DNA from: an uncultured Planctomycetales bacterium
GTDB taxonomy: Bacteria > Omnitrophota > Gorgyraeia > Zapsychrales > Fredricksoniimonadaceae
DNA: 64,000 nt
Direction of reading: 5' to 3'
Assembly: GCA_964572155.1 (NCBI GenBank)
Contig: CAZNDZ010000001.1
Span: 207,300 to 271,299 of the forward strand
In this document: positions 1 through 64,000 of the stretch, one piece after another
Layout: the number at the start of each line of letters is the position of its first letter
Numbering within the stretch: the first letter of the stretch is position 1
Translations under genes and position numbers: made by a program
The notes under the pieces: generated by a model
Seen by the model: only the letters and a program-made list of their open reading frames with translations
The model's database searches: none
Told to the model about the DNA's origin: nothing

Positions 1-3000
1 GTTTTTCCGCTGAATTTTCCCCATTTTCTGAAGCGGGAGTACCAGCTGGAACATTATTTCCTGAGACATTTAACGAATTATTGCGTACGGCGCCACTCGA
101 CAAAGTACTGGACGAAACACCTTTAGAACCTCTAGAAACAGTGCTTAACACACTATCCCCAGCAGGCTCTTTGGATAGACCTCGAGCGCTTACACCTTCG
201 GCAGTCGCTGTAGATACAGCTCTTGCACTTAGGCTAGATGCAGAACTTCCTATATAAACTACACCATCTTGTTTGGTACCTGCGGCATTGACCGAAGTCA
301 ATCCTGTCTGAGCTTGTGTTAATGCTGCCACCATAATGTCCTTGGACATTACAGCTCTTGCTTCTGCTACGATGCTACCAGTTTGGACATTAAACGCTGG
401 CATTTCTGCCGCGCTTGCATCTCTTATAAACAATGCTGCAACTACTGTACCTACTACGCGTGCTGCATTTGCTACTTTACTGACTACTCTACTTCTGATG
501 CTGGTGGACGTAGCTTGCGCTAAGCCACTTTCTGCTGTTTTCACAGAAACTACTGTTTTTGCTGCAACTGCTTGTACTGCATTCGCTTGTAAGTTTTCCC
601 CGTTTACTGCAACGTGTGCCGAAGCGATTGAGGAAATCGCTGGCACAGAGCTACGACCCGGGTCATGGCCTTTATCTGTTTTTACTAAAGTATCCCAATT
701 ATGTCTTCCTTCTAAATCTGCTCGCGTAATGATGCGATATGTGGTTTCCCCATAGGCGTTCGTGCCTAGGCCAAATACCATTGGCGGGCTGCCAAATCCT
801 GAGCCAGCGGCTGGTATTGGGACGGTTAAAGGCGTTACAGGTGTCACAGGCGCGGCTGTTGGTGCTACAGGCATGGTGGTGCTGGTATTGGTTGTGCCTG
901 TAGTAGCAGCTTGTGTTGCTGGTGCTGCGGTTGTGGCCGTGACACTGGGTTGTGCATTTGTTGGCTGATATGTAAGTCCAAGCGGCGCTGCTGGGCCAGT
1001 TAAGGCTCTTGGAGTTGCAGAAACAGTTTGGGTTCTTGGCGTTGCCGTTTGTGTTGTTGAAGCAAAGGCTTCTCCTGATGCTCTATGTTGGCTTTCTGGA
1101 GTTGCATTAACTGGTGTTACCGATGGCATTGCTCCTGTGCTAGCCATTGGTGCAGCAGCGGCAGGGCCGACTGGTGTTGGCATGCTTGGTGCCACAGGGC
1201 TTGCTGGAGCTGTTGGCGTGCTGACGGGTGTGCCAACTGGACCTGGTAAAATTGGTGTCTTTAAAAATGCTGGTGTGCCACCGGTACTGTCATCGTCGCT
1301 GTTCGTGTTATTGCTATTGGGCGACGCAGCTTTTTCCTCATCGCTTGGTGCTTTTAAGGATGTACGCAATTCATTGAGCTTGGTTAAGATAACCTTGGCG
1401 ACGGTGAGTAAGAGTGTTGATTCTTTCTCACTTAATTGTTGGATGGAAGCTTGTGTCAAAATGCTTGTGACTAAGCTTTGTATGCCTAACGCGTCTAGTG
1501 CATCCACTGGGCTTACAGCGCCATTGCTGCCGGCGACGATGGCCTTCAGATCTTCTGGTGTTAAATTATTGATCGCGGCTACAGCAACGCTGAATGCTTT
1601 CTCAGATTTCTTTACGTATTGTTGGAAATTGCCTTCTCTATATATGGCTTGCGCATCTTGCCACTTTTGGCCAGCGGAATAGAGCGGTTGTAAGGCGCGG
1701 ACGATATTGTTTTTGCCTTGGGCCTTGGCGGCATTGTAAATGGCCATGACGTTTGGCATGATGTCGCTGGTCTTAACGGTTACATCCGATGTTTCAAGGC
1801 CAATGGTGTTTAAGAACGCGATGACTTGTTCTTTAGCAGCATTCGCAGCTTGTACGTCGACGGATGGGCGTTCATTGTAGTTTGCAATATTTGTTGGCAA
1901 GATGCCGCTAATCAAGCGGGCAGCTTCATTGAACTTATCACCGTAGGCGGTCAATTTATTTAAGCCTTGTGGTGTGCCTTGTAAATCTTGGTCTGCTGGG
2001 ACAACTAAAGCTCTGCGGCTTGCAATCTCACCGTCGTAAGCTTTGATCACGGCGATCAAGTCGCTATTAGTGCCTTGCTTATCGTCTAAGATAGCAATGG
2101 CATCTTGCCTCATACGTTCAGCTGCTTCGATGCTCGCTTCATGCGCACGCCTGAACCATTCTGCAGCGCTTAAGTAAACTTTCAATAATTCCTGCATGGT
2201 GTTGCCATACCAGCCGGCGGATTCTTTAAAGAAGATTGGCGCTAATAATTCTTTTTGCGCTGGTGTTGCGATCTTCATCCACTCATTGATGGCTTTAGTG
2301 GAGTTTTCGTTTCTAAAGAAGGTCAGGATCGCATGCTTATATGAATTGGAACGTTGCAATAATTGGCGATATTCCGTAACAGCCTTTAAGCGTTCGATGT
2401 CGTCGCTGGAACCCGCTAAAGCTTTCACATTGCCAAGATCTGTCAACAAGCTTGCAGGAATACCTGACAAACCTTCGATGTTGGCGATTTCTTTTAAGAT
2501 GTACTCTAAGGAACGACCCACTTCTTGGGCGTCATAGAGAATATATTTATTACCCGTGTCATTGGCGTTACGAATGTTACGGTTGACGCCGTGGGTTAAA
2601 TCTGTTGTTGGCCAGCGTTGGGCATTGACGACGACGACGTCTAAATTACCCTTGAAACTAAATTGTTTAGCGAACATTGGCAGGGCTACATAAACAACGC
2701 CTGCTTGTGTGCCTTCGACAGCTTCGGTGACTAAATCTTTATTGGTGCCATCTAAGTAAACAGCTTTGAGACCATTGCTACCTAAATATGCAGTTAAGTC
2801 TTCGCCGGCTTTAGGACCATCGACTAAAGCTAATAAACGTGTTGAACTGTTTTGGCCTTGTTGAATTTGCCCTGCCAATTCCTTGACCTTAGCAAATTGT
2901 TCGCTCTCTGGAACGGCGATTGGCTCGACGTGTTTAATATGATCTGCCACTTGTTCAAAGACATTGCTTTCTTGGCCGATCCTGACAATTTCACCAACAC

Positions 3001-6000
3001 CCGTCTTGACTTGCAATAACGCTTCTGCGCCAGACAAGGTTGCTGATACGCCTGTCACATTGCCTTCGAAAATTTCCATGACTGGGTTTTCATCGGTCAC
3101 GTGAGATGTAACGACGATGTCTTCGGCCTTTAATTGATCTTCTGGATGTGCGGCATTGTATTTTAATGTTTGGACAATTTGATATGGCAATTGGCCAAAG
3201 ATTTGATCGAACAATGGACGGCCGGTTCTGTCATTTGGAACCAATTGGCGCTTGCCTTGTGAGTTTGTGCCCACGGTTAAACGCTGACCGATATTTTCAA
3301 CCAACCCACGCAAGATGCTTTCAACCAAATGACGATCGCTCTTGGCAAACTTCTTATATAAAGCTTCACTGACTAAGAAATCATTCTCGCCGGTTAAGCT
3401 GTTTGGAACCAATTGTTGATTGTTCCAAACCATTTCTTCTTTATGATCTAAGCCTTCCTTTGTTGGGGCGAACTTAAATTGCACTTCGCCGTTCTTCAAT
3501 AAAGCCGCATAGATCTTTTTAACTTGGACATACAAATCTTTTAAGACAACATTGTCCCCAACGCTTTCTGGCGCGGAACGGATGAACGTGGTTTCAAGCA
3601 AGATAACGTCGTCGATTTCATCAACGATCGTGACGCCAGCTTGTTTAATGTTATTGATACCTGCTAAAACTTCTGGGTTATCCTTAAATTGATTTGGCAA
3701 ATGGCCGCGTGGCGTTAATGAGATAAGCTTTAACGTGTCATTGTCATTTAAGGCATTGGCGACATCGTCTTCTCTGGCCTTGATTTGATCTTTGATCTTA
3801 TCTAAGGCTGTGCCCTTTGGATGTTGTTCATTTTGACTTGCTTGGTGCGCCTTGATCAAGGCGTCCATATTGGCTAACTTGAAGTCTTTACCGATGCGTT
3901 GTCCGACTTGTTCGGCCAAGGCTTGGAAGGTGATGCTGCCTTGAGGCACAATTGGTTCTTGGAAGAACTTGGTTAAATCGTTTTCTTCACGCACTAAGAT
4001 TAACGCTGGGGCGCCTGCGGCCATATAGCTTAAGGCGGCCATGAACTTAGATAATGATTTACCTTGCGCGTTTGGTGCGATCGCGATGTTCATCTTCACA
4101 AGCTCGCGGGCAATCTTGACTTGGGCTTTAAATTTATCCGCATCGAAATTGCTTTCGGCACCTAAGATACTTTCAACCGTATCAACAACTTGATCAAAGG
4201 CAACTAAAACAGCCTTGGTGTCGACAGACATTGCATGATCGCCCATGTTGAAGTTGTTGCGGCCGTTGGTCTTGATGACATACATGCGGGCATCAGCAAC
4301 CTTGATATGTTGTTCTAAAATCAAATTGCTTTCAGATAATGAGACATGTGTTCTGGCATTTTCTTGCTTATCAATGCTGCTAGTACCAGCGCTGATGGTG
4401 ATCATCCAACGATTTAACTTATATTGGCCATTGTTGACAGCGTCTAAAGCTTCACCAAGGTTAGCAAATTGTTGCTTCAAATCTTTCAACGCGACGGCAT
4501 TTTGTAAATGGATTTGATAGATCAACGCTTCATATGGCTTTGATGTGTCGTTACGATCTTGCTTACTCAACGCGTTTACGATATTTCTCTTATTTGATAA
4601 TTCAGGAACCGTGACATTGTCAGCGATGTGCTTGAGCAAACGGGTCATGAACGCTCTTGCATCTTCTGTATCGATGTTTGGCAAGACAATGACAAATTCT
4701 TCGCCGCCATAGCGTGCGACAACGTCGCTGGTGCGGGTGCGGTATTGTAAGGCTTGGGCTACGGCTTTTAAGACATTGTCGCCTGTGCCATGACCAAAGA
4801 CGTCGTTGACAGCCTTGAAATTATCCACATCAACACCGACGATCACATCGCGTTCATTGCCTGCGTTACGCACTTGGGCATTGATGATACGATTGAATGC
4901 TTTTTGTAAACCACCGCGATTAGTCAAGCCCGTTAAATTGTCTCGGAAGTTTTGATTGTCTGCTTGAGCTTCATACAAAGCCTTTGCCGTAATCACGTTG
5001 CCTGGCACGCCAGTGATTTCATATAACGTTTCTACGTCTTGTTCGCTTAAATGTTCAATGCTTTGTTTTTCTGGTGTTAAGAAAATGTATTGTCCTGGGT
5101 TTCCAGATGCTTTGATCATACGAATATCTTCAGCGCTAATGACTTCTTCAATGACTTTATCCTTATAGTAGGATGACAGCATTGGGTAGTTGGCAATGGC
5201 TTCTTTAATCAAGCGCTTCTCGCTGCCCGTGCTATAAGCTAAAACAGCCGTGATATTGTTGTCCTTGGCATAGGTCAATGTATCTGTCACAAGCTTGCCG
5301 ATCATCGCTGAATCAGCGTCGCTGACAATGCGACCTTCTTGGTTCATGGCAGTCTTTGTAACACTCATCGCTTCAGAAAGATTTAAGATGACAGGTGCTG
5401 TTGGTGGCATAACATTTGGAGCTGGCATCATTGGTGTTTCAGGAACGATGGCAGGCTCGCCGTTACCAAAATCATCGCCGAAGCTGTTTGGTGTATCTTG
5501 TTGTTGATCCATCACAGGCACTTGATATTGATCATCACTTGTCGCGGCTTCTGGCATGGTGATTTCTTGAGCGACAGGTTGTGCCACCTTGATCGCTGCT
5601 GGCTTAGCACGTTCGATCATCAATAAGCTCTTCACATCAGCAAAGCCCTTACCTTCGTTTAAGGCAGCGACAATTTCTTGGGCTTCAGGTTGAGCAATCT
5701 TCCAGCGCATGAACCATTGAATGGATGCTTGTGTGGCTTCCGCTTTTTCAGCTGCGTTCATTGCAGCATCCATACGTTCTAAATGTAAGGCCCTGTAAGC
5801 ATTAAATGTTTGGGCATCGACCGCTAAGATTGAATTCTCAGATGCTTGTTTCGTTGTGCTTTCAAAACCAAGTTGTGCAACAACCGCTTGCACAATTGCT
5901 TCGGTTTGATTGGCAATGTCTGCTGGCATTTCTTTAACATCTTCGGAATCATTATCGCCAATTAAGACAACCCCGATGATTTGTTCTAAGACACGTTGAC

Positions 6001-9000
6001 GATCGGTATATTGTAATTTTTCTAAGCCCTTACCCATCGCAACCAACGATGCGACAATCGCTTGCTTATTATTCCAAGCCAATGGCGCAAATTGTTCTCT
6101 TAAATACGTTCTTAATTCAAACAAAGCCGTAAAATCAACATCTTGAGCAAAGTTATCTGCTTCGGTGAAATCTTTACCGAATAACTTCAAGGTGCGGTGA
6201 TTGTAAAATTCTTGAACCTTCATCGCCGCATCGGTCATCTTACCTAACTTGTATTCAACCCATGTCTTATCATCCGCCCATTTATCCGTGATACCACCTG
6301 ACGAGGTAACGACGGAAGAACCGACTTGGGCTTTTTCTTTGCGGACTGGTTGAGCGCGATTATTGTGGCGATCTAAGTTTGCTTGTGCGCGATCGAAAGT
6401 TGCTAAGACACGTGCGATAGATGCATTGTCTAAAATTTGAGCACGAACTTGTTCTCTTACCGTTTTAGCTGTTTGTGCAAAATCAGGACCAATTTTCATC
6501 AAAAGATTAAAATAGCTCTTATCCGAGATTGTAGGATCAGCTCTCTTAACTTCTGCACGTAAATTCTTAAATTCACGAGGAGCAATTTGTGCGTAATCTT
6601 TTTGTGGAGCTGCTTGCTTTTCTGATCGCAATCTAACGGATTCTGCTAATAATGTGTCGTTGTGAACGCTAGCTGCTTTTCTAGCTACGTTGACAATTGC
6701 AGGAAGAGTTTCAAGCGCGTGCTTCTTTGCATTTTCCATTAAGCTACCAAAGACCGGAGCTAATTGCGCTGGCTTAACTTTCCAGACATTGACATTAGGT
6801 TGAATTGTTCCCTTAAGAATATTTTCAAGTGATGCATTGATTTGTGCATTCTTGGTGAAGTTATATGCATCTACCACGACGATAGGTTGATTTCTAGCAT
6901 CTAAGGTAACCTTATAGTCAATGCTTTGAACACCAGCTTGGCTTTCTTCGCTAGATTCTGGCACAACGTAATTAGCTTCATATTGATTGGTCTTAGGAAC
7001 ATAGACTACATCAACGGCTTTATCATTGAACTTTAACTGCGTAATAGTCGTTTGGTTTAATTCCGCATATGGCGTTAACAATGGCATGATGTTGGCAATA
7101 TTGTTTGATCTAGCGCTTCTAATTTGCTCAACAATGATGTTTAATCTGCTGCTATCGTTGATGCCCATATTTCTAAAGATAACCTTTAACTTATCTAAGG
7201 ATGTGCTTCTTAAAACTTTTTCATCAATACCTTTGATGGTCACAACTTCTGGCATGATCATGGCTTGGTCAACGTTTAGTTTAGCTAAAGTCTTACCAAT
7301 GACTTCTTGATCAATTCCTTCTGCAGACTTGAGAACCTTATATAGTGACGCTAATTGTTCTGGCGTGAAGACTAAATTACCGGACACCTTGTTAAACATC
7401 TTACGATTCTTGACCACTATAGGATGATTTGTGTCTAACTTATAAGCAACAGGCTTAACATCGCCTGAGGTTGTGATTTCATAGGTTACTTTTTGAATAC
7501 CGGCTTTTCCTTCATCACCATCAACCGGCACATTATGTTCCGCAAAGTATGCTTTTTTGTTTACATCAAATGTTGCTGCTTCAACAACTCCATCTAATGT
7601 CACGCTCTTAATAAAATCATTGTTTTCTAAAGCAGGATATCCAGCCAAAACCGTACTAATAGCTTCTGGGCCCTTAGTGCGCACATTTTGAATTTGTTCG
7701 AAAATGTTATTTGCAATCCATAAATCCAAACCAGTTGCTAATATAGCCCTCTCTAATTGCTTTGGTGTGGCATTCTTAATGAATGCTACGTTAGTTACTT
7801 TTTCTCTATTAATTTCAGGAGCCATTGCTGAATCAACGTTCGCTTTTGGAGCCTTGAATGCATTGCTGATGATGCCGGCAAAAGTGACACGTTTTGTTTC
7901 CGAAATATCTGGCTTGACCGTAGCAGCATCTTCGATGCCTAATAAATTCTTCAACGCAGCCATGGCTTGGTTGGCGGTGGATTGTTCTGTATATGCTGGC
8001 AATGTAGTGACTAAAGCTCTGAATATTTCTTTACGTCGTTTTTCTGTGGCAGACTTAAATTCATTGTTAGTTTTTAATGAATCGGTCAGTTGTTTAATAG
8101 CCTTAACATTGGCCGTTAATTCGTCTTGATCAGAAATAATTCTTGCTACCTTTAATGTTAACGGAATAGCTATTTTGCTATCGATATCTGTGTCTGAGTA
8201 GACAACGCTGTTAGCGAAGATTTCTTGGCTTGCTTCTATTAATACAGCTTTAAGTAAGCTTGGGCGAGCGGCTAATTCAGAGAGAACTAATTTATTAAAT
8301 GCTTTTGTATTTTCTTTTGTTGGGTTACTGCGGGTTGCATCCCATAAATCCATCACTTCGTCTCTTTGACGAATTTCCTTGATGTGCTGTGTGATGATTT
8401 GCTTTTCATCATTCGAAAATTTCTTGCCCGTCATCATTTGTAACTTTTCAATGATGCCTTCTTCACGATATGTTACAAACACATTGTCTTTAGCAAATTG
8501 TTCGATTAATTTCTGATCGTTTAAGAGTTGTGCTGCCCATTTCTGGATGCCATTTTTTACTCTTAATTCAACAAGGGCTGGGAAGCTTGCTTCTGCTTTA
8601 AGTCTTTCAACAGGATTATTTATACCTGAAACCACTTTGATGGCTTTTTCAATCGCTTGACGATCATTTTCATTAACCTTCAAGATGGCTGGTACTGATG
8701 TTTGATCAATTACCTTGATTTCTGGTTTAAGTGCTCTTAAATCATTCATCGCTGTTTGCGCGAAGATCTTGCTGATTTCTTTGAGATCCTTTGTTGGAAC
8801 TTTTTCAACTAAATGCAACGAGGTCTTCATTGCGATTAATTCTTTGATTTCGTCTTTCTTATTTGTTGCCTTAAGCGCAGCGATCACTTGATCGTCTGTT
8901 GCTTTTGGCATAACACCTAATTTAATGCGAATATCAACATCATCGATAATTGCTTTATAAATACCCGTATCTTTTGCCAATGTTAAATATCGACCCAACA

Positions 9001-12000
9001 TATCTTTTTGTGCCTTAGCCGCGGCATTATGTTCTGCCAATGTCTTTGGTTGATTTGGCGTTGTATCTTCAAAGTTTGGTTTTGTATCAGCGAACTTAGG
9101 TTCAGTTGTCGTACGTTCTTTTGGTTCTTGCTTGTTGCGTACTCTGGCTGTCCATGCAGTAACAGCTAACATTAAACCTGCAACGGCGAGGGTAATAGGC
9201 AATGTGTGTTCTTTAATTGCAGCACCGATCTTGGCACGAACTGATTGGCTGCGTTCTTTAATTTCCGCTGCTCTGTCTAAAATACGTTGGCTTGCTTCTT
9301 TAGTAGCTAATAATGTTTTATCGCCTTGCTCGATGACTCCCTTAGATGATTCTTTGATTGCCTGAGCAACAGCTTCTGTTTTCTCAATAACGTTTCCAAT
9401 GAATGTTGGTTCTGGTTTAGAGATATCATACACGGCGACATTGGCATTCCCGCTTGCTGGCACAACTGCGGTTTTTCCATCTACAATTGTTTGTGAATTA
9501 CCTGCAAGACCTGCCGCCAAAGCAATAGCGCCGATCTGCAAGATTCTTTGTGTTCTGTTTTTATCGTCTGTACCAGGCTTTACAGCTGGTTGTTTAGCAT
9601 CAGCCATCATTTGAGCTTGAGGCTTTTCAACTTCAATCTTTTGACCTAATTTTTCTTCTAGAGCAGCAATGACCGCTTGTTTGCCTTCTTCTGTAATGGC
9701 ATTGCGATACAAGTTCAATCTGGTTCTATAGAACAGCTGATCTTTTTTATCTGGAGCGCTAACGCTTAAAACTTCAACATCATTTAATGTTAATGGACCT
9801 TGTGTTGTCGTTGCTTCAAGTTGAGCAGGGACTGTTTCTGCGATGCGATCAACAACAACTGGTTTGAATCTTTCAACTACTTCAACAGGAAACCCTTTAA
9901 GTATAGCCAAGTTAGTTAAAGCTCTTGCAGCAATTTCATGACTTATACGATTACGTTCTCCGAGATTCTTGATCTTTGTTAAATTGTTATAAATTAAGTT
10001 GGCCACATTATTTTTGGTGTCTTTATCCGCAGGGATCTTGCTTGCTTCACTATAAAGCTTATCGTTGCTAAATGCGTCTGCATGTTCAACGATCGCCATC
10101 ATGATTTCTTTAGTTCCCTTATCAGCGGAATTAAATGCTGACAGTAAACCTTGAACCACATTCTCTTGAATTGGTTTTCCACCATAACCAGAAGTAATTT
10201 GAATAGCTCTTGTTTCTTGAGCCTTAGGGAGTCTAAATGCATAAATTAAACCTGCAGCATGCTCCACATCTCGTTCAGTTACCATCGCATTATCTTTTGA
10301 AGATCTTAAAGGCGTTGTTAAATCAATGTCTTCCCAAGCAGCAAAAGCTGTATTTTCTTCGGTTGGTCTTGTCTTTAAGGTATTTAATATGTTTACTGAA
10401 TTAGGTGTTTTGCCTAAGCGTACTGCAACGTTATCTAAAAATTTGATTTGCTCTTCACGATTTGGTAATCGTGCCAAATTACTTTTAATTAATTTTCCTG
10501 TCGGTAAAGCTTCAATGTCCGCAACTGTAAACGTTTGTTCTTGGATAACTTTCTCATAGATACGGGCAACCTTACCACCCAATGCTTTTTCTGCAGCTTC
10601 CGGAGAGATAGCAATTTGTCTTTTTGCATTGCGTACCGTGAATGCATCTAAGCCATTGTCCAACCCAAATTTCTCTGCCAAGAATGTTACTTGTTCCTTG
10701 AAGCTTACCTTCTCGACAAACTTAATTCTTTGTTCGCTATTTGAAGCAGGAGTATTAATATTTACAACCCCCACAGATGAAGGAACAACTGCATTAAGGA
10801 CATTTTCTTCATCATTAGAATCATTTAACACCGCCGCCATCGCAGCATTGCTGGTTTGCATGATCTTGATATTTGGATATGCCGCTTTAACAATTTTATC
10901 AAATGCCGCTGGGCTGATTTCTGTGCCGTTGACGACAATGCTTTGAATCACTGGTTGCAACGTGCCCTTAACTTCATAATTAACGGCGGTGACGCCTAAT
11001 TCTTTTTGGGTTGGGGTTGGCGCCATCTTCATGATGGTTGCTTTGACTGTTTCTTCGCTTAAGAGCGCATCGCCTGCTTTTGCTTCATATGTCTTTGGAG
11101 TAAACGCCGTCGCAGATTGTGGTTGAACTGTTGTTTGGCGGATGGCTGCAACGACGGGTTTTAGACCGGCATCTTTTTGCATCTTTTGATTTAAAGCGTT
11201 TCGCTCTACGGCATCTTGATGATTCTTAACGAAGACTTGTTCAATCTCTTTCCATTTAGCGGCGTATTCTGGTTGGATTAAAGGCAATACAGCTTGCAAT
11301 TCTTTTACAGATCTCTTGTTTTCTTGATACGCACGAACACGTTCTTGCATCGTTGCAACATCAGCTAACCATGCTGGCAATTCACGTTCTATTAATTGTG
11401 TATCATTTGGATTGTATCCTTGTAATACTAAGAAATTGCGCGCAACGTCCATTAAATTAACATCTTGATCTTTCACTGACTTGCCTTGTGCGTCTACCAT
11501 TGGAACAACAGCTTTGGCTTGCAATTCTTTAATAGATTTTTTATTAGCTGCTTCATTTTGTGGATCTACAGCTTCAAAGCTATGAATCATTTCGTGGGCA
11601 AAGACAATCTGAACATTTTTTACATCTGGATTCTCTGCATTTACATGAGCAGCGAATAACGCCGCAGGTTTTTCAACAGTCCATTTGCCATCTGTCTCTT
11701 TGATCAGACCATTGTTAACAAGCAAGCTTGTGAAATTCTTTTCTTGGCGGGTTAATTCATGATTGCCGCGTTTGGCATCATTTAAATATGCAACAACTGT
11801 CTGCGTTGTTAAGTTTTCACCAGCAAAACCAACCGTTCCTGCTAATGCTGCAGGGACGATGTCGCCAGCTTCATATTCATTGCCTTGGCCTTCTTGATGT
11901 ACTTCCGCCCTGCTAAACATCTGTCTACCGATACGGTCATCGACGATAAACCCATAAATATTATCAGCGATACGATACGCTTGAATTGCTTTAGCACCCT

Positions 12001-15000
12001 CTGCAATTTGTTTCGCTGTCGCTTCAAAAGTCTTCTTATCCTTTGGAGGATCTGTAGAGATGGCTGATATTGTTTCTGCGTCGGCTAATTCTTGAACCTT
12101 TTTCCATATATCACTTTGCTTATGTAAAGCTGCTGCATACTCTGCTTTCACGTCAGCAAACGTATCTTTCATTTCATTCTCAAGAACCTTAGGATCACCA
12201 GTGACACTCGCAATTTGACCATCTTTATCAATATTAACTGTATTGACTGTGCCATTTGTCTTAATCTTAAATGTTCTGCTGCCATCTAATTCTTCCACCA
12301 CAGGATCAACGTTATTCTTTAAAACAGCTGCAGCCATACGTAACGTTTGTGTATCTTTTTCTGTTAAACGGCTATAGCGAACATTTTCTAACAATTTCGA
12401 CATCGCTGGATCATTAATATATTTCTGAGTAACTTGAACCAGAATATCACCCAACGCAGTTTTATGTTCCATCATGCCAACTGTCTTGCGCAACATTTCT
12501 TTAGCTAGCTTTAATTGCTCTGTTCTGTCCATATCAACGACTTTTCTGTCTTGATACATCCATGGCAATTTTAATGTGAAATCATACAATGGAGCTTGCT
12601 GATTATCTAACACCTTGATTTTAGCATCCAGCAATTCGTTGGCGTGATCAACAACATCTGCTGTTTCACTATCAGCATGGATGTCAATTAAGCTATCTGT
12701 TTCTGGCTTGTCTAATGCTTGTTCGACAACTGTTAAAGCACCTGTAGCTGCTTGATAACTTGCTGCAGCAATGTTGCGACTTCTTTCAAAAACTTTTGCA
12801 GCTTCTTTAGTAAATGTATTGAAACCTTCTTCATCGCCCAATTCCTTAGCACGGTAGGCATTCTGCAATTTACCTGAACCTTCAATGATATGCGTATAGA
12901 TTTCACCAAGCGCATAACCTTGAGTATTGTAAATACCGCGATTAAGACCTTTGTTCAAATCATTATGAATATCAACACGTGATGGACCAGCAATCATAGG
13001 AGCTACTTTAGCCATACGCGCAGCACGATCGAAAATGTGAGCAATTTCGTGATCAGGAACGCCTGCTTCTGCAACTTTCCAACCCATACCTAAAACATAC
13101 AACATTGCATTTGTACCTAATGACAAGGTTTTATTATCCGCCAAACCTGCAGAATTTTTCATCTCCATGGAAGGATCAAAAGCAACGCGCATGTTTTTGT
13201 TTTGTAACAACGCTTCTACTTGTTGTTTGGCTTCTGCAATAACCGCATCTTTTTGTTCTGGTTGAGCTTCGTCAGCAAGATAGAATTGTTGTTCGGCTTG
13301 TTCTCTAAAACCATTTTCTGTAACGTTTTGACCCATCAAGGTACGTATCATGCCTGCCAAACGATTATTGACACCGTTATTGTTCTTAAATTCTAGAACT
13401 GGCATGCTGCCTTTTTTATCTGCTGGGAGCGTCTTTAGGTGTTGGACTAATTCAGCAGCATTCTTTACATTCTCTACAGGTGCGCCATCTATTGTTACGA
13501 CTGAATCAATGCCATGGCGTGCAGTAACTTCCTTAATCTTAAAAATCAATTCGGCAAGTGGTTCTGGTGCAGCATTTTCATTGCCGCTTAATACATCACG
13601 ACGCTGATTGGCATAACGCAAATCATCTTCATATGTTTTGATTTTAGCGATCATTTCTTTCGAAGCGATCTTCATGCCTTGTTGAGCCACTGTTTTAGGA
13701 TCAAAGCCCAATGTTTGTAAATTTGATTGCCAAATGTTTGTATCGGGAATAACCACATCTCCTGCGGCATCTATGGTTGCGATCTGATCAATGAACTTAA
13801 CGGCTTTTAACTTGCCTGTATCACTGTAAACCCCGCCATTCTTAATAACGTCGCCGGCTTTGAAATCTTCAAATGCTGATGTAGCCACAACCACTTCTTT
13901 ATCTTGCCATGTATTGTTTTCTGTAGAAAATTCATAACGATGTTCTGTTGGCAAGCTCACTGTGACATTCTTACCTTCATAGGACACTACTGCTTTAGTA
14001 GCGTATTTAGCTTGCACAGCAACTTTTTGACCATTTGAATCATTTGAAACACGCGCCACTGCACCGTTAATTAAAATGGCCTTAATGTCTCCGTTCTTAG
14101 CTTTTACTTCCCAAATTTGTTCGTGATTGCTGTTATTATCTTTACGTTCTAATTTATCGGTGCTTTCAAATGCGACTAAATCATTACGTAAGCTTCTTCC
14201 AGGATTCACTAAGGTTGTTTTCTCATTCTTTAATTTCTTTGTTGCTTGATCAAAGCTCCACTCACGACGAATGACTAAGTCATCGCCACCGCGTTCTTTA
14301 TCGAAGAAAACGCGTAATTTAGCAGTTGTTTCTAAACGAGCCTTATCTGCTAAGCGCATCAATTGACCTTCCATCAATACCGCTTCGACAGCGTCATTCT
14401 CTATATTGTGTAACGTTAAATATTCTTCCTTGGTTCCTTGAACACTGCCAGGAGTAGCGCGGTACGTTGTCGTGTTGACAATTTCCTTATTGGTGTCTTT
14501 TTGGGTAATCGTTACTTCAGGACCAAACTTAACACCGTGATAATTAGCGTTGTAAATGGCTTGACGTGTGATTTCAAATGTTTGATTCGTGTTCGTATCA
14601 ACAACCTGTGATGTATACTGTCCAACATAATCAGCGCCTTCAGGTTTTACTGCAATCATGACTAAACGTTTCTCTGTGGAAGCCGTATTAACATCAAAAC
14701 CTTTATCTGCATTTGTACGCAACACATCTTGTTCGGTAATAATATGACTAAACACTGGTGTGTCGCTTCTATTCCATTCTTCAAGGCTATAAACTTTACC
14801 TGTTTCTTTATCCCACACGCTATTTTCTAAAGTAACTTGGCCATAATCACCAAACGACTGATTGCTATCGAATGTGACTTTGTTGGCACCGACAACAACA
14901 TAACGGTCCGTAGTTTTTTCAGTAATAGCTACAGGATTCTTGTCGACAATGAGTGCAGTACCATCGGAGCGATGAATCAAGGCTTGATTTTCTCTAACTC

Positions 15001-18000
15001 GTACTGTCTTTCCATCAACAATTTGTTCATGTTGGCCAGCAACATTTTCCGTGTTGTGTGCAATGGCTCTTTCTCTATTAACTTGTTCTGTTTGAGCAAC
15101 AGCTTTATTAACCGCGGCTTCAACAACAACATCCATACTTCCGCGGATAGCTAAATCTTCGGATCTTTCTTGAGCAATTATTTCTAATTGTTTGCGTAAT
15201 TCAATTTGCTTTTGCGCTACAGGAGCTTTTGATTGTTGAATCCTATCTAATCGTGCTTTTTGTGCATCACTTAAATGAATATCAGCGTCAAGCAAAAGTA
15301 AAACTTCCGTTTCTTTCGCATTGGTACGTTTATTAGCTCGATCAAAAATGCTATCTTTTACATAAGAACCGAAACGAGCCATCGTTTGTAATAAAGAGGA
15401 TTCTGCGCGAGCGCCAATAATAACATGTTTTGCTTGTATCACATTATCAACGACCACGGACTTTGCTTCTACAGAACCATCGACTTTCTCCACACGTACA
15501 TCTAATTTCATGTTACGACCAAATGTTGGGTTGACGCCTTCTGTCATAGATGTCAAAACTACCATTTGACCAATTTTCTCGCGTGCGGCTTTTGCAGCCA
15601 CAGCTTTAAGAGCTGTCTCGTACGACATCCCCCCATTAGCTTTACGATATTGATTAACATCCGCTTGCTTTATTTCAATGGTGCCGACTCTTTCTTTCAT
15701 TGTTGCACCCACTGCTTTACCAACACCATCTGTTGCGTTTTCTGGCTTATAAATAAAAATGTCGTCTGCTTTGATGCCCGCGCTTTCCAAGAAAGATTTT
15801 ATTTTGGCTTCGCCGCCATCTTTTTCTAGTCTATATCTATCAATCAAACTAGTTAACATTGAAGTATTGATCAATAGAGCCGTGTCGTTTTCGCCACGTT
15901 CATACGCTTCTTGATAACGTTTTGCTACATCTTTTAAAGCAGCTTCATATGCTAGATCAACATTGCCAGCCTTATCGCTTGGAAGCGCCATAACGCGTAC
16001 TTTATATTCAAAATCTTTAAACTTTGGAGCTTCATGTAATTGGTAGAATTCTGTGCCCATGTTGCGCATGGCTTGGGTTGATTCACCTGGAGAACCTGTT
16101 AACATAACTGTGCGACCACCGCTTGCGCGTACTAATTCCAATACATCCGCACCTGTAGACTTTACCGATTCTTTTCCGTCTACGTGACGTGCCCATAATT
16201 GCAAACCATTGTCATTAATTCTGCCGTTTTCTAAAATCTTTAATGAGCCTCCTGCTAATTCTGTGCCGGAAGCTTTTTCATTAGCATAGTGAGCCAAAAT
16301 TACTTTCGCTAAAGCATTGACGCCATCTTTATCAGAGAACAAACGATTAAGAGCTCGTTCACCGTTAGCAGTTATTTCGTACGGATCATAAACAAGCACT
16401 CTACCGTCGTCTTTTACTTCGAAACGAATTGTTTTGTTTTCAATGGCGCGATGCAACCACGCTGCAGCTTCAGCATATCGGGCAAAACTTTCAGGTTTTT
16501 CAACAGATTCAGCACCAAAATAAGTTTGGATGTCCTTTGCGCTTTCTTTCCACAACGCATCCATCATATCCTTAGATAATTCATGACTATCGGATAATGT
16601 TCTAATGCCTTGTTTCTTATTGGGCGTATTCTTCTGAAGATTTGCGGGACCGCTAGCTCTCATTAGTTTATCTAAATTACCCATAATGCGAACCAACGCG
16701 CCAAAAGTATCTCTTTCACGTTCTTTAATTTTTGCCCCGTCTACTACGCGTTCATCCCATTCTCTAACCTTTGCAACGCCCGCATCATGTGATCCACCAA
16801 TAATCATGGCTGGCGATGTATAAAATAAATGTGCTTCATCAGCAAATACAATTGCATTTTTAAATGGATTAACTTCCTTTGATCCACCCTCCACGGTCTT
16901 TCGAGCTAAGTCAACCATTTTGGCTTGGGTGTACGACATAACAATGACTTTGCTTGGGTCATTAATCTCAAATTTATCGCCAACGCTTTTAATGGTTGAA
17001 ACTTCAAAACCATCTCTATATTCATCTTTTTCATATTTTGACGTTAAGTTATCTTGGGTTACTAAAATAACCTGCTTGTCAGTGTTGCTTTTAATAATTG
17101 GCATTAATTGATCAACGATGTCTGTTTTACCACCACCCATGTTCAAAATTGCTGCCATCATGGCACTGTCTTTAGGTTTGCTACTTAGTGTAAAATCAAT
17201 GAGGCGTTCAACAACAGCGGTTTGCCCAGCATTGAACTCTAAACCTTTGAAATCTTTTGCGGGCTTAGCCAATGTCTCATGCCAATTCTTAAAGAATGTA
17301 TGCATGATCTCACCAGTGGTCTGTTTGCTGCCACTTTGTTTCGTTTCTAATTTTGTACGTACAGCTTTTACAAAACTTTGTTCTTCTTTGGTTTGAGGAG
17401 TAGGCTTTTCTGCAGCTGCTTGTGTAGATTCACCTTTGGATTTACGATACTCTTGCAACGCTCTTTCTACGATCTTTGTAACATCATAAGTAGGCGTATT
17501 TACAACTTGTAATGCTCTAAATTCTGCTTCTTCACGCAATTTTGTTTCAGCAATCGCTTGTTCTCTCGCTTCTTTCGTTGCTAATTTTGGAGCTTCAACG
17601 CCAAAACCTTGCATGTAAATATCTTCGGTTTTTACAACTTCACCTCTTGTATCACCGTGACCAGCTAACCCAATCGTCTTAGCAACAATGTCGGTGGTCA
17701 ATGTGTTTCTGGCATCTCTGGCTGTAAAACGTCCAATTAGTGCTTCAACTTCTGTTTTGGCTAATTTTTGTTGTTGACGCGCTTCTGTGGATTCTCTAAC
17801 GGGGGTGGCTACCAATGCATTATCGGCGGCGCCGATATTTACAACGCGCACATCAGATGGCAATTCTTTTGGAGGAGCGCGGGATTCAGAAACGCCTCTT
17901 TGAGCAGAAGCACCATACATTGCAGCCGCAATATCGTGAGGATCCTTGTTACTCTTTAAACCTTCTGGCGTTTGCTTCAAACCTAATAAATCCATTGTGC

Positions 18001-21000
18001 TAGCATCTAAGTTCTTTATAGATCCGTTTTCAGCTAATTCAATGCCTCTGGTCGCACGTAATTCGCGCATTTCGTGTAATGCAGCATTGCTGTCTTTAGC
18101 GACAATGATAACTTCACGAATACCATCAGGATGTGACAATACAACAAAAGCCCCATCTTTACCGAGCATTTGAGCTGCATCCGCATTTTTGTAATAACGA
18201 ATAACTGTTGTAGGATTGCCTTGCTTGTCATTTAACGTTCTAACAGATGTTGCTTCGCTTTGATTTGCTACATCAACAATTTCTGCAGCAGATGCGCGAC
18301 GTTGTGTGTCATCAGCCTTCTGAATGCTATTGTCTTTTGCGCCAATAGCAACTACGGCAACATCACCTCTTAAAACTTGTAATTGTCTAATCTGAAGATC
18401 TGTTTTTGAATCTTCTTTGGCTATCGCTTCTCTTAAAATTGCATCAACAGGTTGTGCGGCTTCAATCTTTAAGCCTGAAGCCTCTACTAAATGTAACGCC
18501 AAAGCTTTATTATAAAGTTGGCCTGCTGTTGCGCTGTTCCCTTCAACTTCAACCGCTTTACTAAAATGTTCATAAGCCTTTGTATAAAACTCTCCGGCTT
18601 CATTTTCTGGTCTTGCTGCACCTTCCCGAATAGCTAATTGACCTTCTAATGTATTCAAAGTGCTCTTTAATTGAGGTGATTCGAATAATGATATACCATC
18701 TAATTGTTTTTGAGCTACATCTAAATCTTGACGAATTTCTGCTGTCTCTCTACCGCCAGATCTTTCCATCATGGCAGAAGCGCGCATCAATCGTAAGCTG
18801 AGATTAGATTCATCACGGCTAAGGCCTTCTGTTGCTAAGCTAATGGCTTGTTCCAAATGCTTGCTATCTCTGACTCTGTGTTCTAATAAGGTTCTGATGG
18901 ATCGTTGATAATATGTAGAGCTTTCTTGGGCAGCCAAACGACTAATTGTTTCAATGTGGTTGGCGCCATTCTTTTTGGCAGTTTCAACCACAGCATCAAT
19001 ACTGATACGACCACCTTCGGCTGGGTTGTTGCTTAGAATTTTAATTTTAGCGATGTACGCCGCTGCATCTTTAGGTGCTATAGAAATTCTTTCTCCTAAG
19101 AATTTAATACCTGCTTCCGTGCTGCTTTCATTTCGTGCAGATTCAATTTGTGCTTGTTGAGTTAGAATATCAGCACGTTGGGTTACATTATTGATATCAT
19201 CCCTATTTTTTGATTCCGCTAAATTCTTATTAGCTGCTTCAAGAGCAACTACCGCTTCGGTTTGTAAACGTTCAATTTCTGTTTTATTAGTTGTTGCATT
19301 TTCCTTCTTTAAAGCTTCAATGTTTCTCGTTTTAGCTTGGGCTAAAAGTAAATTACCGCGAACCGCGTGCTCTGGAATTGCAATTAATTCTTTGGCAAAC
19401 TTGGCCATGTCTTCAAATTTATTCTGGCTGGCAGCATAACGAATTTGATTAACTATGCGTTCAACAGGAATTGCATTTTTAAATTGTTGAATATTCGTAT
19501 AACCAGCATTTAATTTACCGAGCGCCCCTAACTTACCTTGGTAGGCGTTCGCTGCTTGTTCCAAATAATTATCTTGGGCTCTGTAAGCTAACCCCACTTC
19601 AGTTGCGGCAACTGCTAGGGTTGGGCCTGTGACATTTGCAATATTTGGATTCTTATCTGCAACTTCAGCAGTAAATCCTCGAGATACTAAATCAGCTGCT
19701 TTTGCACCTTCAGCTAATGCTGCTAATGTTAAAGCGTCTCCACGAGCTTCTGTGCCGGTTATACTAGCAACTTTATCCATTAGTGTTTTATAAGCTGTAT
19801 CGCGAATGTCTTGTGCTTGTTTATTAATGTCTGCTTTTTTATCGCTTGTTGCAGTTGTAGCTGTCTTCTCTAATTCAGTAGCGCGAGATAATGAATTTGT
19901 ATAATTAAGAAATTCGGCTTCGGTGTTATTCTTCCCGGATAATGCCATCGCACGATTGATACTTGATTGAGCATCAATCGATCTTCCTTGAGACATAGCT
20001 AAACGCGCATCGGCAATTGCTGTTTGCGCTTCAGTTGCACCGGCAGGCTTTAACATCAAACTATAGAAGGCGATGGTTTGTGCTTTCTCTTGTATCTTTG
20101 CAGCAGCATAAGCATCAGCGCTGTATTCAATATCTAATGCATTTGTATAACCTTGTATTTTCGCTAACTCAACGCCTTCATCACGTAATCTTTTTTGTAA
20201 ATCTTTATCTTTGACCAAGACACTATGAGCAATATTTTCAGTTGCATCCAATTGCAATATGGTTATAGGTAATGCATGACCTTTAGTTGCAATGAAATTA
20301 TAAGCTTGTGCTTCATACTTAGATGCACCTTCCGTAAAAGCTTTTAGTGGCATTTGACCTAAAGGTAGCAGAACCCCTATCGTACGACCCATCTCCATAC
20401 CACCTGAAACATCTCTTGCTAACTTCTTCATCAAGTCGCCTGGCTCAATTGCTTGGCCAGTCATTAAATTAGTAGCGAAATGTTCTTGATATGCACTCTC
20501 TACAGTGCCTCCGTTTGCAATCACTCGGACAGGCACATCAATCATACTCCAAGCTGGCATCATTAAACCAAAATCAGTTGCTCCAACTACAGATAAACGT
20601 GGGACAATCATAGGATTCTGAGCAATGCGTTGTAACATGGACATGTCCCCAACCGGACTACTTGACCATTTTCCAGTTTGTGCCCAATTATTCATACCTT
20701 GTCGCATTAAACTCAAACTACTTAAACCTGCACCGGCAACAGCTCCATATAACATGTGATTTAGACGACGACTATCTAATACGTCGGCACCTTTTAACTT
20801 AGCGTCGGCAAATGAAATAGCAAATCCTGCAGTAGCGCCGAGACCCATGCCCGTTCCAACTTGTGCTGCTATTTGTGTTTTAGAAAGAATCGCTGGAGTT
20901 TTTTGACCGGCGGCATTAATAATTGTTGGATGTGAGAAAGCATACCTCAAAGCACCTGAACCGGCAATTGCTCCAATAGCGGCGCCACCTGCAGTATATT

Positions 21001-24000
21001 TTAGGAACGATTCAACGCCTTGCTCATCACTTCTGGCCCATGTGAGAGCCCCTACACCGCCACCAATAGCAGATCCAGCAACGATGGGTTGAGATAAGGT
21101 TGGAGATACGGCTTTATAAAAGGCTGAATCTTTTATTTTTGCAATCGCGGGAATTGAATTGCTTAGCTCTTTCGTAGCAATTGCTTCTTTAGTACCAAAT
21201 CTTGCGGCTGTTTGGCGGAATAAATTTGAACCAGCCCAGGTAGACGCGCCATTGACCAAATATCGACCTGTAAGTGTTCCTATTGCTAAATCACGCCCTA
21301 ACTTTGAGAACGTATACTCTCCGCCATCATTTATTAAACCGCCGCCGACAGAAATAGCACCATAACCCGCGCCATTTACCCATGGAGATACCCCTACATT
21401 TTTAGCGGCTGCTAATGCCTTAACAGTACCAAAACCTGCGCCTAATGCTAAGCCAACCCCTGCATCTTTTGCAAAATTTTGGGATGTAAAATAATCACTC
21501 CAGCTGCCGTTATAGTCAATGCCTCCGCGTAATGTATTGATAGCCGCCCCGCCTAAAGAAGATGGTATTGCAGAACCGATTGTTCTCAAAGTGCTTGCTG
21601 CCATCGAATCATTAACTAGAAATTTCGCAAATCTTGTATCATTGTTAAGGAGTTTTGTTGTGGCTATCCATCCATCAGCTCCGGCTACACCTCTAGCTGC
21701 AAAAGCCAACCCGCCTGAAAACACACCATTTGCTTTAGCAACATTGACCGCTGTTACCATGGCATCATCAAAACTTGCTCCGTTAGCGTACATATTAACG
21801 CCGCCGATGACGCCGCCTAAACCAAAACCTGCCACATTGCCTACAATAGCTGTCTTACCTAAATTAGAAATTGCATTAGCTGATGTTACTAATTTTCCTG
21901 TTCCAGAAATTTCACTAGCAACAGAGGCTTTTAAAATATCTTGTGCAGCTCCAGTTAACAAACGCGCTGAAATTCCGCCTTCAAGAGCATTTGCTAATGG
22001 CATTGCTTTGGCTGCATTTGCTGTCGCAGCAACTCCCTTTGTAACCATGCCGACACCACCTGCTAAAACTAATGCTGCATTCGCGCCACCTAGGATAGAA
22101 ATATTAGAAACATCAAGGGAATCACCTAATTGTTCTGATGCACCAAAATAATTACGTAATCTGTCTTTGAAGATTGTTTGACGTCCTTCGCCTTTATAAC
22201 CGTCTGTGAAGAATTGTGAGAATTGTGTGCGTTCTTTAAAGACATCGTGTGCTAAGACAGACCAATATTCGTTGTCTCCTGTTTTGATCGTCATTGGTGC
22301 TGTAATTGCTTTACCCGTCGTTAAATCAAAGGCTTGATTAGCTCTGCGAGTAAATTCACCTTCTTCTAAACTATCACTACCTTTGAAGTATTGACGTAAG
22401 AATGAGTCATCTTTAGCAACAACAAGAACTTTATGTTGTCCGGAATTAATGTCTGTACCTGTGATAACTTTGACGTCTTTACCACTATAATAACCAGATA
22501 AGTCATTATTGGCGGAACCGCTAGCATTGGTCACTGCAACATTTTGTAGAGCGAAGCTAACATTGCCGTATTTATCTTCATTCATACGGTACATAACGTG
22601 ATTTACTTTATCGCCGTCTTGAGCAGAGAATCCGTATACAGCATTGTTATAATCAACCTTTGTTGCTGTGCCAGCCGTTGAACTAAATGAGCCGTTTTCT
22701 TGATTAAACGCAACTAAAAGTTCGTTCTTTTTACCTTTATCATTAACTGAGCCGTCTCCCGTTAAAAGTGCATAATCTGGAGTAACTAAGCGCGCTTTAG
22801 CAACATAGTCTTTTTCGCTAACTTTAGGTTTTCCTTCTTCTTGTGGAATGCCTTTAGCATCAATAACAGCAAAGCTACTCTTCATTGCAGATTTTTCGTA
22901 TAAAATATTAACGCCAACTTTGCCGTCAGCCATTTTCGTTAACTCAACATCTTTAATGTTATGTATGCCATAGCCTTGTCCTGCTAAAGCTTTATATGCT
23001 TCTTCTTTTGTTAAACCAAATGTTTCAAACTTTTGTTTTAATACTTGTTCTACTTTGTTTTCTGGTTTTTGTGTTGACGTTGGATCTGTAGGTTTTGTAT
23101 TAATGGTAGACGTATCTGCCAAGCTTCCTATGAATCTAAAGCCCCAAGCACGACCACGAGTATCGGTATTTCCAGCAGCTTTCCACTCATCATCTGTTGT
23201 CAAGAAACCAAGCCCAACTGCTTTAGCGTCGTATACGCCACTTAAGCCGGTCATTAAACCTTGCGCATTTGTCGTCTGTGGAGTGAATGTTTCAATCTTT
23301 CCACTGGTTACATTGAAATCACCCGCTTTAGCTTCTGATAAATTAAAATTAGTGTCTATTAGCCCAGTAAATGCTCCCTTGCTATTTACATTTAATGGTT
23401 CAACAATATTCATGTTGGTCCATTTCTTACCATCTTGACCAGCAATAATTGTTTGACCATCAACCGTTAAATTGTTAACACGTGCAACAAGGCTTTCTGT
23501 ACCTAATAATTGGAGATGCCCGCCGATGACTTTGCTGCCAGTTGGTGTCATATATGTTGGCATATCAATCAGCATGACGAGTGCATCTGCTTCACCAGCT
23601 TTTCTTGCTAAATCAACATTTGACTTTACTGTCAAATCAACGCCTTTTGCTTCATCTTTAACCACTGTATCACGTTGAGAATTTAACGGGGCAGCTTCGG
23701 TTACATTACGACTGAGTGTAAATGCTTTTGTTTGGCTTAAATCATGGGTTAAGGATCCATCCCCAATTTTAAAGAATAATTTACTGGTGGTAGAATTTGA
23801 ATTTAATACAGCATTAGCAACATTTAACACTCCGGCTTCTTCAACCCCGTTAACATTCGTAGGCTTTTTAGCATTTCTAAGATCTTTAATTGATACGGTG
23901 CTATATACAGCTTCATCACCTATACCACCGCGAATACCTAATACATTGACATTTTTGGCTTTAAACTTAGGATTGGCTAAATTATTTTCAATAACACTTA

Positions 24001-27000
24001 ATGGATTTGCTTTAGCTTTTAATGGATTATTTTTATCCGATGGATTTGCTTCTAAATTTTGATCGATCGTAATCCCGTTTACGGCTGCTACAGCTTTGGA
24101 ATTTGATTTCTCTTCGCTGGGCTTCTTATTCGTAACGTTCTTATCTGAAACATCGCCTGTACCTAGAATCCAACTCTTAGAAACTAAGCCTGACCCATCA
24201 CGTTTAAAGCCATCTAATTTTGCATTGAGCGTCTTTCCATTCTTAGAATTAATTTGTTGTTCTGTACCGTATGCCTTTACACCACGCATCCAGGCGGGCA
24301 CGAAAACATCACCATTATCTTCCATAAACATATAACTATCAGGGCCACCATTAGCTTCAACAGTGAATTTACTTAAAGTAGTGTCATACGCTTTCTTTCT
24401 GTCTGTTTCAGTTGCATCAAATGACTTACTTAATACTAAGGTAGGTTTATAATCCAAATACTTGGCTATAATAAATGTCTTGATCGCACCGTTCTTAATG
24501 TCAAACTTATTTGGGATCTTGGTCAATGTTCCGTGATCAACAAACCATTTTCCGTCGATGATATCAACACCAATTTGAGGTCTACCTTCTTTGGCATTTG
24601 TCATTAACACAGAACCATCAGCGCGGGCAAGATTGTTATCAGAAAGGATACGGATATAGTGAGTGTCTTGAGCTAAACTATTGGTACCCTTTGACCAATC
24701 ATCTGTGAAACCTAAATAACCATCTGTTAATCCCGCCCCTGACATACGATTGTCTTCGTATTGTCCGGAATATTTGCCCAAAAATTCTGTGGCAACTTTT
24801 TTATCATTAACGCCATTGACTTGTACGGGTGTATACTCTCCATTTGCATTTAAGCTTCCATCTAACTTTACCAATGTGTTTGGATCGTTTTCATTCTTTT
24901 CAAGTGTACTTGCGCCACCAGTACCACCTTTTTGATCGGCGGCAATTTTCAAATAATATGAATTCTTTGTCAGGTTGATCATATCCCATCTTGAACCCAA
25001 CGTTTTCTTTCCATCTCTGGTAATAAAAGCTGCATTTGTTTCGTAGACATTCGATCGCTCGCCATCTTCCATAACTTTCTTAACATGCGGCATTAAAATT
25101 GCTGTTTGTACACCGTCTAAGTATACAGACCCTGCGATGTTCTTAACTTTTCCCGCAACTGTATTAAATCCTTCAATGGCGCTCCCTGCTTCTCGTTTAT
25201 CTCCCGTGGCTGTCAAAACTAATTCTTGCTCTACTTCTGATTGAATCTTGGTTTCTTGTTTTAACTTGGCTTCAAGACCTTGTGGACCGAAAACGGAAAC
25301 ATCATCGACCAATTTAGATTCTTTCTTAAATCCTTTTTCAAATCTAATTGTTGGTGCGGAACCAGAAATTAACGCAGGAAGAACATTCTCTTCTCCGCCT
25401 TTAGCAAACTGTTCTGACAATTGAGATTTCGAAACATCCGAACCATTTAAATTGTATCGATTAACACTGCCATCTTTACCAACAACCACGTATTGGTTGG
25501 TTGCTTTTGCGATAGCCCCATTGAAACTGTAGTCTGAATTTGTTCCTGTAAGAACATCCTCTTTACCTTGCGCATCTTTGTAACGAAATACGCCATGATT
25601 TGTAAAGACTCCATTCTCACCGATCACCATGCGTTGATTGTATGATTTGCCATTAACATCAAATGTGCCGCCGGCTGTTGCCGTAAACATTTCTGGTCGA
25701 CCATCTTTATTATCAACAAACGTACCCGTCGCATCGTTATAGATAAATCTCCAATTTCCCTTATCATCAACAGATGCATCGCCTTGACTAAAGCTTGCTA
25801 AACCTCGAGCACTCTTGCCTTCTAACAGCGCGCGCTCAGCAACAGATCCATCTGATCCTGCAGCCTTCGAAAGATTTTTACCGTACTCATCAGCTGGCAC
25901 TGCAGCTTCGGATAAATCCGTTTTATTTTGTTTATAGTTTACATCGCTCATCATCGCAATCACATCAGGCGTCTCTTTGATAAATCCATTTTTTCCATTC
26001 GACAATGTTAAAACTTGCCCACCAATAATTTCTCCACCAGTCCTTCTGTTTCCATTAATATTAACACCATCAATCCTTGCATATTGGGAACCAGAGAGAT
26101 TAGGCATGTACACACTTGTATCGCCAACGCCTTCACCACGAGAACGCACAACCGTTAAATCATTGTTCTTTTCAAAGCTTGGACTAAACGTTAACAAGCT
26201 ACTATAAACACGGCCTTTGTTTGGATCTTTGCCATTCTCAAGAGTACCTGTCAATGAGAACACGTTTGAATTCGTTTCGCTTTCGCCGGCGCCATAATTC
26301 ATTGTTTGACGCGTAGCATTAACGCCCTTCATGCTATTAACAAACTTCACGGAGTCTTCACTATATATAGCGCTTAAAACTTCTTGATTAATTCCTTCTA
26401 AGATTGATCCTTTGGATTTATTAATCGCTGCTACGATTGCAGGATCAAATTCACCGGCATCTTCTGTCATTGCGCTTAATTTATTTTTAACACCATAAAG
26501 CTTTTCACTAACGTCGGTCATCTTGCCATTAACTTTAAGGAAGCCAAATTGATTAAACGAATCCGTGCTTGCTTTATATGACCAGCCTTTTGACATCTGC
26601 CCATTTGCTTCATTCAAATCACTTTGAATCCAAGAAGCCTCACCGCCACCAAGCGAAACAACTTGCGTTGCGCCATTACGCGCTTTCTTAGGATCGTTTT
26701 GATCCCATTGACCACCGTAGGCGCCGTTGTTGGATGAATCATAAATCTTTAAGATGTCGCCGCTGATACCTGTGAGAGGATTCTTTGAATATGTATTTGT
26801 TAACTCTTGGGTGCCGATGATTTGACGGTCGATGATGTTGACGCCAGCTAAACCTAAATCACGTTGGAAACCTTCATTAATAGAACTGCCGCCTAAAACC
26901 ACTTGTCCTTTAGCATTTCTAATCGCTTCATTCGCATTGGTTGTAAACTTAGCTTTACTTTCTTCATCTTTTTCTGTTAAACCAAAACTTTGTCCATCAC

Positions 27001-30000
27001 CAAATGTTAAGTCAAACTTTCTATAATTCTTCCTTGTTATATCTGCCATAAATTCATTGAACACGAACTGGCCGTTATTTTTATTTTGAATGGCTTCTAA
27101 ACGGAATGAATCTTTACCACCAAAACCAGACATAACACATTTGCCATCCTTACAATCAGCGCTGCTGATCATATTGATATCTAAATACTTTGGCGCGGAA
27201 CCATTTGCTATCGCTTCTGGTGCAACATCGTTTTCTGTGAAGAAGTGAGCGTAACCTCTATAATTAAGGCCCCAATCGCTCATTGATTGAATTTTTGAAA
27301 ATGCTGTTTTCCATGCAGGGGCAGCAGAGGCATCGTCTTTTGATTCAGGTTCCTTAATAGCAAGGACTTGAGGAGCACTAAATTCATTGTCGCCATTCTC
27401 TGCGATTGTACCGCTCAACAATGTTGGATTTATTTTTACTCCTATTTGAACTAAGCCTGCCATAACTACGGGCTTATTAATTACTGCAGACATCGGAATT
27501 TCGACAGCAATGGCTTTGATGTTGTCATAAATGTTGCTGGCTAAAGAAGATGAAATGTGATCATTACTGATCAAGCCTGGTTGGAATAAACGTTGTTGCC
27601 ATAAAGCAATAACAAATGCGCGTCTGTCATATGGTTTGCCTTCTGCGGCAGCTTGTGCTTTCAAATCTTTTTCAATTTGATTAGCTTTTAAAACCCAGTC
27701 AACATTGATGCCCGTAATACCTGCCATTGTATCTGCGTAAGCAACGAAGTTTTTACCCGAGCCCCAATTGCCTGTGCTTTGAAGATTATTGAGGTAGGGT
27801 GTGCCCCAAATCATTTCTAACCCTGGGGCCATCAAACCTTGAACGCCTTTTTCTTTATTACCACCTAAATCATCAACAAATGAACTCCAGAAACCATTTT
27901 TGGAAGCGACTTGCTGTTGTTGTTCAGGCGTTAAGTAGTTGTTATTAAGGTAATAGTTAAGCCCTGCTGCAGCTGCAGAAGAAGCAAAGAAAAATAGTGT
28001 TCTAAATTTCGCTTGTTTCTCGCGGTAAGAATAGGATTTATCGTCCTTTCCTATAATAGCTGATTGCAATGCCGTAAAACCAATCGAGAAAGCTCCTTGA
28101 ACAAGGCCTGTCTTAACAGCTTGCCCAACATTGCTTTTCCAAAAATCGCCCTTATCTCCCTTAAATAAATAATCAGCACTGCCTGTTGCCATCCACTGAT
28201 CTGCAGAGGCATTGGCGGTGTAACTCATGAATTGTCCGAGCGATTGTGATGCCAATGAATCAGGCTTAATGCCTGCCACTTTATAAGCAAACAAACGACC
28301 CGCCATCATCCCTAATTGACCCGCCATACCTGGGATTTCGGCTTTAAACGCTTCATTAAAGGCTGTCCCTATAGATTCTGGTGTCCAATCCGTTACTTTA
28401 CTAAAACTTCCCGTATAGGTTCGCGCATACACACCACGTAATTCAGGTTTTATAATGACAACATTTCCATTTTCGTCTAATTTGATCCCATCAAAAATTG
28501 CTGATTCGCGCTCGTACACCATTTGTACGTATGCTTCCTTGGATATTGGCTTACTACCAACGGGATTCTTTGCGCCCTCGACATATTGATCCTGTGCTCT
28601 TAAAGTTGCATCGACATCTCTTTGCGCCATCAAATGCGCTTCTAAAGCAACGCCTGAACCTTCAGTGACCTCGCCTTTATCATTTAAAACATATCCGCCA
28701 GTGGCCTTGCTCTTCGCTTGTTCTGATGTCCCAAAACCAAACAACTTTCCAACTTGATATTTGCTAACACCATTTTCATCTGTTGTTGCTTGATCAAAAG
28801 CCGCGCTGCCAACTCTTAAAACAACATTAGATGCAAGTGAAGAAATCGCAGACACCAAGAAATCCTTCAAAATGCCCTTAGATGCGCTGCATTCTTTATC
28901 ACCACACATCTTCTTTGTAATAGCATTTGTAATCGCCAACTTAACAGCCCCTGTCGCACCACCTGCCACAAAACCAACAGCAAACTTTTGATAGAAATTT
29001 AATTTGGGAACAACCGCTGCATTCATGTTGCTACTACCAACCATTACAGGAGCTGCCTGAGTAACACCGCTCATGAAATCTGGCGTGACTGCTACATCCA
29101 AAGGAGCCAATGTACCCGCTTCAATAACACCACTAGACATCGGACCACCAACCACAACATCACCACCACCCTTTAAACCATCAATGAAATTACCCACCGC
29201 CTCTTTTAATTGATCCCACATTGAACCTATTGATGAGGTTGCGCTTGATGCAGCTGTATTAGTTGGAACTGTTGGCTCTGGGGTTAACCCCATGCTCAAG
29301 CCCATGCTTAATGCGGATGACAAAATAAACGCGCCACCTGCACTACATGTGCCGTTTTGAACGCAGATTGTTGCGATGGTTTGAGTGAAACTTGAAATGG
29401 CTAAACTTAAGGCAATGTTGCCGCTTCCGATCCCTGGGATAAAAGAACTAACGGCCGTAATCGCCAAGTTCATGAAAACCGTGCTGTCCTTAACAAACCC
29501 TGGTAATTCATTACTTCGATCACGCCATTTATCACCCCATGCAAAAGCTTGGAGGGCTTTTGGAATGTATTCGAAATCGAGACCTTCAATTGTCTTTGGA
29601 TCTGGCGCGTAGGCAACGCCATCTAACTTGGCTTCTAGTGTTGCACGGTCAAGGATTTGGCTTTGGCCTAAATCCATCACAGTCACTTTATCTGCAGTGA
29701 CTTTTTGGACTGTAACGAAATGTTCGCCTTTTAAGTGAGCAATGAAAGGTGTGTTTAATTTTAAGACATCTTCGCGAGCTGTTTTAACGCTGACATAATT
29801 TAATCCCAACGCATTGCCAACTTTGTTAATGGCAAAAAGGGTGCTCTTTAATTTTGGTTCGCCAACTTTGATCAAGTCGCTCATCAAATCGGTTGCGATA
29901 GTTAAGACCGCTAATTCTTCAACCGAGCGATTTTTGTTTTGGCTATCAGCAATGTCTTTTAAACTAAACGTTGCGCAGTTGATGGGATGAACTTTTTCGT

Positions 30001-30457
30001 CGTTGATCCAATTGACAATCGCTTTGATCTTTTCTTGATCGAATGCTGTCTTGGTTTCAAGCGCTAAGGCGTTTTTCTTTGAGGCATCTAGATTAATTAA
30101 AACATTAATGCCATCTTTGTTATTAGTATTATTAGATAATTGATTTAATAAATAGCGGACAGAGTTGCCAACTTGTGGCGCGGCTGTTTGTGGAGCATCC
30201 ATCCCTGGTTCGACAAAACGCACAACACCGGCGCGTTCGCCCCAGAGAACATTTGGATTATAATTAAACGCCCAGCTGACCTGGTCGGGAATAAAGACTG
30301 TTAAGACGAGAAGTGCGACGGAACGGATCCATAAATTAAAACGGCTTTGAGGAGCAGGTTCTTCAGGGACAAAAACAGCAACGTCCGAAATGGGCTGTAA
30401 ATTTTCGGAAACTTGCTTGCCTTGTTCTGGGTTTTTGTTTTCCCCGTCGTGAATCAT
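1..30457 (-). CDS. Giant multidomain membrane-anchored protein, partial (>=10,152 codons in window; C-terminus beyond window start)
   Basis: ATG at 30457 (minus) gives MIHDGENKNPEQGKQVSENLQPISDVAVFVPEEPAPQSRFNLWIRSVALLVLTVFIPDQVSWAFNYNPNVLWGERAGVV... Hand translation at 30457, ~29650, ~17270, ~16830, ~11590, ~5040, ~4100 and ~1260 all fall in the same register (upper codon position = 1 mod 3) with no stop. The ORF track shows no minus ORF >=65 aa anywhere in 1..30460. That is only possible if one minus frame stays open and lacks an in-window stop. No SD precedes the ATG; an alternative TTG sits at 30502 just after an in-frame TAA (30509-30511). Confidence 0.85.
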   Translation of the reverse strand, partial: MIHDGENKNPEQGKQVSENLQPISDVAVFVPEEPAPQSRFNLWIRSVALLVLTVFIPDQVSWAFNYNPNVLWGERAGVVRFVEPGMDAPQTAAPQVGNSVRYLLNQLSNNTNNKDGINVLINLDASKKNALALETKTAFDQEKIKAIVNWINDEKVHPINCATFSLKDIADSQNKNRSVEELAVLTIATDLMSDLIKVGEPKLKSTLFAINKVGNALGLNYVSVKTAREDVLKLNTPFIAHLKGEHFVTVQKVTADKVTVMDLGQSQILDRATLEAKLDGVAYAPDPKTIEGLDFEYIPKALQAFAWGDKWRDRSNELPGFVKDSTVFMNLAITAVSSFIPGIGSGNIALSLAISSFTQTIATICVQNGTCSAGGAFILSSALSMGLSMGLTPEPTVPTNTAASSATSSIGSMWDQLKEAVGNFIDGLKGGGDVVVGGPMSSGVIEAGTLAPLDVAVTPDFMSGVTQAAPVMVGSSNMNAAVVPKLNFYQKFAVGFVAGGATGAVKLAITNAITKKMCGDKECSASKGILKDFLVSAISSLASNVVLRVGSAAFDQATTDENGVSKYQVGKLFGFGTSEQAKSKATGGYVLNDKGEVTEGSGVALEAHLMAQRDVDATLRAQDQYVEGAKNPVGSKPISKEAYVQMVYERESAIFDGIKLDENGNVVIIKPELRGVYARTYTGSFSKVTDWTPESIGTAFNEAFKAEIPGMAGQLGMMAGRLFAYKVAGIKPDSLASQSLGQFMSYTANASADQWMATGSADYLFKGDKGDFWKSNVGQAVKTGLVQGAFSIGFTALQSAIIGKDDKSYSYREKQAKFRTLFFFASSAAAAGLNYYLNNNYLTPEQQQQVASKNGFWSSFVDDLGGNKEKGVQGLMAPGLEMIWGTPYLNNLQSTGNWGSGKNFVAYADTMAGITGINVDWVLKANQIEKDLKAQAAAEGKPYDRRAFVIALWQQRLFQPGLISNDHISSSLASNIYDNIKAIAVEIPMSAVINKPVVMAGLVQIGVKINPTLLSGTIAENGDNEFSAPQVLAIKEPESKDDASAAPAWKTAFSKIQSMSDWGLNYRGYAHFFTENDVAPEAIANGSAPKYLDINMISSADCKDGKCVMSGFGGKDSFRLEAIQNKNNGQFVFNEFMADITRKNYRKFDLTFGDGQSFGLTEKDEESKAKFTTNANEAIRNAKGQVVLGGSSINEGFQRDLGLAGVNIIDRQIIGTQELTNTYSKNPLTGISGDILKIYDSSNNGAYGGQWDQNDPKKARNGATQVVSLGGGEASWIQSDLNEANGQMSKGWSYKASTDSFNQFGFLKVNGKMTDVSEKLYGVKNKLSAMTEDAGEFDPAIVAAINKSKGSILEGINQEVLSAIYSEDSVKFVNSMKGVNATRQTMNYGAGESETNSNVFSLTGTLENGKDPNKGRVYSSLLTFSPSFEKNNDLTVVRSRGEGVGDTSVYMPNLSGSQYARIDGVNINGNRRTGGEIIGGQVLTLSNGKNGFIKETPDVIAMMSDVNYKQNKTDLSEAAVPADEYGKNLSKAAGSDGSVAERALLEGKSARGLASFSQGDASVDDKGNWRFIYNDATGTFVDNKDGRPEMFTATAGGTFDVNGKSYNQRMVIGENGVFTNHGVFRYKDAQGKEDVLTGTNSDYSFNGAIAKATNQYVVVGKDGSVNRYNLNGSDVSKSQLSEQFAKGGEENVLPALISGSAPTIRFEKGFKKESKLVDDVSVFGPQGLEAKLKQETKIQSEVEQELVLTATGDKREAGSAIEGFNTVAGKVKNIAGSVYLDGVQTAILMPHVKKVMEDGERSNVYETNAAFITRDGKKTLGSRWDMINLTKNSYYLKIAADQKGGTGGASTLEKNENDPNTLVKLDGSLNANGEYTPVQVNGVNDKKVATEFLGKYSGQYEDNRMSGAGLTDGYLGFTDDWSKGTNSLAQDTHYIRILSDNNLARADGSVLMTNAKEGRPQIGVDIIDGKWFVDHGTLTKIPNKFDIKNGAIKTFIIAKYLDYKPTLVLSKSFDATETDRKKAYDTTLSKFTVEANGGPDSYMFMEDNGDVFVPAWMRGVKAYGTEQQINSKNGKTLNAKLDGFKRDGSGLVSKSWILGTGDVSDKNVTNKKPSEEKSNSKAVAAVNGITIDQNLEANPSDKNNPLKAKANPLSVIENNLANPKFKAKNVNVLGIRGGIGDEAVYSTVSIKDLRNAKKPTNVNGVEEAGVLNVANAVLNSNSTTSKLFFKIGDGSLTHDLSQTKAFTLSRNVTEAAPLNSQRDTVVKDEAKGVDLTVKSNVDLARKAGEADALVMLIDMPTYMTPTGSKVIGGHLQLLGTESLVARVNNLTVDGQTIIAGQDGKKWTNMNIVEPLNVNSKGAFTGLIDTNFNLSEAKAGDFNVTSGKIETFTPQTTNAQGLMTGLSGVYDAKAVGLGFLTTDDEWKAAGNTDTRGRAWGFRFIGSLADTSTINTKPTDPTSTQKPENKVEQVLKQKFETFGLTKEEAYKALAGQGYGIHNIKDVELTKMADGKVGVNILYEKSAMKSSFAVIDAKGIPQEEGKPKVSEKDYVAKARLVTPDYALLTGDGSVNDKGKKNELLVAFNQENGSFSSTAGTATKVDYNNAVYGFSAQDGDKVNHVMYRMNEDKYGNVSFALQNVAVTNASGSANNDLSGYYSGKDVKVITGTDINSGQHKVLVVAKDDSFLRQYFKGSDSLEEGEFTRRANQAFDLTTGKAITAPMTIKTGDNEYWSVLAHDVFKERTQFSQFFTDGYKGEGRQTIFKDRLRNYFGASEQLGDSLDVSNISILGGANAALVLAGGVGMVTKGVAATANAAKAMPLANALEGGISARLLTGAAQDILKASVASEISGTGKLVTSANAISNLGKTAIVGNVAGFGLGGVIGGVNMYANGASFDDAMVTAVNVAKANGVFSGGLAFAARGVAGADGWIATTKLLNNDTRFAKFLVNDSMAASTLRTIGSAIPSSLGGAAINTLRGGIDYNGSWSDYFTSQNFAKDAGVGLALGAGFGTVKALAAAKNVGVSPWVNGAGYGAISVGGGLINDGGEYTFSKLGRDLAIGTLTGRYLVNGASTWAGSNLFRQTAARFGTKEAIATKELSNSIPAIAKIKDSAFYKAVSPTLSQPIVAGSAIGGGVGALTWARSDEQGVESFLKYTAGGAAIGAIAGSGALRYAFSHPTIINAAGQKTPAILSKTQIAAQVGTGMGLGATAGFAISFADAKLKGADVLDSRRLNHMLYGAVAGAGLSSLSLMRQGMNNWAQTGKWSSSPVGDMSMLQRIAQNPMIVPRLSVVGATDFGLMMPAWSMIDVPVRVIANGGTVESAYQEHFATNLMTGQAIEPGDLMKKLARDVSGGMEMGRTIGVLLPLGQMPLKAFTEGASKYEAQAYNFIATKGHALPITILQLDATENIAHSVLVKDKDLQKRLRDEGVELAKIQGYTNALDIEYSADAYAAAKIQEKAQTIAFYSLMLKPAGATEAQTAIADARLAMSQGRSIDAQSSINRAMALSGKNNTEAEFLNYTNSLSRATELEKTATTATSDKKADINKQAQDIRDTAYKTLMDKVASITGTEARGDALTLAALAEGAKAADLVSRGFTAEVADKNPNIANVTGPTLAVAATEVGLAYRAQDNYLEQAANAYQGKLGALGKLNAGYTNIQQFKNAIPVERIVNQIRYAASQNKFEDMAKFAKELIAIPEHAVRGNLLLAQAKTRNIEALKKENATTNKTEIERLQTEAVVALEAANKNLAESKNRDDINNVTQRADILTQQAQIESARNESSTEAGIKFLGERISIAPKDAAAYIAKIKILSNNPAEGGRISIDAVVETAKKNGANHIETISRLAAQESSTYYQRSIRTLLEHRVRDSKHLEQAISLATEGLSRDESNLSLRLMRASAMMERSGGRETAEIRQDLDVAQKQLDGISLFESPQLKSTLNTLEGQLAIREGAARPENEAGEFYTKAYEHFSKAVEVEGNSATAGQLYNKALALHLVEASGLKIEAAQPVDAILREAIAKEDSKTDLQIRQLQVLRGDVAVVAIGAKDNSIQKADDTQRRASAAEIVDVANQSEATSVRTLNDKQGNPTTVIRYYKNADAAQMLGKDGAFVVLSHPDGIREVIIVAKDSNAALHEMRELRATRGIELAENGSIKNLDASTMDLLGLKQTPEGLKSNKDPHDIAAAMYGASAQRGVSESRAPPKELPSDVRVVNIGAADNALVATPVRESTEARQQQKLAKTEVEALIGRFTARDARNTLTTDIVAKTIGLAGHGDTRGEVVKTEDIYMQGFGVEAPKLATKEAREQAIAETKLREEAEFRALQVVNTPTYDVTKIVERALQEYRKSKGESTQAAAEKPTPQTKEEQSFVKAVRTKLETKQSGSKQTTGEIMHTFFKNWHETLAKPAKDFKGLEFNAGQTAVVERLIDFTLSSKPKDSAMMAAILNMGGGKTDIVDQLMPIIKSNTDKQVILVTQDNLTSKYEKDEYRDGFEVSTIKSVGDKFEINDPSKVIVMSYTQAKMVDLARKTVEGGSKEVNPFKNAIVFADEAHLFYTSPAMIIGGSHDAGVAKVREWDERVVDGAKIKERERDTFGALVRIMGNLDKLMRASGPANLQKNTPNKKQGIRTLSDSHELSKDMMDALWKESAKDIQTYFGAESVEKPESFARYAEAAAWLHRAIENKTIRFEVKDDGRVLVYDPYEITANGERALNRLFSDKDGVNALAKVILAHYANEKASGTELAGGSLKILENGRINDNGLQLWARHVDGKESVKSTGADVLELVRASGGRTVMLTGSPGESTQAMRNMGTEFYQLHEAPKFKDFEYKVRVMALPSDKAGNVDLAYEAALKDVAKRYQEAYERGENDTALLINTSMLTSLIDRYRLEKDGGEAKIKSFLESAGIKADDIFIYKPENATDGVGKAVGATMKERVGTIEIKQADVNQYRKANGGMSYETALKAVAAKAAREKIGQMVVLTSMTEGVNPTFGRNMKLDVRVEKVDGSVEAKSVVVDNVIQAKHVIIGARAESSLLQTMARFGSYVKDSIFDRANKRTNAKETEVLLLLDADIHLSDAQKARLDRIQQSKAPVAQKQIELRKQLEIIAQERSEDLAIRGSMDVVVEAAVNKAVAQTEQVNRERAIAHNTENVAGQHEQIVDGKTVRVRENQALIHRSDGTALIVDKNPVAITEKTTDRYVVVGANKVTFDSNQSFGDYGQVTLENSVWDKETGKVYSLEEWNRSDTPVFSHIITEQDVLRTNADKGFDVNTASTEKRLVMIAVKPEGADYVGQYTSQVVDTNTNQTFEITRQAIYNANYHGVKFGPEVTITQKDTNKEIVNTTTYRATPGSVQGTKEEYLTLHNIENDAVEAVLMEGQLMRLADKARLETTAKLRVFFDKERGGDDLVIRREWSFDQATKKLKNEKTTLVNPGRSLRNDLVAFESTDKLERKDNNSNHEQIWEVKAKNGDIKAILINGAVARVSNDSNGQKVAVQAKYATKAVVSYEGKNVTVSLPTEHRYEFSTENNTWQDKEVVVATSAFEDFKAGDVIKNGGVYSDTGKLKAVKFIDQIATIDAAGDVVIPDTNIWQSNLQTLGFDPKTVAQQGMKIASKEMIAKIKTYEDDLRYANQRRDVLSGNENAAPEPLAELIFKIKEVTARHGIDSVVTIDGAPVENVKNAAELVQHLKTLPADKKGSMPVLEFKNNNGVNNRLAGMIRTLMGQNVTENGFREQAEQQFYLADEAQPEQKDAVIAEAKQQVEALLQNKNMRVAFDPSMEMKNSAGLADNKTLSLGTNAMLYVLGMGWKVAEAGVPDHEIAHIFDRAARMAKVAPMIAGPSRVDIHNDLNKGLNRGIYNTQGYALGEIYTHIIEGSGKLQNAYRAKELGDEEGFNTFTKEAAKVFERSRNIAAASYQAATGALTVVEQALDKPETDSLIDIHADSETADVVDHANELLDAKIKVLDNQQAPLYDFTLKLPWMYQDRKVVDMDRTEQLKLAKEMLRKTVGMMEHKTALGDILVQVTQKYINDPAMSKLLENVRYSRLTEKDTQTLRMAAAVLKNNVDPVVEELDGSRTFKIKTNGTVNTVNIDKDGQIASVTGDPKVLENEMKDTFADVKAEYAAALHKQSDIWKKVQELADAETISAISTDPPKDKKTFEATAKQIAEGAKAIQAYRIADNIYGFIVDDRIGRQMFSRAEVHQEGQGNEYEAGDIVPAALAGTVGFAGENLTTQTVVAYLNDAKRGNHELTRQEKNFTSLLVNNGLIKETDGKWTVEKPAALFAAHVNAENPDVKNVQIVFAHEMIHSFEAVDPQNEAANKKSIKELQAKAVVPMVDAQGKSVKDQDVNLMDVARNFLVLQGYNPNDTQLIERELPAWLADVATMQERVRAYQENKRSVKELQAVLPLIQPEYAAKWKEIEQVFVKNHQDAVERNALNQKMQKDAGLKPVVAAIRQTTVQPQSATAFTPKTYEAKAGDALLSEETVKATIMKMAPTPTQKELGVTAVNYEVKGTLQPVIQSIVVNGTEISPAAFDKIVKAAYPNIKIMQTSNAAMAAVLNDSNDEENVLNAVVPSSVGVVNINTPASNSEQRIKFVEKVSFKEQVTFLAEKFGLDNGLDAFTVRNAKRQIAISPEAAEKALGGKVARIYEKVIQEQTFTVADIEALPTGKLIKSNLARLPNREEQIKFLDNVAVRLGKTPNSVNILNTLKTRPTEENTAFAAWEDIDLTTPLRSSKDNAMVTERDVEHAAGLIYAFRLPKAQETRAIQITSGYGGKPIQENVVQGLLSAFNSADKGTKEIMMAIVEHADAFSNDKLYSEASKIPADKDTKNNVANLIYNNLTKIKNLGERNRISHEIAARALTNLAILKGFPVEVVERFKPVVVDRIAETVPAQLEATTTQGPLTLNDVEVLSVSAPDKKDQLFYRTRLNLYRNAITEEGKQAVIAALEEKLGQKIEVEKPQAQMMADAKQPAVKPGTDDKNRTQRILQIGAIALAAGLAGNSQTIVDGKTAVVPASGNANVAVYDISKPEPTFIGNVIEKTEAVAQAIKESSKGVIEQGDKTLLATKEASQRILDRAAEIKERSQSVRAKIGAAIKEHTLPITLAVAGLMLAVTAWTARVRNKQEPKERTTTEPKFADTKPNFEDTTPNQPKTLAEHNAAAKAQKDMLGRYLTLAKDTGIYKAIIDDVDIRIKLGVMPKATDDQVIAALKATNKKDEIKELIAMKTSLHLVEKVPTKDLKEISKIFAQTAMNDLRALKPEIKVIDQTSVPAILKVNENDRQAIEKAIKVVSGINNPVERLKAEASFPALVELRVKNGIQKWAAQLLNDQKLIEQFAKDNVFVTYREEGIIEKLQMMTGKKFSNDEKQIITQHIKEIRQRDEVMDLWDATRSNPTKENTKAFNKLVLSELAARPSLLKAVLIEASQEIFANSVVYSDTDIDSKIAIPLTLKVARIISDQDELTANVKAIKQLTDSLKTNNEFKSATEKRRKEIFRALVTTLPAYTEQSTANQAMAALKNLLGIEDAATVKPDISETKRVTFAGIISNAFKAPKANVDSAMAPEINREKVTNVAFIKNATPKQLERAILATGLDLWIANNIFEQIQNVRTKGPEAISTVLAGYPALENNDFIKSVTLDGVVEAATFDVNKKAYFAEHNVPVDGDEGKAGIQKVTYEITTSGDVKPVAYKLDTNHPIVVKNRKMFNKVSGNLVFTPEQLASLYKVLKSAEGIDQEVIGKTLAKLNVDQAMIMPEVVTIKGIDEKVLRSTSLDKLKVIFRNMGINDSSRLNIIVEQIRSARSNNIANIMPLLTPYAELNQTTITQLKFNDKAVDVVYVPKTNQYEANYVVPESSEESQAGVQSIDYKVTLDARNQPIVVVDAYNFTKNAQINASLENILKGTIQPNVNVWKVKPAQLAPVFGSLMENAKKHALETLPAIVNVARKAASVHNDTLLAESVRLRSEKQAAPQKDYAQIAPREFKNLRAEVKRADPTISDKSYFNLLMKIGPDFAQTAKTVREQVRAQILDNASIARVLATFDRAQANLDRHNNRAQPVRKEKAQVGSSVVTSSGGITDKWADDKTWVEYKLGKMTDAAMKVQEFYNHRTLKLFGKDFTEADNFAQDVDFTALFELRTYLREQFAPLAWNNKQAIVASLVAMGKGLEKLQYTDRQRVLEQIIGVVLIGDNDSEDVKEMPADIANQTEAIVQAVVAQLGFESTTKQASENSILAVDAQTFNAYRALHLERMDAAMNAAEKAEATQASIQWFMRWKIAQPEAQEIVAALNEGKGFADVKSLLMIERAKPAAIKVAQPVAQEITMPEAATSDDQYQVPVMDQQQDTPNSFGDDFGNGEPAIVPETPMMPAPNVMPPTAPVILNLSEAMSVTKTAMNQEGRIVSDADSAMIGKLVTDTLTYAKDNNITAVLAYSTGSEKRLIKEAIANYPMLSSYYKDKVIEEVISAEDIRMIKASGNPGQYIFLTPEKQSIEHLSEQDVETLYEITGVPGNVITAKALYEAQADNQNFRDNLTGLTNRGGLQKAFNRIINAQVRNAGNERDVIVGVDVDNFKAVNDVFGHGTGDNVLKAVAQALQYRTRTSDVVARYGGEEFVIVLPNIDTEDARAFMTRLLKHIADNVTVPELSNKRNIVNALSKQDRNDTSKPYEALIYQIHLQNAVALKDLKQQFANLGEALDAVNNGQYKLNRWMITISAGTSSIDKQENARTHVSLSESNLILEQHIKVADARMYVIKTNGRNNFNMGDHAMSVDTKAVLVAFDQVVDTVESILGAESNFDADKFKAQVKIARELVKMNIAIAPNAQGKSLSKFMAALSYMAAGAPALILVREENDLTKFFQEPIVPQGSITFQALAEQVGQRIGKDFKLANMDALIKAHQASQNEQHPKGTALDKIKDQIKAREDDVANALNDNDTLKLISLTPRGHLPNQFKDNPEVLAGINNIKQAGVTIVDEIDDVILLETTFIRSAPESVGDNVVLKDLYVQVKKIYAALLKNGEVQFKFAPTKEGLDHKEEMVWNNQQLVPNSLTGENDFLVSEALYKKFAKSDRHLVESILRGLVENIGQRLTVGTNSQGKRQLVPNDRTGRPLFDQIFGQLPYQIVQTLKYNAAHPEDQLKAEDIVVTSHVTDENPVMEIFEGNVTGVSATLSGAEALLQVKTGVGEIVRIGQESNVFEQVADHIKHVEPIAVPESEQFAKVKELAGQIQQGQNSSTRLLALVDGPKAGEDLTAYLGSNGLKAVYLDGTNKDLVTEAVEGTQAGVVYVALPMFAKQFSFKGNLDVVVVNAQRWPTTDLTHGVNRNIRNANDTGNKYILYDAQEVGRSLEYILKEIANIEGLSGIPASLLTDLGNVKALAGSSDDIERLKAVTEYRQLLQRSNSYKHAILTFFRNENSTKAINEWMKIATPAQKELLAPIFFKESAGWYGNTMQELLKVYLSAAEWFRRAHEASIEAAERMRQDAIAILDDKQGTNSDLIAVIKAYDGEIASRRALVVPADQDLQGTPQGLNKLTAYGDKFNEAARLISGILPTNIANYNERPSVDVQAANAAKEQVIAFLNTIGLETSDVTVKTSDIMPNVMAIYNAAKAQGKNNIVRALQPLYSAGQKWQDAQAIYREGNFQQYVKKSEKAFSVAVAAINNLTPEDLKAIVAGSNGAVSPVDALDALGIQSLVTSILTQASIQQLSEKESTLLLTVAKVILTKLNELRTSLKAPSDEEKAASPNSNNTNSDDDSTGGTPAFLKTPILPGPVGTPVSTPTAPASPVAPSMPTPVGPAAAAPMASTGAMPSVTPVNATPESQHRASGEAFASTTQTATPRTQTVSATPRALTGPAAPLGLTYQPTNAQPSVTATTAAPATQAATTGTTNTSTTMPVAPTAAPVTPVTPLTVPIPAAGSGFGSPPMVFGLGTNAYGETTYRIITRADLEGRHNWDTLVKTDKGHDPGRSSVPAISSIASAHVAVNGENLQANAVQAVAAKTVVSVKTAESGLAQATSTSIRSRVVSKVANAARVVGTVVAALFIRDASAAEMPAFNVQTGSIVAEARAVMSKDIMVAALTQAQTGLTSVNAAGTKQDGVVYIGSSASSLSARAVSTATAEGVSARGLSKEPAGDSVLSTVSRGSKGVSSSTLSSGAVRNNSLNVSGNNVPAGTPASENGENSAEK
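760..1320 (-). repeat. Pro/Thr/Ala/Val-rich low-complexity linker in the giant protein
   Basis: Minus-frame translation ...KTPILPGPVGTPVSTPTAPASPVAPSMPTPVGPAAAAPMASTGAMPSVTPVNATPES...TATTAAPATQAATTGTTNTSTTMPVAPTAAPVTPVTPLTVP... The plus ORFs 762..968 and 1137..1682 are its Gly/Ala/Val-rich antisense shadows. Confidence 0.7.
3600..4100 (-). other. RecA-fold-like P-loop NTPase segment (DnaB/KaiC/RadA-like Walker A 'APNAQGKS', Walker B 'TIVDEID') right after the GGDEF domain
   Basis: Verified translation ...ELVKMNIAIAPNAQGKSLSKFMAALSYMAAGAPALILVREEND... About 100 aa later comes ...QAGVTIVDEIDDVILLE... The pattern resembles DnaB 'AARPSMGKT...SLEMS'. The assignment is tentative. Confidence 0.3.
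4230..5010 (-). other. GGDEF diguanylate cyclase domain (GGEEF active site 4694-4708, RxxD I-site) inside the giant protein
   Basis: Verified translation: ...LTGLTNRGGLQKAFNRIINAQVRNAGNERDVIVGVDVDNFKAVNDVFGHGTGDNVLKAVAQALQYRTRTSDVVARYGGEEFVIVLPN... Every hallmark of the GGDEF fold is present in canonical order: LTGLxNR, DxDxFKxxND, GHxxGD, RxxD and GGEEF. Confidence 0.85.
11582..11596 (-). other. HExxH zinc-binding-type motif (VFAHEMIHSFE) in the giant protein
   Basis: Direct translation of the complement of 11561-11600: ...QIVFAHEMIHSFEAVDPQNEAANKK... The motif alone is weak evidence for a zincin-like metallopeptidase. Confidence 0.25.
15500..17300 (-). other. Superfamily-2 helicase-like ATPase module (Walker A GGGKT and DEAH box) embedded in the giant protein
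   Basis: Verified by direct translation: ...FNAGQTAVVERLIDFTLSSKPKDSAMMAAILNMGGGKTDIVDQLMP... (Walker A, complement of 17121-17140). About 93 aa downstream: ...AIVFADEAHLFYT... (DEAH, complement of 16829-16840). Downstream helicase-C-like strings (MLTGSPG, VVLTSMTEGVN, QTMARFG) are from mental translation only. Confidence 0.5.
20400..22200 (-). other. Gly/Ala-rich hydrophobic region (glycine-zipper-like) of the giant protein
   Basis: Translation ...GGANAALVLAGGVGMVTKGVAATANAAKAMPLANALEGG...GFGLGGVIGGVNMY...AIGGGVGALTWA...VAGAGLSSLSL... The plus ORF 21519..22151 (210 aa) is its antisense shadow. Confidence 0.35.
22200..28000 (-). other. ~1,900-aa Asn/Gly/Thr/Ser/Asp/Lys-rich region of the giant protein, predicted beta-rich and extracellular or adhesin-like
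   Basis: My own minus-frame translation is dominated by short polar and beta-branched runs (e.g. ...GSVNRYNLNGSDVSKSQLSEQF..., ...TGTDINSGQHKVLVVAKDDSF...). I saw no long exact repeats. Composition was judged by eye, not computed. Confidence 0.3.
29350..29530 (-). other. Cluster of additional hydrophobic (probable TM) segments after the peptidase domain
   Basis: Mental translation gives ...STVFMNLAITAVSSFIPGIGSGNIALSLAISSF... and ...GGAFILSSALSMGLSMGL... The plus ORF 29385..29612 is the antisense shadow. Boundaries are approximate. Confidence 0.35.
29640..30000 (-). other. C39-like (papain-fold, Peptidase_C39_2-type) cysteine peptidase domain in the giant protein
   Basis: Hand-translated ...EKVHPINCATFSLKDIADSQNKNRSVEELAVLTIATDLM...LNTPFIAHLKGEHFVTVQKVTADKVTVMDLGQSQ... 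This matches the NCGP[TA]SLxM...HxVVVxGxD...VxxxDP order of C39-like domains: Cys in INCATF, His in GEHFVTV, Asp in VMDLG. Confidence 0.45.
30286..30343 (-). other. N-terminal transmembrane anchor of the giant protein (LWIRSVALLVLTVFIPDQV) after a ~38-aa polar N-terminus
   Basis: Direct translation of 30241-30457: a hydrophobic 19-residue stretch flanked by R and D. No cleavable signal-peptidase motif, so a signal-anchor is likely. Confidence 0.6.
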
Positions 30458-30724
30458 AACTGAAATATAACATATTATATGAACATTGCCAGTTTTTGGC
30501 AAATTATTTTACAGATTTATTCTGTTTAGTATCAACGACTTACGTCCCTTTCAAAATATATTTTAAAATACTTTACAAAACGTGGATTTTATGCATAAAA
30601 AAGTATCTATTTTTAGATATTTTGTGTGTAAAAACATAAAAATAAGTAATAAGATTTTATAAAATCTCTAACTTAGCCTCTCTTTTCTAGATATTATTTA
30701 TTAAAATGCTCTTTAATGGCCAAA

Positions 30725-30747
30725 TTAATTTCCAGACTGGAAATTAA
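30725..30747. promoter_or_regulatory. 23-bp perfect palindrome TTAATTTCCAG-A-CTGGAAATTAA in the divergent intergenic region
   Basis: Read directly: 11-bp arms around a central A. The AATTAATTTCCA half-site recurs at 30765-30776. This could be an operator for the giant gene and/or the divergent ATPase gene. Confidence 0.4.
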
Positions 30748-30751
30748 ACGC

Positions 30752-30782
30752 CAGAATGGATATTAAATTAATTTCCATTCTG
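30752..30782. promoter_or_regulatory. Second inverted repeat CAGAATGGA-N13-TCCATTCTG that shares the TTAATTTCCA motif with the first palindrome
   Basis: Read directly: 9-bp arms with an AT-rich 13-nt loop. No downstream T-tract, so an operator or RNA structure is more likely than an intrinsic terminator. Confidence 0.3.
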
Positions 30783-30942
30783 AATATGTAACGCTCCCTT
30801 CTTAAGACCCCGTCCTGCGACTTTAAATTTGGTGCAGTAAACTCCATTTCTTAGTGTAAAAGGGAGGTAGCTGAACCAAAAAATTTTTGTGGTTTCCGAT
30901 TAAACTGTTTATGACTTTAAATAACACTTGTGCATTTTAGTC

Positions 30943-30970
30943 TTGACTTTTCTGCAGATGTATGCATAAT
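30943..30970 (+). promoter_or_regulatory. Sigma70-like promoter TTGACT-N16-CATAAT that would start a leaderless transcript at ATG 30978
   Basis: TTGACT at 30943-30948 and CATAAT at 30965-30970. No SD precedes either GTG 30930 or ATG 30978. Confidence 0.3.
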
Positions 30971-30977
30971 AGTCAGC

Positions 30978-32099
30978 ATGCAACGTTACCTATTTGATTT
31001 GATCAGAAACGATCTTGACAGAAAAATTGTCCTTTTAAGCGGCCCACGACAGGTTGGCAAGACAACCATGGCTAAATCATTTTATGTTAATTCTAGCGAG
31101 TACTTTAATATGGACAATGCGCAGGATCGTTTGTTGATCAAAAAAATGGCCTGGAGACGTGACGCTGATTTGATCATTTTCGATGAATTACATAAGATTA
31201 AGAAATGGAAAGGTTGGATTAAAGGAATATATGATTCACATGGCATTCGGCCAAGGCTTTTCGTTACTGGTTCCTCAAGGCTAGATATCCTTCGTAAAGG
31301 AGGAGATTCTTTGGCAGGCAGATTCTTTCATTTCAGGTTACACCCGATATCGATTGCAGAAGTAAAAAATCAGTATGATCCTGCTGAAGCTCTTGACCGC
31401 ATCATGAAATTCGGAGGCTTTCCAGAGCCATTCTTAAATGCAGATGAAATATATACAAAACGATGGCGAAAATCTCATATTGAAACCATCTTAAAAGAAG
31501 ATGTTTTAGATGTTTCCTCTGTTCATGATATTCGCGGGATTGAAACCTTAACCACCCTGCTAAGTAATTGTGTCGGCAGCTCTATATCTTACGAATCTTT
31601 ATCAAGAGACTTGGAAGTCTCTCCGCACACCATCAAACAGTGGATAAAGATTTTAGAGAGCTTATATATTATATTTGTAATTCATCCTTATTCGAATAAT
31701 ATCGCGCGTAGCTTACTAAAACAGCCCAAAGTTTATTTCTACGATACTGGAGCTATTAAAGATGATCCTGGGGCTAGATTTGAAAATGCAGTAGCGTGTG
31801 CTTTATTAAAACGGCTTCATTTTCTGGAAGATGCGCTTGGCGAGAAATGTGCTTTGAATTATTTAAAAGATAAAGAAAAAAGAGAGGTTGATTTCATCAT
31901 GGTGCGTAATAGTAAGCCCGAATCATTAATTGAGGCGAAACTCTCTGACACTAAAACATCTTCGATTAACCACTTTGCTCAGTTTTTTGATAAAGAGGTT
32001 TCAAAAATATTGCTCGTAAAAAATATTGAGCGAGAATTGTTTCTCGAAGGTGTTCATGTTAAACGTGCGGATGTGTGGTTAAGTAAATTGGAAGCTTAA
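30978..32099 (+). CDS. AAA+ superfamily ATPase of the COG1373 / DUF4143 family
   Basis: MQRYLFDLIRNDLDRKIVLLSGPRQVGKTTMAKSF... (Walker A) ...LIIFDELHKIKKWKGWIKGIYD... (Walker B), typical COG1373 architecture. The track ORF starts at GTG 30930. The internal ATG 30978 is preferred because the product begins with the family-typical MQRYL... and a promoter overlaps the extension. Confidence 0.75.
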   Translation: MQRYLFDLIRNDLDRKIVLLSGPRQVGKTTMAKSFYVNSSEYFNMDNAQDRLLIKKMAWRRDADLIIFDELHKIKKWKGWIKGIYDSHGIRPRLFVTGSSRLDILRKGGDSLAGRFFHFRLHPISIAEVKNQYDPAEALDRIMKFGGFPEPFLNADEIYTKRWRKSHIETILKEDVLDVSSVHDIRGIETLTTLLSNCVGSSISYESLSRDLEVSPHTIKQWIKILESLYIIFVIHPYSNNIARSLLKQPKVYFYDTGAIKDDPGARFENAVACALLKRLHFLEDALGEKCALNYLKDKEKREVDFIMVRNSKPESLIEAKLSDTKTSSINHFAQFFDKEVSKILLVKNIERELFLEGVHVKRADVWLSKLEA

Positions 32100-32103
32100 A
32101 TAC

Positions 32104-35100
32104 TTACTGCAAGAATTCTTTGAGATTAGACAGGGGGAGGATGTTGAGGATGATCGGGGTGAGGCCTGGGGCGCTTTGGGTCTTTTGTAGTGTTTCGGGA
32201 GAAAGATTAAATTTAATATCTTGTCCATTGCTAGTTAAGCCTATATCTAAGTCATTAAAATCAATACCGCCGTAGCTATCTTGTTCATTATCAATGACTT
32301 TCTGACTTAACATTGCTTTATCATCTGAAAGAAAGGCTGTTTTTACAAAAATATCTGGGAAACTTTCTTCAAGTTTTGCTCTTGCTCCATCCACAAGCCC
32401 ATCACCAGATATCACAAGTACTTTCTTATTCTGCTTTGCATAAACTTCTAAATCTTGTCCGAGCTTAATACCCGAATCCCTAAGCAAAGCAACATATTTC
32501 CTTTCAAGTGCTATTCTTTCTTGAACTAAAATCACATCTTCTGGTTTTGCTTTTGCCAAAATACTTTCTAATCTTGTAATATCTGCTCCATGGGCCTTAA
32601 TTGCTGCTTCTAATTCAGAAATTGTTCTGGACTTTCTAATCTCATCAAAAAACTTTATGTTCTCCAAAGGTACACCATTTTGTGCCACCCAAAAGGATGA
32701 CCTAACAATAAGTTGATTTAACTTTGTTCTTATTTCTTGTTCCTCGGGGTTTGATGGATGAACCATTTGAAATGTATTTCTACCAACAAATATCTTAGAA
32801 TCTCTCATAACAAGATTCTCCCAATCGCTCATCATTATTGCCCTAATTAATCTTACGGATTGCTTCTTAAGTTCTTCCTCGTTATCCCACTTTTGAGAAC
32901 TAGAAGCAAAGATTGAGTCAATAATCTTTTCGCTTTGTACCCATCGAGCCTTAGCTCTTTCGATATCAAAATCCTTAGAGTTAATCGTAGCTGTAACAAA
33001 GGCAACATTATAAATATCTGGAAATTGTTTTAACTGATCTAGAATTTCCTCAAAATTCTTCTCGGAAGCATTTGCTTCTTTAATTCCTCTTCGGTTCAAC
33101 ATGCGAATTAATTCACCTTTTGTTTCGCTTGTTGTCTTACCACTTGTTGCAATCGTTCTAATTGTATCTCTAACCTCTGGAGAAAACCCTCTGCCGCCAA
33201 CTAATACAATGCTTGGATTTTCCTTCTTCGCCACAACTTCCACCTTCTTTTCATCTTGAGCCTTACTAATACCTCCCGCTAATAATGAACTCGTAGCAAC
33301 TAACGCTTTTCTTCTACTAACTTTATTACTTAACATTGCTCGATCGTCAGAGAGATAGTGAGCCTCTACTACTGCATCGGGTAAATTACTTTCCAAGGCC
33401 GACTGAGTATCTGCAATAAGACCATCCCCAGTGAGAACCAAAACTTTCTTACCTTGTTTCGCGTAATTCTCTAGCTCTTTCGAAAGAATTTCTGAAAATT
33501 GTTTTCCTAATGCAAGATGCTCACGATGAATAGTTAATCTCTCGTCTACTAGAGCAACATCTGATGGACGAACTTTCATTAAAGCATCTTTAAGTCTTTG
33601 GATTTCCATCGCTCTTTTCTTAATAACACCTTCAAGCTCTGCGGAGTTTCTTGCTGCTGTTATCTCATCGAAGAATTTTATATACTCGAGTGGTACATTA
33701 TCTCTTGCTGTCCAAAATGTAGAACGTATAACGTGCTCTTGAATCTTGGCAACCTTATCTTTTGCTTCTGAGGTCGTAGGGATTACCAATTGAACTGCTT
33801 TGCGATCTTTAAAAATGGTTGAATCTCTCATTACTAAATTCTCCCACCCACTCATTACAAGCGCTCTAGCTGCTTTAATTGCATATTGCTTTAACTCGTC
33901 TTCATTGTCCCATTTTCTAGAACTAGAAGCAAAAATTGCATTTATAACTTGTTCACTTTGTGCCCATCTGGTTTTAGCTCTTTCGAGATCAAAATCTCTT
34001 GGATTTAATGCGGTGACCGTAAACGCTACCGTATCAATTTCTTTATATTTTCTTAAAAAACCTAACATTTCATTCATGTTCTTCTCAAAAGCATCAACTT
34101 CTTTTTTGCCTTTTCTTAATAATGCCGTGATTAACTGTGCCTTTGGATCTGTAGAAGCTTTTCCAGTTACAAGAGGAAGAATTGTATCTTTTACCTCTGG
34201 AGAGAACCCTCTTCCCCCAACCAAAACTATACTTGGGCTTTCTCTTTTGCCCACAATCTCCACCTTCGTCAGCATTGGCGTATTGCCATCTCGTTTTGAA
34301 ATAGCGACGATGGGTTTGCCTTCGATTCTTGCGTGGGTTCTGATGGCGTCCATGGCGGCGCGGTATTTAGTGGCGTTCTTTAAGGTGTCTGGGGATATGC
34401 GGACATAGAAAATTTTTCTGTTTTTAAATGCGTCGGGGTTGGCGCGTTTAAGCATGGTCCATGGATCTGCAATGCCATGTAAGACAGCTTCTGTGACAGC
34501 TGTGATCGTCAGCGGTAAGTTGATCATGCCTTTGCCTTGTTCTGTCAAAAGATTCTTGATGGCTGTGGCTGTGGCGTCTAAATTAGCCTCGCCTTGAGCA
34601 AGGGGTTCGGGAACTAAATTTTCATTTTCGCTTTGATAGATAATCACCACATTTGAGTCGGCGTCTTTCGATAAAACTTTTTGTAGATCATCCATGCCTA
34701 GTCGAATTTGAAGCAACTTCTTTTGCATTTTATCGGTGAACTTTAATAATTGAGCAACGCCTTCTTTATCTTTTAACTGAGCGCGTTGTATTGCCTCAAG
34801 CTCTGCCTTCTCATCATCGCTATATCCCTGCATGATAACGCTCTCGATTTTTTGCTCGTCAGAACCAGCAAGAGCTAACACAGTTCCCGCTACAGCGATT
34901 TGACCTGCTCGGCTTAAGAATTTTCTTCTGGTTTCACCCGACATCGCCTTGTCCAACGGAACCGAACCAGAAAAAGCTAAGTTAGCTTCCACAACAAATT
35001 GACGCTTGCCTACTTGCTCTGCGCTCATGGCTTTATTGGTGATGTTAACGGTTTTATCAATATTCCCAAACGACGCCCCGCCGGAGAAATACTTTCTTGG

Positions 35101-36162
35101 AATCGTCTTTTGGGTTAGTGGGTCTTGTTCTTCCTTAATATAGTTATAGGCACCGACTTTGAAGGCTTCGATGTATTGTTGATAGATTTTTTCATTGGTT
35201 TGGTCGTCGTTAAACTTGATGCCGGCGACCTTGTTTTGATTGGCGTAGGCTTGTGAAATGACGCTGTCTTTTAATTTCTTTTTATACCATGTGGCTAAAA
35301 TGAGTGAATTATAGACTTGGCGGACGGTGGCGAAATTCTTGCCTTCGTTGATTTCTCTTTGTAATAGTGGAAGAACTACTTCTCTGATGACATCGGAAGC
35401 GACAAGAGCGGGTCCTGTCACTGAACTATTGCTTTTGTCCTCGCGAAACCCATCCCCCCGTGGGGTAGCAGGAGATGAAGCCATTGATCCCCTTTCGCTG
35501 CGGGTAAAATCAACAGCTTCAGCGCCACCCGCGACGTTCTTTTTTGATGCAAGGTAGTCTTGCTCCATCATAACTTTAAGGGACGATTTGACGATATAAG
35601 CGCTGCCAGATGTTGGGTTTTCGTAGACTTCGGCTTCGCTTGGGACGATCCAGACTTTATTGAAGGTATTGATAGGTACCGTAGCTGTGCCAAAACGCTC
35701 TTTGGCTTGGGCATAGACTTTAGCCCAAAATTCTTTTCCAGTCTGACTTTCTGGATATATGATCGAAGCTGTAAGTTGTTTGAGTATATAGTCTTGCGCC
35801 AAAAGGTCGCGGCCCATTTCGGTTTGGCCGAAGCTTTGGGGCACGATGCGGTCCTTCTCATAAGGGCTTAAGTTAACCCATAAATCGCCATAAGGGGTTG
35901 TGACAGCGGCTAGGAAATATTTAACGAGCTTGGTGGCTTCTGGCTTGCTTACGGGGCTTTTTTGATCGCCTTGGTCTAAGACGAAATCAAAGCGGAATGG
36001 ATCATCGCGGTGAACCTTAATCCCGCGCAAGGTTGGCGCCACAAAAGACGGACTTACATTGACCATGGTCCCTGGTTTTGGCAACACCAAAGAATCTGCC
36101 TTCACAGGCTGGATAAAAGTCAATAAAAAACAAAAGATTAATATTGGGGCTATTCTCTTCAT
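32104..36162 (-). CDS. Secreted 1352-aa protein with a tandemly duplicated ~315-aa module of unknown function
   Basis: Signal peptide MKRIAPILIFCFLLTFIQPVKA|DS. Two paralogous units: aa ~638-950 (KRESPSIVLVGGRGFSPEVKDTI...KKVLVLTGDGLIADTQSALESNLPDAVVEAHYLSDDRAMLSNKV) and aa ~978-1290 (KKENPSIVLVGGRGFSPEVRDTI...KKVLVISGDGLVDGARAKLEESFPDIFVKTAFLSDDKAMLSQKV), ~45% identical by eye. The unit ends faintly resemble the TraB/GumN/Tiki family. Confidence 0.8.
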   Translation of the reverse strand: MKRIAPILIFCFLLTFIQPVKADSLVLPKPGTMVNVSPSFVAPTLRGIKVHRDDPFRFDFVLDQGDQKSPVSKPEATKLVKYFLAAVTTPYGDLWVNLSPYEKDRIVPQSFGQTEMGRDLLAQDYILKQLTASIIYPESQTGKEFWAKVYAQAKERFGTATVPINTFNKVWIVPSEAEVYENPTSGSAYIVKSSLKVMMEQDYLASKKNVAGGAEAVDFTRSERGSMASSPATPRGDGFREDKSNSSVTGPALVASDVIREVVLPLLQREINEGKNFATVRQVYNSLILATWYKKKLKDSVISQAYANQNKVAGIKFNDDQTNEKIYQQYIEAFKVGAYNYIKEEQDPLTQKTIPRKYFSGGASFGNIDKTVNITNKAMSAEQVGKRQFVVEANLAFSGSVPLDKAMSGETRRKFLSRAGQIAVAGTVLALAGSDEQKIESVIMQGYSDDEKAELEAIQRAQLKDKEGVAQLLKFTDKMQKKLLQIRLGMDDLQKVLSKDADSNVVIIYQSENENLVPEPLAQGEANLDATATAIKNLLTEQGKGMINLPLTITAVTEAVLHGIADPWTMLKRANPDAFKNRKIFYVRISPDTLKNATKYRAAMDAIRTHARIEGKPIVAISKRDGNTPMLTKVEIVGKRESPSIVLVGGRGFSPEVKDTILPLVTGKASTDPKAQLITALLRKGKKEVDAFEKNMNEMLGFLRKYKEIDTVAFTVTALNPRDFDLERAKTRWAQSEQVINAIFASSSRKWDNEDELKQYAIKAARALVMSGWENLVMRDSTIFKDRKAVQLVIPTTSEAKDKVAKIQEHVIRSTFWTARDNVPLEYIKFFDEITAARNSAELEGVIKKRAMEIQRLKDALMKVRPSDVALVDERLTIHREHLALGKQFSEILSKELENYAKQGKKVLVLTGDGLIADTQSALESNLPDAVVEAHYLSDDRAMLSNKVSRRKALVATSSLLAGGISKAQDEKKVEVVAKKENPSIVLVGGRGFSPEVRDTIRTIATSGKTTSETKGELIRMLNRRGIKEANASEKNFEEILDQLKQFPDIYNVAFVTATINSKDFDIERAKARWVQSEKIIDSIFASSSQKWDNEEELKKQSVRLIRAIMMSDWENLVMRDSKIFVGRNTFQMVHPSNPEEQEIRTKLNQLIVRSSFWVAQNGVPLENIKFFDEIRKSRTISELEAAIKAHGADITRLESILAKAKPEDVILVQERIALERKYVALLRDSGIKLGQDLEVYAKQNKKVLVISGDGLVDGARAKLEESFPDIFVKTAFLSDDKAMLSQKVIDNEQDSYGGIDFNDLDIGLTSNGQDIKFNLSPETLQKTQSAPGLTPIILNILPLSNLKEFLQ
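32292..33231 (-). repeat. Repeat unit 2 of the duplicated module (protein level)
   Basis: As above; collinear with unit 1. Confidence 0.6.
33310..34251 (-). repeat. Repeat unit 1 of the duplicated module (protein level)
   Basis: Coordinates derived by counting residues in the ORF translation. Confidence 0.6.
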
Positions 36163-36225
36163 ATGACAGGAGTGAGATTATCACTTCTGTCGTCGATTGG
36201 CAAGAGGAATTTATGGTAGCGCCTT

Positions 36226-37164
36226 TTAGTTGCCACCCAGCTTTTTAAGCGGGTTATTTTGGAAGAAGTCTAAGAAAACAGGTCCGGCAACCAAGATCCC
36301 AACCACTGGAAAGATAAACAAAAGTAATGGGATGAGCATTTTAAGTGGGGCTTTCATGGCCATTTGTTCGCCGCGGCGAAATCTTGCTTCGCGCATGTCT
36401 TCGGATAAGATGTTGAGCGCTTCACTGACTGATGTTCCCATGCGGTCAGCTTGGATGAGCGTACGCGCAAAAGTGGATAAATCTGGTAAATCATATTTGC
36501 GGGCCATGTCACGCAATGCGTCGCGGCGTGGTTTGCCGACATTGATCTCTTGGATCATGTTGCGCAATTCTTGGATGATCACCGTCGGCGCAGATTTTTC
36601 AATCACATATTTTAATGCCATCATAAAATCAAGACCTGCATTAACGCAAAGCCCTAAAAGATCGACGGTGTCAGGCAAATCGCGCACCATGGCATCGCGA
36701 ATTTTGCTAATCTTCGACTTGAGCCAAAAATCTGGCAGGAAATAACCAGCACCAATCGCGACAAAAATACCCATCATAAAACCTTCGTTGCTGGGCTCGA
36801 TAAAAATAAACACAACCCAAATCAACGCAAAGATCATAGCTTCTTTAAGCAAGATAAACTCTTCGGGACTAATCGGCACGCGTGCCATGCTTAAATCCTT
36901 CGCGATGCGTTGACCCAATGCTCCGACGACAAATGGCTTATTAAACACCGCAAAACGGGTGCTCATGTCTGAAATAACAAAGGCTAACCCTGTTTTCTTA
37001 GCTGTTCTGCTTTGTGGCGCGGCAATGCCTGTAACGGCAGGATCAGCCATGGGATCCATGTTTAGCGTCGGACGAAATACAATTTTAAACGGGATAAACA
37101 TGAGGCCTATGGCCATCACCGTCATGAACGCAAACAATAATCCAACAAATAATAAAGCTGACAT
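36226..37164 (-). CDS. tadC: Tad pilus inner-membrane platform protein (T2SS-F domain), TadC-like
   Basis: 312 aa with an N-terminal TM, a cytoplasmic T2SSF-like domain (...DLPDTVDLLGLCVNAGLDF...) and C-terminal TMs. It follows a TadB-like gene, in the usual tadA-tadB-tadC order. Confidence 0.7.
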   Translation of the reverse strand: MSALLFVGLLFAFMTVMAIGLMFIPFKIVFRPTLNMDPMADPAVTGIAAPQSRTAKKTGLAFVISDMSTRFAVFNKPFVVGALGQRIAKDLSMARVPISPEEFILLKEAMIFALIWVVFIFIEPSNEGFMMGIFVAIGAGYFLPDFWLKSKISKIRDAMVRDLPDTVDLLGLCVNAGLDFMMALKYVIEKSAPTVIIQELRNMIQEINVGKPRRDALRDMARKYDLPDLSTFARTLIQADRMGTSVSEALNILSEDMREARFRRGEQMAMKAPLKMLIPLLLFIFPVVGILVAGPVFLDFFQNNPLKKLGGN

Positions 37165-38027
37165 TAGAAGTCCTTAAATTTAGAAATTTTCCAAATGCTC
37201 AACGCGCCAAGTGTCCATAAGATGATACACGCAACCGTTAATTGTTGTCCCATCGGTGAATCACGCATAACATCAAAAAAATGAGGATTGCTTGACGAGA
37301 CAGCAAAATAGAATAAAACAGGCAAGCCTGTCATGACGACACCTTGGATTTTTCCTTGCACCGTCAATGTGGTTAAGCTTTGTTCAACCTTGCGTCGCTC
37401 GCGGGTGGAGGCAATGATGCGCGAGAAAATAAGCGCCAAGTTCCCCCCTGTTTCACGTGCTAACAAAACAGCGGTGACCACTTGCTGCATCGCTGGTGAC
37501 GGCATGCGCTTATAAAGACGGTTTAAGCTATCGTCCAAGGCAACCCCCATTTTATTTTCACCAAGGACAATACCAAATTCTTGACGCAGGGGATCAGGCA
37601 TTTCTTCGACGACAGACTCAATGGCTTGAATCAAACTCAGACCACCGCGGAACGAACTCGACATGATCATTAACGCATCCATCAATTGATTAGCAAACAT
37701 ACTCTTGCGTTTTGAAATCAAGTAACTTAAATGCACGCGAGGGATAAACACGCCTGCGACAATGCCGACGACAATACCGGCAAATTTCATGTCCGGTGGC
37801 GCAAAATAAACTGCCAAGCCGCCCAACAACAGCGGCACATAAATGATCATCTTCTGCGACTTTTTGATCTGATCTTCATTTAGAACAGCGTCGAACTTTA
37901 CAGCAAATTGTGCCTGACTTTTTTGATTCAAGGCAGCTGCGCGCTCCATCATGAAAGGGACAATGAAAATGACCACGATCATGACAGCCGCAAAAACAAG
38001 TATTAATCCGACGAACAAACTAAACAT
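37164..38027 (-). CDS. tadB: Tad pilus inner-membrane platform protein (T2SS-F domain), TadB-like
   Basis: 287 aa, TM-T2SSF-TM architecture (...MPDPLRQEFGIVLGENKMGVALDDSLNRL...). The stop overlaps the tadC start at 37164. Confidence 0.7.
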   Translation of the reverse strand: MFSLFVGLILVFAAVMIVVIFIVPFMMERAAALNQKSQAQFAVKFDAVLNEDQIKKSQKMIIYVPLLLGGLAVYFAPPDMKFAGIVVGIVAGVFIPRVHLSYLISKRKSMFANQLMDALMIMSSSFRGGLSLIQAIESVVEEMPDPLRQEFGIVLGENKMGVALDDSLNRLYKRMPSPAMQQVVTAVLLARETGGNLALIFSRIIASTRERRKVEQSLTTLTVQGKIQGVVMTGLPVLFYFAVSSSNPHFFDVMRDSPMGQQLTVACIILWTLGALSIWKISKFKDF

Positions 38028-38039
38028 CTTTATTTACCT

Positions 38040-38375
38040 TTATCTATTTGAACAAAATGCTGTCTGACATTCTGTTTTAACATCATCTTCACAAGCATAA
38101 TTGCCAGGTGTGCACGATTGAACTTTTCCTTGATAACAGGTGGCGTCATACCAAATGCCATTATTCGCATCAAGCTGTGAATAATCACATTCGACCGTAT
38201 TGCCATTATAGCGTCGACCCATCCCAAACGCATCGCCGCTTTTCTTCCAACTACCGCCAAACGCGCGGATCACATACGGCGAGATCACAATCATCCCACC
38301 TATGACGATTATAACCAATGCCATGTATTCCACAATAGATGCTGCTGTTTTTTTACGTAACATGATTATGGACAT
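38040..38375 (-). CDS. Flp/TadE-type pilin-like protein with a 7-Cys C-terminal domain
   Basis: Class-III signal-peptide-like N-terminus KKTAASIVEYMALVIIVIGGMIV, then ...VECDYSQLDANNGIWYDATCYQGKVQSCTPGNYACEDDVKTECQTAFCSNR. Confidence 0.6.
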   Translation of the reverse strand: MSIIMLRKKTAASIVEYMALVIIVIGGMIVISPYVIRAFGGSWKKSGDAFGMGRRYNGNTVECDYSQLDANNGIWYDATCYQGKVQSCTPGNYACEDDVKTECQTAFCSNR

Positions 38376-41300
38376 TTCTCAAAGTGAACACCTAACCCAC
38401 CGCTGTTATTGTCCCTGCCATACCGTGCGCAGACAGACGTTGTAACCCCCTTGGGTAATAAATTAAACATAACGTGATCATAACAGGCGCGCCCAGCACC
38501 ATTGAGCGGAGGCTCTCCGCTGATCATAAATGCGCCTTGCAATAGTGGCTTTGTTAAATTCGATGTTTCAACACCCCACACTGAACTTAATTGAGTGAAG
38601 GTGTCTGGATTAGCACTTAAACCTATCTTGTTCCAACTATTCGCGCCACCCGTACAAGGGATGGATGGATTTTGCGCATCTTCTGTCCCTGGCTTTCTAA
38701 AGCTGACCTTCCAAATGGGCATCTTGTTGGCAAAACTTGCCGTATCATGGTCTTCATCCCAGCGCACCACATTCACGCGAGCCATGCCGTCATAATTACG
38801 CAAGAAATAACAACGCGTCATCCCTAAGAATCCTTTTCTCTTGGTGCCAATTGATGGCAATGTCCCCGGCGCTGAAGCAGACACTTGCACCACATGCCAA
38901 TACCCTTCCGTCCTGCCCTTGCCAACCGGAGGATCCGGATCACGCCAGCCATAGATGATAGAATTTGGAATACTGTTTATCTGCGCTGCATTTTGTGCTG
39001 TGCGCGCCGCCACTAAGGCTTGTGCAGGGCCATCAATAAATGTCTTTAGATCGTCGGTAAATTCTTCAACAGCTTCTGTTGCGGAGCTCACATTGGCCAA
39101 AATTGGGCTCAAATAATTATAACGATTCCTGAATTTCTCCTGCTGTCCGCCAGGTCCTGTCATGGCAGCCATGGTATTATCTAACCATGTCTGATATTGT
39201 CCTTTATTATTAACACCCGCAGTACAGACATCATACGGACCTGTGTAATTTCCATACACCGAACGCGGCAATGTTGTTGCTTGATCACATTCAGGGCTTG
39301 GTGGACGATTTGGATTCGTTGCGCAGTATTGCGCAAACGTTTGTTCACCCGCATAACTAGCTTGACTATCTTGCAGCCATTGAGAATACGCGACCGGCGT
39401 GCTGCAATCATCGGGCATCGGCACAATCGCCGACGCTGGTAAATTTTGACAGCTAGCTATTGGGCCATTGGCACAAATTTGACTAATCGTATTGCTACCA
39501 TACTCCGTGATCTTGCTTTGTAGCCATGTGACATACGTATTTCCTAAACATACATTGGCATTTGTAAAACTTGGCTCGCCAGTGGTATTGGCTAATACAG
39601 TGCACGCCGTTGGTTTTGTTGGAGCGCCACAATATTGTGCCCGCGTTTGACCAAAATACGTAATGCTTTGATTAAGCCAATTAATATACTCAGAGTTAAC
39701 TGCGCACCCATCATAAATATCTGGCTTAGCGGGCGATGGCGCTGTTAATGCAAAACTATCGCAATCTGGCGACGGGGGTGCTGTTGGATTGCCGGCACAA
39801 TAACCTGGACCAGCAGCTTTTAATGTATCAATACGAGCTAAACACCCTCTATATTGATCTGATGCTTGGGCTTTGGCCAACGTTGCATTAACCGCTGTCT
39901 GACAAGTGTCAAACGTTTGCGCTTGGATGGCTTTATCATAATCTGTTTTACATGTTTGGAATTTAGCAACCAATGTCCCCGAATTTTTAATCCCTTCAAT
40001 CTTATCTTGGCATCGTTTAAAATAATAATGCGCTCCTGCTTGTGAATCGTAGTCGGAATACCATTTCAAGCATTGAACCACTGTCGGTAACGTGCCCCAC
40101 ACATTGCCTGCTGCAATGGTGTTTTGTTCAAGCGTTGATAAGCCCCCTTGATTGGTTGGCACACACCATGCTGTGTCACTGGAATGATCCTTATCTAACC
40201 AAGGGCGTAAGTGTGTTTCCCCCCATGTTTTAAGTCGGCGATGAAGCGTATATAATGCACCGCCGTCAGCACCATCACTATATCCATTGCCACACACAGC
40301 ATCATTGTTGCCATCACAAACCGGACCAACCCAATCTTTACCGCTTAATTGAGGAGGATTGGGCGTCTCATCATAAAATGTTTCTAGGCTCGTTGATAGG
40401 ACTGCTGGATCCGTCGCTAAAACTGCTTTGCCCCATGCATAAAATAACTTTAAATGATCGATTGTATCGTCGAGTAAATCTTCTGGCCACAAACCGCTGG
40501 TAGATTCCGCAGCTGTACAGCAATCATCCCCGTTATTCACTCCCGCGCAATTATACTTGTCACATTCTTCATAAGGCCAATCTGGCGTGCGGCAAAATGC
40601 TTCCTTGCCGGGCTTCCAGTTCAAACCATCTTCCGGCGCTGTTGTATTAGCACACATGTTTGCAGGTGCAAAAAATTTCGGATCTGAATCCACCGCATCA
40701 GAAATAAGCGCGCTTGGTGCGGTTGCGGCAATATCTGCATCGCTTGGTTTATGACGAATGTCTTGCATATCCCACAATGCTTTAAATAATCCTGTGTTAT
40801 TGGGAGAAGCAGGATTAGTGGTAAAGACATTAGGATACCCGCCAACACGCGCTTCTTCATCAATCCCTAACTTCGATAAGAATGAATCAAATTTTGTATA
40901 ATCTGGTCGTGTTGGGTCATAGGACAAGGGATATGTGCTGCCAAAAGCCCAAACATTGCCATTGTTACAAATTGCGGGAACTTGTGCCCGATCAGGACAA
41001 ATGTTGGCGGCTGGTCTTAAACTCTTGCCCGATTCTGGATCTGTCAATGGCTGACAACAAGGGTTATATCGAGGATCTTTAGATTTTACATCTGGCGCTG
41101 GATTGGAAATCTTTGGTAAAAGGGTGGTCAAGCCACTGGTGAATACACTTAAATCAACGGTTCCACGCTTAGATCTTAAGGCGCGTAATTGCTCCGTGTT
41201 ATAAAATGCATACCGAGAAATAGTATCTTCAGATTTACCGCGATCCACATTAAAACCATGTCGGCCATTACTATTGGAATCAAAATAATCCGTAACCTGC

Positions 41301-41842
41301 GCGGGATCTGTCACCGCATTTTGCAGCGCCCCTTGCAGGGCATTTGATAAAAATGTCTCCGTCGTCGAAAGCCCCGCATCTTTCTGCAATTGATTCCAAT
41401 ACCGCGTCAATCCCGGCTGAACCACCGCCACTTGCAACACCAAGCTTGCTGCGGATAAAGCTATCGATGCGGTTCCAACCGTGATCCCTAAACCAGGCAC
41501 CACTTGACTTAATGCAGCTTGACATGGTGTACAAAAAGTAACAATAATAATTACTAACAACAATGACAACAATGCCCCAAAAATACTGTTGTGTTTACAT
41601 TTCTGAAATGCACCGCCCAACTGCGTGCGCATTTGCATTTCACCGTAGCTCGCATAATTCGACGCCAACGATGACGCCGATGTTGTTGCTGCCACTGTCG
41701 TCACATTCTTAATCTGGGAAATACGACCCCAATTAAGCGTGATCGCAAATAAAATGATCGCAATTGAGCTCATGATGATTAACAATACTGAAGCTTGTCC
41801 GTTTTTCTTATGCATGCATCCTCTAATATTTAACCGCGGCAT
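38366..41842 (-). CDS. Giant (1158 aa) TadG/TadE-family pilin-like protein with a Cys-rich ~50-aa repeat array; putative pilus tip adhesin
   Basis: N-terminus ...MHKKNGQASVLLIIMSSIAIILFAITL (TadE/G-like; the real start may be M10 at 41815). The protein has more than 60 Cys. Repeats: CLKWYSDYDSQAGAHYYFKRCQ, CAVNSEYINWLNQSITYFGQTRAQYCG, CLGNTYVTWLQSKITEYGSNTISQIC, CSTPVAYSQWLQDSQASYAGEQTFAQYC, CTAGVNNKGQYQTWLDNTMAAMTG. Confidence 0.6.
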   Translation of the reverse strand: MPRLNIRGCMHKKNGQASVLLIIMSSIAIILFAITLNWGRISQIKNVTTVAATTSASSLASNYASYGEMQMRTQLGGAFQKCKHNSIFGALLSLLLVIIIVTFCTPCQAALSQVVPGLGITVGTASIALSAASLVLQVAVVQPGLTRYWNQLQKDAGLSTTETFLSNALQGALQNAVTDPAQVTDYFDSNSNGRHGFNVDRGKSEDTISRYAFYNTEQLRALRSKRGTVDLSVFTSGLTTLLPKISNPAPDVKSKDPRYNPCCQPLTDPESGKSLRPAANICPDRAQVPAICNNGNVWAFGSTYPLSYDPTRPDYTKFDSFLSKLGIDEEARVGGYPNVFTTNPASPNNTGLFKALWDMQDIRHKPSDADIAATAPSALISDAVDSDPKFFAPANMCANTTAPEDGLNWKPGKEAFCRTPDWPYEECDKYNCAGVNNGDDCCTAAESTSGLWPEDLLDDTIDHLKLFYAWGKAVLATDPAVLSTSLETFYDETPNPPQLSGKDWVGPVCDGNNDAVCGNGYSDGADGGALYTLHRRLKTWGETHLRPWLDKDHSSDTAWCVPTNQGGLSTLEQNTIAAGNVWGTLPTVVQCLKWYSDYDSQAGAHYYFKRCQDKIEGIKNSGTLVAKFQTCKTDYDKAIQAQTFDTCQTAVNATLAKAQASDQYRGCLARIDTLKAAGPGYCAGNPTAPPSPDCDSFALTAPSPAKPDIYDGCAVNSEYINWLNQSITYFGQTRAQYCGAPTKPTACTVLANTTGEPSFTNANVCLGNTYVTWLQSKITEYGSNTISQICANGPIASCQNLPASAIVPMPDDCSTPVAYSQWLQDSQASYAGEQTFAQYCATNPNRPPSPECDQATTLPRSVYGNYTGPYDVCTAGVNNKGQYQTWLDNTMAAMTGPGGQQEKFRNRYNYLSPILANVSSATEAVEEFTDDLKTFIDGPAQALVAARTAQNAAQINSIPNSIIYGWRDPDPPVGKGRTEGYWHVVQVSASAPGTLPSIGTKRKGFLGMTRCYFLRNYDGMARVNVVRWDEDHDTASFANKMPIWKVSFRKPGTEDAQNPSIPCTGGANSWNKIGLSANPDTFTQLSSVWGVETSNLTKPLLQGAFMISGEPPLNGAGRACYDHVMFNLLPKGVTTSVCARYGRDNNSGGLGVHFEKCP
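39150..40075 (-). repeat. Array of about 5 Cys-bounded 'C..Y..WL......(Y/F)G......(Y)C' repeats (aa ~591-896) in the 1158-aa protein
   Basis: Residue positions counted in the ORF translation: aa 591-612, 713-739, 765-790, 813-840, 872-896. The period is ~50 aa. Confidence 0.55.
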
Positions 41843-42050
41843 TCACGCGCTTTGTTCGATAAAATTCTGGTTGTAACTGCTGACGTACGTCTGTCCCATT
41901 TGTCATCGTGCTCTCATTTTCATAACGGCGTTCCGCTAAATCCATCCCCGCCCAGCGAAAAATCCGAATCATCCCTAAAGCTAATAAACAAATGGCAATC
42001 ATCACAAAGGTCATCTCAATCGTTGATTGGGCCCTTACCTTTCGGGTCAT
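41823..42050 (-). CDS. TadE-like small pilin-like protein (75 aa)
   Basis: KVRAQSTIEMTFVMIAICLLALGMI class-III SP-like N-terminus. Sits between the two large pilin-like genes and overlaps both ends. Confidence 0.5.
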   Translation of the reverse strand: MTRKVRAQSTIEMTFVMIAICLLALGMIRIFRWAGMDLAERRYENESTMTNGTDVRQQLQPEFYRTKRVNAAVKY

Positions 42051-43402
42051 GGTAATTTTCCTTTAGTGTCCGTCAGCCACGCATGCCCTGTTTTGTCTAA
42101 AACGCGTGTACGTATATACAGCATTTTAGAATCTGTGTCGAAACAGGTTAACTTAATATTATCTCCTGAGAAACACGATGACCCTCCCAATATACCCCCG
42201 CCGCCACATGCTTCCACAGGATTTTCTGTATTGTCAGGTAAGGTTGCCCTGGGCACGCCATTAACACAAAAACGTTGTGTGTCTCTGGTTAACTGAAACA
42301 TGCGTTGAACCAGTTCCACTTGATTTTTAACACCCGTGCTGCGCGCATATTGTCCGTCCTCAGGATTATAAAGTTTTCCTTCTTTAACTTCAAAGTATGT
42401 GCCAGGTTTTGTTTGCGTTAAAATGGACATTTCCCGCTGCAAGCCTGGGGTTCTGCCATTGATATACTCAACACTGCCATCATAATCCCCTTCTTGATTG
42501 TCCATGACCGTTGCTGATGATGCAATGCCATTGGCATCCACGTTATACGCGTAAATCTGTTCATCTTGCCCGTCATTGTCTAAATCAAATGAGGTATTTG
42601 TGCTATTGCCCACATCCACATTTAAATCAATAGCCCTAACTGCTTTCCAGTGCCATGCCATATCCGCACGGGCTAATTTGCCATTGGCAGCAGCCACTTG
42701 AGGATCGTCAGTAAAAATGTCATTGCGGTTTAGGTCATACGCTTCTTTATCTGTTAAAACACCTTGGTCTGCATTGGTCGACTGATTATAAAATAGCGGA
42801 CAGCCGTGCCACGTTTCAACAACTGGATTAACAAGCGGATCGCTGGTTGTTCTTAAACACTGAAATTCCCAACCCTTGTATCGTGTGATGCTAGTGTCGT
42901 CTGGATTGGTTGGCGTGATCGCAACGGGGGTTCCTGAATATGAACGTTGAAATCCCGCCGGCGGATCAAATGTTTTTGGCACCAGCGCCGCCGTGGTTAA
43001 AGGAATATGCACACCATTAACATAAAGATCGGTGGTTGGAAAATTACGTGCGTCAGATAATTCTGAACCTTCGAGGGGGTAATACAATAAATTGGTTAAC
43101 ATGCCGCTGCCCATGGTAAAAAGTTGCGTGCGGTCACTGTTGCCATAGCGGCTAATATCTGGTGAAAGTCTGTCTTCTAAATAAATCACACTACTATTCA
43201 TGCGACCAACGGTTCTGGTCAAAGAGTCATTATACGATTGCAAGAGCGCCATGCGCATGGCTTTTAATTGCACATTTTGTTGCTGGCTTGCAGACACACT
43301 GTTGCGGACAATGCCGCCGATCAAAAACACTAAGACAGCACCGAATACAGCTAATTCCGTCGCTGCTTGTGCTTTTTTATGCTTATTGAGAAACAAAAAC
43401 AT
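42047..43402 (-). CDS. TadG/TadE-like large pilin-like protein (~451-463 aa)
   Basis: ...MFLFLNKHKKAQAATELAVFGAVLVFLIGGIV... N-terminus. The track start is 43438; the internal ATG 43402 is preferred because it reduces overlap with the upstream pilin gene. The remainder is hydrophilic and Asp/Asn-rich. Confidence 0.55.
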   Translation of the reverse strand: MFLFLNKHKKAQAATELAVFGAVLVFLIGGIVRNSVSASQQQNVQLKAMRMALLQSYNDSLTRTVGRMNSSVIYLEDRLSPDISRYGNSDRTQLFTMGSGMLTNLLYYPLEGSELSDARNFPTTDLYVNGVHIPLTTAALVPKTFDPPAGFQRSYSGTPVAITPTNPDDTSITRYKGWEFQCLRTTSDPLVNPVVETWHGCPLFYNQSTNADQGVLTDKEAYDLNRNDIFTDDPQVAAANGKLARADMAWHWKAVRAIDLNVDVGNSTNTSFDLDNDGQDEQIYAYNVDANGIASSATVMDNQEGDYDGSVEYINGRTPGLQREMSILTQTKPGTYFEVKEGKLYNPEDGQYARSTGVKNQVELVQRMFQLTRDTQRFCVNGVPRATLPDNTENPVEACGGGGILGGSSCFSGDNIKLTCFDTDSKMLYIRTRVLDKTGHAWLTDTKGKLP

Positions 43403-43709
43403 TCCCACTCTTGCTCTCCGAGGATGACGATGAATCAATGCGATTCGTAAAATATTCTGTCTGCCCTGTTTGTGGATTTAACAACGGAACCGCCTGGACC
43501 ATGGTTTGAGATTGCGCCTGTGATGAATACCTGACGACGGAATTAACTTTCGATGGATCATACTGATCACCAAAATCATCGACGCTTTGCTTCCACCGCC
43601 CCTGAAATCCGCGCTTGATATACGTATTCATGGCCAGAAGCGCGAAAATAACAATCATCGCCAACACAATAAACTCAACCATCGATTGTCCATTATGTTT
43701 AAGTTTCAT
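43383..43709 (-). CDS. Flp-family pilin-like protein 8 (108 aa)
   Basis: MKLKHNGQSMVEFIVLAMIVIFALLAM: G/xxxxEF motif plus a hydrophobic helix. Confidence 0.6.
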   Translation of the reverse strand: MKLKHNGQSMVEFIVLAMIVIFALLAMNTYIKRGFQGRWKQSVDDFGDQYDPSKVNSVVRYSSQAQSQTMVQAVPLLNPQTGQTEYFTNRIDSSSSSESKSGNVFVSQ

Positions 43710-43712
43710 AAC

Positions 43713-44033
43713 TTAATTAATCCCTGCGTTTGTGACTGTATTTGTAAATGTTTGTGACGTTTCACTAACAATGGTTTGTATCCCCGCCGCTGTTTCATAA
43801 ATTTCTTTATTACTGCCCATTGAAACCATGGAATTTGACGTATCTAAATGCGATGATCCCGCACTATAATCTTGCTCAGAATTTTCTTGTGCTGCTAATT
43901 GGTCTGCCGTTGCCTTAATAATGCTTTGCGTTCCACGTTTAAAAGAGGGCGCCATAAAATACACCGCTGTCATCACCACGCCGACGATGATAATATATTC
44001 AACCAAAGATTGTCCCTGCGCATTATATTTCAT
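43713..44033 (-). CDS. Flp-family pilin-like protein 7 (106 aa)
   Basis: MKYNAQGQSLVEYIIIVGVVMTAVYF. Confidence 0.6.
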   Translation of the reverse strand: MKYNAQGQSLVEYIIIVGVVMTAVYFMAPSFKRGTQSIIKATADQLAAQENSEQDYSAGSSHLDTSNSMVSMGSNKEIYETAAGIQTIVSETSQTFTNTVTNAGIN

Positions 44034-44440
44034 TTAGCAGCCTCTGCTGGTGGCAACTGCGCACTGTCCGACCCTATTTGAGTGCTTTGTGCAAAATATT
44101 TTCCCCATCGCCCGTTTTCATCAAGAACCTTTTTATCCACACTATCGCGTCGCACCTCTGCTTCTGACTGGCCATAATATGGCTCATACTCATACGCTAT
44201 TTTTTGCGTTGCTGGATCAACCTTGGCTGCTCCTAAACAATCAACGCCACCGGCCGTTGCCTGCGTGCAGGCTTGGGTCGCCATATCAACCATATAAATT
44301 TTTCCATCACGATGCCTTGCTTGAAGGCCGCGCTGCACATAAAGTGTCATGGCTGAAATGCCTGCCACCACTACAAAAAACAAAAGCACGTATTCGCTGG
44401 TAACCATCTGCCCTTTGCGTGCGTGCTTGAGTTTCATCAT
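44030..44440 (-). CDS. Flp-family pilin-like protein 6 (136 aa)
   Basis: MMKLKHARKGQMVTSEYVLLFFVVVAGISAM; the C-terminal part contains 3 Cys. Confidence 0.55.
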   Translation of the reverse strand: MMKLKHARKGQMVTSEYVLLFFVVVAGISAMTLYVQRGLQARHRDGKIYMVDMATQACTQATAGGVDCLGAAKVDPATQKIAYEYEPYYGQSEAEVRRDSVDKKVLDENGRWGKYFAQSTQIGSDSAQLPPAEAAK

Positions 44441-44543
44441 ATCATCTCTAAATTTGCTTGAATATTATAAGCCCTAAAGGGGGGATATCGCTATCCCCCC
44501 TTATAAGACTTAAGACACCTCTTAACAAAAACACCTTAAGAGA

Positions 44544-44876
44544 CTATTCCCACTTCTCTCTGGAGGTATTAATGATTTGCGATGTTTCTGTTGTTAGATT
44601 GCTTTCAGTACCATTAATTACCGTCTTTGAAACACCTTGACCAGCGGCGCCACCAAATGTTTCGATGGTGTTGCTGTGCGTTGATGTTATTTTAACGGCC
44701 TTGGTATTGTCTGGTGAATATTGATCACCGATATCATCCGCAGATGACTTGACCTTACCTTGGATACCACGTTTGAGGTATGTTTGCACCGCGAGCAATG
44801 CGCCGATGATGATGATGATCAAAATCGCGTATTCAAGCGTGCTTTGAGCTTTCTTATTATTAAAGTGTTTAAACAT
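44544..44876 (-). CDS. Flp-family pilin-like protein 5 (110 aa)
   Basis: MFKHFNNKKAQSTLEYAILIIIIIGALLAV. A strong SD (AAGGAGGAG) precedes the ATG. Confidence 0.65.
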   Translation of the reverse strand: MFKHFNNKKAQSTLEYAILIIIIIGALLAVQTYLKRGIQGKVKSSADDIGDQYSPDNTKAVKITSTHSNTIETFGGAAGQGVSKTVINGTESNLTTETSQIINTSREKWE

Positions 44877-44893
44877 TACAACTCCTCCTTGTA

Positions 44894-45262
44894 TTAGAGC
44901 CCAGTTGGCATGTCGCCTGTACCAGCTGTAACATTATTTGAATATGTGGTTGATTGTTCACCTTGTTTTAAACGAGAATTTGCACTATCAGCTGCAACAA
45001 CACCTTCATCTAATATCTTTTTCTCTGTAGAATCTTTTTGAACAGAATAATTAGATTGTTGGTAATAAGGTTCATATTGCACTGATTTTCCTAATTGGCC
45101 TGTTGAATTAGCCATATAGGTACTGGCGTCACGCACACGGGCTTGCAATGCACGTTGTGCATATTGTTGCATCGCCACGATACCTGCCACAACCAAGGCG
45201 ATTAACAACGCATATTCTGCGGTGTTTTGAGCTTTCTTATTCTTTAATAAATGCTTAAACAT
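44894..45262 (-). CDS. Flp-family pilin-like protein 4 (122 aa)
   Basis: MFKHLLKNKKAQNTAEYALLIALVVAGIVAM; SD AAGGAGGAAATA upstream. Confidence 0.65.
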   Translation of the reverse strand: MFKHLLKNKKAQNTAEYALLIALVVAGIVAMQQYAQRALQARVRDASTYMANSTGQLGKSVQYEPYYQQSNYSVQKDSTEKKILDEGVVAADSANSRLKQGEQSTTYSNNVTAGTGDMPTGL

Positions 45263-45285
45263 ATATTTCCTCCTTATATGGGAAA

Positions 45286-45588
45286 TTAACCTTCACAATT
45301 ATTAGTTGCTGGATTGAATCTTTGATTTCCAGTACACAAACCTTGATTGGCTTGATTGCCAAAAATATTTGTATTAACTGTTGTTGTTGTAAATGTATCT
45401 TGTGCCGTAACCAATTTACCTGCCATGCTGTTAGCTTGTTGGGTTACTTGATCCATAGACGCATTCATTCTTTGCTTGAATGGGCTCGCATCTGAAACTA
45501 AGAAGGCGATTAAGATGACAATCACCCCTGTGACCAAGACGATATATTCTACCGTGCTCTGGCCTTTTTGACGATTTCTTAAAAACAT
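45286..45588 (-). CDS. Flp-family pilin-like protein 3 (100 aa)
   Basis: MFLRNRQKGQSTVEYIVLVTGVIVILIAFLV; SD AGGAGGAACA upstream; 2 Cys near the C-terminus. Confidence 0.65.
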   Translation of the reverse strand: MFLRNRQKGQSTVEYIVLVTGVIVILIAFLVSDASPFKQRMNASMDQVTQQANSMAGKLVTAQDTFTTTTVNTNIFGNQANQGLCTGNQRFNPATNNCEG

Positions 45589-45621
45589 ATGTTCCTCCTG
45601 AAAGTAAGTGGGTTGCTTTGT

Positions 45622-45813
45622 TTAAGGCGTGTTGGCCAAACGCGCTGCCGCGTTGGTCATGCTCACGCTTAATGTGTCCATCGTATTCGTCATCCGACGC
45701 TGAAACAGTGAACCATTCGTTGCCATATAGGCAATTGCCACCATCACAACAGCCGTGACGAGGATAATATACTCGACAGTACTTTGAGCTTTATCCTTTG
45801 ATGGCTTAAACAT
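45622..45813 (-). CDS. flp: Flp pilin (63 aa), candidate major pilin
   Basis: MFKPSKDKAQSTVEYIILVTAVVMVAIAYMA: canonical Flp size and motif. Strong SD AAAGGAGAGGGG upstream. Confidence 0.7.
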   Translation of the reverse strand: MFKPSKDKAQSTVEYIILVTAVVMVAIAYMATNGSLFQRRMTNTMDTLSVSMTNAAARLANTP

Positions 45814-45845
45814 GTGCTCCCCTCTCCTTTTAAGTTTATTAAATA

Positions 45846-45995
45846 TTAATTGGCGAATTCTTGTGTGACAGCTTTTTGGGTCGCTTGCGCGGAACGAAAT
45901 ACATAGGTACTCATCGCTGCAACAGCAGCGGTGATAACAGCCACGACAATGGCATATTCGATCAGGTTTTGTCCACTGGACTTGTGTAGTTGCAT
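45846..45995 (-). CDS. flp: Flp pilin (~49 aa from the internal ATG; 68 aa if from the track start 46052), candidate major pilin
   Basis: MQLHKSSGQNLIEYAIVVAVITAAVAAMSTYVF... An AAAGG lies ~11 nt upstream of ATG 45995. First gene of the pilin run. Confidence 0.6.
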   Translation of the reverse strand: MQLHKSSGQNLIEYAIVVAVITAAVAAMSTYVFRSAQATQKAVTQEFAN

Positions 45996-46120
45996 CGTCG
46001 TGTGACCTTTGTATTTGTTAATGCTGTCCTGGCCCTTAGTTTGTCCCAACAACTCAAACTAATCAAGAACTCTTGGTCGCGGGCCTTCATTTATATTAAA
46101 TCCCCATAGGGGATAGAATT

Positions 46121-46133
46121 CATACCAATGGTA
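46121..46133. promoter_or_regulatory. 13-bp palindrome ATACCA-A-TGGTAT in the leader/promoter region of the pilin gene run
   Basis: Read directly. Lies in the 46053-46159 AT-rich spacer upstream of the first flp gene; a possible operator. Confidence 0.25.
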
Positions 46134-46159
46134 TAGTATGGCATATTATATATAGAGCG

Positions 46160-47641
46160 TCAACCTAGACGCGCCCATATTTTTCGGCCATGTTGGTCAA
46201 TAATATCTAAATTATTTAAAAGCCTGCATGAATGCTCAATCGAATCAAAATCTTTATAACCTTCTGTTCTATCTATGGTTACAACATTTAAACGGGCATT
46301 AAATTGCCTGCGTGTGCGAAGCGCGTTGGCACTATCATCAAATACGCCGAAAAGATGTGCCGCATAGTCTGTTTTTAAGTTGTTTAAAGTCGCATTATCA
46401 GCTTTTTTATCTTCTGGCGCGCTATCTAACGTAAAGGTATGCACATAGCTTAAAACGATGTCTTGATCTGAAGTTGCATTTGCAATATTAGTAATCAAGA
46501 CCCGTTCTGGTTTTCCTTCACTGGACAAAATTACAAAGCCGCGATAGGACTCATCTGCCAAAATAATGTCACGGCTTACAAATTTGACAGGTTGATGCAA
46601 AACATAGGTGTTGACCATTTGGATTGGACTTAAATCACCCGCCATCAAAGAAGCCATGTCTTTATTGGCGACATCTATACCTATAATAAATTGACGCTTT
46701 ACATGCGCAATTGGCGCAAAATCAATCAATACATCTTGATTGGAATCAACAAGCGCAATGCGACTGATTTGCTTTGACGGGTCATTGCTCATAGCTCTTA
46801 AAAAATCGTAAACAGCAGCGTCGAGAAAATCACTTTTAATGTTTTTAATAATCAGTGGTCGGATATTATTAAGCAACGTATCTGCCATCCGCAGCGTCGC
46901 GGTCTCTATTGGCGTTAGTCGCAGGGGCTCACAAAAATTGCGAGCAATATCGTGATGACGCGCATCAATGAAAAAATGACTGTCGTCGCCAAGTTCCACT
47001 TTAAGACAAGCCACGCCAATTTGCCGATACGCCGCTTCCTTGGCAAGGGTTGCTGCATCAACGTTTTCTAAATCGTCGACGGATTTCACACTACCCCATG
47101 GACTTGGAAATAAATCGTTGAACGCTGCTTGGATAAAGAAATCTTTAGCTGTTGCAACATCCGCCCCATCTTCAAGCGGTGGTAAGGTATTGATCGTCGG
47201 TAAATCTGCTTCTCGCGGCGGATCTTGAAATAGTGGGATCATTGGTTCGACACGTAAAGTTAACGGCTCGTCCTGTTGTGCGTCTTCTTTGATGTCGTCT
47301 TGTGAAGACATGATAGGCAAATCTTCAGACGCCATTAATGGCGTCTCTACGGATAATTGTGGAACCGTGGGAATGTTGGCAATGATGGCGGGGGGCAAAC
47401 TGGCAATCAATTGCGCTTTTTTATCGTCGGGGATCTGAAATTTATTTTTAAACTTTCGACCACGCGGACTTACAATGTTAGCTTCTTTAAGCACTTCGTG
47501 CACGGAAGACTTGGATACAACCCGACCAAATTGTTTATCAACTAATTCAACCAACTCTCGACAAGAAAGATTGGCAGATTGTTTTTTCTGGTCCAAGATA
47601 AAAGCAACCACGTCATCCGTTAATTTATACGTTACACCCAT
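46160..47641 (-). CDS. Hypothetical 493-aa protein with an N-terminal HTH-like segment, embedded in the Tad locus
   Basis: MGVTYKLTDDVVAFILDQKKQSANLSCRELVELVDKQFGRVVSKSSVHEVLKEANIV (helix-turn-helix-like), a Pro/Asp-rich linker, then a ~330-aa domain I could not assign. Confidence 0.5.
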   Translation of the reverse strand: MGVTYKLTDDVVAFILDQKKQSANLSCRELVELVDKQFGRVVSKSSVHEVLKEANIVSPRGRKFKNKFQIPDDKKAQLIASLPPAIIANIPTVPQLSVETPLMASEDLPIMSSQDDIKEDAQQDEPLTLRVEPMIPLFQDPPREADLPTINTLPPLEDGADVATAKDFFIQAAFNDLFPSPWGSVKSVDDLENVDAATLAKEAAYRQIGVACLKVELGDDSHFFIDARHHDIARNFCEPLRLTPIETATLRMADTLLNNIRPLIIKNIKSDFLDAAVYDFLRAMSNDPSKQISRIALVDSNQDVLIDFAPIAHVKRQFIIGIDVANKDMASLMAGDLSPIQMVNTYVLHQPVKFVSRDIILADESYRGFVILSSEGKPERVLITNIANATSDQDIVLSYVHTFTLDSAPEDKKADNATLNNLKTDYAAHLFGVFDDSANALRTRRQFNARLNVVTIDRTEGYKDFDSIEHSCRLLNNLDIIDQHGRKIWARLG

Positions 47642-47644
47642 ATA

Positions 47645-47986
47645 TTATGTGATCGTCAGTTCATCCCCTTGTTGAGTTTGCGTCTGATCAATTTTACCAG
47701 CAGGTAATTCAATCGCGCAACAAGAATTAAAGAACAGGGGAGACAAATGATATGGCTTTAATTGACGGCACAAACCAACAACACGATTTTTCTGATCTAG
47801 AAAAATAACATCGATTGCAAAACGCATAAAAAACATGTGCACCGACGAGCAAGGCGTGATCTGTAGGCCTTCTCCATCTGGCAAATAGTTTTCCCCAAGC
47901 AAACCCTTCATGCGTAGTTTGGCTGTGTCCGCAACTCTCAGGCGTGTCGCTAAGATGCTGTTGCGGGTTTTGTTGGTTAGCGTCAT
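47645..47986 (-). CDS. DUF192 (COG1430) family protein, frequently associated with tad loci
   Basis: ...RLRVADTAKLRMKGLLGENYLPDGEGLQITPCSSVHMFFMRFAIDVIFLDQKNRVVGL...CCAIELPAG matches the DUF192 pattern (A...RxxGLMgr...gmlf...vhmf.m.f.lDiifld). Confidence 0.55.
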   Translation of the reverse strand: MTLTNKTRNSILATRLRVADTAKLRMKGLLGENYLPDGEGLQITPCSSVHMFFMRFAIDVIFLDQKNRVVGLCRQLKPYHLSPLFFNSCCAIELPAGKIDQTQTQQGDELTIT

Positions 47987-47988
47987 GT

Positions 47989-50175
47989 TTATGGATTAAA
48001 AATATTCTTAGAAAGTGGGATGCCGCGTGTTTGGAAGTCTTCGAAAATTTTTGGCACATACCCTGTGGGCGTATATTCACCAACAACAACCCCTTCGGCA
48101 TTGATGCCGCGTTGACGGAAGATGAAAATGTCTTTCATTTCAGGAAGGCCGTCGACCATGTTACCTGTAAGCTCCGTGATCGCGGTGATCTTACGCGTCC
48201 CGTCGGAGAAACGGTTAATTTGAATGACAATATTGATCGCAGATGCCGCCATTTCATAGATCGCGCGCAATGGCAATTCAATCCCTGAGAGCAGCACCAT
48301 GGAGGTCACACGAGACATAACGTCGCGTGGTGTGTTGGCGTGAAGCGTTGTCAACGAACCATCGTGACCTGTGTTCATCGCCTGCAACATGTCTAAAACT
48401 TCCGGTCCACGACACTCACCGATAATAATGCGGTCTGGGCGCATACGTAACGTGTTAATAAATAACTCACGGATGGTGATCTTACCACGACCTTCAATGT
48501 TCGCTGGTCTTGCTTCAAGGCGCGCCCAATGTGATTTGGTTAAACGCAATTCCGCCGCGTCTTCGATTGTAATGATGCGTTCATTATCAGGAATAAATTG
48601 TGAAACAATGTTGAGCAGCGTTGTCTTACCAGCGCCGGTACCACCAGAGACAATAATATTCTTACGCCCAATAACGCACGCATTCATAAACTCACCCATG
48701 GCAGGCGTCAGCGAATGAAAACGATTAAGCAAATCATCGATCGTATATTTTTCTTGAGAGAATTTACGAATGGTGATCATGGGGCCGCCCAACGACAACG
48801 GCGGAATGATGGCATTGATACGGCTTCCATCAGGCAAACGCGCATCCACCATCGGCGTTGATTCATCAACCCGACGACCTAAAGGTGCTAAAATACGATC
48901 AATCGTTGCACGCACCTGATCGTTGGAAATAAAACGCTTATTCGTGAGCAGCAATTTACCTTTTTTCTCAACAAAGATTTCATCCTTATTGTTAACCATG
49001 ATGTCATTGATATCGACATCCGCTAAGAAATCTTCCAATGGCCCCAAACCTAAGGCCTCGTTGACAATTTCACGCACAAGTTTAGAACGTTCTTCTTGAG
49101 ATGAAATAAAACTACCCGATGCATCGGTCATCAAATCGGTTACAATAACTTCGGCTGCCTTGCGAATATTTGCAGCTTGCGCAGGATCTGAGAGCGCTTC
49201 CGGCGATATCTTTTGCAAATTCATGCGCTCAACCAACTTTTGATGGATTAAGCGCTTTAATTTAATAACTTCGTCTTCTTCTTTTTTAAAATAAGTCCCG
49301 CCACCAGAGCCCTGCTTAATACCAAATTTTTCCCAGAACTCGGCATCTTTCTTATTCTTAGGGTCTGCCGAGCGAACCTTAACAACGTCGGAGACCTGCA
49401 CAAAGATGTCTTCATCTTGTAATTTATCCGCCATGCCAAAAAACAGCTCGGAGACTTTTGCCTTTGGACTGTCTAAAACACATGGAATACCGCGATTAAG
49501 CGCTGAACCAACGGTTTTACCGTCGGATGGGATTAACGCAAAAATATCGCAAGGCAATGCTGTTTTCACTTCTTGCCATGCAACACCCCCGCGACTTTCA
49601 GCACGATTTAATATGATTTTAATCATACGCAGCGGATAATGCAGTGCTTGCAACATCTCAAGCGTTGACTTGGCTTGATACACCGCCAAGACATCCGGCG
49701 TGGTTGGCAAGAAAATCAAACTAGATTGATCAAGAACGCTAATCAAGACTTCATTAAATGTGCCGCCGCCATCGACGATGATATATTCATATTGTAACAT
49801 GGCGCGTTTTAAAAATATGCGCACATTGTCGCCTGTCACCAAACCTGCTTGCCGTAAATGATTAATGCCAGATAAGAAATCAACGCCGCTAACATGCTTA
49901 ACCACAAAACGACGCATAAAATCTGGGTTGTCATCTTTGGCCACTTCAGCGAGCAAGTCTGCTAAACAAAATGGTGCGGAAATATTTAAGGAACGGGCAA
50001 GATCTTGACCCGCTTGTAAATTCATATCAAGCAACAATACTTTCTTAGCCTTCATGGCAAGCGCGGCAGCAATGTTTGCGCTAATAAAGGTCTTACCGAC
50101 CCCGCCCTTATTGGAAAATATGGTTATGATTTTACAAGACATACTTCTCTTTGGATCATTTTGCCTGGTAGACAA
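47989..50175 (-). CDS. cpaF: Fused Tad secretion ATPases: N-terminal CpaE/TadZ-like ParA/MinD ATPase plus C-terminal CpaF/TadA VirB11-family ATPase (728 aa)
   Basis: N-part: KIITIFSNKGGVGKTFISANIAAALAMKAKKVLLLDMNLQ (deviant Walker A) ...YIIVDGG... C-part: ...IIVSGGTGAGKTTLLNIVSQFIPDNERIITIEDAAELRL...PDRIIIGECRG...NTGHDGSLTTLHAN... (CpaF/TadA Walker A and B, Asp and His boxes). One ORF, no internal stop. Confidence 0.8.
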   Translation of the reverse strand: MSTRQNDPKRSMSCKIITIFSNKGGVGKTFISANIAAALAMKAKKVLLLDMNLQAGQDLARSLNISAPFCLADLLAEVAKDDNPDFMRRFVVKHVSGVDFLSGINHLRQAGLVTGDNVRIFLKRAMLQYEYIIVDGGGTFNEVLISVLDQSSLIFLPTTPDVLAVYQAKSTLEMLQALHYPLRMIKIILNRAESRGGVAWQEVKTALPCDIFALIPSDGKTVGSALNRGIPCVLDSPKAKVSELFFGMADKLQDEDIFVQVSDVVKVRSADPKNKKDAEFWEKFGIKQGSGGGTYFKKEEDEVIKLKRLIHQKLVERMNLQKISPEALSDPAQAANIRKAAEVIVTDLMTDASGSFISSQEERSKLVREIVNEALGLGPLEDFLADVDINDIMVNNKDEIFVEKKGKLLLTNKRFISNDQVRATIDRILAPLGRRVDESTPMVDARLPDGSRINAIIPPLSLGGPMITIRKFSQEKYTIDDLLNRFHSLTPAMGEFMNACVIGRKNIIVSGGTGAGKTTLLNIVSQFIPDNERIITIEDAAELRLTKSHWARLEARPANIEGRGKITIRELFINTLRMRPDRIIIGECRGPEVLDMLQAMNTGHDGSLTTLHANTPRDVMSRVTSMVLLSGIELPLRAIYEMAASAINIVIQINRFSDGTRKITAITELTGNMVDGLPEMKDIFIFRQRGINAEGVVVGEYTPTGYVPKIFEDFQTRGIPLSKNIFNP

Positions 50176-51910
50176 TAGGAATGGTTACATTTAAATCCGA
50201 CGCTTGCATGTCTTTTGAAAATGGAGCGTAAGGCGCCGCGATTTTGGCAGCATTTAACGCATCGTCGTCGAAAGCTTGATGCCCCGAAGACTGCACCACG
50301 TTAGCTGCAATCAATGTCCCATCTTTTTGAATATTTAGTCTTAATTTAACTGTGCCCTGCCATTTATTTTTCAATGCTTCCAGTGGATATGAAATATTTT
50401 GCGATATCTTCACTTGAATATCTTGCATATATTTCTGAACGGTCGCAATCGGCTCTTGAACAGCTACTTCTTTTTTAATCTGCTCTTCTAAGATCGCCTT
50501 GGGCTTCTGCGCCGGCATTTCAACGCGTTTAACCTTTGCTGGCACAACAGCTGGCTCATCTTGTGCTGGCATGGTTGTAACATTACCCATATTAGGATTT
50601 GGATCAACCGGCTCACGCTTATAATTATTTATTTTCTCTGCTTCATCAACAAAATCATTTAATTCCTTCGTTGGTATTACAAATTGATCCTTGGCATATT
50701 TTTTATTATGCACAATAACTGGCGTTAAGGTGATCACAAGTTCCTTGGCTTCATCTGGTGCTTGCTTAGAAGAGCTTCTAAACATCATCCCAACAACGGG
50801 AATCTTTCCTATAAATGGAACGCTTTTCTTTTGATCACTGTCTGTATAACGAATCAACCCCGCCATAACCACCGTTTGTTTATCATCCAACATCAATTGC
50901 GTTGTAGCGTTGCGTGTTTTATAAGCGACACCGTTTGTCGATGTTGCGGCAACAGGAAATGTTGTATCAATGTCGCTGACTTGCAAGTTCATCAACACAT
51001 CGATCTTGCCTTCTTTAATTGTTGGTGTAACTGTAACGGTTAAACCATATTGCTTGAAGGTGACATTGGTTTGTGTGCTGGTCGATGACGCAGATGTTGT
51101 GGTCGACTGGATTGGTACTTCCCCGCCAACATTAATGGTGGCTTCTTTACCGCTGGTTACCAACATGCGTGGGCGTGATAATGTGCGCGCTTTACCTTGA
51201 GACACTAAAAGATTAATGGTGTTGATGATGCTGGTGGTGCGATTAAATTGCCCTAACTTAAACCAGTTGGGAGACCCACCGGTTGTTGGGTTGCCTGATT
51301 CCGCATAAGTTAATGTTGTGCCGCCGCCGCTATTTGTCCAATCAAATCCTAACTTCTTATCAAGTGTTGAGGATAATTCCGTGATCTGCATATCAATCTG
51401 AATTAATTCCTGCGCTTCATCTTCCTTGCACAAATTAATCACTTGTTCAGAAAATGGTTCGAGCACTTTATCTAAACGGGATTTTTGATCTTTATTAACG
51501 TTGCCCGAAAGAACCACTTTGCCTTCCACATAATTAGCATCATAAACAATTGTTGTAATACCAGCATCTTTCAATAGCGTTTCAATGCGTGCTTTAATCC
51601 TTGCTAAGTCATCATTAGCGACGTTGACGGAATAAACCTTCTTGCCACCTTTATCCCAAACAAAAAGGATCGTGTGCCCCATGCGCCTTGCCACAACAGA
51701 AACTTCATTATCATTGGCGTCAGCAATGTCAGCAATGTCAGGATCAGTTACAGAAACGCGAGTTAAACCATCGACCTTAACGTTCTGAACGTCGCCTAGG
51801 ATCATGTTAATATTATGGTCTTCTTGGGCAATGGACATTGTCGCTTGTGACCCTATGAAAAGAAGTCCCAGCGCAACGAAAGATAATTTAATACGGGAGA
51901 TGCGCATCAA
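50156..51910 (-). CDS. cpaC: Tad secretin (CpaC/RcpA) with a C-terminal TonB-C-like domain extension
   Basis: Signal peptide MMRISRIKLSFVALGLLFIGSQATMSIAQ. Secretin C-domain ...VPFIGKIPVVGMMFRSSSKQAPDEAKELVITLTPVIV. The last ~110 aa (...ISYPLEALKNKWQGTVKLRLNIQKDGTLIAANVVQSSGHQAFDDDALNAAKIAAPYAPF...) match the TonB_C signature YP..A...eGtV.v.f.I..dG.v....V..SSG...LD.aA..Av...p..P. Confidence 0.75.
   Translation of the reverse strand: MMRISRIKLSFVALGLLFIGSQATMSIAQEDHNINMILGDVQNVKVDGLTRVSVTDPDIADIADANDNEVSVVARRMGHTILFVWDKGGKKVYSVNVANDDLARIKARIETLLKDAGITTIVYDANYVEGKVVLSGNVNKDQKSRLDKVLEPFSEQVINLCKEDEAQELIQIDMQITELSSTLDKKLGFDWTNSGGGTTLTYAESGNPTTGGSPNWFKLGQFNRTTSIINTINLLVSQGKARTLSRPRMLVTSGKEATINVGGEVPIQSTTTSASSTSTQTNVTFKQYGLTVTVTPTIKEGKIDVLMNLQVSDIDTTFPVAATSTNGVAYKTRNATTQLMLDDKQTVVMAGLIRYTDSDQKKSVPFIGKIPVVGMMFRSSSKQAPDEAKELVITLTPVIVHNKKYAKDQFVIPTKELNDFVDEAEKINNYKREPVDPNPNMGNVTTMPAQDEPAVVPAKVKRVEMPAQKPKAILEEQIKKEVAVQEPIATVQKYMQDIQVKISQNISYPLEALKNKWQGTVKLRLNIQKDGTLIAANVVQSSGHQAFDDDALNAAKIAAPYAPFSKDMQASDLNVTIPIVYQAK
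50159..50500 (-). other. TonB-C-like domain fused to the secretin C-terminus
   Basis: See above; coordinates derived from residue positions ~470-584. Confidence 0.5.
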
Positions 51911-52785
51911 AGCTCCTTGCCGCCTCTAAAGATTTGTATATCTGGTTTAGCGGGCTTGTCGTCGTCTTGATTAATGATGCCTTTTAAATCGTCCGGTAAA
52001 TCAATGTCTGCGCCTTGATTTTGCAAGACATAATCTGCCAATGTTTTCCATGTGGTTGTCTTGACCATTTGGCGTTCGGTTTCTTGAGGAGAACGCAATG
52101 CAAATTCAAGCGTACCATTCTTATCCGCAAAAATTAAATAACCTGCTTCTTGAGGATCAACCGCTAAGGTCACCTTGATCGCCGGAGAATTTTGTTGTTC
52201 TTCATAACGTGTGCCTGTTTCATCTAAATTGGTGTTAACCGCCAAGACTTCTAGGCCTTGAAAGACCATGGCCGTAATGGTTTTTTGTTTGCGTTCGCCA
52301 TCTTTGCCTAATCGGCCTTCAGGAACATTGAGCCTTGCGATGATGTCAACCATATCCCCTGGATTAAGCAAACCACCGACGGCTGCCAAAGAATCGATCT
52401 TAACGGTAACCGCGCGCTTGCCTTGTGGCGTCTTTAACGCTAAAGAAGGTTTGGATTTCTTAACAGGTTGTCCACCTGCATTAGCTGCTTGTTGTTGCTG
52501 TAATTTCGTTTGAAGCTCAGCAATTTGCTTTTGAACCACTTGGGCTTGTTCAGTGCGCACTGCTTGGATTTGTTGCTGTAAAATCGCCGCGCGTTGATCT
52601 GCTTGCGCTTGCATTTCAGCAACTATTTTCTTTTGCTTAGCTTCATATTCTTCCCGACGCTCAATATCGTGGCGCTCAATGGTGCTGTTGACAGCAAAAC
52701 CAATCACGGCTGTTGCCGCGATACCCAAGACCACCGCGACGATCAGCAATAGAATTTGTTTTTTATTATTATCCATAGTGCGCAA
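51907..52785 (-). CDS. cpaB: Flp pilus assembly protein CpaB/RcpC (TM anchor, Q-rich coiled coil, SAF/RcpC domain)
   Basis: MRTMDNNKKQILLLIVAVVLGIAATAVIGF; a coiled coil with a QQQQ run; ...RAVTVKIDSLAAVGGLLNPGDMVDIIARL... Overlaps the secretin start (ATGA). Confidence 0.7.
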   Translation of the reverse strand: MRTMDNNKKQILLLIVAVVLGIAATAVIGFAVNSTIERHDIERREEYEAKQKKIVAEMQAQADQRAAILQQQIQAVRTEQAQVVQKQIAELQTKLQQQQAANAGGQPVKKSKPSLALKTPQGKRAVTVKIDSLAAVGGLLNPGDMVDIIARLNVPEGRLGKDGERKQKTITAMVFQGLEVLAVNTNLDETGTRYEEQQNSPAIKVTLAVDPQEAGYLIFADKNGTLEFALRSPQETERQMVKTTTWKTLADYVLQNQGADIDLPDDLKGIINQDDDKPAKPDIQIFRGGKEL

Positions 52786-52805
52786 AACCTCCTAATCCCG
52801 TTGGC

Positions 52806-53735
52806 TTATTTGCCGCCGCCAATGAGATTTTGATTAACCCTAACCTTAATTTTTTCTGCTAAATTATTGATGTGTTCTAAAACCGCCTGTTGTTGCTTGC
52901 GTGTGGTCAATGCTGCGATCAAATCTGCCTTGATTTCAGCAAATTGTTTTGTCTCGCCGCCTTTTTTCTCGTCGACATGGACAATATAATAATTGTTGTC
53001 CGCGCCTTTAAAAACACCGCTAGTACCACCGGCATCTAAATTCGCTATGGCAGATTGCATCGCCGCTGTTGGGGCTTTGGTAAAAGTCTTTAACGCGCCA
53101 CCATCCGCTGCAGTTTTACCCTTGGATTGCGCCTTGGCGATATCAGCAAAATTGCCACCTTGTAAAATAGAAACCAAAACATTCTTCGCGGTAGCTTCAT
53201 CCGCTAATACAATCTCGCGCACCTTCCATTGGATAGGCATGACAAAATCGGCTTTATTATCATTGTAATATTTTTGTGCTTCTGCTTCTGTGACGGTCAC
53301 ATCTTTGGTTAAACGATTCGCTAATTCTTGAACTAACATGGTGCGACGAAAATCTTCAACAGCTTCGGAAATATCTTTGCTTTGACCAATGCCGCTATCC
53401 TCTGCGTCTTTTACCAACAATTGTTGGCGAATGAGTTCGTTGAGAACTTGTTCCTTAACACCTGGTTTGCTTGGATCAAAGGTTGGTAAACTTTCTTTGA
53501 GCAATCGAATACGCTGATTAAACTCTTCGGTCGTTAATGTCCAGCCGCCAACCTTTGCGATGACATCATCGGAGAGGGGCTTATTATCGTCAGAAACAAC
53601 ATCCGGCGTGGAAGCCTTAGTGGTTTGCGTTGATGCTACAGGAGCCTTTGTCTCTGGTTTTTTAGGATTAATGATGTCGCAACCTGTTACAGCAAAAGCA
53701 ATAACAACAACTAAAAAACCGCAAAAACGATTCAT
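52806..53735 (-). CDS. Parvulin-type peptidyl-prolyl cis-trans isomerase lipoprotein (PpiC/PrsA/SurA-like)
   Basis: Lipobox MNRFCGFLVVVIAFAVTGC. SurA-N-like helical part, then a parvulin domain (...GGNFADIAKAQSKG...GGALKTFTK...GVFKGADNNYYIVHVDEKK...). Confidence 0.7.
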   Translation of the reverse strand: MNRFCGFLVVVIAFAVTGCDIINPKKPETKAPVASTQTTKASTPDVVSDDNKPLSDDVIAKVGGWTLTTEEFNQRIRLLKESLPTFDPSKPGVKEQVLNELIRQQLLVKDAEDSGIGQSKDISEAVEDFRRTMLVQELANRLTKDVTVTEAEAQKYYNDNKADFVMPIQWKVREIVLADEATAKNVLVSILQGGNFADIAKAQSKGKTAADGGALKTFTKAPTAAMQSAIANLDAGGTSGVFKGADNNYYIVHVDEKKGGETKQFAEIKADLIAALTTRKQQQAVLEHINNLAEKIKVRVNQNLIGGGK

Positions 53736-53815
53736 ACAGCCTCCCGTTTATATTTGGACTTCATTAAGTATATCCCTCAAGGATATAAAATGCAAATTTG
53801 AATTGAATTAAATTT

Positions 53816-54799
53816 TTATGCTACCAAAGCTTCAACTGCTTGCTTTTCCGAAATTAGCTCTTGAAGCGTTGCTTGAATTTTTTCTTTAGCAAAGGCATTG
53901 TGTTCTAAACCTTGCACAATTTCCCAATCTTGGCCATTGCTACGCAACGGATACCCAAACATAATCCCTTGTGGAACGCCATAGCTGCCATCTGATGAAA
54001 CAGCTGCAGAGAAAAATTCGCCTGCAGGGGTTGGCGTGATGATCCCGCGCACGGTATCAATGACCGCATTGGCTGCCGACGCTGCAGATGACAGGCCACG
54101 CGCTTTGATGATGGCTGCGCCGCGTTTCTGAACGGTTTCAATAAAGGTTGTTTTAAGCCAGTTTTCGTCGGTGATCGCCGCTGTCGCTGGTTTACCGTTG
54201 ACGGTGGCATGATAAAAGTCGGGATATTGCGTCGCTGAGTGATTCCCCCAAATGCCGACATTTTTAACAGCGGTTGTGGCCACTGCAGATTTTTGAGCCA
54301 ATTGTGTTGTGGCACGATTTTGATCAAGCATGGTCATGGCAAAAAAGTTTTTTGCTGGGATGTTTTTAGCCGTGCTCTTTGCAATCCATGCATTGGTATT
54401 ACAAGGATTCCCGACGACCAAAACCTTGCACGTTGGCTTTGCGCTATTCGATAAGGCCTTGCCTTGTTCGATAAAAACGCCGCCATTGATTTTCAACAAA
54501 TCGCCGCGCTCCATGCCTTCTTTGCGTGGGACGCTACCAACTAACAGCGCCCAATCAATGTCTTTGAAGGCAACATTAGGATCCGACGACATGGTGACTG
54601 ATTTTAACAATGGAAATGCGCAATCATCGAGTTCCATGATAACGCCGCCTAAAGCTGGCAGGGCTTTTTCAAGCTCGAGCAAACTTAATTCAACTTCTGT
54701 ATCACGCCCAAACATCTCACCGGAGGCGATGCGAAATAACAAGGCATAACCAATTTGACCTGCAGCACCCGTGATTGCGACTTTAACTTTTTTTGCCAT
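53816..54799 (-). CDS. mdh: Malate dehydrogenase (NAD), LDH-like type 2 MDH
   Basis: [31 protein letters not shown] (GxGxxG), ...[14 protein letters not shown]..., 327 aa. Confidence 0.85.
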
Positions 54800-55601
54800 A
54801 TTTTTTCTCCTCGATTAACGACGGTAATTTTGTTCGCGCTTCTTGTATTTTTTCAAGCGTGATATCCGCTGTGATGATCACTTCTTTGTCCAAACTGCCT
54901 TGCGCGATGATCTCGCCCCACGGGGAAATGATCATGCTATGCCCATACGCTGGCATACCTTGCCCATCTAATCCCACTTGATTGGGCGCCAAGACATACG
55001 ATAAATTTTCAATGGCCCGCGCTTGAAGCAATGCTTGCCAATGCGCCTGACCTGTCGCTTTCATAAAACACGACGGAACAACCAACACATTAGCACCCTG
55101 ACGGGCATAATGTTGATATAAATCAGCAAACCTTAGGTCGTAACAAATGGACATTCCAACCGAAAAGTCCTCGACCTTTGCCATCACTTTTTTTGTTCCC
55201 GCCTTAAAACAATCGGCCTCACGTACGATCTTATCACCCAGCCTCGCATCAAATAAATGAATTTTGCGATATTTTGCTGCAACCTTGCCCTGTGCATTAA
55301 TAAGCACAGAGGTGTTGTACATTTTTTTAGGGTCTGTGGTTTTTTCTAGGATGGATCCAAGCAGGATGTTTGCTTGATATTTTTTGGCAAGTAAAATGAA
55401 TGGCGCTGTTGAGGGCCCAGGTATTTTCTCTGCTACGTGAAATTTTTCAGGATGCCGTGGATCACCGCGCCAATGAAAAATTTCTGGCAATAAAACAAAT
55501 TTGCTGCCCTTGGCTAATGCCTTAGTGACAAACCCTACCGCTCTTGTAATATTTTCTTGTTTGTCCGCCGTGGCATTGAATTGGATTAGGGCAACGCGCA
55601 T
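54783..55601 (-). CDS. Carbon-nitrogen hydrolase (nitrilase superfamily)
   Basis: [18 protein letters not shown]... with the Glu (VLLPEIF), Lys (YRKIHLFD) and Cys ([13 protein letters not shown]) catalytic-triad contexts. The track start 55637 is reduced to the internal ATG ~55601 to abut the upstream gene. The 3' end overlaps the mdh start by 17 nt. Confidence 0.8.
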
Positions 55602-56236
55602 TATTTTTTTAACATCGCACCATATTCTTGGTAGCACGTTGTATAAAAACTTTGACTTTTAAGATTGTTGCGCCATGCGTTGAGTTTAGGATATGCGGCT
55701 AATGAGACGCCCGCGAGTTCCGAAGGCTCTAGCAATGAAAATAAGACAATATCAGCCAACGTCAACTTATCATTGACGATATAAGCGTGCGCCGCTAATT
55801 GTTGTTCAATGACGGGGAAATACATCTCTAAGAATTTAACAGCGTCATCAACGGACTGTTGGTTGACGGGACGATTCATGCGTGGGGCGAAAATACGTCC
55901 AAAAGCAATGCTGGATAAATGAACGCCAATATGGGTCGAGATAAAATCAATCCACTGATCAACAACCGCACGCGCTTTTAAATCTTTAGGATAAATTGGA
56001 GAATTTGCTTTTTCGGCTAAGTATTTACAACAGGCATTGCTTTCAAACAAATGAAAGCCGTTATCATCAATGGCGGGAACTTTGCCAACCGGATTGATTT
56101 TCAAAAACCATTCTTGCTTTTGTTCACCTTCACGCAAATTAACCAAATGCCACTTATGTTCCAACCCTAAATAGGTGGCGGTAAGTCTAACTTTGATTGC
56201 AGGTGATGATAAATCTGATCCATAGATGGTTAGCAT
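55601..56236 (-). CDS. Glutathione S-transferase family protein
   Basis: 211 aa; thioredoxin-like N-domain (MLTIYGSDLSSPAIKVRL...VPAIDDNGFHLFESNAC) and a helical GST_C domain. Confidence 0.7.
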   Translation of the reverse strand: MLTIYGSDLSSPAIKVRLTATYLGLEHKWHLVNLREGEQKQEWFLKINPVGKVPAIDDNGFHLFESNACCKYLAEKANSPIYPKDLKARAVVDQWIDFISTHIGVHLSSIAFGRIFAPRMNRPVNQQSVDDAVKFLEMYFPVIEQQLAAHAYIVNDKLTLADIVLFSLLEPSELAGVSLAAYPKLNAWRNNLKSQSFYTTCYQEYGAMLKK

Positions 56237-56287
56237 AATATTTCCTTGACGGTTTAATAAAGTTTACTATAATAACAAATCTTTCTA

Positions 56288-56361
56288 GACCCCATCGTCT
56301 AGCCTGGTCAGGACACGAGCTTTTCAAGCTCGGTGCGCGGGTTCAAATCCCGCTGGGGTCA
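56288..56361 (+). tRNA. tRNA-Glu (anticodon UUC)
   Basis: Cloverleaf by hand: acceptor GACCCCA/TGGGGTC, anticodon stem CGAGC/GCTCG with loop TTTTCAA (U33, anticodon TTC, A37), T-arm GCGGG-TTCAAAT-CCCGC, discriminator A. No encoded CCA. Confidence 0.8.
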
Positions 56362-56375
56362 CTTTCAACTTCCTC

Positions 56376-58838
56376 TTAAATTGCGTCTTCTTCTTTCCCG
56401 ACCACATGTGCAATCGCAATAACCTTGTCACCCTTTGCCAAGTTGATCAATTTAACGCCAATCGCACTACGACCTGTTTCACGAATTTCCGACGGAGATG
56501 AACGTACGACCATGCCTTGTTTGGTCACGGCCATGATTTCATCGTCATCATTGGTTGCCATAACCCCAACAACAGGGCCGTTCTTATCGGTCAATTTCAC
56601 ATTGATGATGCCTTTGCCGGCGCGTGATTGCGTGCGGTAATCAGCAAAATCAGAACGCTTGGCATATCCGAGTTCACAGACGGTAAGCAACTTCGCGCCG
56701 GTCTTATCAACGTCGGGGGCAAAGACCAACATGCCAACCACGTAATCGCCCTTGTCTAAATTAATACCATTAACGCCCTTGGCAGAACGACCCATGTCAC
56801 GCAATTGTTTTTCTGGGAAGCGTACCGCAATGCCTTGGTGGGTTGCGAGCAATACATCTTCTTTGCCGTTGCTTAAACCAACACCAATTAATGCATCGCC
56901 TTTTTCTAAACCAATACCAACGATGCCGCCTTTGCGTGGATTACCAAACGCAGAGAGCATGGTCTTTTTAACAAGGCCCATCTTGGTTGCAAAAACTAAG
57001 TATTGATCATCGCGGAATTCTTTAACAGCAACGATCGCGCTAATTTCTTCCTCGGGTTTAAACGATAGTAAGTTTACAATCGCCTTGCCCTTGGCTGTGC
57101 GTGATGCGGCAGGGATTTCATAAACCTTAAGCCAGCGCACCGTCCCGTTATTTGAGAAGATGAGTAAGAAGTCTTTGGACGACGCCACAAACATGCGCTC
57201 CACAAAGTCTTCTTCGCCGGTGGTCATCGCCGTGACCCCTTTGCCACCGCGTTTTTGCGAACGGTAGCTATCAACGCTTAAGCGTTTGATATAGCCTTTG
57301 TTACTGATCGTGATCGCCATGTCTTCGTCGGCAATTAAATCTTCAATTTCAATGTCTTCGGCCTTGCCTGTGATTTCTGTGCGGCGAGGATCGGCATATT
57401 TTTTCTTAATCATCAACAATTCTTCTTTGATGATACCATCGACACGCTTGTCGGAATTGATAATCGAGCGATAATTATCGATGTCTTTGAGCAATTGTTG
57501 ATATTCCGCTTCGATCTTATCGCGTTCCAATGCTGCCAAGCGTTGCAGTTGCATTTCCAAAATGGCTTGGGCTTGCACGTCGGATAAATCAAATTTGCGG
57601 ATGAGCGCTTCTTTAGCTTCCTGGGTGGTCTTAGCTGCACGGATGGTCTTGATGATTTCATCCAAATGCTTAAAGGCGATTTTCAAACCTTCTAAGATGT
57701 GCGCACGACGCAAGGCTTTGTCTAAATCAAATTGGGTTCTGCGACGGATAATCAAACGGCGATGGGCAATGTAGTAGCTCATCAATTGTTTTAAATTAAG
57801 TACCTTGGGGCTTTTGTTGACGAGCGCCAAGTTGATGATCCCAAAAATCACTTCCATTTGGGTGTGCTTGTATAAGTAATTTAAAACAATGTTTGGATCA
57901 ACTTCACGACGCAATTCGATCACAACGCGGATACCATCCTTGTCGCTCTCATCGCGAATGTCTGTAATCCCGTCGATTTGTTTATTTTGAACTTGATCGG
58001 CGATGGCTAAAATCAAGTTGGCTTTATTAACTTGGTAGGGCAACTCATTGATGATGATGGCTTCTTTGTTGCTCTTTTGTTGTTCGATCGATGTTCTAGC
58101 ACGGATGATGATTTTGCCACGACCCGTGTTATACGCATTAACAATACCTTCTTTACCACAAATGATGCCCGCTGTTGGAAAATCTGGCCCTTTAACATGC
58201 TTCATCAAATCTTTGATGGTTGATTCAGGATTATCGAGCAAGGTAACAATACCGTCGACAACTTCACCTAAATTATGAGGCGCCATATTGGTCGCCATCC
58301 CAACCGCAATACCCGATGACCCATTAACCAATAAATTAGGGATCATCCCTGGTAAAATATCTGGCTCTTCAAGTGATCCGTCGAAGTTTGGTGAAAATTC
58401 CACAGTTTCTTTTTCAATGTCATTGAGCATTTCTTCGGCAACAGCTGCCATGCGAGCTTCCGTATAACGCATCGCCGCCGCTGTATCACCGTCGATAGAA
58501 CCAAAGTTACCTTGGCCGTCAATCAAAGGATAACGCAAGGAGAAATCTTGCACCATGCGCACCATGGTGTAATACACGGCTGAATCACCGTGGGGATGGT
58601 ATTTACCCAACACTTCCCCAACGATACGCGCGCTTTTCTTATAGGGTTTATTGTGCTCAAGATTAAGTTCCCGCATCGCATATAAAATACGACGGTGAAC
58701 GGGCTTTAAACCATCACGCACATCCGGCAAAGCACGGCCAACAATGACCGACATCGAGTACGAAAGGTACGACTTCTTCATTTCCTCTTCGATATATACC
58801 GGAACAATCTTTTCTTTTTTATTTAAATCGCGAGACAT
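56376..58838 (-). CDS. gyrA: DNA gyrase subunit A
   Basis: 820 aa; ...[29 protein letters not shown]...[11 protein letters not shown]... (active-site Tyr region); C-terminal beta-pinwheel repeats. Confidence 0.95.
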
Positions 58839-58849
58839 TGCTACTCCTT

Positions 58850-61276
<2,427 letters not shown>

Positions 61277-61552
61277 TTAACTGATTTTGCCCACTTTAAA
61301 ATAAATTTTGGACACGCTGGGGAAACTTGTTTGAACGTGTTTTAAATATTCATTATTTTCTAATTCCATCTTTACCCGACGGTGTGCAGAATCAACATGA
61401 ACGGTCAGTGTCCCCTCTTTAAGGGATACGGCGCTTGTCTTTCTGTCGCCACCATAATGACGTTGCCACCACACACCAACTTCTGATGCGGCTTGATTCC
61501 CGCGGGATAATGGTGCAATAACTTGTGGAATGATATCTTTAATACTATTCAT
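61277..61552 (-). CDS. DUF721 family protein (DciA-like), in the conserved dnaN-gyrB interval
   Basis: 91 aa between dnaN and gyrB. The position and size fit DUF721/DciA (helicase-loader-associated) proteins. Assignment by synteny and size rather than by a strong motif. Confidence 0.45.
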   Translation of the reverse strand: MNSIKDIIPQVIAPLSRGNQAASEVGVWWQRHYGGDRKTSAVSLKEGTLTVHVDSAHRRVKMELENNEYLKHVQTSFPSVSKIYFKVGKIS

Positions 61553-61580
61553 TTGGCAACCATTAATTTTAAAATTATTT

Positions 61581-62675
61581 TTACAGGCGCATCGGCAATG
61601 CTAAATATAAGTAGTCTTTGAGACGGAAAACACATGGTTTATCCGGTCCTAAGAATTCTAAGAAAATATGTTCATCGTTTAAATTCTTTAACGCATCGAT
61701 GAAAAATTGTGGATTAAATCCGACGATGAGCTCACCTTGGCCATATTCAACCGCGACTTCTTCCCGTGATTCTCCAAGATCTGGGGTTATCTTTGAAATC
61801 ACCAGCTTTTCTTTAAAGACTTCAAACTTGATCGCTTGAAAATCTGGGGTAGATAATAAATTTGCCCGACGGATGGCGGCTAATAAATCTTGTGTTTTAA
61901 CTTTAACTTTATGTTGTACTTCTTTAGGAATAACTTGTTTATAATTTGGAAATTCCCCTTCAATGATGCGAGTGGCAATTAAATTCCCGTCGATATTAAA
62001 CAAAACTTGATTACTAGATCCAATGATCGAACAATTACCTGTATCTTTTAAATTGCGATTAATTTCTGCAATTGCTTTAATTGGGATGATCATGCTGGCA
62101 TCTTTTGATGCAGGTTGTAAAAGTTTTTTCTCCATCTTAGCGAGCCTGCGGCCATCGGTTGCAACCATACGGGCTGTATCGCCACTCACTTCTAATAATA
62201 TCCCATTTAACACATACCGTGATTCTTCAAAAGAAACCGCAAAACTCGTTAAACGGATCATTTCCTTCAAATCGCTTTGTTTAATTAAAATCGCATCTTT
62301 GTCTTTAAATTCTGGGAATTTTGGAAATTCTTCTTTAGGTAAGCCATTTAACTTAAAACGGCAGTTTGCACCTTCAATTTCTATCTGATTATTCTTCCTT
62401 GCATAAACAATCACTTCCCCATTTGGTAATTCTCTAACAATATCGCTAAACTTTTTAGCTGGAATGGTTATCGCGCCTTGTTCATAGGTATGCACAGGTA
62501 ATTCACAGGATATACCTATGTCTAAATCAGTAGTATTAAGTTTTAGAATCTCACCCTTTGCTTCCAATAACATATTAGATAGGATTGGAAGTGTGGCTTT
62601 GGATGAAACAATGTTGCTGACAACTTGAATCCCACCTAATAATGCGTCTTTATTCAGCTTAAATTTCATATTCAC
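61581..62675 (-). CDS. dnaN: DNA polymerase III beta sliding clamp
   Basis: 364 aa, MKFKLNKDALLGGIQVVSNIVSSKATLPILSNMLLEA..., three-domain clamp length, end ...LALPMRL. Confidence 0.95.
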   Translation of the reverse strand: MNMKFKLNKDALLGGIQVVSNIVSSKATLPILSNMLLEAKGEILKLNTTDLDIGISCELPVHTYEQGAITIPAKKFSDIVRELPNGEVIVYARKNNQIEIEGANCRFKLNGLPKEEFPKFPEFKDKDAILIKQSDLKEMIRLTSFAVSFEESRYVLNGILLEVSGDTARMVATDGRRLAKMEKKLLQPASKDASMIIPIKAIAEINRNLKDTGNCSIIGSSNQVLFNIDGNLIATRIIEGEFPNYKQVIPKEVQHKVKVKTQDLLAAIRRANLLSTPDFQAIKFEVFKEKLVISKITPDLGESREEVAVEYGQGELIVGFNPQFFIDALKNLNDEHIFLEFLGPDKPCVFRLKDYLYLALPMRL

Positions 62676-62726
62676 ATCCTTGTCTGCTTTTTACTCTTTT
62701 TAACATTTTCAAGATAGAAGTCATTG

Positions 62727-62735
62727 TAGTAATTG
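62727..62735 (-). promoter_or_regulatory. Perfect DnaA box (TTATCCACA on the minus strand)
   Basis: Plus-strand TGTGGATAA read directly in the dnaA-dnaN spacer. Confidence 0.6.
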
Positions 62736-62799
62736 TTGTGGATAAATTGAACTACGCATAAAACTCATTTATTTTCAACATGTTACAGTTATTAACACC

Positions 62800-62808
62800 T
62801 GTGGATAA
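62800..62808 (-). promoter_or_regulatory. Perfect DnaA box (TTATCCACA on the minus strand)
   Basis: Plus-strand TGTGGATAA read directly, 64 bp from the first box, in the dnaA-dnaN spacer. Confidence 0.6.
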
Positions 62809-62838
62809 CCCTTGAATAAGCTTAAAAGTTGTGCACAG

Positions 62839-64000
62839 CTATTCTAATAGCACAAAACACAAATCATCAATCATTTTCTTCAACTCTTGGCTTTTGGTGG
62901 CTTCTAAATCGATTTTCTTAAATGCATGTAAAATCGTGGTGTGATCTTTACCCCCAAACGCAGCGCCAATTTCTGGTAATGAATGATGTGTTAATTTACG
63001 TGATAAATACATAGCCAATTGTCGCGGCAAGATAATATTTTTATGGCGATTCTTGGTTTTTAAGTCCGCAACCTGTATTTTAAAATAGGAAGCCACTTGC
63101 CGTTGTACCATATCCACACTAATGGTTTTAACGGTTTCCTTAACCATATCTTTTAAAACACTTTTAGCCACTTGTAAAGTAATTGGTTTATCATCTAATA
63201 AGGCATAGGCCACCACGCGGATCATGGCCCCTTCCAGTTCACGGATGTTGGTTTTAATTTCAGAAGCAATAAATGAAACCACATCATCGGGAACAACAAC
63301 AGACTCGAGTTCTAATTTTTTTCTAAGAATGGCCACGCGTGTTTCATAATCTGGTGGCTGAATATCGGTAATCAATCCCCATGCAAAACGGGACACCAAG
63401 CGTTCTTCCAAATTTGCAATTTCTTTAGGCGGCCTGTCAGAACAAATGATGATTTGTTTGCGATGATCGTGCAATACGTTAAAGGTATGAAAGAATTCTT
63501 CTTGGGTGGATTCTTTGCCGGCGATAAAATGAATGTCGTCGATCAATAAGACGTCGATGGTACGATACTTTTGACGAAACGCCTCAGCACTGCGATGGCG
63601 GATGGCATTGATTAATTCATTGGTAAATTGTTCGGATGAAACATAACAAATTTTTAAATGCGGCTGTTTCTGACTAATTTCTTGAGTGATCGCCTGCATC
63701 AAATGCGTTTTACCTAAACCAACGGGACCATAAATAAAAAGAGGGTTATAAGATTTTGCTGGTGATTCTGCAACCGCTTGAGCTGCAGCAAAAGCAAAAC
63801 GGTTTGATGGCCCTACAACAAAATGTTCAAATGAAAAACGCGGATTTAAATGCGCTTGTTTTGAAGGCCCGTCAAAATGTTGCTCGAGGCGATTTAATTT
63901 TTCTTGAACAGGTTTTTTGAGGAGCTCGGCATTGACTTCAAAGTTAACAACGGTCTCCCCATACCCTAAAGATTTAATGCTCTGCTCAATGGTTGTTAGG
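62839..64000 (-). CDS. dnaA: Chromosomal replication initiator DnaA (5' end outside the window)
   Basis: Translation continues past 64000 with no stop: ...PLFIYGPVGLGKTHLMQAITQEI... (Walker A), ...LLIDDIHFIAGKESTQEEFFHTFN... (Walker B / sensor), ...KSQELKKMIDDLCFVLLE (domain IV). Confidence 0.95.
   Translation of the reverse strand, partial: LTTIEQSIKSLGYGETVVNFEVNAELLKKPVQEKLNRLEQHFDGPSKQAHLNPRFSFEHFVVGPSNRFAFAAAQAVAESPAKSYNPLFIYGPVGLGKTHLMQAITQEISQKQPHLKICYVSSEQFTNELINAIRHRSAEAFRQKYRTIDVLLIDDIHFIAGKESTQEEFFHTFNVLHDHRKQIIICSDRPPKEIANLEERLVSRFAWGLITDIQPPDYETRVAILRKKLELESVVVPDDVVSFIASEIKTNIRELEGAMIRVVAYALLDDKPITLQVAKSVLKDMVKETVKTISVDMVQRQVASYFKIQVADLKTKNRHKNIILPRQLAMYLSRKLTHHSLPEIGAAFGGKDHTTILHAFKKIDLEATKSQELKKMIDDLCFVLLE

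Follow-up and report, generated by a model that had tools for sequence, protein, structure and literature searches.

In the 64,000-nucleotide stretch of DNA analyzed here (the window), the open reading frame (ORF) at positions 32104 to 36162 of the minus strand encodes a 1352-aa protein in which a conserved N-domain and a conserved C-tail enclose a hypervariable insert containing a module duplicated in tandem. The same architecture defines a very large family of Omnitrophota proteins that apparently has been undescribed so far; neither Pfam nor NCBIfam contains it, and we found no description of it in the literature searched. Our preferred reading, held tentatively and at a little under even chances, is that Sec exports the protein as a scaffold, on which a fast-evolving, non-catalytic binding module is displayed. 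The features of the gene and its surroundings are as follows.

2..30508, minus strand: giant frame, open for at least 10169 aa and continuing past the window edge; a Peptidase_C39-like domain is located close to the N-terminus
30930..32099, plus strand: convergent AAA_14/DUF4143 ATPase gene, ending 4 nt from the ORF end
32104..36162, minus strand: whole ORF, 1352 aa plus stop codon, ATG start
32107..32295, minus strand: conserved family C-tail, aa 1290-1352 (GGIDFN...NGQDIKFNL...APGLTPIILNILPLSNLKEFLQ)
32296..33246, minus strand: module copy 2, aa 973-1289, ending LSDDKAML with D1281-K-A-M1284; GC3 0.27
33256..33336, minus strand: inter-copy boundary D940-R-A-M943, followed by LSNKVSRRKALVATSSLLAGGISKA (aa 944-968)
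33316..34266, minus strand: module copy 1, aa 633-949, ending LSDDRAML; GC3 0.27
34267..34827, minus strand: mid region, aa 446-632, common only to syntenic orthologs
34861..34953, minus strand: first boundary D404-K-A-M407, followed by the basic, moderately hydrophobic TRRKFLSRAGQIAVAGTVLALAGS (aa 411-434)
34963..36096, minus strand: conserved family N-domain, aa 23 to ~400, with its core ending PRKYFSGG (aa 355-362)
36097..36162, minus strand: Sec-type signal peptide, aa 1-22, MKRIAPILIFCFLLTFIQPVKA followed by D, read from the sequence
36226..37164, minus strand: TadC (PF00482, T2SSF), immediately upstream of the ORF
37164..38027, minus strand: TadB (PF00482, T2SSF), upstream of TadC

A conserved scaffold with a tandem-duplicated insert

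In agreement with the initial annotation, which described a secreted protein of 1352 aa, the ORF starts with ATG, and its N-terminus (MKRIAPILIFCFLLTFIQPVKA followed by DS) reads as the n/h/c layout of a Sec signal, with a KD hydropathy of 1.94 for aa 4-22. Equivalent leaders ending in AxA are conserved across the family, and hydropathy indicated no transmembrane helices in the protein. The region preceding the first module copy measures 632 aa instead of the ~610 aa given initially, and it is not anonymous: the initial ~400 aa and the final ~60 aa of the protein belong to the Omnitrophota family, of which we obtained at least 2775 matches using aa 1-632 as the query. The N-domain has 43-59% identity to the best 120 of these matches. 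Most matches cover only the first ~57-66% of the query, and their C-terminal parts are unrelated; based on source names and precomputed Pfam assignments, the inserts include GGDEF, HAD, TPR, HPr, and guanylate kinase domains, among others, and NUDIX, REC, GNAT, GT1, and CheR inserts were confirmed in family members. Among the matches listed, every named one is from Candidatus Omnitrophica, and locus-tag prefixes recur within one MAG (three HQL15, two HQL14, and two KGJ11), so that genomes hold several paralogs.

Of 121 family sequences examined, 75 have the end of the N-domain (RKYFSGG) as well as the GGIDL tail, while the others look truncated. An alignment of 69 sequences (A2) has 59 invariant columns, all of which the protein has by construction of the alignment, and 55 of these columns fall within aa 60-362. 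After the Sec leader, the protein carries the N-domain signature LPxPG...WVNLSPYEKDR...TEMGRDLL...PRKYFSGG, interrupted around aa 205-250 by an insert of variable, low-complexity sequence. At the extreme C-terminus, aa 1298-1352 match the tail signature GGID(L/F)...IKF...PGxxPVIxNIxPxxxLxxFL, with 30-60% identity to 29 family tails (alignment A4). The AF2 model of N-domain plus tail (pTM 0.69) has high pLDDT for aa 30-360, apart from the variable insert and a drop around aa 100-110. In the same model, the last 30 residues of the tail have a pLDDT of 80-93 and are preceded by a disordered linker; judged by this pLDDT, the C-tail probably docks on the N-domain. The N-domain has no match in Pfam, NCBIfam, PDB, or BFVD, and the conserved family parts have no detectable homology to known trafficking domains. 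In this family context, the duplicated module is what the conserved scaffold carries as its variable insert.

The proposed tandem duplication was confirmed by BLASTP of aa 621-960 against aa 961-1300, which gave one collinear alignment between aa 633-949 and aa 973-1289 with 163 identities in 317 positions (51%; 72% positives, 1 gap, E 1e-117). The end motifs reported for the module are present (LSDDRAML at aa 937-944 and LSDDKAML at aa 1278-1285), but copy 1 starts with (R)ESPSIVLVGG and not with the reported (K/E)NPSIV. The duplication is old, because the two copies have only 60% nucleotide identity and saturated synonymous differences (pS 0.77). With a pN of 0.30, far below pS, the sequences fit purifying selection on both copies.

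The module had been called unrecognizable, and this description holds: we found no sequence match in Pfam, NCBIfam, or PDB, and among 1.84 billion representative proteins the search returned only the protein itself and one clear relative with a single copy (P0002, E 2e-28). A further protein, P0001, is a diverged relative, as detected by hhalign (pairwise E 0.0018 over 162 columns) and also by blastp, and the module copy of the second syntenic ortholog is far more diverged than that of the single-copy relative. Identity to the syntenic loci is 79-89% for TadB/C, 64-70% for the N-domain, 55-56% for the tail, 31-36% for the mid region (relative to loci L002 and L003; no Pfam match), and 27-29% for the module. 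The module is thus a near-orphan and a private, fast-evolving insert of one small clade. Across four module sequences, only 15 columns are invariant, few of them polar. Five short hydrophobic strands with long helical inserts between them are predicted, and the structure model has low confidence (pLDDT 64).

GC3 is 0.27 in both modules compared to 0.48 in the N-domain, 0.46 in the mid region, and 0.50 in TadB/C (z = 7.3), and the gene for P0002 has the same drop at the module start. The difference within the gene identifies it as a mosaic. Because GC3 is also low in the adjacent AAA_14 and giant genes, the break could mark the breakpoint of a larger recombined block and not the exchange of an insert.

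The D-x-A-M boundary motif

D-x-A-M occurs at aa 404, 940, and 1281 and delimits each repeat unit; N-K-A-M is found at aa 376-379, upstream of the first boundary. Among the 75 family sequences with both ends, 62 have the motif no more than 80 aa past the N-domain and 37 have it in the 40 aa that precede the tail, and it was found inside an N-domain only once. The codons vary, and the first position is D far more often than N, N more often than S, and rarely E, supporting that the constraint acts at the peptide level. Compared to other Met residues of the same regions, the Met of the motif is followed four times more often by Tat-like segments (Fisher p 0.007) and twice as often by Sec-like segments (Fisher p 0.03), with MMTRRDFLRAAG..., MKRVVSRRKFLKTASLGG..., and the lipobox-like ...FSLVGC as textbook examples. 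In one family member, a guanylate-kinase insert begins 14 aa past such a Met, at profile position 2. The conserved helix of the C-tail itself begins DPAML. The giant ORF of the window has 10 D-x-A-M motifs versus 1.4 expected, and the other proteins of the window have 0 versus 0.7 expected; 18 other giant ORFs showed no enrichment over their first 2-3 thousand residues.

The hydrophobic segment after the first boundary is kept in P0001, P0002, and the ortholog at L003. This closest ortholog has KK in place of RR and lacks D-x-A-M at that spot, making it unlikely that the leader-like segments are working Tat signals. We also rejected the protein itself as a Tat substrate, because TRRKFL (aa 411) and SRRKAL (aa 949) are internal and not N-terminal and the twin arginine is not kept; the hydropathy of these segments is 1.34 or lower.

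Position at the end of a Tad gene row

The gene had been placed between the giant gene and the pilus genes. It does close the Tad gene row on the 3' side, but the AAA_14/DUF4143 gene separates it from the giant gene, and the protein has no sequence in common with the giant ORF. TadC is on the same strand across a gap of 63 nt with no terminator-like site, and in this small clade the transcript of the Tad operon probably includes the gene as its last one. The order TadB, TadC, and target-family gene recurs in L001/L004 and L003, and in L002 it continues with (AAA_14) and the giant gene. A family gene follows TadC only in these three closest loci; the remaining 31 Omnitrophota TadC loci have none less than 10 kb from TadC. 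Downstream sequence was examined for 22 of these 31, and in 18 a very long frame that reaches the sequence end lies downstream of TadC (either directly or past one short frame). Thus, the gene is not a conserved part of the pilus/giant-protein machine, and this weakens the earlier proposal of an effector or adhesin of the same apparatus. All close relatives available keep the Tad position, so that within this clade the protein may be functionally linked to the pilus machine. Other family members sit among housekeeping genes, e.g., suf, moa, murB, and ispH.

Proposed function and alternative readings

In the reading that we favor, N-domain and C-tail probably pack into one scaffold from which the insert would loop out between the D-x-A-M motifs. 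The insert of this protein is specific to its lineage. It comprises a basic, moderately hydrophobic segment resembling a leader, then a region of 187 aa, then the alpha/beta module (~317 aa), which was duplicated in tandem along with the leader-like segment and the D-x-A-M boundary. The module may be a non-enzymatic binder that recombination brought in or swapped and that was doubled to raise avidity or add a second specificity, as suggested by its lack of catalytic-looking conserved residues, its faster evolution compared to the scaffold and Tad genes, and its foreign codon composition. Because the module model is poor, the term non-catalytic draws mainly on weak conservation across four sequences. 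The protein would be exported across the inner membrane by Sec and then displayed or released at the cell surface, possibly via the secretin of the locus, where it would contact host or prey cells. The Omnitrophota, uncultured bacteria of very small size, are thought to be predators or parasites, and thousands of exported proteins with one scaffold and near-unlimited inserts are a strong candidate for their host-interaction repertoire. GGDEF, guanylate kinase, NUDIX, and CheR domains normally need cytoplasmic cofactors, which is awkward for purely extracellular display; such inserts hint that the proteins may be processed or delivered into another cell.

The possibility that the module is enzyme-derived goes back to the initial annotation, which noted a faint resemblance to TraB/GumN/Tiki proteins. 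Sequence comparisons gave this resemblance no support: the module had no match in Pfam, including TraB_PrgY_gumN and Erythro_esteras, even at E<=10, hhalign with the E. coli TraB-family protein YbaP gave a probability of 0.1, and a PDB search with the four-sequence module profile returned nothing. The superfamily has GxxH-type motifs with catalytic His/Glu, whereas the candidate positions in the module lack His and are not conserved among its own relatives (VGGRGF / VGALTF / VANQIG; TGDGL / SPGGL / VKGDVV). However, the best Foldseek match in PDB for the module model was erythromycin esterase EreC (6xcs_A, 293 aligned columns), which belongs to the same superfamily; this match is not significant (prob 0.47, E 0.06, TM 0.21, on a model of pLDDT 64), and another EreC entry is found at rank 12. 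The initial guess from motifs and the fold match were arrived at independently, and the strand/helix order of the module is compatible with the alpha/beta-plus-helical-lid fold of the erythromycin-esterase/TraB/GumN/Tiki/ChaN superfamily. The module perhaps has the same layout, but it has no sequence or profile similarity to these proteins and no conserved His or other catalytic motif, and we consider it unlikely that it is a catalytically dead or very divergent member, i.e., a pseudo-enzyme binding a substrate-like ligand. We are similarly doubtful that the protein is a dedicated part of the Tad-like pilus/giant-protein apparatus, be it a substrate, a tip adhesin, or a periplasmic accessory. 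Its place as last gene of the Tad row, 63 nt from TadC, would fit such a part, as would the retention of this place at all three closest loci, one of which also continues with AAA_14 and the giant gene, and the Sec signal, which substrates of a T2SS-like secretin need. This is countered by the 31 loci without the gene, the 18 of 22 loci with a very long frame downstream of TadC, the family members among housekeeping genes, and a published account of the conserved locus that lists no such gene.

Slightly less improbable, though still unlikely, is a processed polyprotein or captured-gene chimera that would be cut, or was joined, at the A-M bond of D-x-A-M. It would consist of the N-domain, unit 1 (M407-A942), unit 2 (M943-A1283), and the tail (M1284-end), and the units would be released as separate proteins, with N-termini at the motif's Met that resemble export leaders, and the same punctuation would be at work in the neighboring giant protein. 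The motif brackets all units of the protein and most family inserts and is constrained as a peptide, and the overrepresented leader-like segments, the start of the guanylate-kinase insert, and the motif count of the giant ORF all agree with this idea. West-Roberts et al. (bioRxiv 10.1101/2023.11.21.568195) proposed cleavage of giant proteins and stated that the cleavage points are unknown. Against processing, several inserts are not whole proteins (GT1 has only its C-terminal domain, and HAD starts from profile position 65), L003 has KK and no motif at that spot, D/N/S at the first position also fits a plain helix N-cap, as in the DPAML of the tail helix, and the 18 other giant ORFs lack enrichment over the residues covered. 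C39 peptidases cut after Gly-Gly, and no protease with specificity for the A-M bond of D-x-A-M is known to us. It is less probable still, and in our view improbable, that a phylum-wide carrier family exports cytoplasm-type or leader-bearing cargo and then frees it by this cleavage, that cleavage points in giant proteins are likewise marked, and that the protein is a two-cargo polyprotein whose gene neighbors the secretion machine and the giant gene; the freed cargo could go into host or prey cells. D-x-A-M is a concrete testable site, and if it is a processing mark, it bears on whether giant proteins are cut.

The family resembles polymorphic toxins of the CdiA, Rhs, and MafB type: both are paralogous families that combine a conserved portion related to export with highly variable portions, have a short conserved peptide at the junction (VENN in CdiA; D-x-A-M here), and show signs of recombinational module exchange (here, the GC3 break at the module boundary). 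In contrast to these toxins, the variable part is internal with conserved sequence on both sides, and the inserts include ordinary signaling and metabolic domains. We rejected the protein as a CdiA/Rhs-type toxin, because no toxin family was detected and no immunity gene was seen next to the gene, the downstream gene being the convergent AAA_14/DUF4143 ATPase gene. Like type II secretion substrates, which are Sec- or Tat-exported and expelled through a secretin, the protein has an N-terminal Sec signal and is encoded near secretin, ATPase, and platform genes, but this adjacency is limited to one clade. To our knowledge, Tad systems do not secrete such cargo, and the secretion signal of T2SS substrates is not definable from sequence. 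The window has the giant-protein locus type described for the same phylum (West-Roberts et al., bioRxiv 10.1101/2023.11.21.568195; Seymour et al., PMC10066038), with genes for a Rotamase_2 PPIase, RcpC, a secretin, a GspE-like and two GspF-like proteins, and many pilins with class-III signals, followed by the giant gene. This protein, of 1352 aa and without transmembrane helices by hydropathy, differs from giant proteins in belonging to a separate, dispersed multi-copy family that is not part of that conserved locus outside one clade. Like giant proteins, the family combines export signals with cytoplasm-type domains and is largely unannotated, and the protein shares low GC3 and D-x-A-M enrichment with the giant ORF of the window.

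A duplicated module with few relatives

The target gene and its two module copies, as delimited by BLASTP, are located as follows:
32104..36162, minus strand: target ORF, 1352 aa, ATG start
aa 633-949 of the target, minus strand: module copy 1 (BLASTP alignment)
aa 973-1289 of the target, minus strand: module copy 2 (BLASTP alignment)

BLASTP of aa 621-960 against aa 961-1300 gave a single collinear alignment of 317 positions with 51% identity, 72% positives, one gap, and an E value of 1e-117, in agreement with the internal tandem duplication proposed in the initial annotation. The sequence motifs reported there for the module are present, except that copy 1 starts with ESPS instead of (K/E)NPS, and the N-terminus has the layout of the proposed Sec signal, ending VKA|D as read from the sequence. 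The two copies are 60% identical at the DNA level with a pN of 0.30. Synonymous differences are saturated (pS 0.77), so the duplication is old, and a pN far below pS fits with both copies being under purifying selection.

The target protein had no sequence match in Pfam, NCBIfam, or PDB, and neither the modules taken singly nor the mid region (aa 446-632) matched Pfam even at E<=10. Copy 1 had no match among 5.8 billion proteins in a word-index search. When 1.84 billion cluster representatives were searched exhaustively using HMMER and a two-copy profile, four matched, i.e., the target itself, P0002, P0122, and P0123. P0002 (1009 aa) has a single module copy at 617-924 (E 2e-28), while P0122 and P0123 were marginal matches that we discarded as low-complexity repeat proteins. 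The earlier impression that the module is not recognisable was therefore borne out, with P0002 as the sole clear relative among these representatives, and the HMM searches of Pfam and NCBIfam returned no housekeeping-enzyme annotation for the target. A second relative, P0001, carries a much more diverged version of the module (162 collinear columns in hhalign, pairwise E 0.0018; target 1168-1352 matched to P0001 821-1018 by BLASTP). A glycine-rich VGGRGFSP following strand 1 was ruled out as a nucleotide-binding loop, as it is not kept in P0002 and P0001.

GC3 by region, and identity between the window and three syntenic loci
N-domain: GC3 0.48; identity 64-70%
Mid region: GC3 0.46; identity 31-36%
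Module: GC3 0.27 (copy 1) and 0.27 (copy 2); identity 27-29%
C-tail: GC3 0.43; identity 55%
TadB/TadC: GC3 0.50; identity 79-89%
AAA_14 gene: GC3 0.34
Giant ORF: GC3 0.33

The GC3 of the modules differs from that of the N-terminal 632 codons of the target with z = 7.3, and the P0002 gene, which is in a GC-richer genome, has the same fall at the module start (from 0.55-0.68 to 0.33-0.40). Fast evolution alone would not explain the low GC3 of the modules because the mid region is fast-evolving yet has a normal GC3; the simplest reading is that the modules were acquired or exchanged by recombination. The break within the gene is sharp (32296-34266, the modules, versus 34267-36162 at 0.46-0.48), and low GC3 extends from the modules into the AAA_14 gene and the giant ORF, compared to about 0.49 for gyrA and the Tad genes.

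The N-domain/C-tail family and its boundary motif

Using target aa 1-632 as the query, at least 2775 proteins were matched. The best 120 of these had E values below 1e-119 and 43-59% identity, and most align with no more than the initial ~57-66% of the query. All named matches among those listed are from Candidatus Omnitrophica and, based on locus tags, several paralogs occur per MAG (e.g., three with the prefix HQL15). Past the conserved part, the matches listed differ completely, and most lack any annotation. Source names and precomputed Pfam assignments for these inserts include GGDEF, HAD, TPR, HPr, guanylate kinase, methyltransferases, and others, and we confirmed insert domains in nine members (guanylate kinase, HPr, NUDIX, REC, GGDEF, HAD, GNAT, GT1, and CheR). 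A conserved C-tail of ~55-60 aa, GGIDL...IKFHLDPAMLxQLQNAPGFxPVIINIQPxxxLxxFLG, ends 75 of the 121 sequences, the target among them; the others look truncated. Because the N-domain is common to the matches, the middle differs, and the C-tail is found on 75 of the 121, the family plan consists of a Sec leader, an N-domain ending at PRKYFSGG, a variable insert, and the C-tail. The target fits this plan at both ends, with the duplicated module as its insert. In the database, about 100 short proteins (P0124-P0223; 39-112 aa) consist of the C-tail alone. They are probably frameshift artefacts rather than a separate tail gene because the one inspected (L039 6001-6210) is on a nanopore contig crowded with fragmented genes.

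In an AF2 model of the target N-domain joined to the tail (69-sequence alignment; pTM 0.69), most of aa 30-360 was modeled with high confidence. In the tail, the final 30 residues reached pLDDT 80-93 despite a disordered preceding linker, providing indirect evidence that the C-tail may dock on the N-domain. Foldseek found no structure similar to this model in PDB (best E 0.26) or BFVD.

Insert boundaries are marked by the tetrapeptide D-x-A-M, which is expected by chance roughly once per 10,000 positions based on residue frequencies. Among the 75 full-length members, it is present within 80 aa past the N-domain in 62 and within 40 aa ahead of the tail in 37, and it occurs only once inside an N-domain. 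In the target, D-x-A-M is located at 404, 940, and 1281, with N-K-A-M at 376, and brackets two units: a leader-like segment, the mid region, and module 1 in unit 1, and a leader-like segment and module 2 in unit 2. The duplication thus copied a whole bounded unit. The D and A codons differ from site to site and the first position follows D>>N>S with E rare, so the constraint acts on the peptide; we rejected an attachment site or a target-site duplication in the DNA, as codons differ between sites and genes. Outside the family, the giant ORF (2-30508, minus strand) has 10 D.AM at aa 2914-8757, all beyond residue 2900, versus 1.4 expected from composition. Seven other large window proteins together have none versus 0.7 expected, and 18 other Omnitrophota giant ORFs had no enrichment in the first 2-3 thousand residues examined.

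We class the target among modular, exported proteins in which one part is polymorphic. We tentatively favor, at somewhat less than even odds, that it would be exported by Sec as the scaffold protein of an Omnitrophota-specific family, that this scaffold would display a private, fast-evolving, duplicated, and non-catalytic module, and that one small clade probably co-expresses it with Tad genes and might use it in contact with other cells. The N-domain/C-tail family, the D-x-A-M punctuation, and the duplicated module are absent from Pfam, NCBIfam, and PDB, and we found no description of them in the literature searched, which mostly excludes subscription journals. This family-level pattern is the part that merits follow-up; the locus type and the giant gene have already been published.

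Alternative readings of the module and the motif

One alternative, which we regard as rather improbable but which is compatible with the exported-scaffold reading, is that the module is a pseudo-enzyme from the Ere/TraB superfamily. The faint TraB/GumN/Tiki resemblance noted initially found no backing in Pfam (E<=10), a PDB profile search, or hhalign against YbaP, and the residues that had been equated with GxxH are unconserved even among the relatives of the module itself. In its favor, the top Foldseek PDB match of a weak module model (built from two aligned sequences, pLDDT 64, with long helical inserts among five short strands) was the erythromycin esterase EreC, which we take to be in one superfamily with TraB/Tiki; with E 0.06, TM 0.21, and unrelated folds as the next matches, this match amounts to no more than a lead. 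A processed polyprotein or captured-gene chimera punctuated by D-x-A|M, which we consider unlikely, would fit with the segments that follow the D-x-A-M Met, as some are textbook leaders, and Tat-like and Sec-like segments are 4-fold and 2-fold commoner there than after other Met (p 0.007 and 0.03, respectively). The two leader-like segments of the target (TRRKFL... and SRRKAL...) are of this kind, but the closest ortholog (at L003, a syntenic locus) has KK in place of RR, hydropathy is below the usual transmembrane threshold, and several family inserts are only parts of proteins, which together argue against working leaders or whole-gene capture. With KD values of 1.34 and below 0.7 against a threshold of 1.6, transmembrane helices, and with them a cytoplasmic insert, were rejected, as was whole captured genes as a general rule for the inserts. 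No Shine-Dalgarno sequence was visible upstream of the D-x-A-M Met in support of internal starts, although this is not decisive. The D-x-A-M motif may cap a helix or serve in docking, may be a site of processing, or may be left over from gene capture.

As predicted, the target is adjacent to the Tad genes, directly after TadC with a gap of 63 nt. Because this gap has no terminator-like site, co-transcription with TadC is likely. The genes for P0002 (L001 = L004) and P0001 (L002) also directly follow two T2SSF genes, and L003 (TadC 89% identical) carries the gene on a contig ending right where the module would begin. These arrangements speak for a dedicated accessory or substrate of the Tad/giant-protein system, but we regard this reading, too, as rather improbable: a TadC scan of the genome collection gave 35 Omnitrophota loci, and no N-domain gene is present at the other 31 in the available sequence, which extends up to 10 kb to either side, and two other family members are among housekeeping genes. 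The neighborhood comparison thus counts against the proposal of an effector or adhesin of the same apparatus, and the target is a clade-specific addition to the Tad locus rather than a core component.

The Tad/giant-gene locus

The gene order around the target starts with dnaA, dnaN, gyrB, and gyrA, followed by genes for a GST, a CN-hydrolase, malate dehydrogenase, a SurA-like PPIase, and RcpC/CpaB. Next are a secretin-TonB_C fusion, an ATPase that fuses ParA-like and T2SSE parts, several small pilin-like genes in a row, three unannotated ORFs (493, 463, and 1158 aa), TadB, TadC, and the target. Beyond the target are a convergent AAA_14/DUF4143 gene and a minus-strand open frame that spans at least 10169 aa and extends past the edge of the window. 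The locus is thus of the T2SS/Tad-like type that is conserved ahead of Omnitrophota giant genes (West-Roberts et al., bioRxiv 10.1101/2023.11.21.568195; Seymour et al., PMC10066038). At L002, likewise, a convergent AAA_14 gene comes after the P0001 gene, and a giant gene of 15,334 aa comes next. Among the 31, we examined 22 loci with sequence available downstream of TadC. In 18 of these, a frame of 1200-3258 codons is downstream of TadC and extends to the end of the available sequence; in 13 it is the next long frame, and in 5 a single shorter frame, in most cases on the other strand, comes first.

The AAA_14/DUF4143 gene (30930-32099, plus strand) separates the target from the giant gene. Its L002 counterpart (8309-9442) is only 23% identical compared to 80-88% for the flanking Tad genes, which suggests independent insertion or very fast turnover. 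The giant ORF has a Peptidase_C39-like domain (E 1e-9) near its N-terminus (aa 219-299; about 29600-29860, minus strand), as also reported for other Omnitrophota giant proteins, and a strong sigma-70-like site, TTGCCA-17-TATAAT, is at 30502-30474. The fusion genes at 47989-50175 and 50156-51910 (both minus strand) combine a ParA/MinD-like (TadZ-type) domain with a T2SSE ATPase and a secretin with a C-terminal TonB_C domain. At least 8 small ORFs of 63-136 aa follow one another at 43383-46052 (minus strand) and start with pilin-like N-termini (...KGQS(T/L)VEY...), matching the "many small genes with class III signal peptides" published for this locus type. Just upstream of TadB, the Cys-rich 1158-aa protein (38366-41842, minus strand) has N-terminal hydrophobic segments, no Pfam match, and 44-52% identity in L001, L002, and L003. 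Because dnaA, dnaN, gyrB, and gyrA (53816-63702, minus strand) are 10-25 kb away, the locus is close to the likely replication origin; the Tad locus of V. archaeovorus LiM, at chromosome positions 12382-29832 (Seymour et al., PMC10066038), suggests a similar placement.

Follow-up and report, generated by a model that had tools for sequence, protein, structure and literature searches.

Omnitrophota are ultra-small, widespread and mostly uncultured bacteria with a presumed predatory or parasitic lifestyle, and the genome from which the present DNA derives belongs to this phylum. A first-pass annotation of a 64,000-nucleotide stretch of this genome (the whole of which is hereafter referred to as the window) described a hyper-expanded Tad pilus locus with twelve genes bearing class III signal peptides, adjoining a giant gene. 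The canonical pilin set of the type IVc pilus (T4cP) comprises Flp, TadE, TadF and TadG (Pelicic 2023). The locus thus raises the question of whether it encodes a genuine Tad pilus, which of the twelve products are pilins and what roles so many subunits might have.

Parts of two published descriptions bear on this question. A locus upstream of giant genes is conserved in Omnitrophota and was termed 'type II secretion system-like', with 'many small genes… class III signal peptides' reported and a Rotamase_2 peptidyl-prolyl isomerase counted within it (West-Roberts et al. 2023). The same locus was called a Tad complex by Seymour et al. (2023), according to whom the TadB/C proteins of Velamenicoccia group with those of Bdellovibrionales and, citing Kizina 2022, the Tad complex of Ca. 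Velamenicoccus archaeovorus (V. archaeovorus) LiM is expressed in prey co-culture. The locus, its small class III genes and its link to a giant gene are already known; since the locus is conserved across predatory nanobacterial Omnitrophota and has been published, the present analysis is a rediscovery that adds some detail. The cluster is a genuine compact Tad-type (type IVc) pilus locus with eleven pilin-like genes and one gene for a pilin-like membrane protein. It is considered fairly probable that it encodes an Omnitrophota Tad pilus which, taken as a whole, has a fibre of pilin 1, minor pilins attenuated by a hairpin, an 1149-aa protein held in the inner membrane and a role in prey contact.

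Methods

Sizes of the open reading frames (ORFs) are those obtained by gene calling on independent assemblies of the same organism, in which identical ORFs were called; the start of RcpC/CpaB (289 aa) was likewise set by an independent gene call. The strict class III motif was defined as [GA]-x4-E-[YFMLW] followed by 14 uncharged hydrophobic residues, with a start codon at most 35 codons upstream; the search covered all six frames of the window, its reversed sequence and 30 shuffles. The downstream side of the cluster was readable in three loci, namely the window, L014 and L015.

Results and Discussion

Locus organisation and the Tad machinery

The claim of a co-oriented Tad cluster was confirmed, with 20 of 20 ORFs found, all on the minus strand from 52785 to 36226, tightly packed and in the order described. 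From 5' to 3' these are RcpC/CpaB, secretin, TadZ-TadA fusion, DUF192 protein, a 493-aa protein, eight small pilin ORFs, proteins of 451, 75, 1149 and 107 aa, TadB and TadC. Neighbouring ORFs overlap or are separated by at most 33 nt, except for 164 nt 5' of pilin 1 and 103 nt 5' of pilin 6, and the overlap of stops and starts suggests translational coupling. An isomerase gene lies directly 5' of CpaB in L001-L008. The machinery genes are as follows.

52806..53735, minus strand: SurA/PpiC-type peptidyl-prolyl isomerase lipoprotein, the conserved first gene (Pfam Rotamase_2, SurA_N_3)
51907..52776, minus strand: RcpC/CpaB (Pfam RcpC, 90.4 bits against a cut-off of 28.8)
50156..51907, minus strand: RcpA/CpaC-type secretin with a C-terminal TonB_C fusion (Pfam Secretin 134.8 bits, T2SS-T3SS_pil_N 43.4 bits, TonB_C 65 bits)
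47989..50142, minus strand: TadZ/CpaE (ParA-like)-TadA/CpaF ATPase fusion, 717 aa (Pfam CbiA/AAA_31/ParA, residues 14-218; T2SSE, residues 375-652, 191.9 bits)
47645..47986, minus strand: DUF192 protein, a conserved accessory gene (Pfam DUF192, 66.8 bits)
46160..47641, minus strand: 493-aa protein with a weak N-terminal HTH (HTH_32, 22.5 bits, below the cut-off of 33.7)
37164..38027, minus strand: TadB platform protein, 287 aa, one T2SSF domain (PF00482)
36226..37164, minus strand: TadC platform protein, 312 aa, one T2SSF domain (PF00482)

The machinery genes named in the first-pass annotation were all recovered by Pfam (RcpC, Secretin, ParA-like with T2SSE, DUF192 and T2SSF twice). As judged from domain content, the machinery is shown to be of the Tad/T4cP type by RcpC, a secretin with T2SS-T3SS_pil_N, a ParA-like domain with T2SSE and two single-domain T2SSF proteins. 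One criterion for T4cP is a platform made of two proteins, TadB and TadC, each having one T2SSF domain (Pelicic 2023), and the adjacent 287-aa and 312-aa proteins carry one PF00482 domain apiece; TadB is 79% identical in L014 and 56% in L015, and TadC 79% and 61%, respectively. The top NCBIfam match of the ATPase is TIGR03819 of the TadA family (319.7 bits, 2.3e-95, the equivalog cut-off of 373 not being reached), with GspE and PilB far behind (GspE models 36-38 bits, 7.5e-10, cut-offs 617-630). The TadZ-TadA fusion is present in every related locus, the secretin-TonB_C fusion also in L012, L014 and L007, and the DUF192 gene is kept at the same position in 9 loci. What had been called an HTH protein shows only the weak HTH_32 match and weak N-terminal matches to IS630/IS481; its position is conserved and its sequence fast-evolving (orthologues 23-49% identical), and it is a possible candidate regulator. 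A prepilin peptidase (TadV/CpaA; Peptidase_A24) was matched neither in the scanned ORFs of the window nor in the flanks of L007, and TadD and RcpB were not seen in the locus. A prepilin peptidase encoded elsewhere in the genome would cleave after Gly or Ala.

Two further genes lie 3' of TadC.

32104..36162, minus strand: 1352-aa secreted protein with a Sec-type signal peptide and no Pfam/NCBIfam match
2..30508, minus strand: giant ORF, a stop-free frame that extends beyond the window edge and has at least 10,169 codons

Domains found in the giant ORF are Peptidase_C39, close to the N-terminus, and GGDEF. In L014 and L015, TadC is likewise followed by giant genes, of 16,700 aa and 26,040 aa respectively, and the reported adjacency to a giant gene is therefore conserved in all three readable loci. 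The 1352-aa protein is internally duplicated (47% identity over 325 aa) and has a homologue in L014, which is missing in L015; whether it is part of the Tad system is uncertain.

The label used by West-Roberts et al., who stress the position by giant genes, corresponds to a different reading. A T2SS-like exporter would use a short periplasmic pseudopilus to push substrates through the secretin, possibly parts of the giant protein, the 1352-aa protein or hydrolases, and would have no long adhesive fibre. The many minor (pseudo)pilins with one component lacking Glu5 do resemble GspG-K, and a protein with a Sec signal is encoded directly downstream. However, the split TadB/TadC, RcpC, TadZ and the TadA-type ATPase are T4cP and not T2SS features, the 38 bits for GspE compare with a cut-off of 617, and the locus lacks what defines a T2SS (a GspF with two T2SSF domains, GspE and GspC/L/M), with no matches to GspC, GspL or GspM among the window ORFs scanned. 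In addition, the 1352-aa gene is missing in L015, and the giant proteins are described as having SecA-like domains of their own (West-Roberts et al. 2023). An exporter of this kind is thus considered unlikely, and a fibre-forming Tad pilus remains the preferred interpretation.

The class III proteins

The twelve pilin-type ORFs (49, 63, 100, 122, 110, 136, 106, 108, 451, 75, 1149 and 107 aa by the gene caller) are listed below, with a slash after the Gly or Ala of the leader.

45846..45995, minus strand: pilin 1, 49 aa (41 aa mature), Flp-sized, SSG/QNLIEY
45622..45813, minus strand: pilin 2, 63 aa, small Flp-like, KA/QSTVEY (Class_IIIsignal 21.8 against 23.7 bits)
45286..45588, minus strand: pilin 3, 100 aa, KG/QSTVEY (Class_IIIsignal 20.2 bits)
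44894..45262, minus strand: pilin 4, 122 aa, KA/QNTAEY (Flp_Fap 14.5-17.4 bits, below cut-off)
44544..44876, minus strand: pilin 5, 110 aa, KA/QSTLEY
44030..44440, minus strand: pilin 6, 136 aa, non-canonical, GQMVTSEY with Glu at +6
43713..44033, minus strand: pilin 7, 106 aa, QG/QSLVEY
43383..43709, minus strand: pilin 8, 108 aa, NG/QSMVEF (weak TadE match)
42047..43402, minus strand: large pilin, 451 aa, stalk helix and a beta-rich head of ~390 aa
41823..42050, minus strand: short pilin, 75 aa, RA/QSTIEM (weak TadE, 14.3 against 22.9 bits)
38366..41815, minus strand: Cys-rich protein of 1149 aa (1149/1158), class III-like leader GQASVLLII without Glu5
38040..38363, minus strand: pilin 12, 107 aa, 6 Cys, TA/ASIVEY

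The strict motif occurs ten times in the window, always on the minus strand between 38.3 and 46.0 kb, and not once in the reversed sequence or in any of the 30 shuffles. It had been stated that all twelve proteins share one signature. Ten of the twelve strictly show the class III pattern (a basic leader up to Gly/Ala, Glu at +5 and ~20 hydrophobic residues), the exceptions being pilin 6, with its Glu at +6 (replaced by Gln in the L010 orthologue), and the 1149-aa protein. The general form [KR]-[GA]/Q-x-x-x-E-[YF], followed by one hydrophobic helix, is found in eleven proteins. As the 1149-aa protein lacks Glu5 and has extra transmembrane (TM) segments, the set consists of eleven single-helix pilin-type proteins and one polytopic membrane protein.

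Profile searches placed these proteins near known families and below their cut-offs. In the window, no pilin reached the Pfam/NCBIfam cut-offs for Flp_Fap, TadE, TadF or Tad, and NCBIfam gave nothing for Flp; of the check proposed earlier with PF04964, PF07811 and PF13400, for which non-recognition by HMMs had been named as a refuting outcome, the result thus partly goes against the annotation. The weak matches of the pilins are to Class_IIIsignal first, then to Flp and then to TadE. With Flp_Fap (PF04964, cut-off 32.2 bits) the scores in the window are 11-17.4 bits, and with TadE/TadF (PF07811, PF16964) none reaches the cut-off (for TadE 22.9 bits, compared with 13.8 for pilin 8 and 14.3 for the 75-aa pilin). 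Among 49 N-terminal fragments of orthologues and paralogues, 20 matched Class_IIIsignal (PF04021; best E 5.9e-6), 13 Flp_Fap (sub-threshold; best E 9e-5), six TadE and three TadF, and Gln stands at +1 in 47 of the 49, a position that the search pattern had left free. When a profile of these N-termini was compared with the PDB, just four sequences matched, all of them type IV pilins and all marginal (E 0.17-0.24); the Tad pilins 8u1k and 8u2b head the list, their E5-Y6 being in register.

The archaeal class III pilins (PF04021/UPF0333) provide the best HMM for N-termini of this type, with which they share Gln at +1 and Glu at +5. The window proteins nevertheless fall just below the PF04021 gathering cut-off of 23.7 bits (best 21.8 and 20.2 bits), and the machine is that of a bacterial diderm with secretin, RcpC and TadZ. 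T4cP are thought to derive from the archaeal Epd pilus lineage (Pelicic 2023).

Within the set, pilin 2 is a weak paralogue of pilin 3, pilin 4 a paralogue of pilin 6 (z 13.8), and pilin 8 is paralogous to pilins 5 and 12. The family of pilin 5 is a large one, with conservation along the entire protein and 766 homologues (50-60% identity across 99% of the length), partly named UPF0333 or Flp by JGI. Orthologues of pilin 7 occur in L005, L001, L010 and L015, and those of pilin 12 lie 3' of the large protein in L008, L014 and L015.

Candidate fibre subunit, promoter-like element and hairpin

Two non-coding elements divide the array of small pilin genes.

45996..46163, minus strand: promoter-like element (TTGACG-17-CATACT, 46163-46135) and leader of ~130 nt, 5' of pilin 1
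44462..44518, minus strand: stable hairpin between pilins 5 and 6 (-39.6 kcal/mol, z -5.9)

Column identity of the first of these is 85% across L001, L005 and the window, and neither hexamer varies; it shows a few compensatory pairs among four sequences and has no match in Rfam. The position of the hairpin is shared with L005, L001/L014 and L010, and it is absent from L007 and L015. In L010 the stem is unrelated in sequence and followed by a U-tract, the position being conserved while the sequence turned over. Scans with consensus promoters and terminators gave matches at chance level only. The hairpin is a candidate intrinsic terminator or attenuator.

Pilin 1, the first gene 3' of the promoter-like element, is the best-conserved pilin in all comparisons (86, 86, 86, 67, 78, 60 and 47%), only the ATPase being higher. 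It is a candidate for the major subunit, and its mature form of 41 aa may constitute the bulk of the fibre. Pilins 1-5 would be transcribed from the element at 46163 and, if the hairpin 3' of pilin 5 attenuates read-through, would on that account be made in excess. The genes beyond it would encode minor pilins of low abundance, with roles in the priming of assembly and in a tip or adapter complex, the candidates being pilins 6-8, the 451-aa large-headed pilin, the 75-aa pilin and the Cys-rich pilin 12.

The choice of pilin 1 has its counterpoints. Strong Shine-Dalgarno sites (AGGAGG-like), which had been attributed to the small ORFs in general, were found at pilins 2-5 only and are stronger than that of pilin 1; the conservation of pilins 4 and 5 almost equals that of pilin 1; and pilin 5 comes from a very large, well-conserved family. 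Pilins 1-5, which form a unit between the promoter-like element and the conserved hairpin, might accordingly co-polymerise without a single major pilin, or serve as alternative major subunits for different prey or conditions. In known type IV filaments, however, one major subunit is accompanied by low-abundance minor pilins (Pelicic 2023), and neither recent duplications nor switching elements were seen. Each pilin has a 1:1 orthologue, and the C-terminal domains are distinct, which speaks for fixed and non-redundant roles as opposed to interchangeable variants. A fibre without one major subunit is judged improbable, and pilin 1 is retained as the candidate fibre pilin.

The large proteins

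The 451-aa protein is confidently modelled by AF2 (pLDDT 90.6) as a helix (residues 7-61) that carries a head rich in beta structure, which predicts a pilin fold of stalk and head. The head has no match in the PDB and no solved relative, and none of 30 N-termini of the family matches TadE or TadF. The 75-aa pilin always lies between the orthologues of the 451-aa and 1149-aa proteins.

The 1149-aa protein, given as an 1158-aa pilin in the first-pass annotation, does not belong among the pilins. Three TM segments (9-27, 78-96 and 109-127) are conserved in 16 of the 19 members of its family, all those with a taxon name being Omnitrophica; this, together with the missing Glu5, argues that it is not an extractable pilin. 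At E<=1, PF13400 (Tad/TadG) is absent from the 25 families listed, out of 28, that match the 19 members, each of the other three matching at most one member; the protein is TadG-like by position and not by sequence. Some members carry Big_7, PKD or Filamin domains, two have weak SseC-translocator-like matches (E 0.0084), and the AF2 model is poor (pLDDT 55). Its most likely fate is retention in the inner membrane as a TadG-like assembly component whose very large domain would face the periplasm or the surface. A more elaborate prey-contact device, functionally coupled to the giant protein, can be imagined in which several conserved small pilins co-polymerise, the 1149-aa protein caps the fibre and its conserved TM2-TM3 hydrophobic hairpin inserts into the prey envelope; this is regarded as quite doubtful, and retention in the inner membrane is preferred.

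The adjacency and size pattern of the 451-, 75- and 1149-aa proteins is conserved in seven loci and resembles the Tip trio of the Kil system of M. xanthus (KilL/M/N), in which single-helix minor pilins are predicted to form a heterotrimer, with no sequence homology detected between the two. Kil is a predatory Tad pilus with interchangeable Tips, for which a Tip/adapter model was proposed; its pilins comprise a major Flp, small all-helical adapters and trios that combine an extended, a short and a very large Cys-rich subunit, the very large ones having a distal domain without PDB homologue (Herrou et al. 2025). The minor pilins proposed here would parallel its TadE/F/G-type 'Tip' trimers and Flp adapters. 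Both are Tad systems of predators with many pilins, and the 451-aa head likewise lacks a PDB match. In contrast, Myxococcus has four dispersed Tip clusters, whereas the window has one operon with a single set of large proteins, no detectable TadE/F/G homology, a largest protein with three TM segments and no T3SS* partner seen.

Conservation and relation to other Tad systems

Comparison with related genomes revealed seven loci of the same architecture (L001, L005, L010, L014, L015, L007 and L008), in which the pilins have 1:1 orthologues down to ~50% ATPase identity. There are 10-15 pilin-type genes per related locus, and such numbers are normal for Omnitrophota. The term 'hyper-expanded' is apt in that pilin-type genes far outnumber the canonical set, but the expansion is neither genome-specific nor recent. 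That some small ORFs are chance ORFs or decaying duplicates, as the lack of curated family matches, of database names and, for several, of a clear Shine-Dalgarno site might suggest, is scarcely credible and effectively refuted by cross-genome conservation, every ORF having length- and order-conserved orthologues in up to seven other genomes, while the motif is absent from controls, independent gene calls agree and overlapping stops and starts suggest translational coupling.

Relative to the canonical systems (the tad locus of A. actinomycetemcomitans and cpa of Caulobacter), the cluster shares RcpC, an RcpA-type secretin, TadZ, TadA, a split TadB/TadC and a small Flp-sized pilin with the G/xxxxEY register. 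It differs in having eleven pilin-type genes in place of Flp, TadE and TadF, pilins below the Flp_Fap/TadE/TadF cut-offs with Gln at +1 nearly always, a fused TadZ-TadA, a secretin with TonB_C, an inserted DUF192 gene and ~490-aa gene, and no TadV, TadD or RcpB in the locus. In Bdellovibrio bacteriovorus, a Tad system essential for prey attachment and invasion has a TadZ-TadA hybrid ATPase, multiple flp genes and tad loci without TadV, and PilD processes Flp1 (2026 bioRxiv preprint). The fusion, the lack of TadV in the tad loci and the several flp-type genes are common to both, but the Bdellovibrio genes are dispersed over several loci, whereas in the Omnitrophota system one compact operon carries more pilins and adjoins a giant gene.

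From the published Omnitrophota locus there is no substantive difference, since the window is an instance of it: phylum, secretin/gspD, gspE, gspF, rcpC, the Rotamase_2 isomerase, the small class III genes and the position before a giant gene with C39 and GGDEF domains all agree with the parts of that description drawn on here. The counting and classes of pilins, the three-TM large protein, the 451-aa pilin head and the internal promoter and hairpin are absent from those parts of the published Omnitrophota descriptions; likewise, pilin 1 as the most constrained pilin and the conserved hairpin after pilin 5 were not found in the corresponding parts of West-Roberts 2023 and Seymour 2023.

Conclusions

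No new kind of system is revealed. The biology of the phylum and the conserved neighbourhood point to a function in making contact with prey or host cells and attaching to them, in which the pilus would act alongside the downstream giant 'archaeovorin-type' surface protein. For the means by which Omnitrophota seize other cells, this locus and its giant neighbour are the foremost candidates in the genome. A gene-by-gene parts list covering the probable fibre pilin, the probable tip or adapter subunits, a membrane-protein 'pilin' and the transcription boundaries turns a loosely labelled 'secretion system' into hypotheses testable by proteomics and cryo-ET in the V. archaeovorus enrichment culture.

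Identity of the machinery genes

The genes between 52785 and 36226 on the minus strand are co-oriented and form an unbroken run, in which the following machinery components were recognised using Pfam.

Machinery genes and domains of the locus (all on the minus strand)
RcpC/CpaB: 90 bits
Secretin: Secretin and T2SS-T3SS_pil_N, a domain typical of RcpA/CpaC
50156-50400: TonB_C domain of about 80 aa at the secretin C-terminus, 65 bits, unexpected
TadZ/CpaE and ATPase in one 717-aa protein (TadZA): ParA/MinD-like module joined to T2SSE
DUF192 protein
46160-47641: 493-aa protein, HTH_32 only
TadB and TadC: adjacent at the far end of the locus, one T2SSF domain apiece

Tad systems (T4cP) are told from T2SS and other type IV filaments by a split platform, TadZ, RcpC and a TadA-type motor (Pelicic 2023). 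Since all four are present here, the ATPase having the TadA family as its top NCBIfam match (2.3e-95, against 7.5e-10 for GspE), the envelope-spanning machine is of the Tad type at the level of sequence. In functional terms a type II-like secretion role for it is conceivable, but at the family level all features favour Tad over T2SS.

The TonB_C domain stands where the pilotin-binding S-domain of a secretin would be; the fusion is kept in distant related loci of other Omnitrophota genomes (L007, 8390-9994; L012; L014), and a gene for a TadD pilotin was not seen. A literature search for a connection between DUF192 and pili gave nothing useful. The gene described in the first-pass annotation as encoding an HTH protein is in place, but its HTH_32 match is sub-threshold, as is the resemblance of its N-terminal HTH to the N-termini of IS630/IS481 transposases; the rest of this 493-aa protein consists of a Pro-rich linker and a C-terminal domain of some 350 aa that carries no annotation. 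The protein diverges much faster than its neighbours (23-49% identity).

Composition of the pilin array

The interval from the 493-aa gene to tadB contains twelve ORFs, namely eight small ones (pilins 1-8) and those for proteins of 451, 75, 1149 and 107 aa, the last being pilin 12. Their conservation across genomes excludes the possibility that the small ORFs arose by chance. A gene caller applied to independent assemblies of the same organism reproduces all the ORFs, with shorter leaders for the 451-, 1149- and 107-aa proteins (initially read as 463, 1158 and 111 aa), so that every leader comprises 7-13 residues. The exact proteins of the locus are already deposited in NCBI and Logan, unnamed, on a contig of 1.34 Mb.

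A strict motif, defined as [GA]-x4-E-[YFMLW] ahead of a stretch of 14 residues that are hydrophobic and uncharged, and requiring a start codon at most 35 codons upstream, has exactly 10 matches in the six frames of the 64 kb, all inside the array, and none in the reversed sequence or in 30 shuffles. The proposed Tad locus with unusually many pilins is real and had been read correctly as such. The signature, previously ascribed to all twelve proteins, holds strictly in ten. Pilin 6 (136 aa) falls outside the motif with GQMVTSEY, its Glu lying one residue late, and its orthologue in L010, another related locus, carries Gln at that position. The 1149-aa protein (GQASVLLII) is without Glu5 and is also the only candidate with more than a single hydrophobic segment, two extra strongly hydrophobic ones spanning residues 78-96 and 109-127; 16 of 19 homologues keep all three. 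A polytopic protein of this kind cannot leave the membrane in the normal manner to join a filament, and this one of the twelve is not a pilin. The array was thus counted as eleven pilin-type proteins, whose sequences carry class-III leaders, and one pilin-like integral membrane protein.

The non-coding signals described below divide the array into a promoter-proximal unit (pilins 1-5, of which four have ribosome-binding sites of the AGGAGG type) and a distal unit extending from pilin 6 to tadC, which is mostly translationally coupled. Old paralogy is seen within it between pilins 4 and 6, among pilins 5, 8 and 12 and, weakly, between pilins 2 and 3.

Three transmembrane segments speak for retention of the 1149-aa protein (38366-41815, minus strand) in the inner membrane, probably as a TadG-like assembly factor; TadG is listed among the cytoplasmic-membrane components (Pelicic 2023). 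PF13400, suggested earlier as a check, is absent among the families listed for the 19 members of its family, some of which carry Ig-like domains (Big_7, PKD, Filamin). In the middle of the protein (residues ~620-840), the region that varies most within the family, are 4-5 repeats flanked by Cys with the pattern Y-x2-W-[LV]-x6-10-Y-C-x6-10-C. An AF2 model of the protein was of too low a quality (pLDDT 55) to infer a fold from.

Relationship to Flp and TadE families

The pilins of the window do not reach the Pfam cut-offs of Flp_Fap (PF04964; 11-17 bits, cut-off 32.2) or TadE (PF07811; about 14 bits, cut-off 22.9), the two models by which a Flp/TadE-type character was to be recognised; their top scores were obtained with the archaeal Class_IIIsignal model (20-22 bits, cut-off 23.7), and an NCBIfam scan recognised none of them. 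Among the Pfam families matched by 49 N-terminal fragments from the window and four related loci, Class_IIIsignal matched 20 members (best E 5.9e-6), Flp_Fap 13 and TadE 6, with TadF lower (3 members) and some unrelated membrane-protein families also in the list. A profile of the fragments gave four matches among all PDB sequences, all to type IV pilins, the top two being the Tad pilins 8u1k and 8u2b with Glu5-Tyr6 in register and E-values of only 0.17-0.24. PDB sequence searches with the pilin 5 family profile, the 451-aa N-terminal profile and pilin 1 alone yielded nothing useful, the only matches being a weak one to a pilin and a spurious one. The family-level picture is consistent, each signal in it being weak. 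Gln, a residue absent from the search pattern, occupies position +1 in 47 of the 49 fragments. TadE-type proteins also often carry Gln at this position, and its use as a sign of a specifically archaeal origin was therefore dropped.

Pilin 1 and the non-coding elements

Pilin 1, with 49 aa (41 aa mature), is Flp-sized and is the most conserved pilin in all the genome comparisons (86, 86, 86, 67, 78, 60 and 47%); within the locus the ATPase alone is more conserved. Two non-coding elements were delineated in the array.

Non-coding elements (window coordinates on the minus strand, followed by related loci)
45996-46163: leader upstream of pilin 1, from sequence conservation; L005 13288-13449; L001 13998-14162
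44462-44518: hairpin in the pilin 5/6 gap, from folding; L005 14900-14992; L001 15600-15691; L014 7116-7207; L010 6474-6555

The 164 nt upstream of pilin 1 show 85% identity in three genomes, the adjoining 493-aa protein showing 49%, and include TTGACG-17-CATACT with invariant -35/-10-like hexamers. A few compensatory pairs, seen among four sequences and thus in too small a set for a conclusion, hint at structure, and the region may be a structured regulatory leader. Rfam gave no match between 36 and 54 kb, and the consensus promoter and terminator scans remained at chance level. Folding of the 103 nt between pilins 5 and 6 gave a very stable hairpin (-39.6 kcal/mol, z -5.9), and this was the only way in which it was detected. 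Hairpins occur at the same position in L005, L001/L014 and L010 (z -3.7 to -7.1 over the loci, the window among them), that of L010 having a stem sequence unrelated to the window's and followed by a U-tract, and are absent in L007 and L015. The constraint on pilin 1, its upstream element and the pilin 5 hairpin were not found reported in the portion of the literature accessible to us.

Conservation across the Omnitrophota

A scan of the GTDB representative genomes with the ATPase yielded ten loci, all in Omnitrophota MAGs, some of them labelled 'Planctomycetales'. Where sequence suffices, the common order is PPIase, CpaB, secretin, TadZA, DUF192 and a ~490-aa protein, followed by 7-11 small pilins, proteins of ~450, ~75, ~1100 and ~110 aa, TadB and TadC, and it holds at ATPase identities to the window from 92% to as low as 50%. 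Thus the arrangement termed 'hyper-expanded' at first pass is the norm in the Omnitrophota. Every pilin of the window is matched by a separate orthologue, which together with the old internal paralogy marks the array as an old assemblage of distinct subunits and not as the product of a recent amplification. Several public MAGs with the locus (L001, L004, L010) were deposited as 'uncultured Planctomycetales bacterium'; their ATPases are 63-88% identical to those of Omnitrophota genomes and these labels are probably wrong. An insertion of transposase-like genes separates DUF192 from a ~570-aa gene in L007.

According to West-Roberts et al. (bioRxiv 2023), a conserved secretion system with over 10 subunits generally lies ahead of the giant genes of the Omnitrophota, and this locus is kept across the phylum. 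Seymour et al. (2023) describe the orthologous region of V. archaeovorus LiM as a complete Tad complex, expressed in co-culture with archaeal prey (citing Kizina 2022), with TadB/C grouping with Bdellovibrionales. The flank analysis was repeated in a 2026 preprint. As the locus, its link to the giant gene and the Tad label are already contained in these two 2023 reports, the present observation is a rediscovery.

The neighbouring giant gene

The reported proximity to a giant gene holds for the window, where the ORF (2-30508, minus strand) runs off the edge after at least 10,169 codons, and for L014 and L015, in which a short insert of variable content and then a same-strand giant gene (16,700 and 26,040 aa, respectively) come after TadC. 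At E<=1e-4 the window ORF has Pfam matches solely to Peptidase_C39 (residues 221-299) and, ~8,500 residues in, GGDEF; C39 and GGDEF domains are described for the 'Archaeovorin' giant proteins by West-Roberts et al. (2023), a type that the ORF matches.

Variable stretch between tadC and the giant gene
Window 30930-32099 (plus strand); L015 14490-16373; L014 15610-21181

The inserts of L014 and L015 contain toxin-antitoxin or AAA_14/DUF4143 genes, like the window: an opposite-strand AAA_14/DUF4143 ATPase lies in the window and L015, both L014 and L015 have MazE and BrnT toxin-antitoxin genes, and L014 additionally has a DUF1016/YhcG gene. A 1352-aa protein (32104-36162, minus strand) has a Sec signal peptide and no match to a known family, and part of it is duplicated internally (325 aa at 47% identity). 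L014 carries a homologue of 1271 aa in the same place, and L015 has none. A suspected truncated dnaA proved to be an intact gene running off the window edge.

Probable functional associations

The closest experimental model for the locus is the Kil pilus of Myxococcus, which has one major Flp pilin with small all-helical adapter pilins. Each of its tips is a trimer in which an extended and a short subunit are joined by a very large, Cys-rich one, whose distal domain is without a PDB homologue. The 451-, 75- and 1149-aa proteins resemble this trimer in size pattern and adjacency, but sequence homology was not detected and the largest has three transmembrane segments. Pilin 1 would form the fibre, and the distal genes would contribute low-abundance subunits for priming, as adapters and at the tip. 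With pilins 4 and 5 as strongly conserved as they are, the fibre could also be composite or have alternative subunits. Cleavage of the pilins after Gly or Ala would be carried out by a peptidase encoded elsewhere; in Bdellovibrio, whose tad loci likewise are without TadV and carry a TadZA fusion, PilD processes the Tad pilins. From its conserved surroundings and from what is described of Omnitrophota biology, the pilus may serve in seizing prey beside the giant surface protein. Although the type of system is not new, the parts list allows sharper hypotheses on the contact between nanobacterium and prey.

Follow-up and report, generated by a model that had tools for sequence, protein, structure and literature searches.

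Tad/Flp systems (type IVc), such as those of Aggregatibacter, Caulobacter and Pseudomonas, have an Flp major pilin and the pseudopilins TadE, TadF and TadG. The minor-pilin sets of T4aP (FimU, PilV, PilW, PilX, PilE) and T2SS (GspH, GspI, GspJ, GspK) comprise four to five or more proteins, with a presumed role in priming assembly and capping the filament. The major pilins of Tad and Epd systems are characteristically short (PMC6668835). In the Kil Tad pilus of Myxococcus xanthus, the major Flp pilin KilP is accompanied by the Flp adapters KilK and KilO and the TadE/F/G-like tip trimers KilL, KilM and KilN (PMC12075869). A Tad complex, and small genes with class III signal peptides beside giant genes, have been reported from Omnitrophota (PMC10066038; bioRxiv 10.1101/2023.11.21.568195), and the pilin genes described here have received passing mentions only in the literature.

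The window (the whole 64,000-nt stretch of DNA that was analysed) comes from Candidatus Omnitrophota, and its fused secretion ATPase is 88–92% identical to those of Omnitrophota MAGs. A gene exceeding 10,000 codons adjoins a Tad-like locus, which includes the following genes:

51907-52785, minus strand: CpaB/RcpC (RcpC PF16976; CpaB TIGR03177 at 101 bits, cut-off 71)
50156-51910, minus strand: secretin (Secretin PF00263, CpaC-type N-domain PF13629, C-terminal TonB_C)
47989..50175, minus strand: fused TadZ-like (ParA/MinD) and TadA/CpaF-like secretion ATPase (CbiA/AAA_31, T2SSE)
47645-47986, minus strand: DUF192 protein
46160-47641, minus strand: 493-aa protein without a family
36226..38027, minus strand: two TadB/TadC-like inner-membrane platform genes, one T2SSF domain each

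The ATPase has its CbiA/AAA_31 domain at residues 14–218 and its T2SSE domain at residues 375–652, and among NCBIfam models it matches the TadA family best (320 bits, below the cut-off of 373). The two platform proteins match PF00482 (T2SSF) with 58.0 and 67.6 bits. The DUF192 and 493-aa genes, which separate the ATPase from the pilin block, are kept at the same positions in the related loci L091–L095 and in a JGI contig. In combining CpaB/RcpC, a CpaC-type secretin, TadZ with TadA, and split TadB/TadC, the locus resembles Tad/Flp systems, but it differs from them in the fusion of TadZ to TadA, in the TonB_C domain of the secretin, and in containing neither a TadV/CpaA peptidase gene nor TadD.

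The pilin block begins with eight consecutive pilin-type ORFs on the minus strand, two short and six longer, as the sequence-only reading had described:

45846..45995, minus strand: gene 1, Flp-like prepilin of 49 aa (leader MQLHKSSG; mature part 41 aa)
45622..45813, minus strand: gene 2, short prepilin of 63 aa (KAQSTVEY; gene 3 paralogue)
45286..45588, minus strand: gene 3, 100-aa prepilin (KGQSTVEY; Cys pair at the C-terminus)
44894..45262, minus strand: gene 4, 122-aa prepilin (KAQNTAEY; YEPYY motif; gene 6 paralogue)
44544..44876, minus strand: gene 5, 110-aa prepilin (KAQSTLEY; motif KRGIQG..DDIGDQYSP)
44030..44440, minus strand: gene 6, 136-aa prepilin (KGQMVTSEY, Glu at +6; Cys pair; YEPYY motif)
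43713..44033, minus strand: gene 7, 106-aa prepilin (QGQSLVEY), its start overlapping the gene 6 stop
43383..43709, minus strand: gene 8, 108-aa prepilin (NGQSMVEF), paralogue of gene 5

The same eight sizes were returned by gene callers run on independent assemblies; they are not monotonic, although they had been called graded. The array had also been given an end at 46052, which is an upstream TTG, whereas the ATG at 45995 (49 aa) agrees with orthologues and with the independent calls. Translation signals are mostly AGGAGG-type ribosome-binding sites or stop/start overlaps. Each gene starts with a class III (prepilin) leader, [K/R/N][G/A]-Q-x3-E-Y, followed by a hydrophobic helix, and the only invariant alignment columns are the Gln and, 4–5 residues after it, the Glu. 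The one-residue shift of the Glu in gene 6 is kept in L001, L005 and L095. None of the eight reaches the cut-off of any Pfam or NCBIfam model, and the description of the first genes as classical Flp pilins finds no backing in Pfam (best Flp_Fap score 14.5 bits, cut-off 32.2). Gene 2 scores 21.8 bits against Class_IIIsignal (cut-off 23.7), and among 85 array members 18 match Class_IIIsignal and 13 match Flp_Fap at E<=0.01. The analysis supports the eight products being pilin-type proteins of a Tad-like system.

Genes 2 and 3 (41% identity over 59 aa, E 5e-17), 4 and 6 (41%, E 3e-21), and 5 and 8 (47% over 60 aa, E 1e-19) form paralogue pairs, with genes 1 and 7 unpaired. Tails rich in Ser/Thr/Asn/Gln, which had been ascribed to all six long genes, occur in five of them (37–48%, compared with 22% in the window's large ORFs) but not in gene 6 (19%). 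Similarly, of the two to three Cys claimed for several genes, we found two each in genes 3 and 6 only, and three in none. The gene 3 pair is kept in L001 and L005 and missing in L095.

The block comprises twelve pilin-like genes, and these eight come first, so the series does not stop where the sequence-only reading ended it; the leader continues in the next two genes, and two more have pilin-like N-termini:

42047..43402, minus strand: 451-aa large pilin-like protein KKAQAATELAVFG (leader KKAQAATEL), candidate tip subunit
41823..42050, minus strand: 75-aa pilin-like, TadE-like protein RAQSTIEMTFVM (leader RAQSTIEM)
38366..41842, minus strand: 1158-aa TadG-like large pseudopilin KKNGQASVLLIIM... 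with a pilin-like N-terminus
38040..38375, minus strand: 111-aa Cys-rich pilin-like protein (KKTAASIVEY...) that lacks Gln at +1

The 118 homologues of the 451-aa protein are all from Omnitrophota or without a taxon name, and the family has no Pfam domain. Its AF2 model (pLDDT 88, pTM 0.82) predicts an N-terminal pilin helix (residues 7–61) followed by a large beta-rich domain, with no fold match in the PDB (best E 1.1). The 75-aa protein scores 14.3 bits against TadE PF07811, under the cut-off, and its gene is kept after the large pilin in L005, L010, L094 and L095. The 1158-aa protein itself has no match to PF13400 (Tad, TadE/G-like; cut-off 22.3), and its orthologues score 22.5 (L007), 21.6 (L008) and 22.7 bits (L011). 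The 111-aa protein, with orthologues in L094, L095 and L008, gave no match in a Pfam search.

The block shares with Tad/Flp systems a short pilin with a G/xxxxEY-type site and downstream TadE-like and TadG-like proteins. However, it has eight Flp-derived paralogues where those systems have one to three, six of which carry ~60-100 extra residues with a predicted beta head; Gln at +1 is invariant, Ala is frequent at -1, and no array gene reaches the Flp_Fap or TadE cut-off. The site, [K/R][G/A]Q with obligatory Gln at +1 and Glu at +5, resembles that of the Epd pili of Methanococcus maripaludis and of archaeal class III proteins (PF04021, UPF0333), as do the mix of Gly and Ala at -1 and the proposed plan of one short major pilin with several minor pilins; Class_IIIsignal is also the nearest Pfam signal. 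In contrast to these archaeal proteins, the array belongs to a diderm bacterium and to a system that includes a secretin and CpaB, its genes score under the PF04021 cut-off, and it has the Tyr at +6 of the Flp motif, which is missing from Epd pilins (PMC3875500). Kil likewise has a Tad-like machine, in a contact-dependent predator, with many pilins (15) that serve as major subunit, adapters or tip and include a large modular tip pilin, and with a partly resolved peptidase question (PMC12075869). The Kil pilins are spread over four tip clusters and are in part redundant alternatives, whereas here twelve genes form one block of single-copy conserved orthogroups, and no sequence-family match between array and Kil pilins was demonstrated. 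The co-encoding of low-abundance pilins recalls the T4aP and T2SS minor sets, although no sequence relation to them was found, the machinery is of another type and the array heads are much smaller.

Each of the eight genes forms its own one-to-one orthogroup, and all recur in related genomes. L005 has the same ten genes in the same order and L001 the first nine, where its contig ends. All eight orthogroups are recognisable in the distant L095 and most in L094, gene 7 has orthologues in L001, L005, L010, L094 and L095, and arrays of 6–12 genes occur in L007, L008, L010, L011 and L018. Array order is conserved across genomes whose ATPases are only ~50–90% identical. Pairwise dN/dS of orthologues is mostly 0.06–0.28 where dS could be estimated, showing purifying selection. 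Judged from these comparisons, the eight are old, anciently diverged paralogues, and they appear to act as stable components with separate roles and not as a rapidly varying surface.

We consider it fairly probable (about 60%) that the twelve genes encode the conserved subunit set of a Tad-like (type IVc filament) locus, in which gene 1 provides the fibre and the others accessory or minor pilins. The products would be made with a class III signal peptide and inserted into the membrane, and a prepilin peptidase encoded outside the window would cut between the Gly or Ala and the invariant Gln. The cut would leave the Glu at +5 (+6 in gene 6) and a hydrophobic alpha-helix, and this helix would pack into the filament core. 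The gene 1 product, Flp-sized and almost invariant across the phylum, would most likely polymerise into the fibre: its 73 homologues have 48–55 aa (four with a precomputed PF04964 match) and a near-invariant mature part, and the mature part of gene 1 itself is 97–100% identical to those of L005 and L001. Gene 2 most likely encodes an accessory or adapter pilin, and genes 3–8 low-abundance pilins whose beta-sheet head is small and whose surface is rich in Ser/Thr/Asn/Gln; these pilins most likely prime assembly together with the TadE/F/G-like 75-, 451-, 1158- and 111-aa proteins.

The assignment of the major subunit is uncertain because the Shine-Dalgarno of gene 1 is the weakest among genes 1–5, because of the conservation of gene 5, and because a hairpin follows gene 5 and none follows gene 1:

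44468..44512, minus strand: GC-rich RNA hairpin (MFE -40.7 kcal/mol, z -5.2)

A hairpin of different sequence stands at the same place in L005, L001, L095 and L010 (z -3.8 to -9.5), though not in L007. It is probably an attenuator, terminator or 3' stabiliser splitting the block into genes 1–5 and gene 6 onward, with probably differing transcript levels. Terminators often follow major pilin genes, and gene 5, or a mix of it and its relatives, might instead form a filament like archaeal type IV pili, whose pilins of ~100 aa have a beta head and a surface that is rich in Ser/Thr and possibly glycosylated; in that case genes 1 and 2 would encode adapter or minor Flp-like pilins, comparable to KilK and KilO, the short Flp-type pilins that serve as adapters in Myxococcus (PMC12075869). 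Gene 5 has a strong AGGAGG site and 766 full-length homologues (50–83% identity), and its AF2 model (pLDDT 74) predicts a long helix (residues 11–50) and a four-strand beta head within residues 58–101; the head alone was found in 19 representative clusters among 1.84 billion proteins. Comparison with the PDB gave this model no significant neighbour (the nearest relevant structure is an archaeal type IV pilin, E 0.71), so its assignment to the pilin fold follows only from the order of secondary-structure elements. We regard gene 5 as the fibre subunit as unlikely: short major pilins characterise Tad/Epd-like systems (PMC6668835), the gene 1 mature part is the most conserved over close relatives, and the hairpin, preceded by four other genes, does not single out gene 5.

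It is less probable still that the machine builds a short periplasmic pseudopilus, a T2SS-like piston exporting the giant protein or hydrolases, and no external adhesive pilus. In many Omnitrophota the locus is conserved directly upstream of giant genes, it was called type II secretion-like by West-Roberts et al. (bioRxiv 10.1101/2023.11.21.568195), and one abundant subunit with many minor pseudopilins is the T2SS pattern. However, the parts are of Tad type (CpaB above cut-off, a TadZ domain, split TadB/C, an ATPase nearest TadA), the GspE model reaches only 36–38 bits on the ATPase, domain searches of the window revealed no GspC, GspL or GspM homologues, and a folded protein exceeding 10,000 aa would probably not pass through the secretin.

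We find it quite improbable that, as the sequence-only reading proposed, the array supplies alternative subunits diversifying an antigenic or adhesive surface, with Gly- and Ala-type leaders served by two peptidases. The tails are Ser/Thr/Asn/Gln-rich and diverge faster than the N-termini (43–75% and 63–100% identity in orthologue pairs). Nevertheless, one-to-one orthologues in conserved order and dN/dS far under 1 argue against antigenic variation, and a search for recombination or gene conversion at the DNA level found no exact match longer than 16 nt between any two paralogues; functional diversification holds solely as a fixed division of structural roles among the genes. Both Gly and Ala do occur at -1, though not in strict alternation (G, A, G, A, A, G, G, G for genes 1–8). 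Counts within families are 50 Gly and 21 Ala for gene 1, 100 and 14 for gene 5, and 18 and 60 for the 451-aa protein, always with Gln at +1. The residue also flips inside orthogroups (gene 4: Ala in the window and L005, Gly in L001; gene 8: Gly in the window, Ala in L005 and L001), which favours relaxed recognition by one enzyme over two specificities. Myxococcus has a dedicated peptidase for a subset of Kil pilins (PMC12075869), but in M. maripaludis the single enzyme EppA cuts all mixed RAQ/KGQ sites (PMC4371748), so one tolerant peptidase would suffice here. No A24 prepilin peptidase motif or domain was detected in the window or the related loci checked.

Assembly expansion of fewer genes can be set aside: a related contig (L094) has a near-identical duplicated three-gene block broken by Ns, but nothing of the kind was found in the window, where the independent assembly SRR30545106 matches the 4,401-nt region at 100% identity without gaps, its covered parts are identical in two further assemblies, and the paralogues (23–44% protein identity) contain no repeat long enough to mislead an assembler.

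Omnitrophota that carry the Tad-like machine and the giant gene are ultra-small and probably predatory. In the twelve-subunit filament that we favour, with gene 1 as the fibre, the products of genes 3–8 and the 75-, 451-, 1158- and 111-aa proteins may form or decorate a tip that touches the host or prey cell.

The eight tandem pilin genes spotted by the sequence-only reading are real and well conserved, with orthologues in related loci and identical DNA in independent assemblies. We number them 1 to 8 in transcription order. The start of gene 1 is the ATG at 45995, which agrees with its orthologues and with the calls of other pipelines on independent assemblies, and not the upstream TTG (46052) proposed earlier. 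Genes 2 to 5 have AGGAGG-type ribosome-binding sites, while genes 7 and 8 are each coupled to the stop codon of the preceding gene. The block contains the following features:

43383-45995, minus strand: eight consecutive ORFs of 49, 63, 100, 122, 110, 136, 106 and 108 codons (genes 1 to 8)
44468-44512, minus strand: GC-rich hairpin directly 3' of gene 5 (region MFE -40.7 kcal/mol, z -5.2)
42047-43402, minus strand: 451-aa pilin-like protein (AF2 model with pLDDT 88 and pTM 0.82)
38366-41842, minus strand: 1158-aa protein with N-terminus KKNGQASVLLIIMSS... and three hydrophobic segments
38040-38375, minus strand: 111-aa Cys-rich protein (KKTAASIVEY...) with eight Cys

All eight proteins share a layout of a short basic leader, a small residue, Gln, three further residues, Glu, Tyr and approximately 20 hydrophobic residues, except that gene 6 has four residues between Gln and Glu and gene 8 has Phe for Tyr. 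The pattern [G/A]-Q-x3-E-Y is therefore found in six of the eight (gene 8 has E-F and the E-Y of gene 6 is shifted one residue later), and in an alignment of nine sequences (genes 1 to 8 and a 75-aa protein encoded downstream) no columns other than Gln and Glu are invariant. Gene 6 (44030-44440) has its conserved Glu at +6 instead of +5 relative to the predicted cleavage site (KGQMVTSEY), and this one-residue insertion is kept in the close relatives L001 and L005 and in the distant locus L095. The traits of Flp/Fap pilins are present: the processing motif G/xxxxEY with a hydrophobic stretch of approximately 20 residues (Ala replaces Gly in three of the eight), and tad-type assembly machinery encoded alongside. 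The mature products of genes 1 and 2 are 41 and 54 aa long, and those of genes 3 to 8 are 91 to 126 aa, against a Flp/Fap expectation of approximately 40 to 60 aa consisting of the helix only. Some details of the earlier description did not hold: the lengths are non-monotonic along the array and not graded, Cys is confined to genes 3 and 6 (two each) where two to three had been reported in several genes, and the residue at -1 does not strictly alternate between Gly and Ala (G, A, G, A, A, G, G, G in gene order). The Ser/Thr/Asn/Gln-rich tails were confirmed for five of the six long genes, where these residues make up 37% to 48% of the C-terminal tail compared to 22% in the large ORFs of the window, and not for the remaining one.

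An assembly artefact or recent tandem duplication was ruled out. Pairwise protein identity among the eight is 23% to 44%, DNA similarity among the paralogues is limited to a 48-nt stretch covering the leader and the start of the helix (60% to 78% identity), and exact matches between two genes reach 16 nt at most. No gene-conversion tracts among the paralogues were visible in a comparison of DNA repeats and shared exact matches, a possibility that the earlier reading had raised. An independent assembly of run SRR30545106 matches the 4,401-nt region at 100% identity with no gaps, and the parts of this region covered by assemblies of SRR10036059 and SRR10036058 are also identical. The array is therefore not an assembly expansion of fewer genes. 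In the related locus L094, a three-gene pilin block occurs twice (6609-9342) as near-identical copies separated by a run of N. This could reflect either a genuine segmental duplication or an error of assembly or scaffolding in that MAG.

Four further pilin-like genes lie downstream of gene 8. The first two encode proteins with the same leader, of 451 aa (KKAQAATELAVFG) and 75 aa (RAQSTIEMTFVM). The AF2 model of the 451-aa protein contains a large beta-rich domain, and a Foldseek search of this high-confidence model against the PDB returned no significant match. Its family shares four Cys (C379, C399, C410, C420), of which three are invariant and one is almost so, and Asp-rich motifs (DVDGD) are likewise conserved. 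The 1158-aa protein of the window had no match to PF13400 (Tad, TadE/G-like; cut-off 22.3 bits), and its orthologues in the related loci L007, L011, L008 and L094 scored 22.5, 22.7, 21.6 and 15.4 bits. The scores of the L007, L008 and L011 orthologues suggest that it is a TadG-like large pseudopilin. The 111-aa protein resembles gene 8 past the helix and lacks Gln at +1. Together with genes 1 to 8, these four genes bring the number of proteins with predicted pilin-type N-termini encoded between the gene for a 493-aa protein and tadB to twelve.

The set is conserved in content and order. All ten genes with the leader recur in L005 in unchanged order, and L001 has the first nine before the contig ends. 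In the distant L095, where gene 5 is approximately 52% to 55% identical, all eight orthogroups and the large and small proteins are recognisable, and a gene 2-like gene is the only displaced member. Five other related loci (L007, L008, L010, L011 and L018) have 6 to 12 such genes per array, downstream of the ATPase, and L094 and a JGI contig have the same architecture, in the latter case beside a gene encoding 24,796 aa. In contrast, in metagenome loci with a fused ATPase 37% to 42% identical to that of the window, most likely from other phyla, the short Flp-type genes number one to four and lie upstream of the ATPase. Within the window, the paralogue pairs 2/3, 4/6 and 5/8 share 41% to 47% identity (E-values of 5e-17 to 3e-21), and genes 1 and 7 are unpaired.

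Orthologues in the window and in L005 and L001 are 49% to 86% identical, and dN/dS is 0.06 to 0.28 wherever dS could be estimated; these pairwise values are rough, since several of the orthologue pairs have reached saturation in dS. The tails evolve faster than the N-termini, the mature part of gene 1 is 97% to 100% identical, and the pairwise orthologue comparison gave no indication of diversifying selection. Homologues of gene 1 (n = 73, 48 to 55 aa) vary hardly at all in their mature sequence (...EYAIVVA..AA.AAMSTYVFRS.QATQK...); four of the 73 have a precomputed PF04964 match and some are named Flp by JGI. Gene 5 has 766 full-length homologues with 50% to 83% identity, named hypothetical, UPF0333 or Flp, which belong to Omnitrophota wherever an organism is stated. 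The C-terminal 75 residues of gene 5 retrieved only 19 representative clusters from 1.84 billion proteins, almost all of approximately 110 aa with the same layout, which makes this head a narrow, family-specific domain.

None of genes 1 to 8 reached a Pfam or NCBIfam threshold. The best scores were 14.5 (gene 4) and 11 (gene 1) bits for Flp_Fap (PF04964, cut-off 32.2), 21.8, 20.2 and 15.5 bits (genes 2, 3 and 5) for Class_IIIsignal (PF04021, cut-off 23.7), and 13.8 (gene 8) and 14.3 (75-aa protein) bits for TadE (PF07811, cut-off 22.9), all below threshold. An NCBIfam scan of the ten pilin-like proteins gave nothing useful. Among 85 array members from ten loci, Class_IIIsignal was the commonest family at E <= 0.01 (18 members, best E-value 2.2e-6), followed by Flp_Fap (13), Flp1_like (3) and TadE (2). 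The AF2 model of gene 5, built from a 114-sequence alignment (pLDDT 74, pTM 0.30), has a helix at residues 11 to 50, whose first residue coincides with the predicted N-terminus of the mature protein, and then four beta-strands. In this model the elements follow the order of a small type IV pilin. Foldseek found no significant match to it in the PDB (an archaeal type IV pilin ranked fourth, E-value 0.71), nor did a PDB sequence search with the gene 5 profile and gene 1 give a meaningful match.

The predicted cleavage site follows the EppA-type class III motif, [K/R][G/A] with an obligatory Gln at +1 and Glu at +5 ([K/R][G/A]Q as defined in PMC4371748). Gln occupies +1 in all ten leader proteins, and Glu is at +5 in nine of them and at +6 in gene 6. 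Across families, the residue at -1 was Gly in 50 and Ala in 21 gene 1 homologues, Gly in 100 and Ala in 14 gene 5 homologues, and Gly in 18, Ala in 60 and Asp in one member of the 451-aa family, with Gln at +1 throughout (71/71, 114/114 and 79/79); Glu at +5 was invariant in both families tallied for it. Ten arrays together have 64 Gly and 32 Ala at -1. Gene 4 has Ala in the window and L005 and Gly in L001, and gene 8 has Gly in the window and Ala in L005 and L001. Since both residues occur within single orthogroups, the -1 position does not appear to mark a class. In Methanococcus maripaludis, a single peptidase, EppA, cuts both EpdA (RAQ) and EpdB to EpdE (KGQ), and requires Gln at +1 (PMC4371748, PMC3875500). 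Neither the window nor nine related loci showed an A24 prepilin peptidase domain or G.GD[VIL][KR] motif; the enzyme is presumably encoded elsewhere in the genome.

Epd pilins and Omnitrophota pilins have the [K/R][G/A]Q site with Gln at +1 in common, whereas the Glu-Tyr of the Flp motif is present in the Omnitrophota pilins and absent from Epd pilins (PMC3875500). This combination fits the proposal that Tad systems derived from an Epd-like archaeal system (PMC6668835). By joining the Gln+1 rule of Epd to the Glu-Tyr motif of Flp, the set bears on the relation between bacterial Tad and archaeal Epd.

The window is part of a 1.34-Mb genome, and the pilin block sits within a Tad-like locus with the following gene order:

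minus strand: dnaA, dnaN, gyrB, gyrA and a few metabolic genes
minus strand: PPIase
minus strand: CpaB/RcpC (NCBIfam equivalog TIGR03177, 101 bits, cut-off 71)
50156-51910, minus strand: secretin with CpaC-type N-domain (PF13629) and C-terminal TonB_C
47989-50175, minus strand: TadZ-TadA fusion of 728 aa, a ParA/MinD-type TadZ-like domain and a TadA/CpaF-like ATPase (T2SSE)
46160-47986, minus strand: DUF192 protein, then a 493-aa protein without family
minus strand: the pilin block
minus strand: two single-domain T2SSF proteins, TadB/TadC-like
32104-36162, minus strand: 1352-aa secreted protein located between tadC and the giant gene; its N-terminus resembles a signal peptide and it belongs to no Pfam family
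2-30508, minus strand: giant ORF of at least 10,150 codons in a single frame, running off the start of the window
30930-32099, plus strand: DUF4143/AAA_14 ATPase, encoded opposite to the giant gene and a short way upstream of its start

The fused ATPase gene upstream of the block is 88% to 92% identical to genes in Candidatus Omnitrophota MAGs, and the TadZ-like/TadA fusion also occurs in many of 80 metagenome loci, including the 37% to 42% identical ones with ordinary short Flp genes upstream. TonB_C is also found at the secretin C-terminus in L092, L094, L095 and the JGI contig. Related loci usually have the DUF192 gene and a gene for a 345- to 493-aa protein between the ATPase and the pilin block (L095 is without DUF192); a weak N-terminal HTH_32 match is the only domain signal in this protein family. 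The giant ORF, which follows the Tad-like locus, is the 'giant gene' of Omnitrophota; in the JGI contig its equivalent is the 24,796-aa gene. The conserved locus is the Tad complex of Velamenicoccia described by Seymour et al. (PMC10066038). Published accounts name the machinery and devote one sentence to 'many small genes with class III signal peptides', so their existence was already noted; we found no analysis of the subunits. A later paper on the Velamenicoccus archaeovorus culture nowhere mentions pili.

The only long intergenic gap inside the pilin block follows gene 5 and holds the hairpin. Hairpins of different sequence occur at the same position in L005 (14897-14995), L001 (15597-15694), L095 (9328-9447) and L010 (6471-6600), with z-scores of -3.8 to -9.5, and a U-rich run follows the hairpin in several genomes. 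None was found after the gene 5 orthologue in L007, and a consensus terminator scan missed the one in the window. The hairpin is probably an attenuator, a terminator or a 3' stabiliser of the upstream message, most likely resulting in different expression levels for genes 1 to 5 and genes 6 to 12 of the block. A promoter scan gave 22 matches, which does not exceed the shuffled expectation (16.3 +/- 3.9), so we claim no promoter.

In the Kil Tad pilus of Myxococcus, one major Flp pilin is combined with Flp-type adapters and TadE/F/G-like tip trimers (PMC12075869), and short major pilins are typical of Tad and Epd systems (PMC6668835). By analogy, we suggest that gene 1 would encode the fibre-forming subunit and gene 2 an accessory short pilin. 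Genes 3 to 8 and the 75-aa, 451-aa, 1158-aa and 111-aa proteins may then prime assembly, and may build or decorate the tip that contacts host or prey. Our data demonstrate the gene content, the motif, orthology, the mode of selection and the surrounding machinery, whereas cleavage, the choice of major subunit and the role at the tip are inferred. The main alternative, that gene 5 is the fibre subunit, draws on its strong ribosome-binding site, its broad conservation and the hairpin directly behind it; we consider it unlikely beside the assignment to gene 1. A T2SS-like pseudopilus serving the giant protein is possible, although it is a poorer match to the Tad-type components. Antigenic variation and two peptidase specificities for Gly and Ala, both raised by the sequence-only reading, are poorly supported given the stable orthologues, the low dN/dS, the lack of any sign of diversifying selection, the presence of both residues within orthogroups and the EppA precedent.

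The array is for the most part accounted for as the set of pilins belonging to a known machine type in a known locus. What is new is how large and stable the set is (twelve pilin-like genes, with eight Flp-derived orthogroups kept across the phylum), the predicted processing site of Epd type that the Flp-like pilins carry, two domains (head or tip) that lack a structural match in the PDB, and a conserved hairpin splitting the block. For the pilus field, this usefully extends, without being startling, the concept of minor pilins and tips that was demonstrated recently in Myxococcus. A bolder reading, which we regard as a long shot, is an Epd/Tad hybrid in which several Flp-derived pilins with small beta heads are regular, stoichiometric components of the fibre or of a complex tip made of many subunits, and the twelve-pilin apparatus is functionally coupled to the neighbouring protein of more than 10,000 aa. 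If true, the apparatus would, for example, present or anchor the giant protein on prey, the pilin set would be key to nanobacterial attack, and Omnitrophota would have a hitherto undescribed kind of type IV filament.

Omnitrophota are abundant, uncultured and ultra-small, and at least one of them preys on archaea and bacteria. The Tad-like locus beside the giant gene is their sole conserved candidate attack apparatus, and the pilin set supplies concrete components of the contact organelle for study by proteomics, cryo-EM and modelling.

Follow-up and report, generated by a model that had tools for sequence, protein, structure and literature searches.

The window, the 64,000-nucleotide stretch of DNA analysed here, belongs to a Candidatus Omnitrophota genome and carries a tad locus on its reverse strand. 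Within this locus a TadZ-like ATPase and the TadA/CpaF motor are encoded in one reading frame, here called tadZA, accompanied by RcpC/CpaB, an RcpA-type secretin and a split TadB/TadC pair as identified with Pfam and NCBIfam. Listed from its head, the locus comprises:

52806..53735, (-) strand: Rotamase_2 peptidyl-prolyl isomerase (Pfam), at the head of the locus; kept in the Omnitrophota locus L007
51907..52785, (-) strand: CpaB/RcpC (Pfam RcpC, 9.6e-26; TIGR03177, 5e-29, over its cut-off)
50156..51910, (-) strand: RcpA/CpaC-type secretin with C-terminal TonB_C, directly upstream of tadZA
47989..50175, (-) strand: maximal ORF in the ORF listing, 728 codons from TTG
47989..50142, (-) strand: tadZA coding sequence, 717 aa plus stop, with its ATG at 50142
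47645..47986, (-) strand: DUF192 protein (Pfam DUF192, 2e-18), directly downstream of tadZA; in the same place in L007
43383..46052, (-) strand: run of small ORFs, candidate pilins, with three weak class III signal-peptide matches and one weak Flp match
37164..38027, (-) strand: TadB (Pfam T2SSF)
36226..37164, (-) strand: TadC (Pfam T2SSF); the TadB/TadC pair matches at 1.3e-15 and 1.3e-18

The secretin gene matches Pfam Secretin (2.9e-39), T2SS-T3SS_pil_N (2.8e-11) and, at residues 505–581, TonB_C (7.2e-18), and the same secretin–TonB_C fusion occurs in L007. A Rotamase_2 isomerase has been noted upstream of Omnitrophota giant genes (bioRxiv 10.1101/2023.11.21.568195). A giant surface protein is encoded downstream in the tad locus of the window. 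Matches within the small-ORF run (Class_IIIsignal 1.8e-4 to 0.017, Flp_Fap 0.032) all fall under the curated cut-offs and its remaining ORFs have no informative Pfam match, while locus proteins of 493, 463, 1158 and 1352 residues fall into no Pfam or NCBIfam family.

The preliminary description of this DNA had reported a single fused ORF of 728 residues and proposed that its junction be checked for a frameshift or stop. Translation of 47989..50175 yields zero internal stops and the frame runs uninterrupted through the junction, so the one intact frame stands; the length is more likely 717 residues. Translation from the TTG at 50175 would begin inside the secretin gene upstream, which runs to a stop codon ending at 50156. 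The ATG at 50142 lies 13 nt past the secretin stop with no coding sequence in between, is preceded by AAAGAGAAG and gives a product identical to database protein P0001. It is the likely start, preferred over the TTG.

Domain architecture of TadZA

The 717-residue product consists of three parts, an ATPase domain, a linker and a motor, with the following features:

49408..50142, (-) strand: TadZ-like ParA/MinD ATPase domain, aa 1–245, assigned by Pfam, alignment and fold; without a receiver-like domain in front
50089..50109, (-) strand: deviant Walker A KGGVGKT (K12...K17 T18), with the signature lysine and the P-loop lysine both kept
49273..49407, (-) strand: inter-domain linker, aa 246–290, variable in alignments and predicted with low confidence
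49321..49338, (-) strand: linker motif FWEKFG, aa 269–274, with KK before it; nearly invariant, a candidate amphipathic membrane-targeting helix
47992..49272, (-) strand: predicted TadA/CpaF motor, complete, aa 291–717, with three-helix NTD1, NTD2 and RecA-like CTD
48619..48645, (-) strand: CpaF Walker A GGTGAGKTT, with G500, G501, G505, K506 and T507 invariant in 42 diverse fused homologues

Pfam domain parsing, which had been proposed as a check, places CbiA/AAA_31/ParA at ORF residues 14–218 (E 3.5e-15 to 7e-11) and then T2SSE at 375–652 (E 1.7e-56) in one chain. NCBIfam MinD-type models match ORF residues 15–261 (E about 1e-20). Residues 4–220 of the N-domain align with residues 132–347 of a 392-residue stand-alone TadZ from a tad locus (29% identity, E 1e-29), and the best tblastn matches among 72,556 ParA-rich plasmids are genes annotated 'AAA family ATPase' that immediately precede cpaF in tad loci. 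On N-domain profiles, stand-alone TadZ scores 93–193 bits against 52–93 bits for E. coli MinD, and 58 stand-alone TadZ ORFs reach medians of 128–187 bits. The domain is modelled by AF2 with a pLDDT of 86, and its top PDB fold match is 3ea0 (TM 0.85–0.90); the solved E. rectale TadZ (3fkq) is absent from its top 50 Foldseek matches. The gene occupies the usual tadZ–tadA place after cpaB and the secretin, its N-terminal part preceding the CpaF part. Alignment and profile comparison show that the N-domain is homologous to the ATPase region of stand-alone TadZ/CpaE and more similar to TadZ than to either MinD or ParA. The description of a MinD/ParA-type domain with KGGVGKT placed N-terminally to a complete CpaF is upheld by Pfam and by the pairwise alignments.

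The Walker A motif begins at residue 12 of the product. The TadZ-type variant (K/RGGxGxS/T, without the P-loop lysine) is not matched: the P-loop lysine, missing in 36 of 58 stand-alone TadZ proteins (GK[ST] is present in 20), is kept in Omnitrophota TadZA. Among 81 Omnitrophota-type homologues sharing 62–100% identity, K12, G13, G14 and G16 occur in all and K17 in 80, and variation is absent or very rare throughout the P-loop and at D39 and D124. This near-invariance argues for the putative retention of at least nucleotide binding. Position 41, aligned with the second Asp of the MinD switch-I DxD, is Asn here and in 26 of the 81 relatives. Its counterpart is E. coli MinD D40, a hydrolysis residue, and because of the Asn hydrolysis by the N-domain may be impaired.

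The C-terminal part resembles CpaF over its whole length. Residues 294–717 align with residues 8–421 of a full 427-residue CpaF from a plasmid tad locus (46% identity, E 1e-136), and an NCBIfam TadA-family model matches ORF residues 339–667 (E 2.3e-95). AF2 places helices at residues 291–341 ahead of NTD2. The best PDB matches (8rjf, 8rkd and 9e24) are all Caulobacter CpaF, with 8rjf the top Foldseek match (43% identity, E 7e-37). A T2SSE-type domain with Walker A, Asp/Glu boxes, Walker B and His box is present, and E527, E531, R566–R571, G575, E576, H593 and H601 are also invariant in the 42 diverse homologues. Residues 291–717 are thus shown by homology to be a complete CpaF/TadA, for which a motor function is predicted. 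AF2 gives no confident arrangement of the domains relative to one another (pTM 0.43).

The approximately 130-residue atypical receiver domain (ARD) of TadZ/CpaE has no counterpart in TadZA: the alignment begins only at TadZ residue 132, and Pfam finds neither Response_reg nor TadZ_N. Together with the position of the Walker A motif, this bears out the earlier observation that the CpaE-type receiver-like domain is missing. Only 0–9 residues follow the first Met before the N-domain in fused ORFs, compared with a median of 135 residues in unfused TadZ, and in strongly fused cluster representatives the N-domain begins at residue 31 or before. Loss of the ARD goes with fusion in every case checked. 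The suggestion that fusion hard-wires polar localisation to the motor does not obviously follow, as the ARD, the proposed polar-targeting module, is the missing part. The parts joined to the motor are probably an ATP-dependent dimerising domain and a membrane-binding helix.

The AF2 pLDDT falls below 50 for residues 258–289 of the linker. The KK..FWxKFG motif within it, approximately 24 residues past the ATPase domain, is strongly conserved in the 81 homologues (F269 80/81, W270 81/81, K272 81/81, F273 76/81, G274 80/81), which argues for selection on the joined reading frame. Similar basic-hydrophobic C-terminal tails are found in stand-alone TadZ and in E. coli MinD (KKGFLKRLFGG). The hydrophobic moment of the motif is 0.40–0.50, not above the protein-wide 95th percentile of 0.56, and its AF2 confidence is likewise below 50; such a moment fits an amphipathic helix but does not single one out. 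FWxKFG is a candidate for a retained TadZ/MinD-type C-terminal membrane-targeting helix.

Conservation and distribution of the fusion

Both domains lie in one chain of approximately 715–729 residues in 118 of the 120 best homologues, which share 62–100% identity, derive mostly from Omnitrophota MAGs and come from independent assemblies (NCBI, JGI, ENA, Logan). The survey of related genomes that had been proposed therefore finds the same fusion. Among the best 150 cluster representatives at 50% identity, the N-domain match ahead of CpaF is strong in approximately 60 and weak in a further 18. A GTDB scan over query residues of approximately 3–710 had indicated fusion in more than 60 loci of many phyla; after an ORF and HMM check, at least 12 true single-ORF fusions with both domains are left among the 80 loci inspected, the scan being a sample of loci rather than a census and its counts minima. 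The other 68 loci have adjacent, separate tadZ and tadA genes, or tadA alone. Single-ORF fusions were verified in MAGs of Elusimicrobiales, WOR-3 and Planctomycetales; named Bdellovibrionales, Bdellovibrionota and Bacteriovoracia are among the fused homologues, and a cultured Bdellovibrio (HCB288) carries the fusion in its complete genome. It is confirmed that the tadZ/tadA fusion in this Candidatus Omnitrophota genome is a real, conserved gene. The ARD-less fused architecture is shown to be conserved across Omnitrophota, and alignment shows homology to the Bdellovibrio fusion along its entire length.

Fused proteins cluster in a neighbour-joining tree of CpaF domains: of the five nearest neighbours, 82% are fused when the protein itself is fused and 27% when it is not. 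A clade with 36 members consists to 97% of fused proteins and the Bdellovibrionota lie outside it, although CpaF identities all near 50% limit what this tree can say on one versus several fusion events.

Discussion

The tadZA gene probably encodes the motor of a Tad (type IVc) pilus in its "TadZA" form. An assembly or sequencing artefact, in which a stop was lost or a frameshift arose between adjacent tadZ and tadA, might be suspected given that most genomes, including the 68 unfused GTDB loci, keep the two genes apart. The intact ORF, the recurrence of the same length and both domains in independent assemblies, the invariant residues of the linker and the fusion in the complete Bdellovibrio genome make this a negligible prospect. 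A sequencing error at the junction is ruled out by conservation across the homologues and the GTDB loci. It is also improbable, if less extremely so, that the N-domain is an independently recruited MinD/FlhG-type ATPase and the protein a MinD–CpaF chimera unrelated to TadZ function. Such a reading would draw on the best NCBIfam matches, which are to archaeal and bacterial MinD (1e-22 and 1.6e-20), on the canonical KGGVGKT Walker A as in MinD, on FlhG, FleN and MinD standing close behind 3ea0 in the fold search, and on the name 'septum site-determining protein MinD' given by JGI to many homologues. CpaE_hom_Actino, matched at 2e-5, is the only CpaE-type NCBIfam model and is actinobacterial. However, the MinD-model scores of 73.6 and 80.5 bits fall far below the cut-offs of 212.9 and 201.75, stand-alone TadZ scores approximately twice as high as E. 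coli MinD on N-domain profiles, and the best plasmid matches are TadZ genes in tad loci rather than ParA or MinD. The N-domain lies exactly in the tadZ position among tad genes, with neither minC nor minE nearby, and a GK[ST] P-loop is found in 20 of the 58 stand-alone TadZ proteins as well.

The N-domain could instead be a degenerate, non-catalytic scaffold, such that fusion adds only a docking surface and no ATP-dependent switch. This is unlikely, though of the three alternatives it has the best prospects. TadZ is reported to have low ATPase activity (PMC6668835) and E. rectale TadZ to bind ATP for dimerisation (PMC13170226); P-loops are degenerate in more distant fused homologues (for example P0154, P0159 and P0186), and the Asn at position 41 points the same way. 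The invariant or nearly invariant P-loop, D39 and D124 of the Omnitrophota clade argue against it.

Fusion of TadZ with TadA is an architecture already known as the "TadZA" of the predator Bdellovibrio, of which the Omnitrophota protein is, by alignment, a full-length homologue. That the two are separate genes in characterised tad loci, as the preliminary description stated, is out of date: B. bacteriovorus TadZA, consisting of an ARD-less TadZ, a linker and TadA, has been studied experimentally and is essential in prey invasion, the fusion having first been noted in earlier work cited there (bioRxiv 10.64898/2026.07.08.737194). Bdellovibrio and Omnitrophota TadZA share the ARD-less TadZ region, the flexible linker, the C-terminal TadA and the locus position behind rcpC and the secretin gene. 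Over 716 residues the Omnitrophota protein aligns with the fusion of Bdellovibrio sp. HCB288 (37% identity, E 3e-157), and named cluster representatives of Bdellovibrionota show 38–40% identity. The two nevertheless belong to different phyla and are only approximately 37–40% identical. Gene order in HCB288 is rcpC–secretin–tadZA–tadB, whereas in the window DUF192, pilin-like genes and large genes of no known family lie between tadZA and tadB. The Bdellovibrionota linker motif GVLQRLKxLxRPK directly follows the ATPase domain, whereas FWxKFG lies approximately 20 residues further on. The fusion adds a molecular character to the reported grouping of Omnitrophota TadB/TadC with Bdellovibrionales (PMC10066038).

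Both halves of the protein are homologous to the separate CpaE and CpaF of Caulobacter crescentus, or stand-alone TadZ and TadA, and stand-alone TadZ has a basic-hydrophobic helix after its ATPase domain, of which the FWxKFG region is a candidate counterpart. In Caulobacter, however, two genes are used and the ARD is present, whereas Omnitrophota have one chain without it; twelve CpaE (six dimers) are modelled in situ per CpaF hexamer, whereas the fusion would fix a ratio of 1:1. PDB 3ea0, a ParA-family ATPase of Chlorobium tepidum, is also the best sequence match of the N-domain (E 2.1e-15; rmsd 2.0 Å for the fold) and is, like it, a single domain without ARD, of 245 residues. It differs in being stand-alone and in its Walker A, KGGDGGS, and a literature search found no paper on its genomic context.

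We propose that the fusion arose by the joining of adjacent tadZ and tadA genes. The C-terminal tail of TadZ, with its amphipathic helix, would have become the linker, and FWxKFG would therefore be that helix. With K12, K17, D39 and D124 kept, the N-domain would still bind ATP and form ATP-dependent sandwich dimers like those of MinD and TadZ. On dimerisation a pair of amphipathic helices may face the inner membrane, and the dimerised N-domains may keep the CpaF hexamer in place beneath the TadB/TadC platform. Being covalent, the tether would give each hexamer six N-domains and no more than three dimers of them; it could stand in for the ring of six CpaE dimers that, in the Caulobacter model, surrounds CpaF through the ARD. 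Any spatial cues would be supplied in trans by a partner, as in Bdellovibrio, where polarity is supplied by RomR binding to TadZ and the linker (bioRxiv 10.64898/2026.07.08.737194). The machine, either an adhesive pilus or a secretion device for the giant surface protein, would probably serve attachment to host or prey cells alongside that protein.

A broader proposal is possible but rather doubtful, namely that ARD-less TadZA defines a distinct subtype of Tad machine in Omnitrophota, Bdellovibrionota, some Elusimicrobiota, WOR-3 and Planctomycetota. In this subtype the tether and an internal membrane-targeting helix would replace the CpaE ring, and engagement of motor and platform would be timed by a MinD-type switch that is catalytically competent and has a canonical Walker A. 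In Omnitrophota the subtype would be tied functionally to the giant surface protein. Of the fused groups, only Omnitrophota and Bdellovibrionota have been shown or suggested to live as predators or attached to hosts.

Omnitrophota TadZA opens no new class of mechanism. The details that appear to be new are the loss of the ARD with fusion in the cases checked, the canonical Walker A of the Omnitrophota clade and the FWxKFG linker motif. For the Omnitrophota, uncultured nanobacteria believed to live as predators or parasites, the Tad locus beside a giant gene is the leading candidate in the genome for attachment to a host. As the Omnitrophota "gspE/TadA" proves to be a Bdellovibrio-type TadZA, experiments in Bdellovibrio can guide hypotheses for Omnitrophota, above all the requirement for TadZA in prey invasion and the control of polarity through TadZ and the linker. 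The conserved linker motif, and the way in which ARD loss accompanies fusion, provide targets for mutagenesis in the tractable Bdellovibrio.

Other additions to CpaF are found among the best cluster representatives, where eight of the ten checked carry FHA and one Response_reg before CpaF. These fusions add signalling modules, whereas Omnitrophota TadZA adds a second P-loop ATPase. Regulatory domains have repeatedly been added at the N-terminus of CpaF.

Architecture of TadZA

The tadZA gene is a single open reading frame on the minus strand (47989-50175; 728 codons from TTG) whose translation contains zero internal stops, consistent with the preliminary description of two domains in one ORF. 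The length of 728 amino acids reported there holds only from the TTG, which would create an overlap with the upstream secretin gene (stop codon ending at 50156). The likelier start, an ATG at 50142, 13 nt past the secretin stop and preceded by the purine-rich AAAGAGAAG, gives 717 aa identical to the database protein P0001, and TadZA residues are numbered here from this Met. Domain parsing agrees with the fusion, with Pfam placing CbiA/AAA_31/ParA in the first ~210 residues and T2SSE in the C-terminal half; in NCBIfam the TadA family is hit at E 2.3e-95 and MinD-type models at about 1e-20.

Motifs of TadZA (computed positions)
50089-50109, minus strand: KGGVGKT, Walker A of the N-domain (aa 1-245)
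49321-49338, minus strand: FWEKFG, motif of the linker (aa 246-290)
48619-48645, minus strand: GGTGAGKTT, Walker A of the CpaF part (aa 291-717)

TadZA contains a whole CpaF, beginning with the three-helix NTD1: residues 294-717 align at 46% identity (E 1e-136) with residues 8-421 of a 427-aa CpaF encoded in the tad locus of a Paraburkholderia plasmid, and the best PDB matches of its AlphaFold model are Caulobacter CpaF structures (8rjf: 43% identity, E 7e-37).

When the N-domain was compared by tblastn with 72,556 plasmids, a collection rich in ParA genes, the top matches were genes annotated 'AAA family ATPase' that immediately precede 'CpaF family protein' in loci ordered cpaB-secretin-...-cpaF-tadB-tadC. 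In pairwise alignment, aa 4-220 match residues 132-347 of a 392-aa plasmid TadZ (29% identity, E 1e-29), while nothing in the N-domain corresponds to the first ~131 TadZ residues, which form the atypical receiver domain (ARD), as the preliminary description had proposed. Profiles built from fused N-domains score two plasmid-borne TadZ proteins at 93-193 bits, 58 stand-alone TadZ ORFs adjoining tadA in GTDB genomes at a median of 128-187 bits, and E. coli MinD at 52-93 bits. The predicted fold of the N-domain (pLDDT 86) comes nearest in the PDB to 3ea0 (TM 0.85-0.90), a 245-aa ParA-family ATPase without an ARD, followed by FlhG, MinD and FleN. Against a TadZ origin, NCBIfam MinD models score above the single CpaE-type model, an actinobacterial one, and E. 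rectale TadZ (3fkq) is absent from the top 50 fold matches. On balance, the N-domain is TadZ-derived, yet relatively MinD-like, and the structural reading of the preliminary description, a TadZ/CpaE-type domain fused to a complete CpaF, is correct.

Conservation and distribution of the fusion

A homologue search of 5.8 billion proteins yielded a best 120 matches at 62-100% identity, from Candidatus Omnitrophota MAGs wherever a name is given. Both ParA-type and T2SSE Pfam domains are present in 118 of these, at about 698-729 aa, the other two being shorter proteins on ~3-kb contigs. This survey confirms the fusion in related genomes and rules out a sequencing or assembly artefact at the junction. 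Nearly all of the best 120 also carry the precomputed Pfam accession PF27713.1.

Exhaustive searching with HMMER through 1.84 billion cluster representatives (50% identity) turned up many single-stretch full-length matches at 38-54% identity; by our own domain HMMs, a strong N-domain stands ahead of the CpaF part in about 60 of the best 150 and a weak one in 18 more. Public data contain TadZA-type fusions in abundance, labelled 'TadA', 'CpaF' or 'MinD'. Representatives with 38-40% identity bear the names Bdellovibrionales, Bdellovibrionaceae, Bdellovibrionota and Bacteriovoracia. The fused ORF of Bdellovibrio sp. HCB288 (complete genome; order rcpC-secretin-tadZA-tadB) is 37% identical to the window protein across 716 aligned residues (E 3e-157). 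The Bdellovibrio TadZA, reported to be essential and likewise without an ARD, had been noted in a reference earlier than the preprint that describes it (bioRxiv 10.64898/2026.07.08.737194). The fusion is therefore not novel as a type, and the window protein is its Omnitrophota member; what is new is modest, namely that fusion is common among Omnitrophota homologues, that ARD loss is strictly linked to it in our sample and that the linker motif is conserved.

That sample is a GTDB scan of at least 80 loci, each checked for ORFs and domains because the query matched most of them along its whole length. Single-ORF TadZ-TadA fusions occur in 12 of the 80 loci listed (two Omnitrophota; four Bdellovibrionota including Oligoflexia; one each of a 'Deltaproteobacteria' MAG, Elusimicrobiales, WOR-3 and Planctomycetales; two further loci). 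The remaining 68, from Chloroflexota, Acidobacteriota, Actinomycetota, Bacillota and other phyla, have tadZ and tadA separate and adjacent, or tadA alone. The N-domain begins 0-9 residues past the first Met in fused ORFs (median 135 in unfused TadZ), and within these loci neither fusion nor ARD loss occurs without the other. Addition of domains at the CpaF N-terminus is general: among ten other representatives checked, FHA is present there in eight and a receiver domain in one. Some cluster representatives (among P0121-P0124, P0126 and P0129) have two to four tandem CpaF modules per chain (830-1600 aa), a further unusual CpaF architecture.

Active site and linker

Across 81 Omnitrophota-type homologues, window protein included, K12, G13, G14, G16, D39 and D124 of the N-domain are invariant and the P-loop K17 is kept in 80; in contrast, the P-loop lysine is missing in 36 of 58 stand-alone TadZ proteins and distant fused relatives have degenerate P-loops. 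Position 41 (50020..50022, minus strand), Asp in 55 and Asn in 26 homologues including the window protein, aligns with the second Asp of the MinD switch-I DxD, which we take to be the hydrolysis residue D40 of E. coli MinD. Asn41 may make ATP hydrolysis slower and the dimer longer-lived.

The linker is variable, with low AF2 confidence at aa 258-289, although R257 and F269-W270-x-K272-F273-G274 are invariant or nearly so in the same 81 homologues. At their ends, stand-alone TadZ proteins carry short tails of basic-hydrophobic type (such as KKSLFAWR, RRGLLSSLFGG, GWLSKILKRA and KRRLFRLGRV), similar to KKGFLKRLFGG, the membrane-targeting sequence of E. coli MinD. The linker may represent the former TadZ tail, with KK..FWEKFG as its membrane helix; hydrophobic-moment calculations are compatible with this reading, though not decisive. 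ATP-dependent dimerisation of the N-domains would then turn these helices towards the membrane and hold the hexamer beneath TadB/TadC. Six CpaE dimers have been modelled round a CpaF hexamer, adjacent dimers probably touching via their REC domains (PMC13170226). With a covalent 1:1 link and at most three dimers per hexamer, an ARD-mediated ring might not be needed.

The tad locus

Order of the locus, all minus strand
dnaA, dnaN, gyrB, gyrA
GST, nitrilase, malate dehydrogenase
Rotamase_2 PPIase, then CpaB/RcpC
50156..51910: RcpA/CpaC-type secretin with TonB_C tail (aa 505-581, E 7e-18)
47989-50175: TadZA
47645..47986: DUF192 (COG1430), directly downstream of tadZA
46160..47641: 493-aa protein without family match
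Series of small ORFs, some weakly matching class III signal-peptide or Flp models
42047..43438 (463 aa), 38366..41842 (1158 aa) and a 111-aa protein, function unassigned
TadB, TadC
32104..36162: 1352-aa protein without family match

Another Omnitrophota MAG locus (L007) has the same order, mdh-PPIase-cpaB-secretin::TonB_C-tadZA-DUF192, including the secretin fusion (6143..7966) and the DUF192 gene directly downstream of tadZA (10171..10521), whereas the HCB288 secretin carries a BON domain in place of TonB_C. The TonB_C tail might tether the secretin to peptidoglycan or stand in for a pilotin or TadD. The 1352-, 1158-, 463- and 493-aa proteins have no significant Pfam or NCBIfam match and could be components specific to the lineage, of pilus-tip, adhesin or TadD/TadG-like type. 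The scanned locus ORFs (36226..53735) yielded no prepilin peptidase (Peptidase_A24/TadV); Bdellovibrio tad loci likewise have none, and the T4aP PilD is reported to serve them instead.

Directly downstream of the tad locus lies an Omnitrophota 'giant gene', a stop-free frame (2..30508, minus strand) of at least 10,169 codons that leaves the window at its start. Such genes have been described (West-Roberts et al. 2023, bioRxiv 10.1101/2023.11.21.568195; bioRxiv 10.64898/2026.06.07.730766), and West-Roberts et al. report a conserved 'type II secretion-like' locus upstream of them, with gspD, gspE, gspF, rcpC, a Rotamase_2 PPIase and class III signal-peptide genes, without mention of the fusion. 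Nor is it mentioned by Seymour et al. (PMC10066038), who describe Omnitrophota Tad loci, including that of V. archaeovorus LiM (CP019384.1 12382-29832), and group TadB and TadC with Bdellovibrionales. The replication-origin region, dnaA-dnaN-gyrB-gyrA, is no more than about 10 kb from the tad locus (53816..63702, minus strand). Between the tad locus and the giant gene sits an AAA_14/DUF4143 ATPase gene (30930..32099, plus strand), the sole plus-strand gene of the region, where GC falls to 0.365-0.371; this gene may be an insertion.
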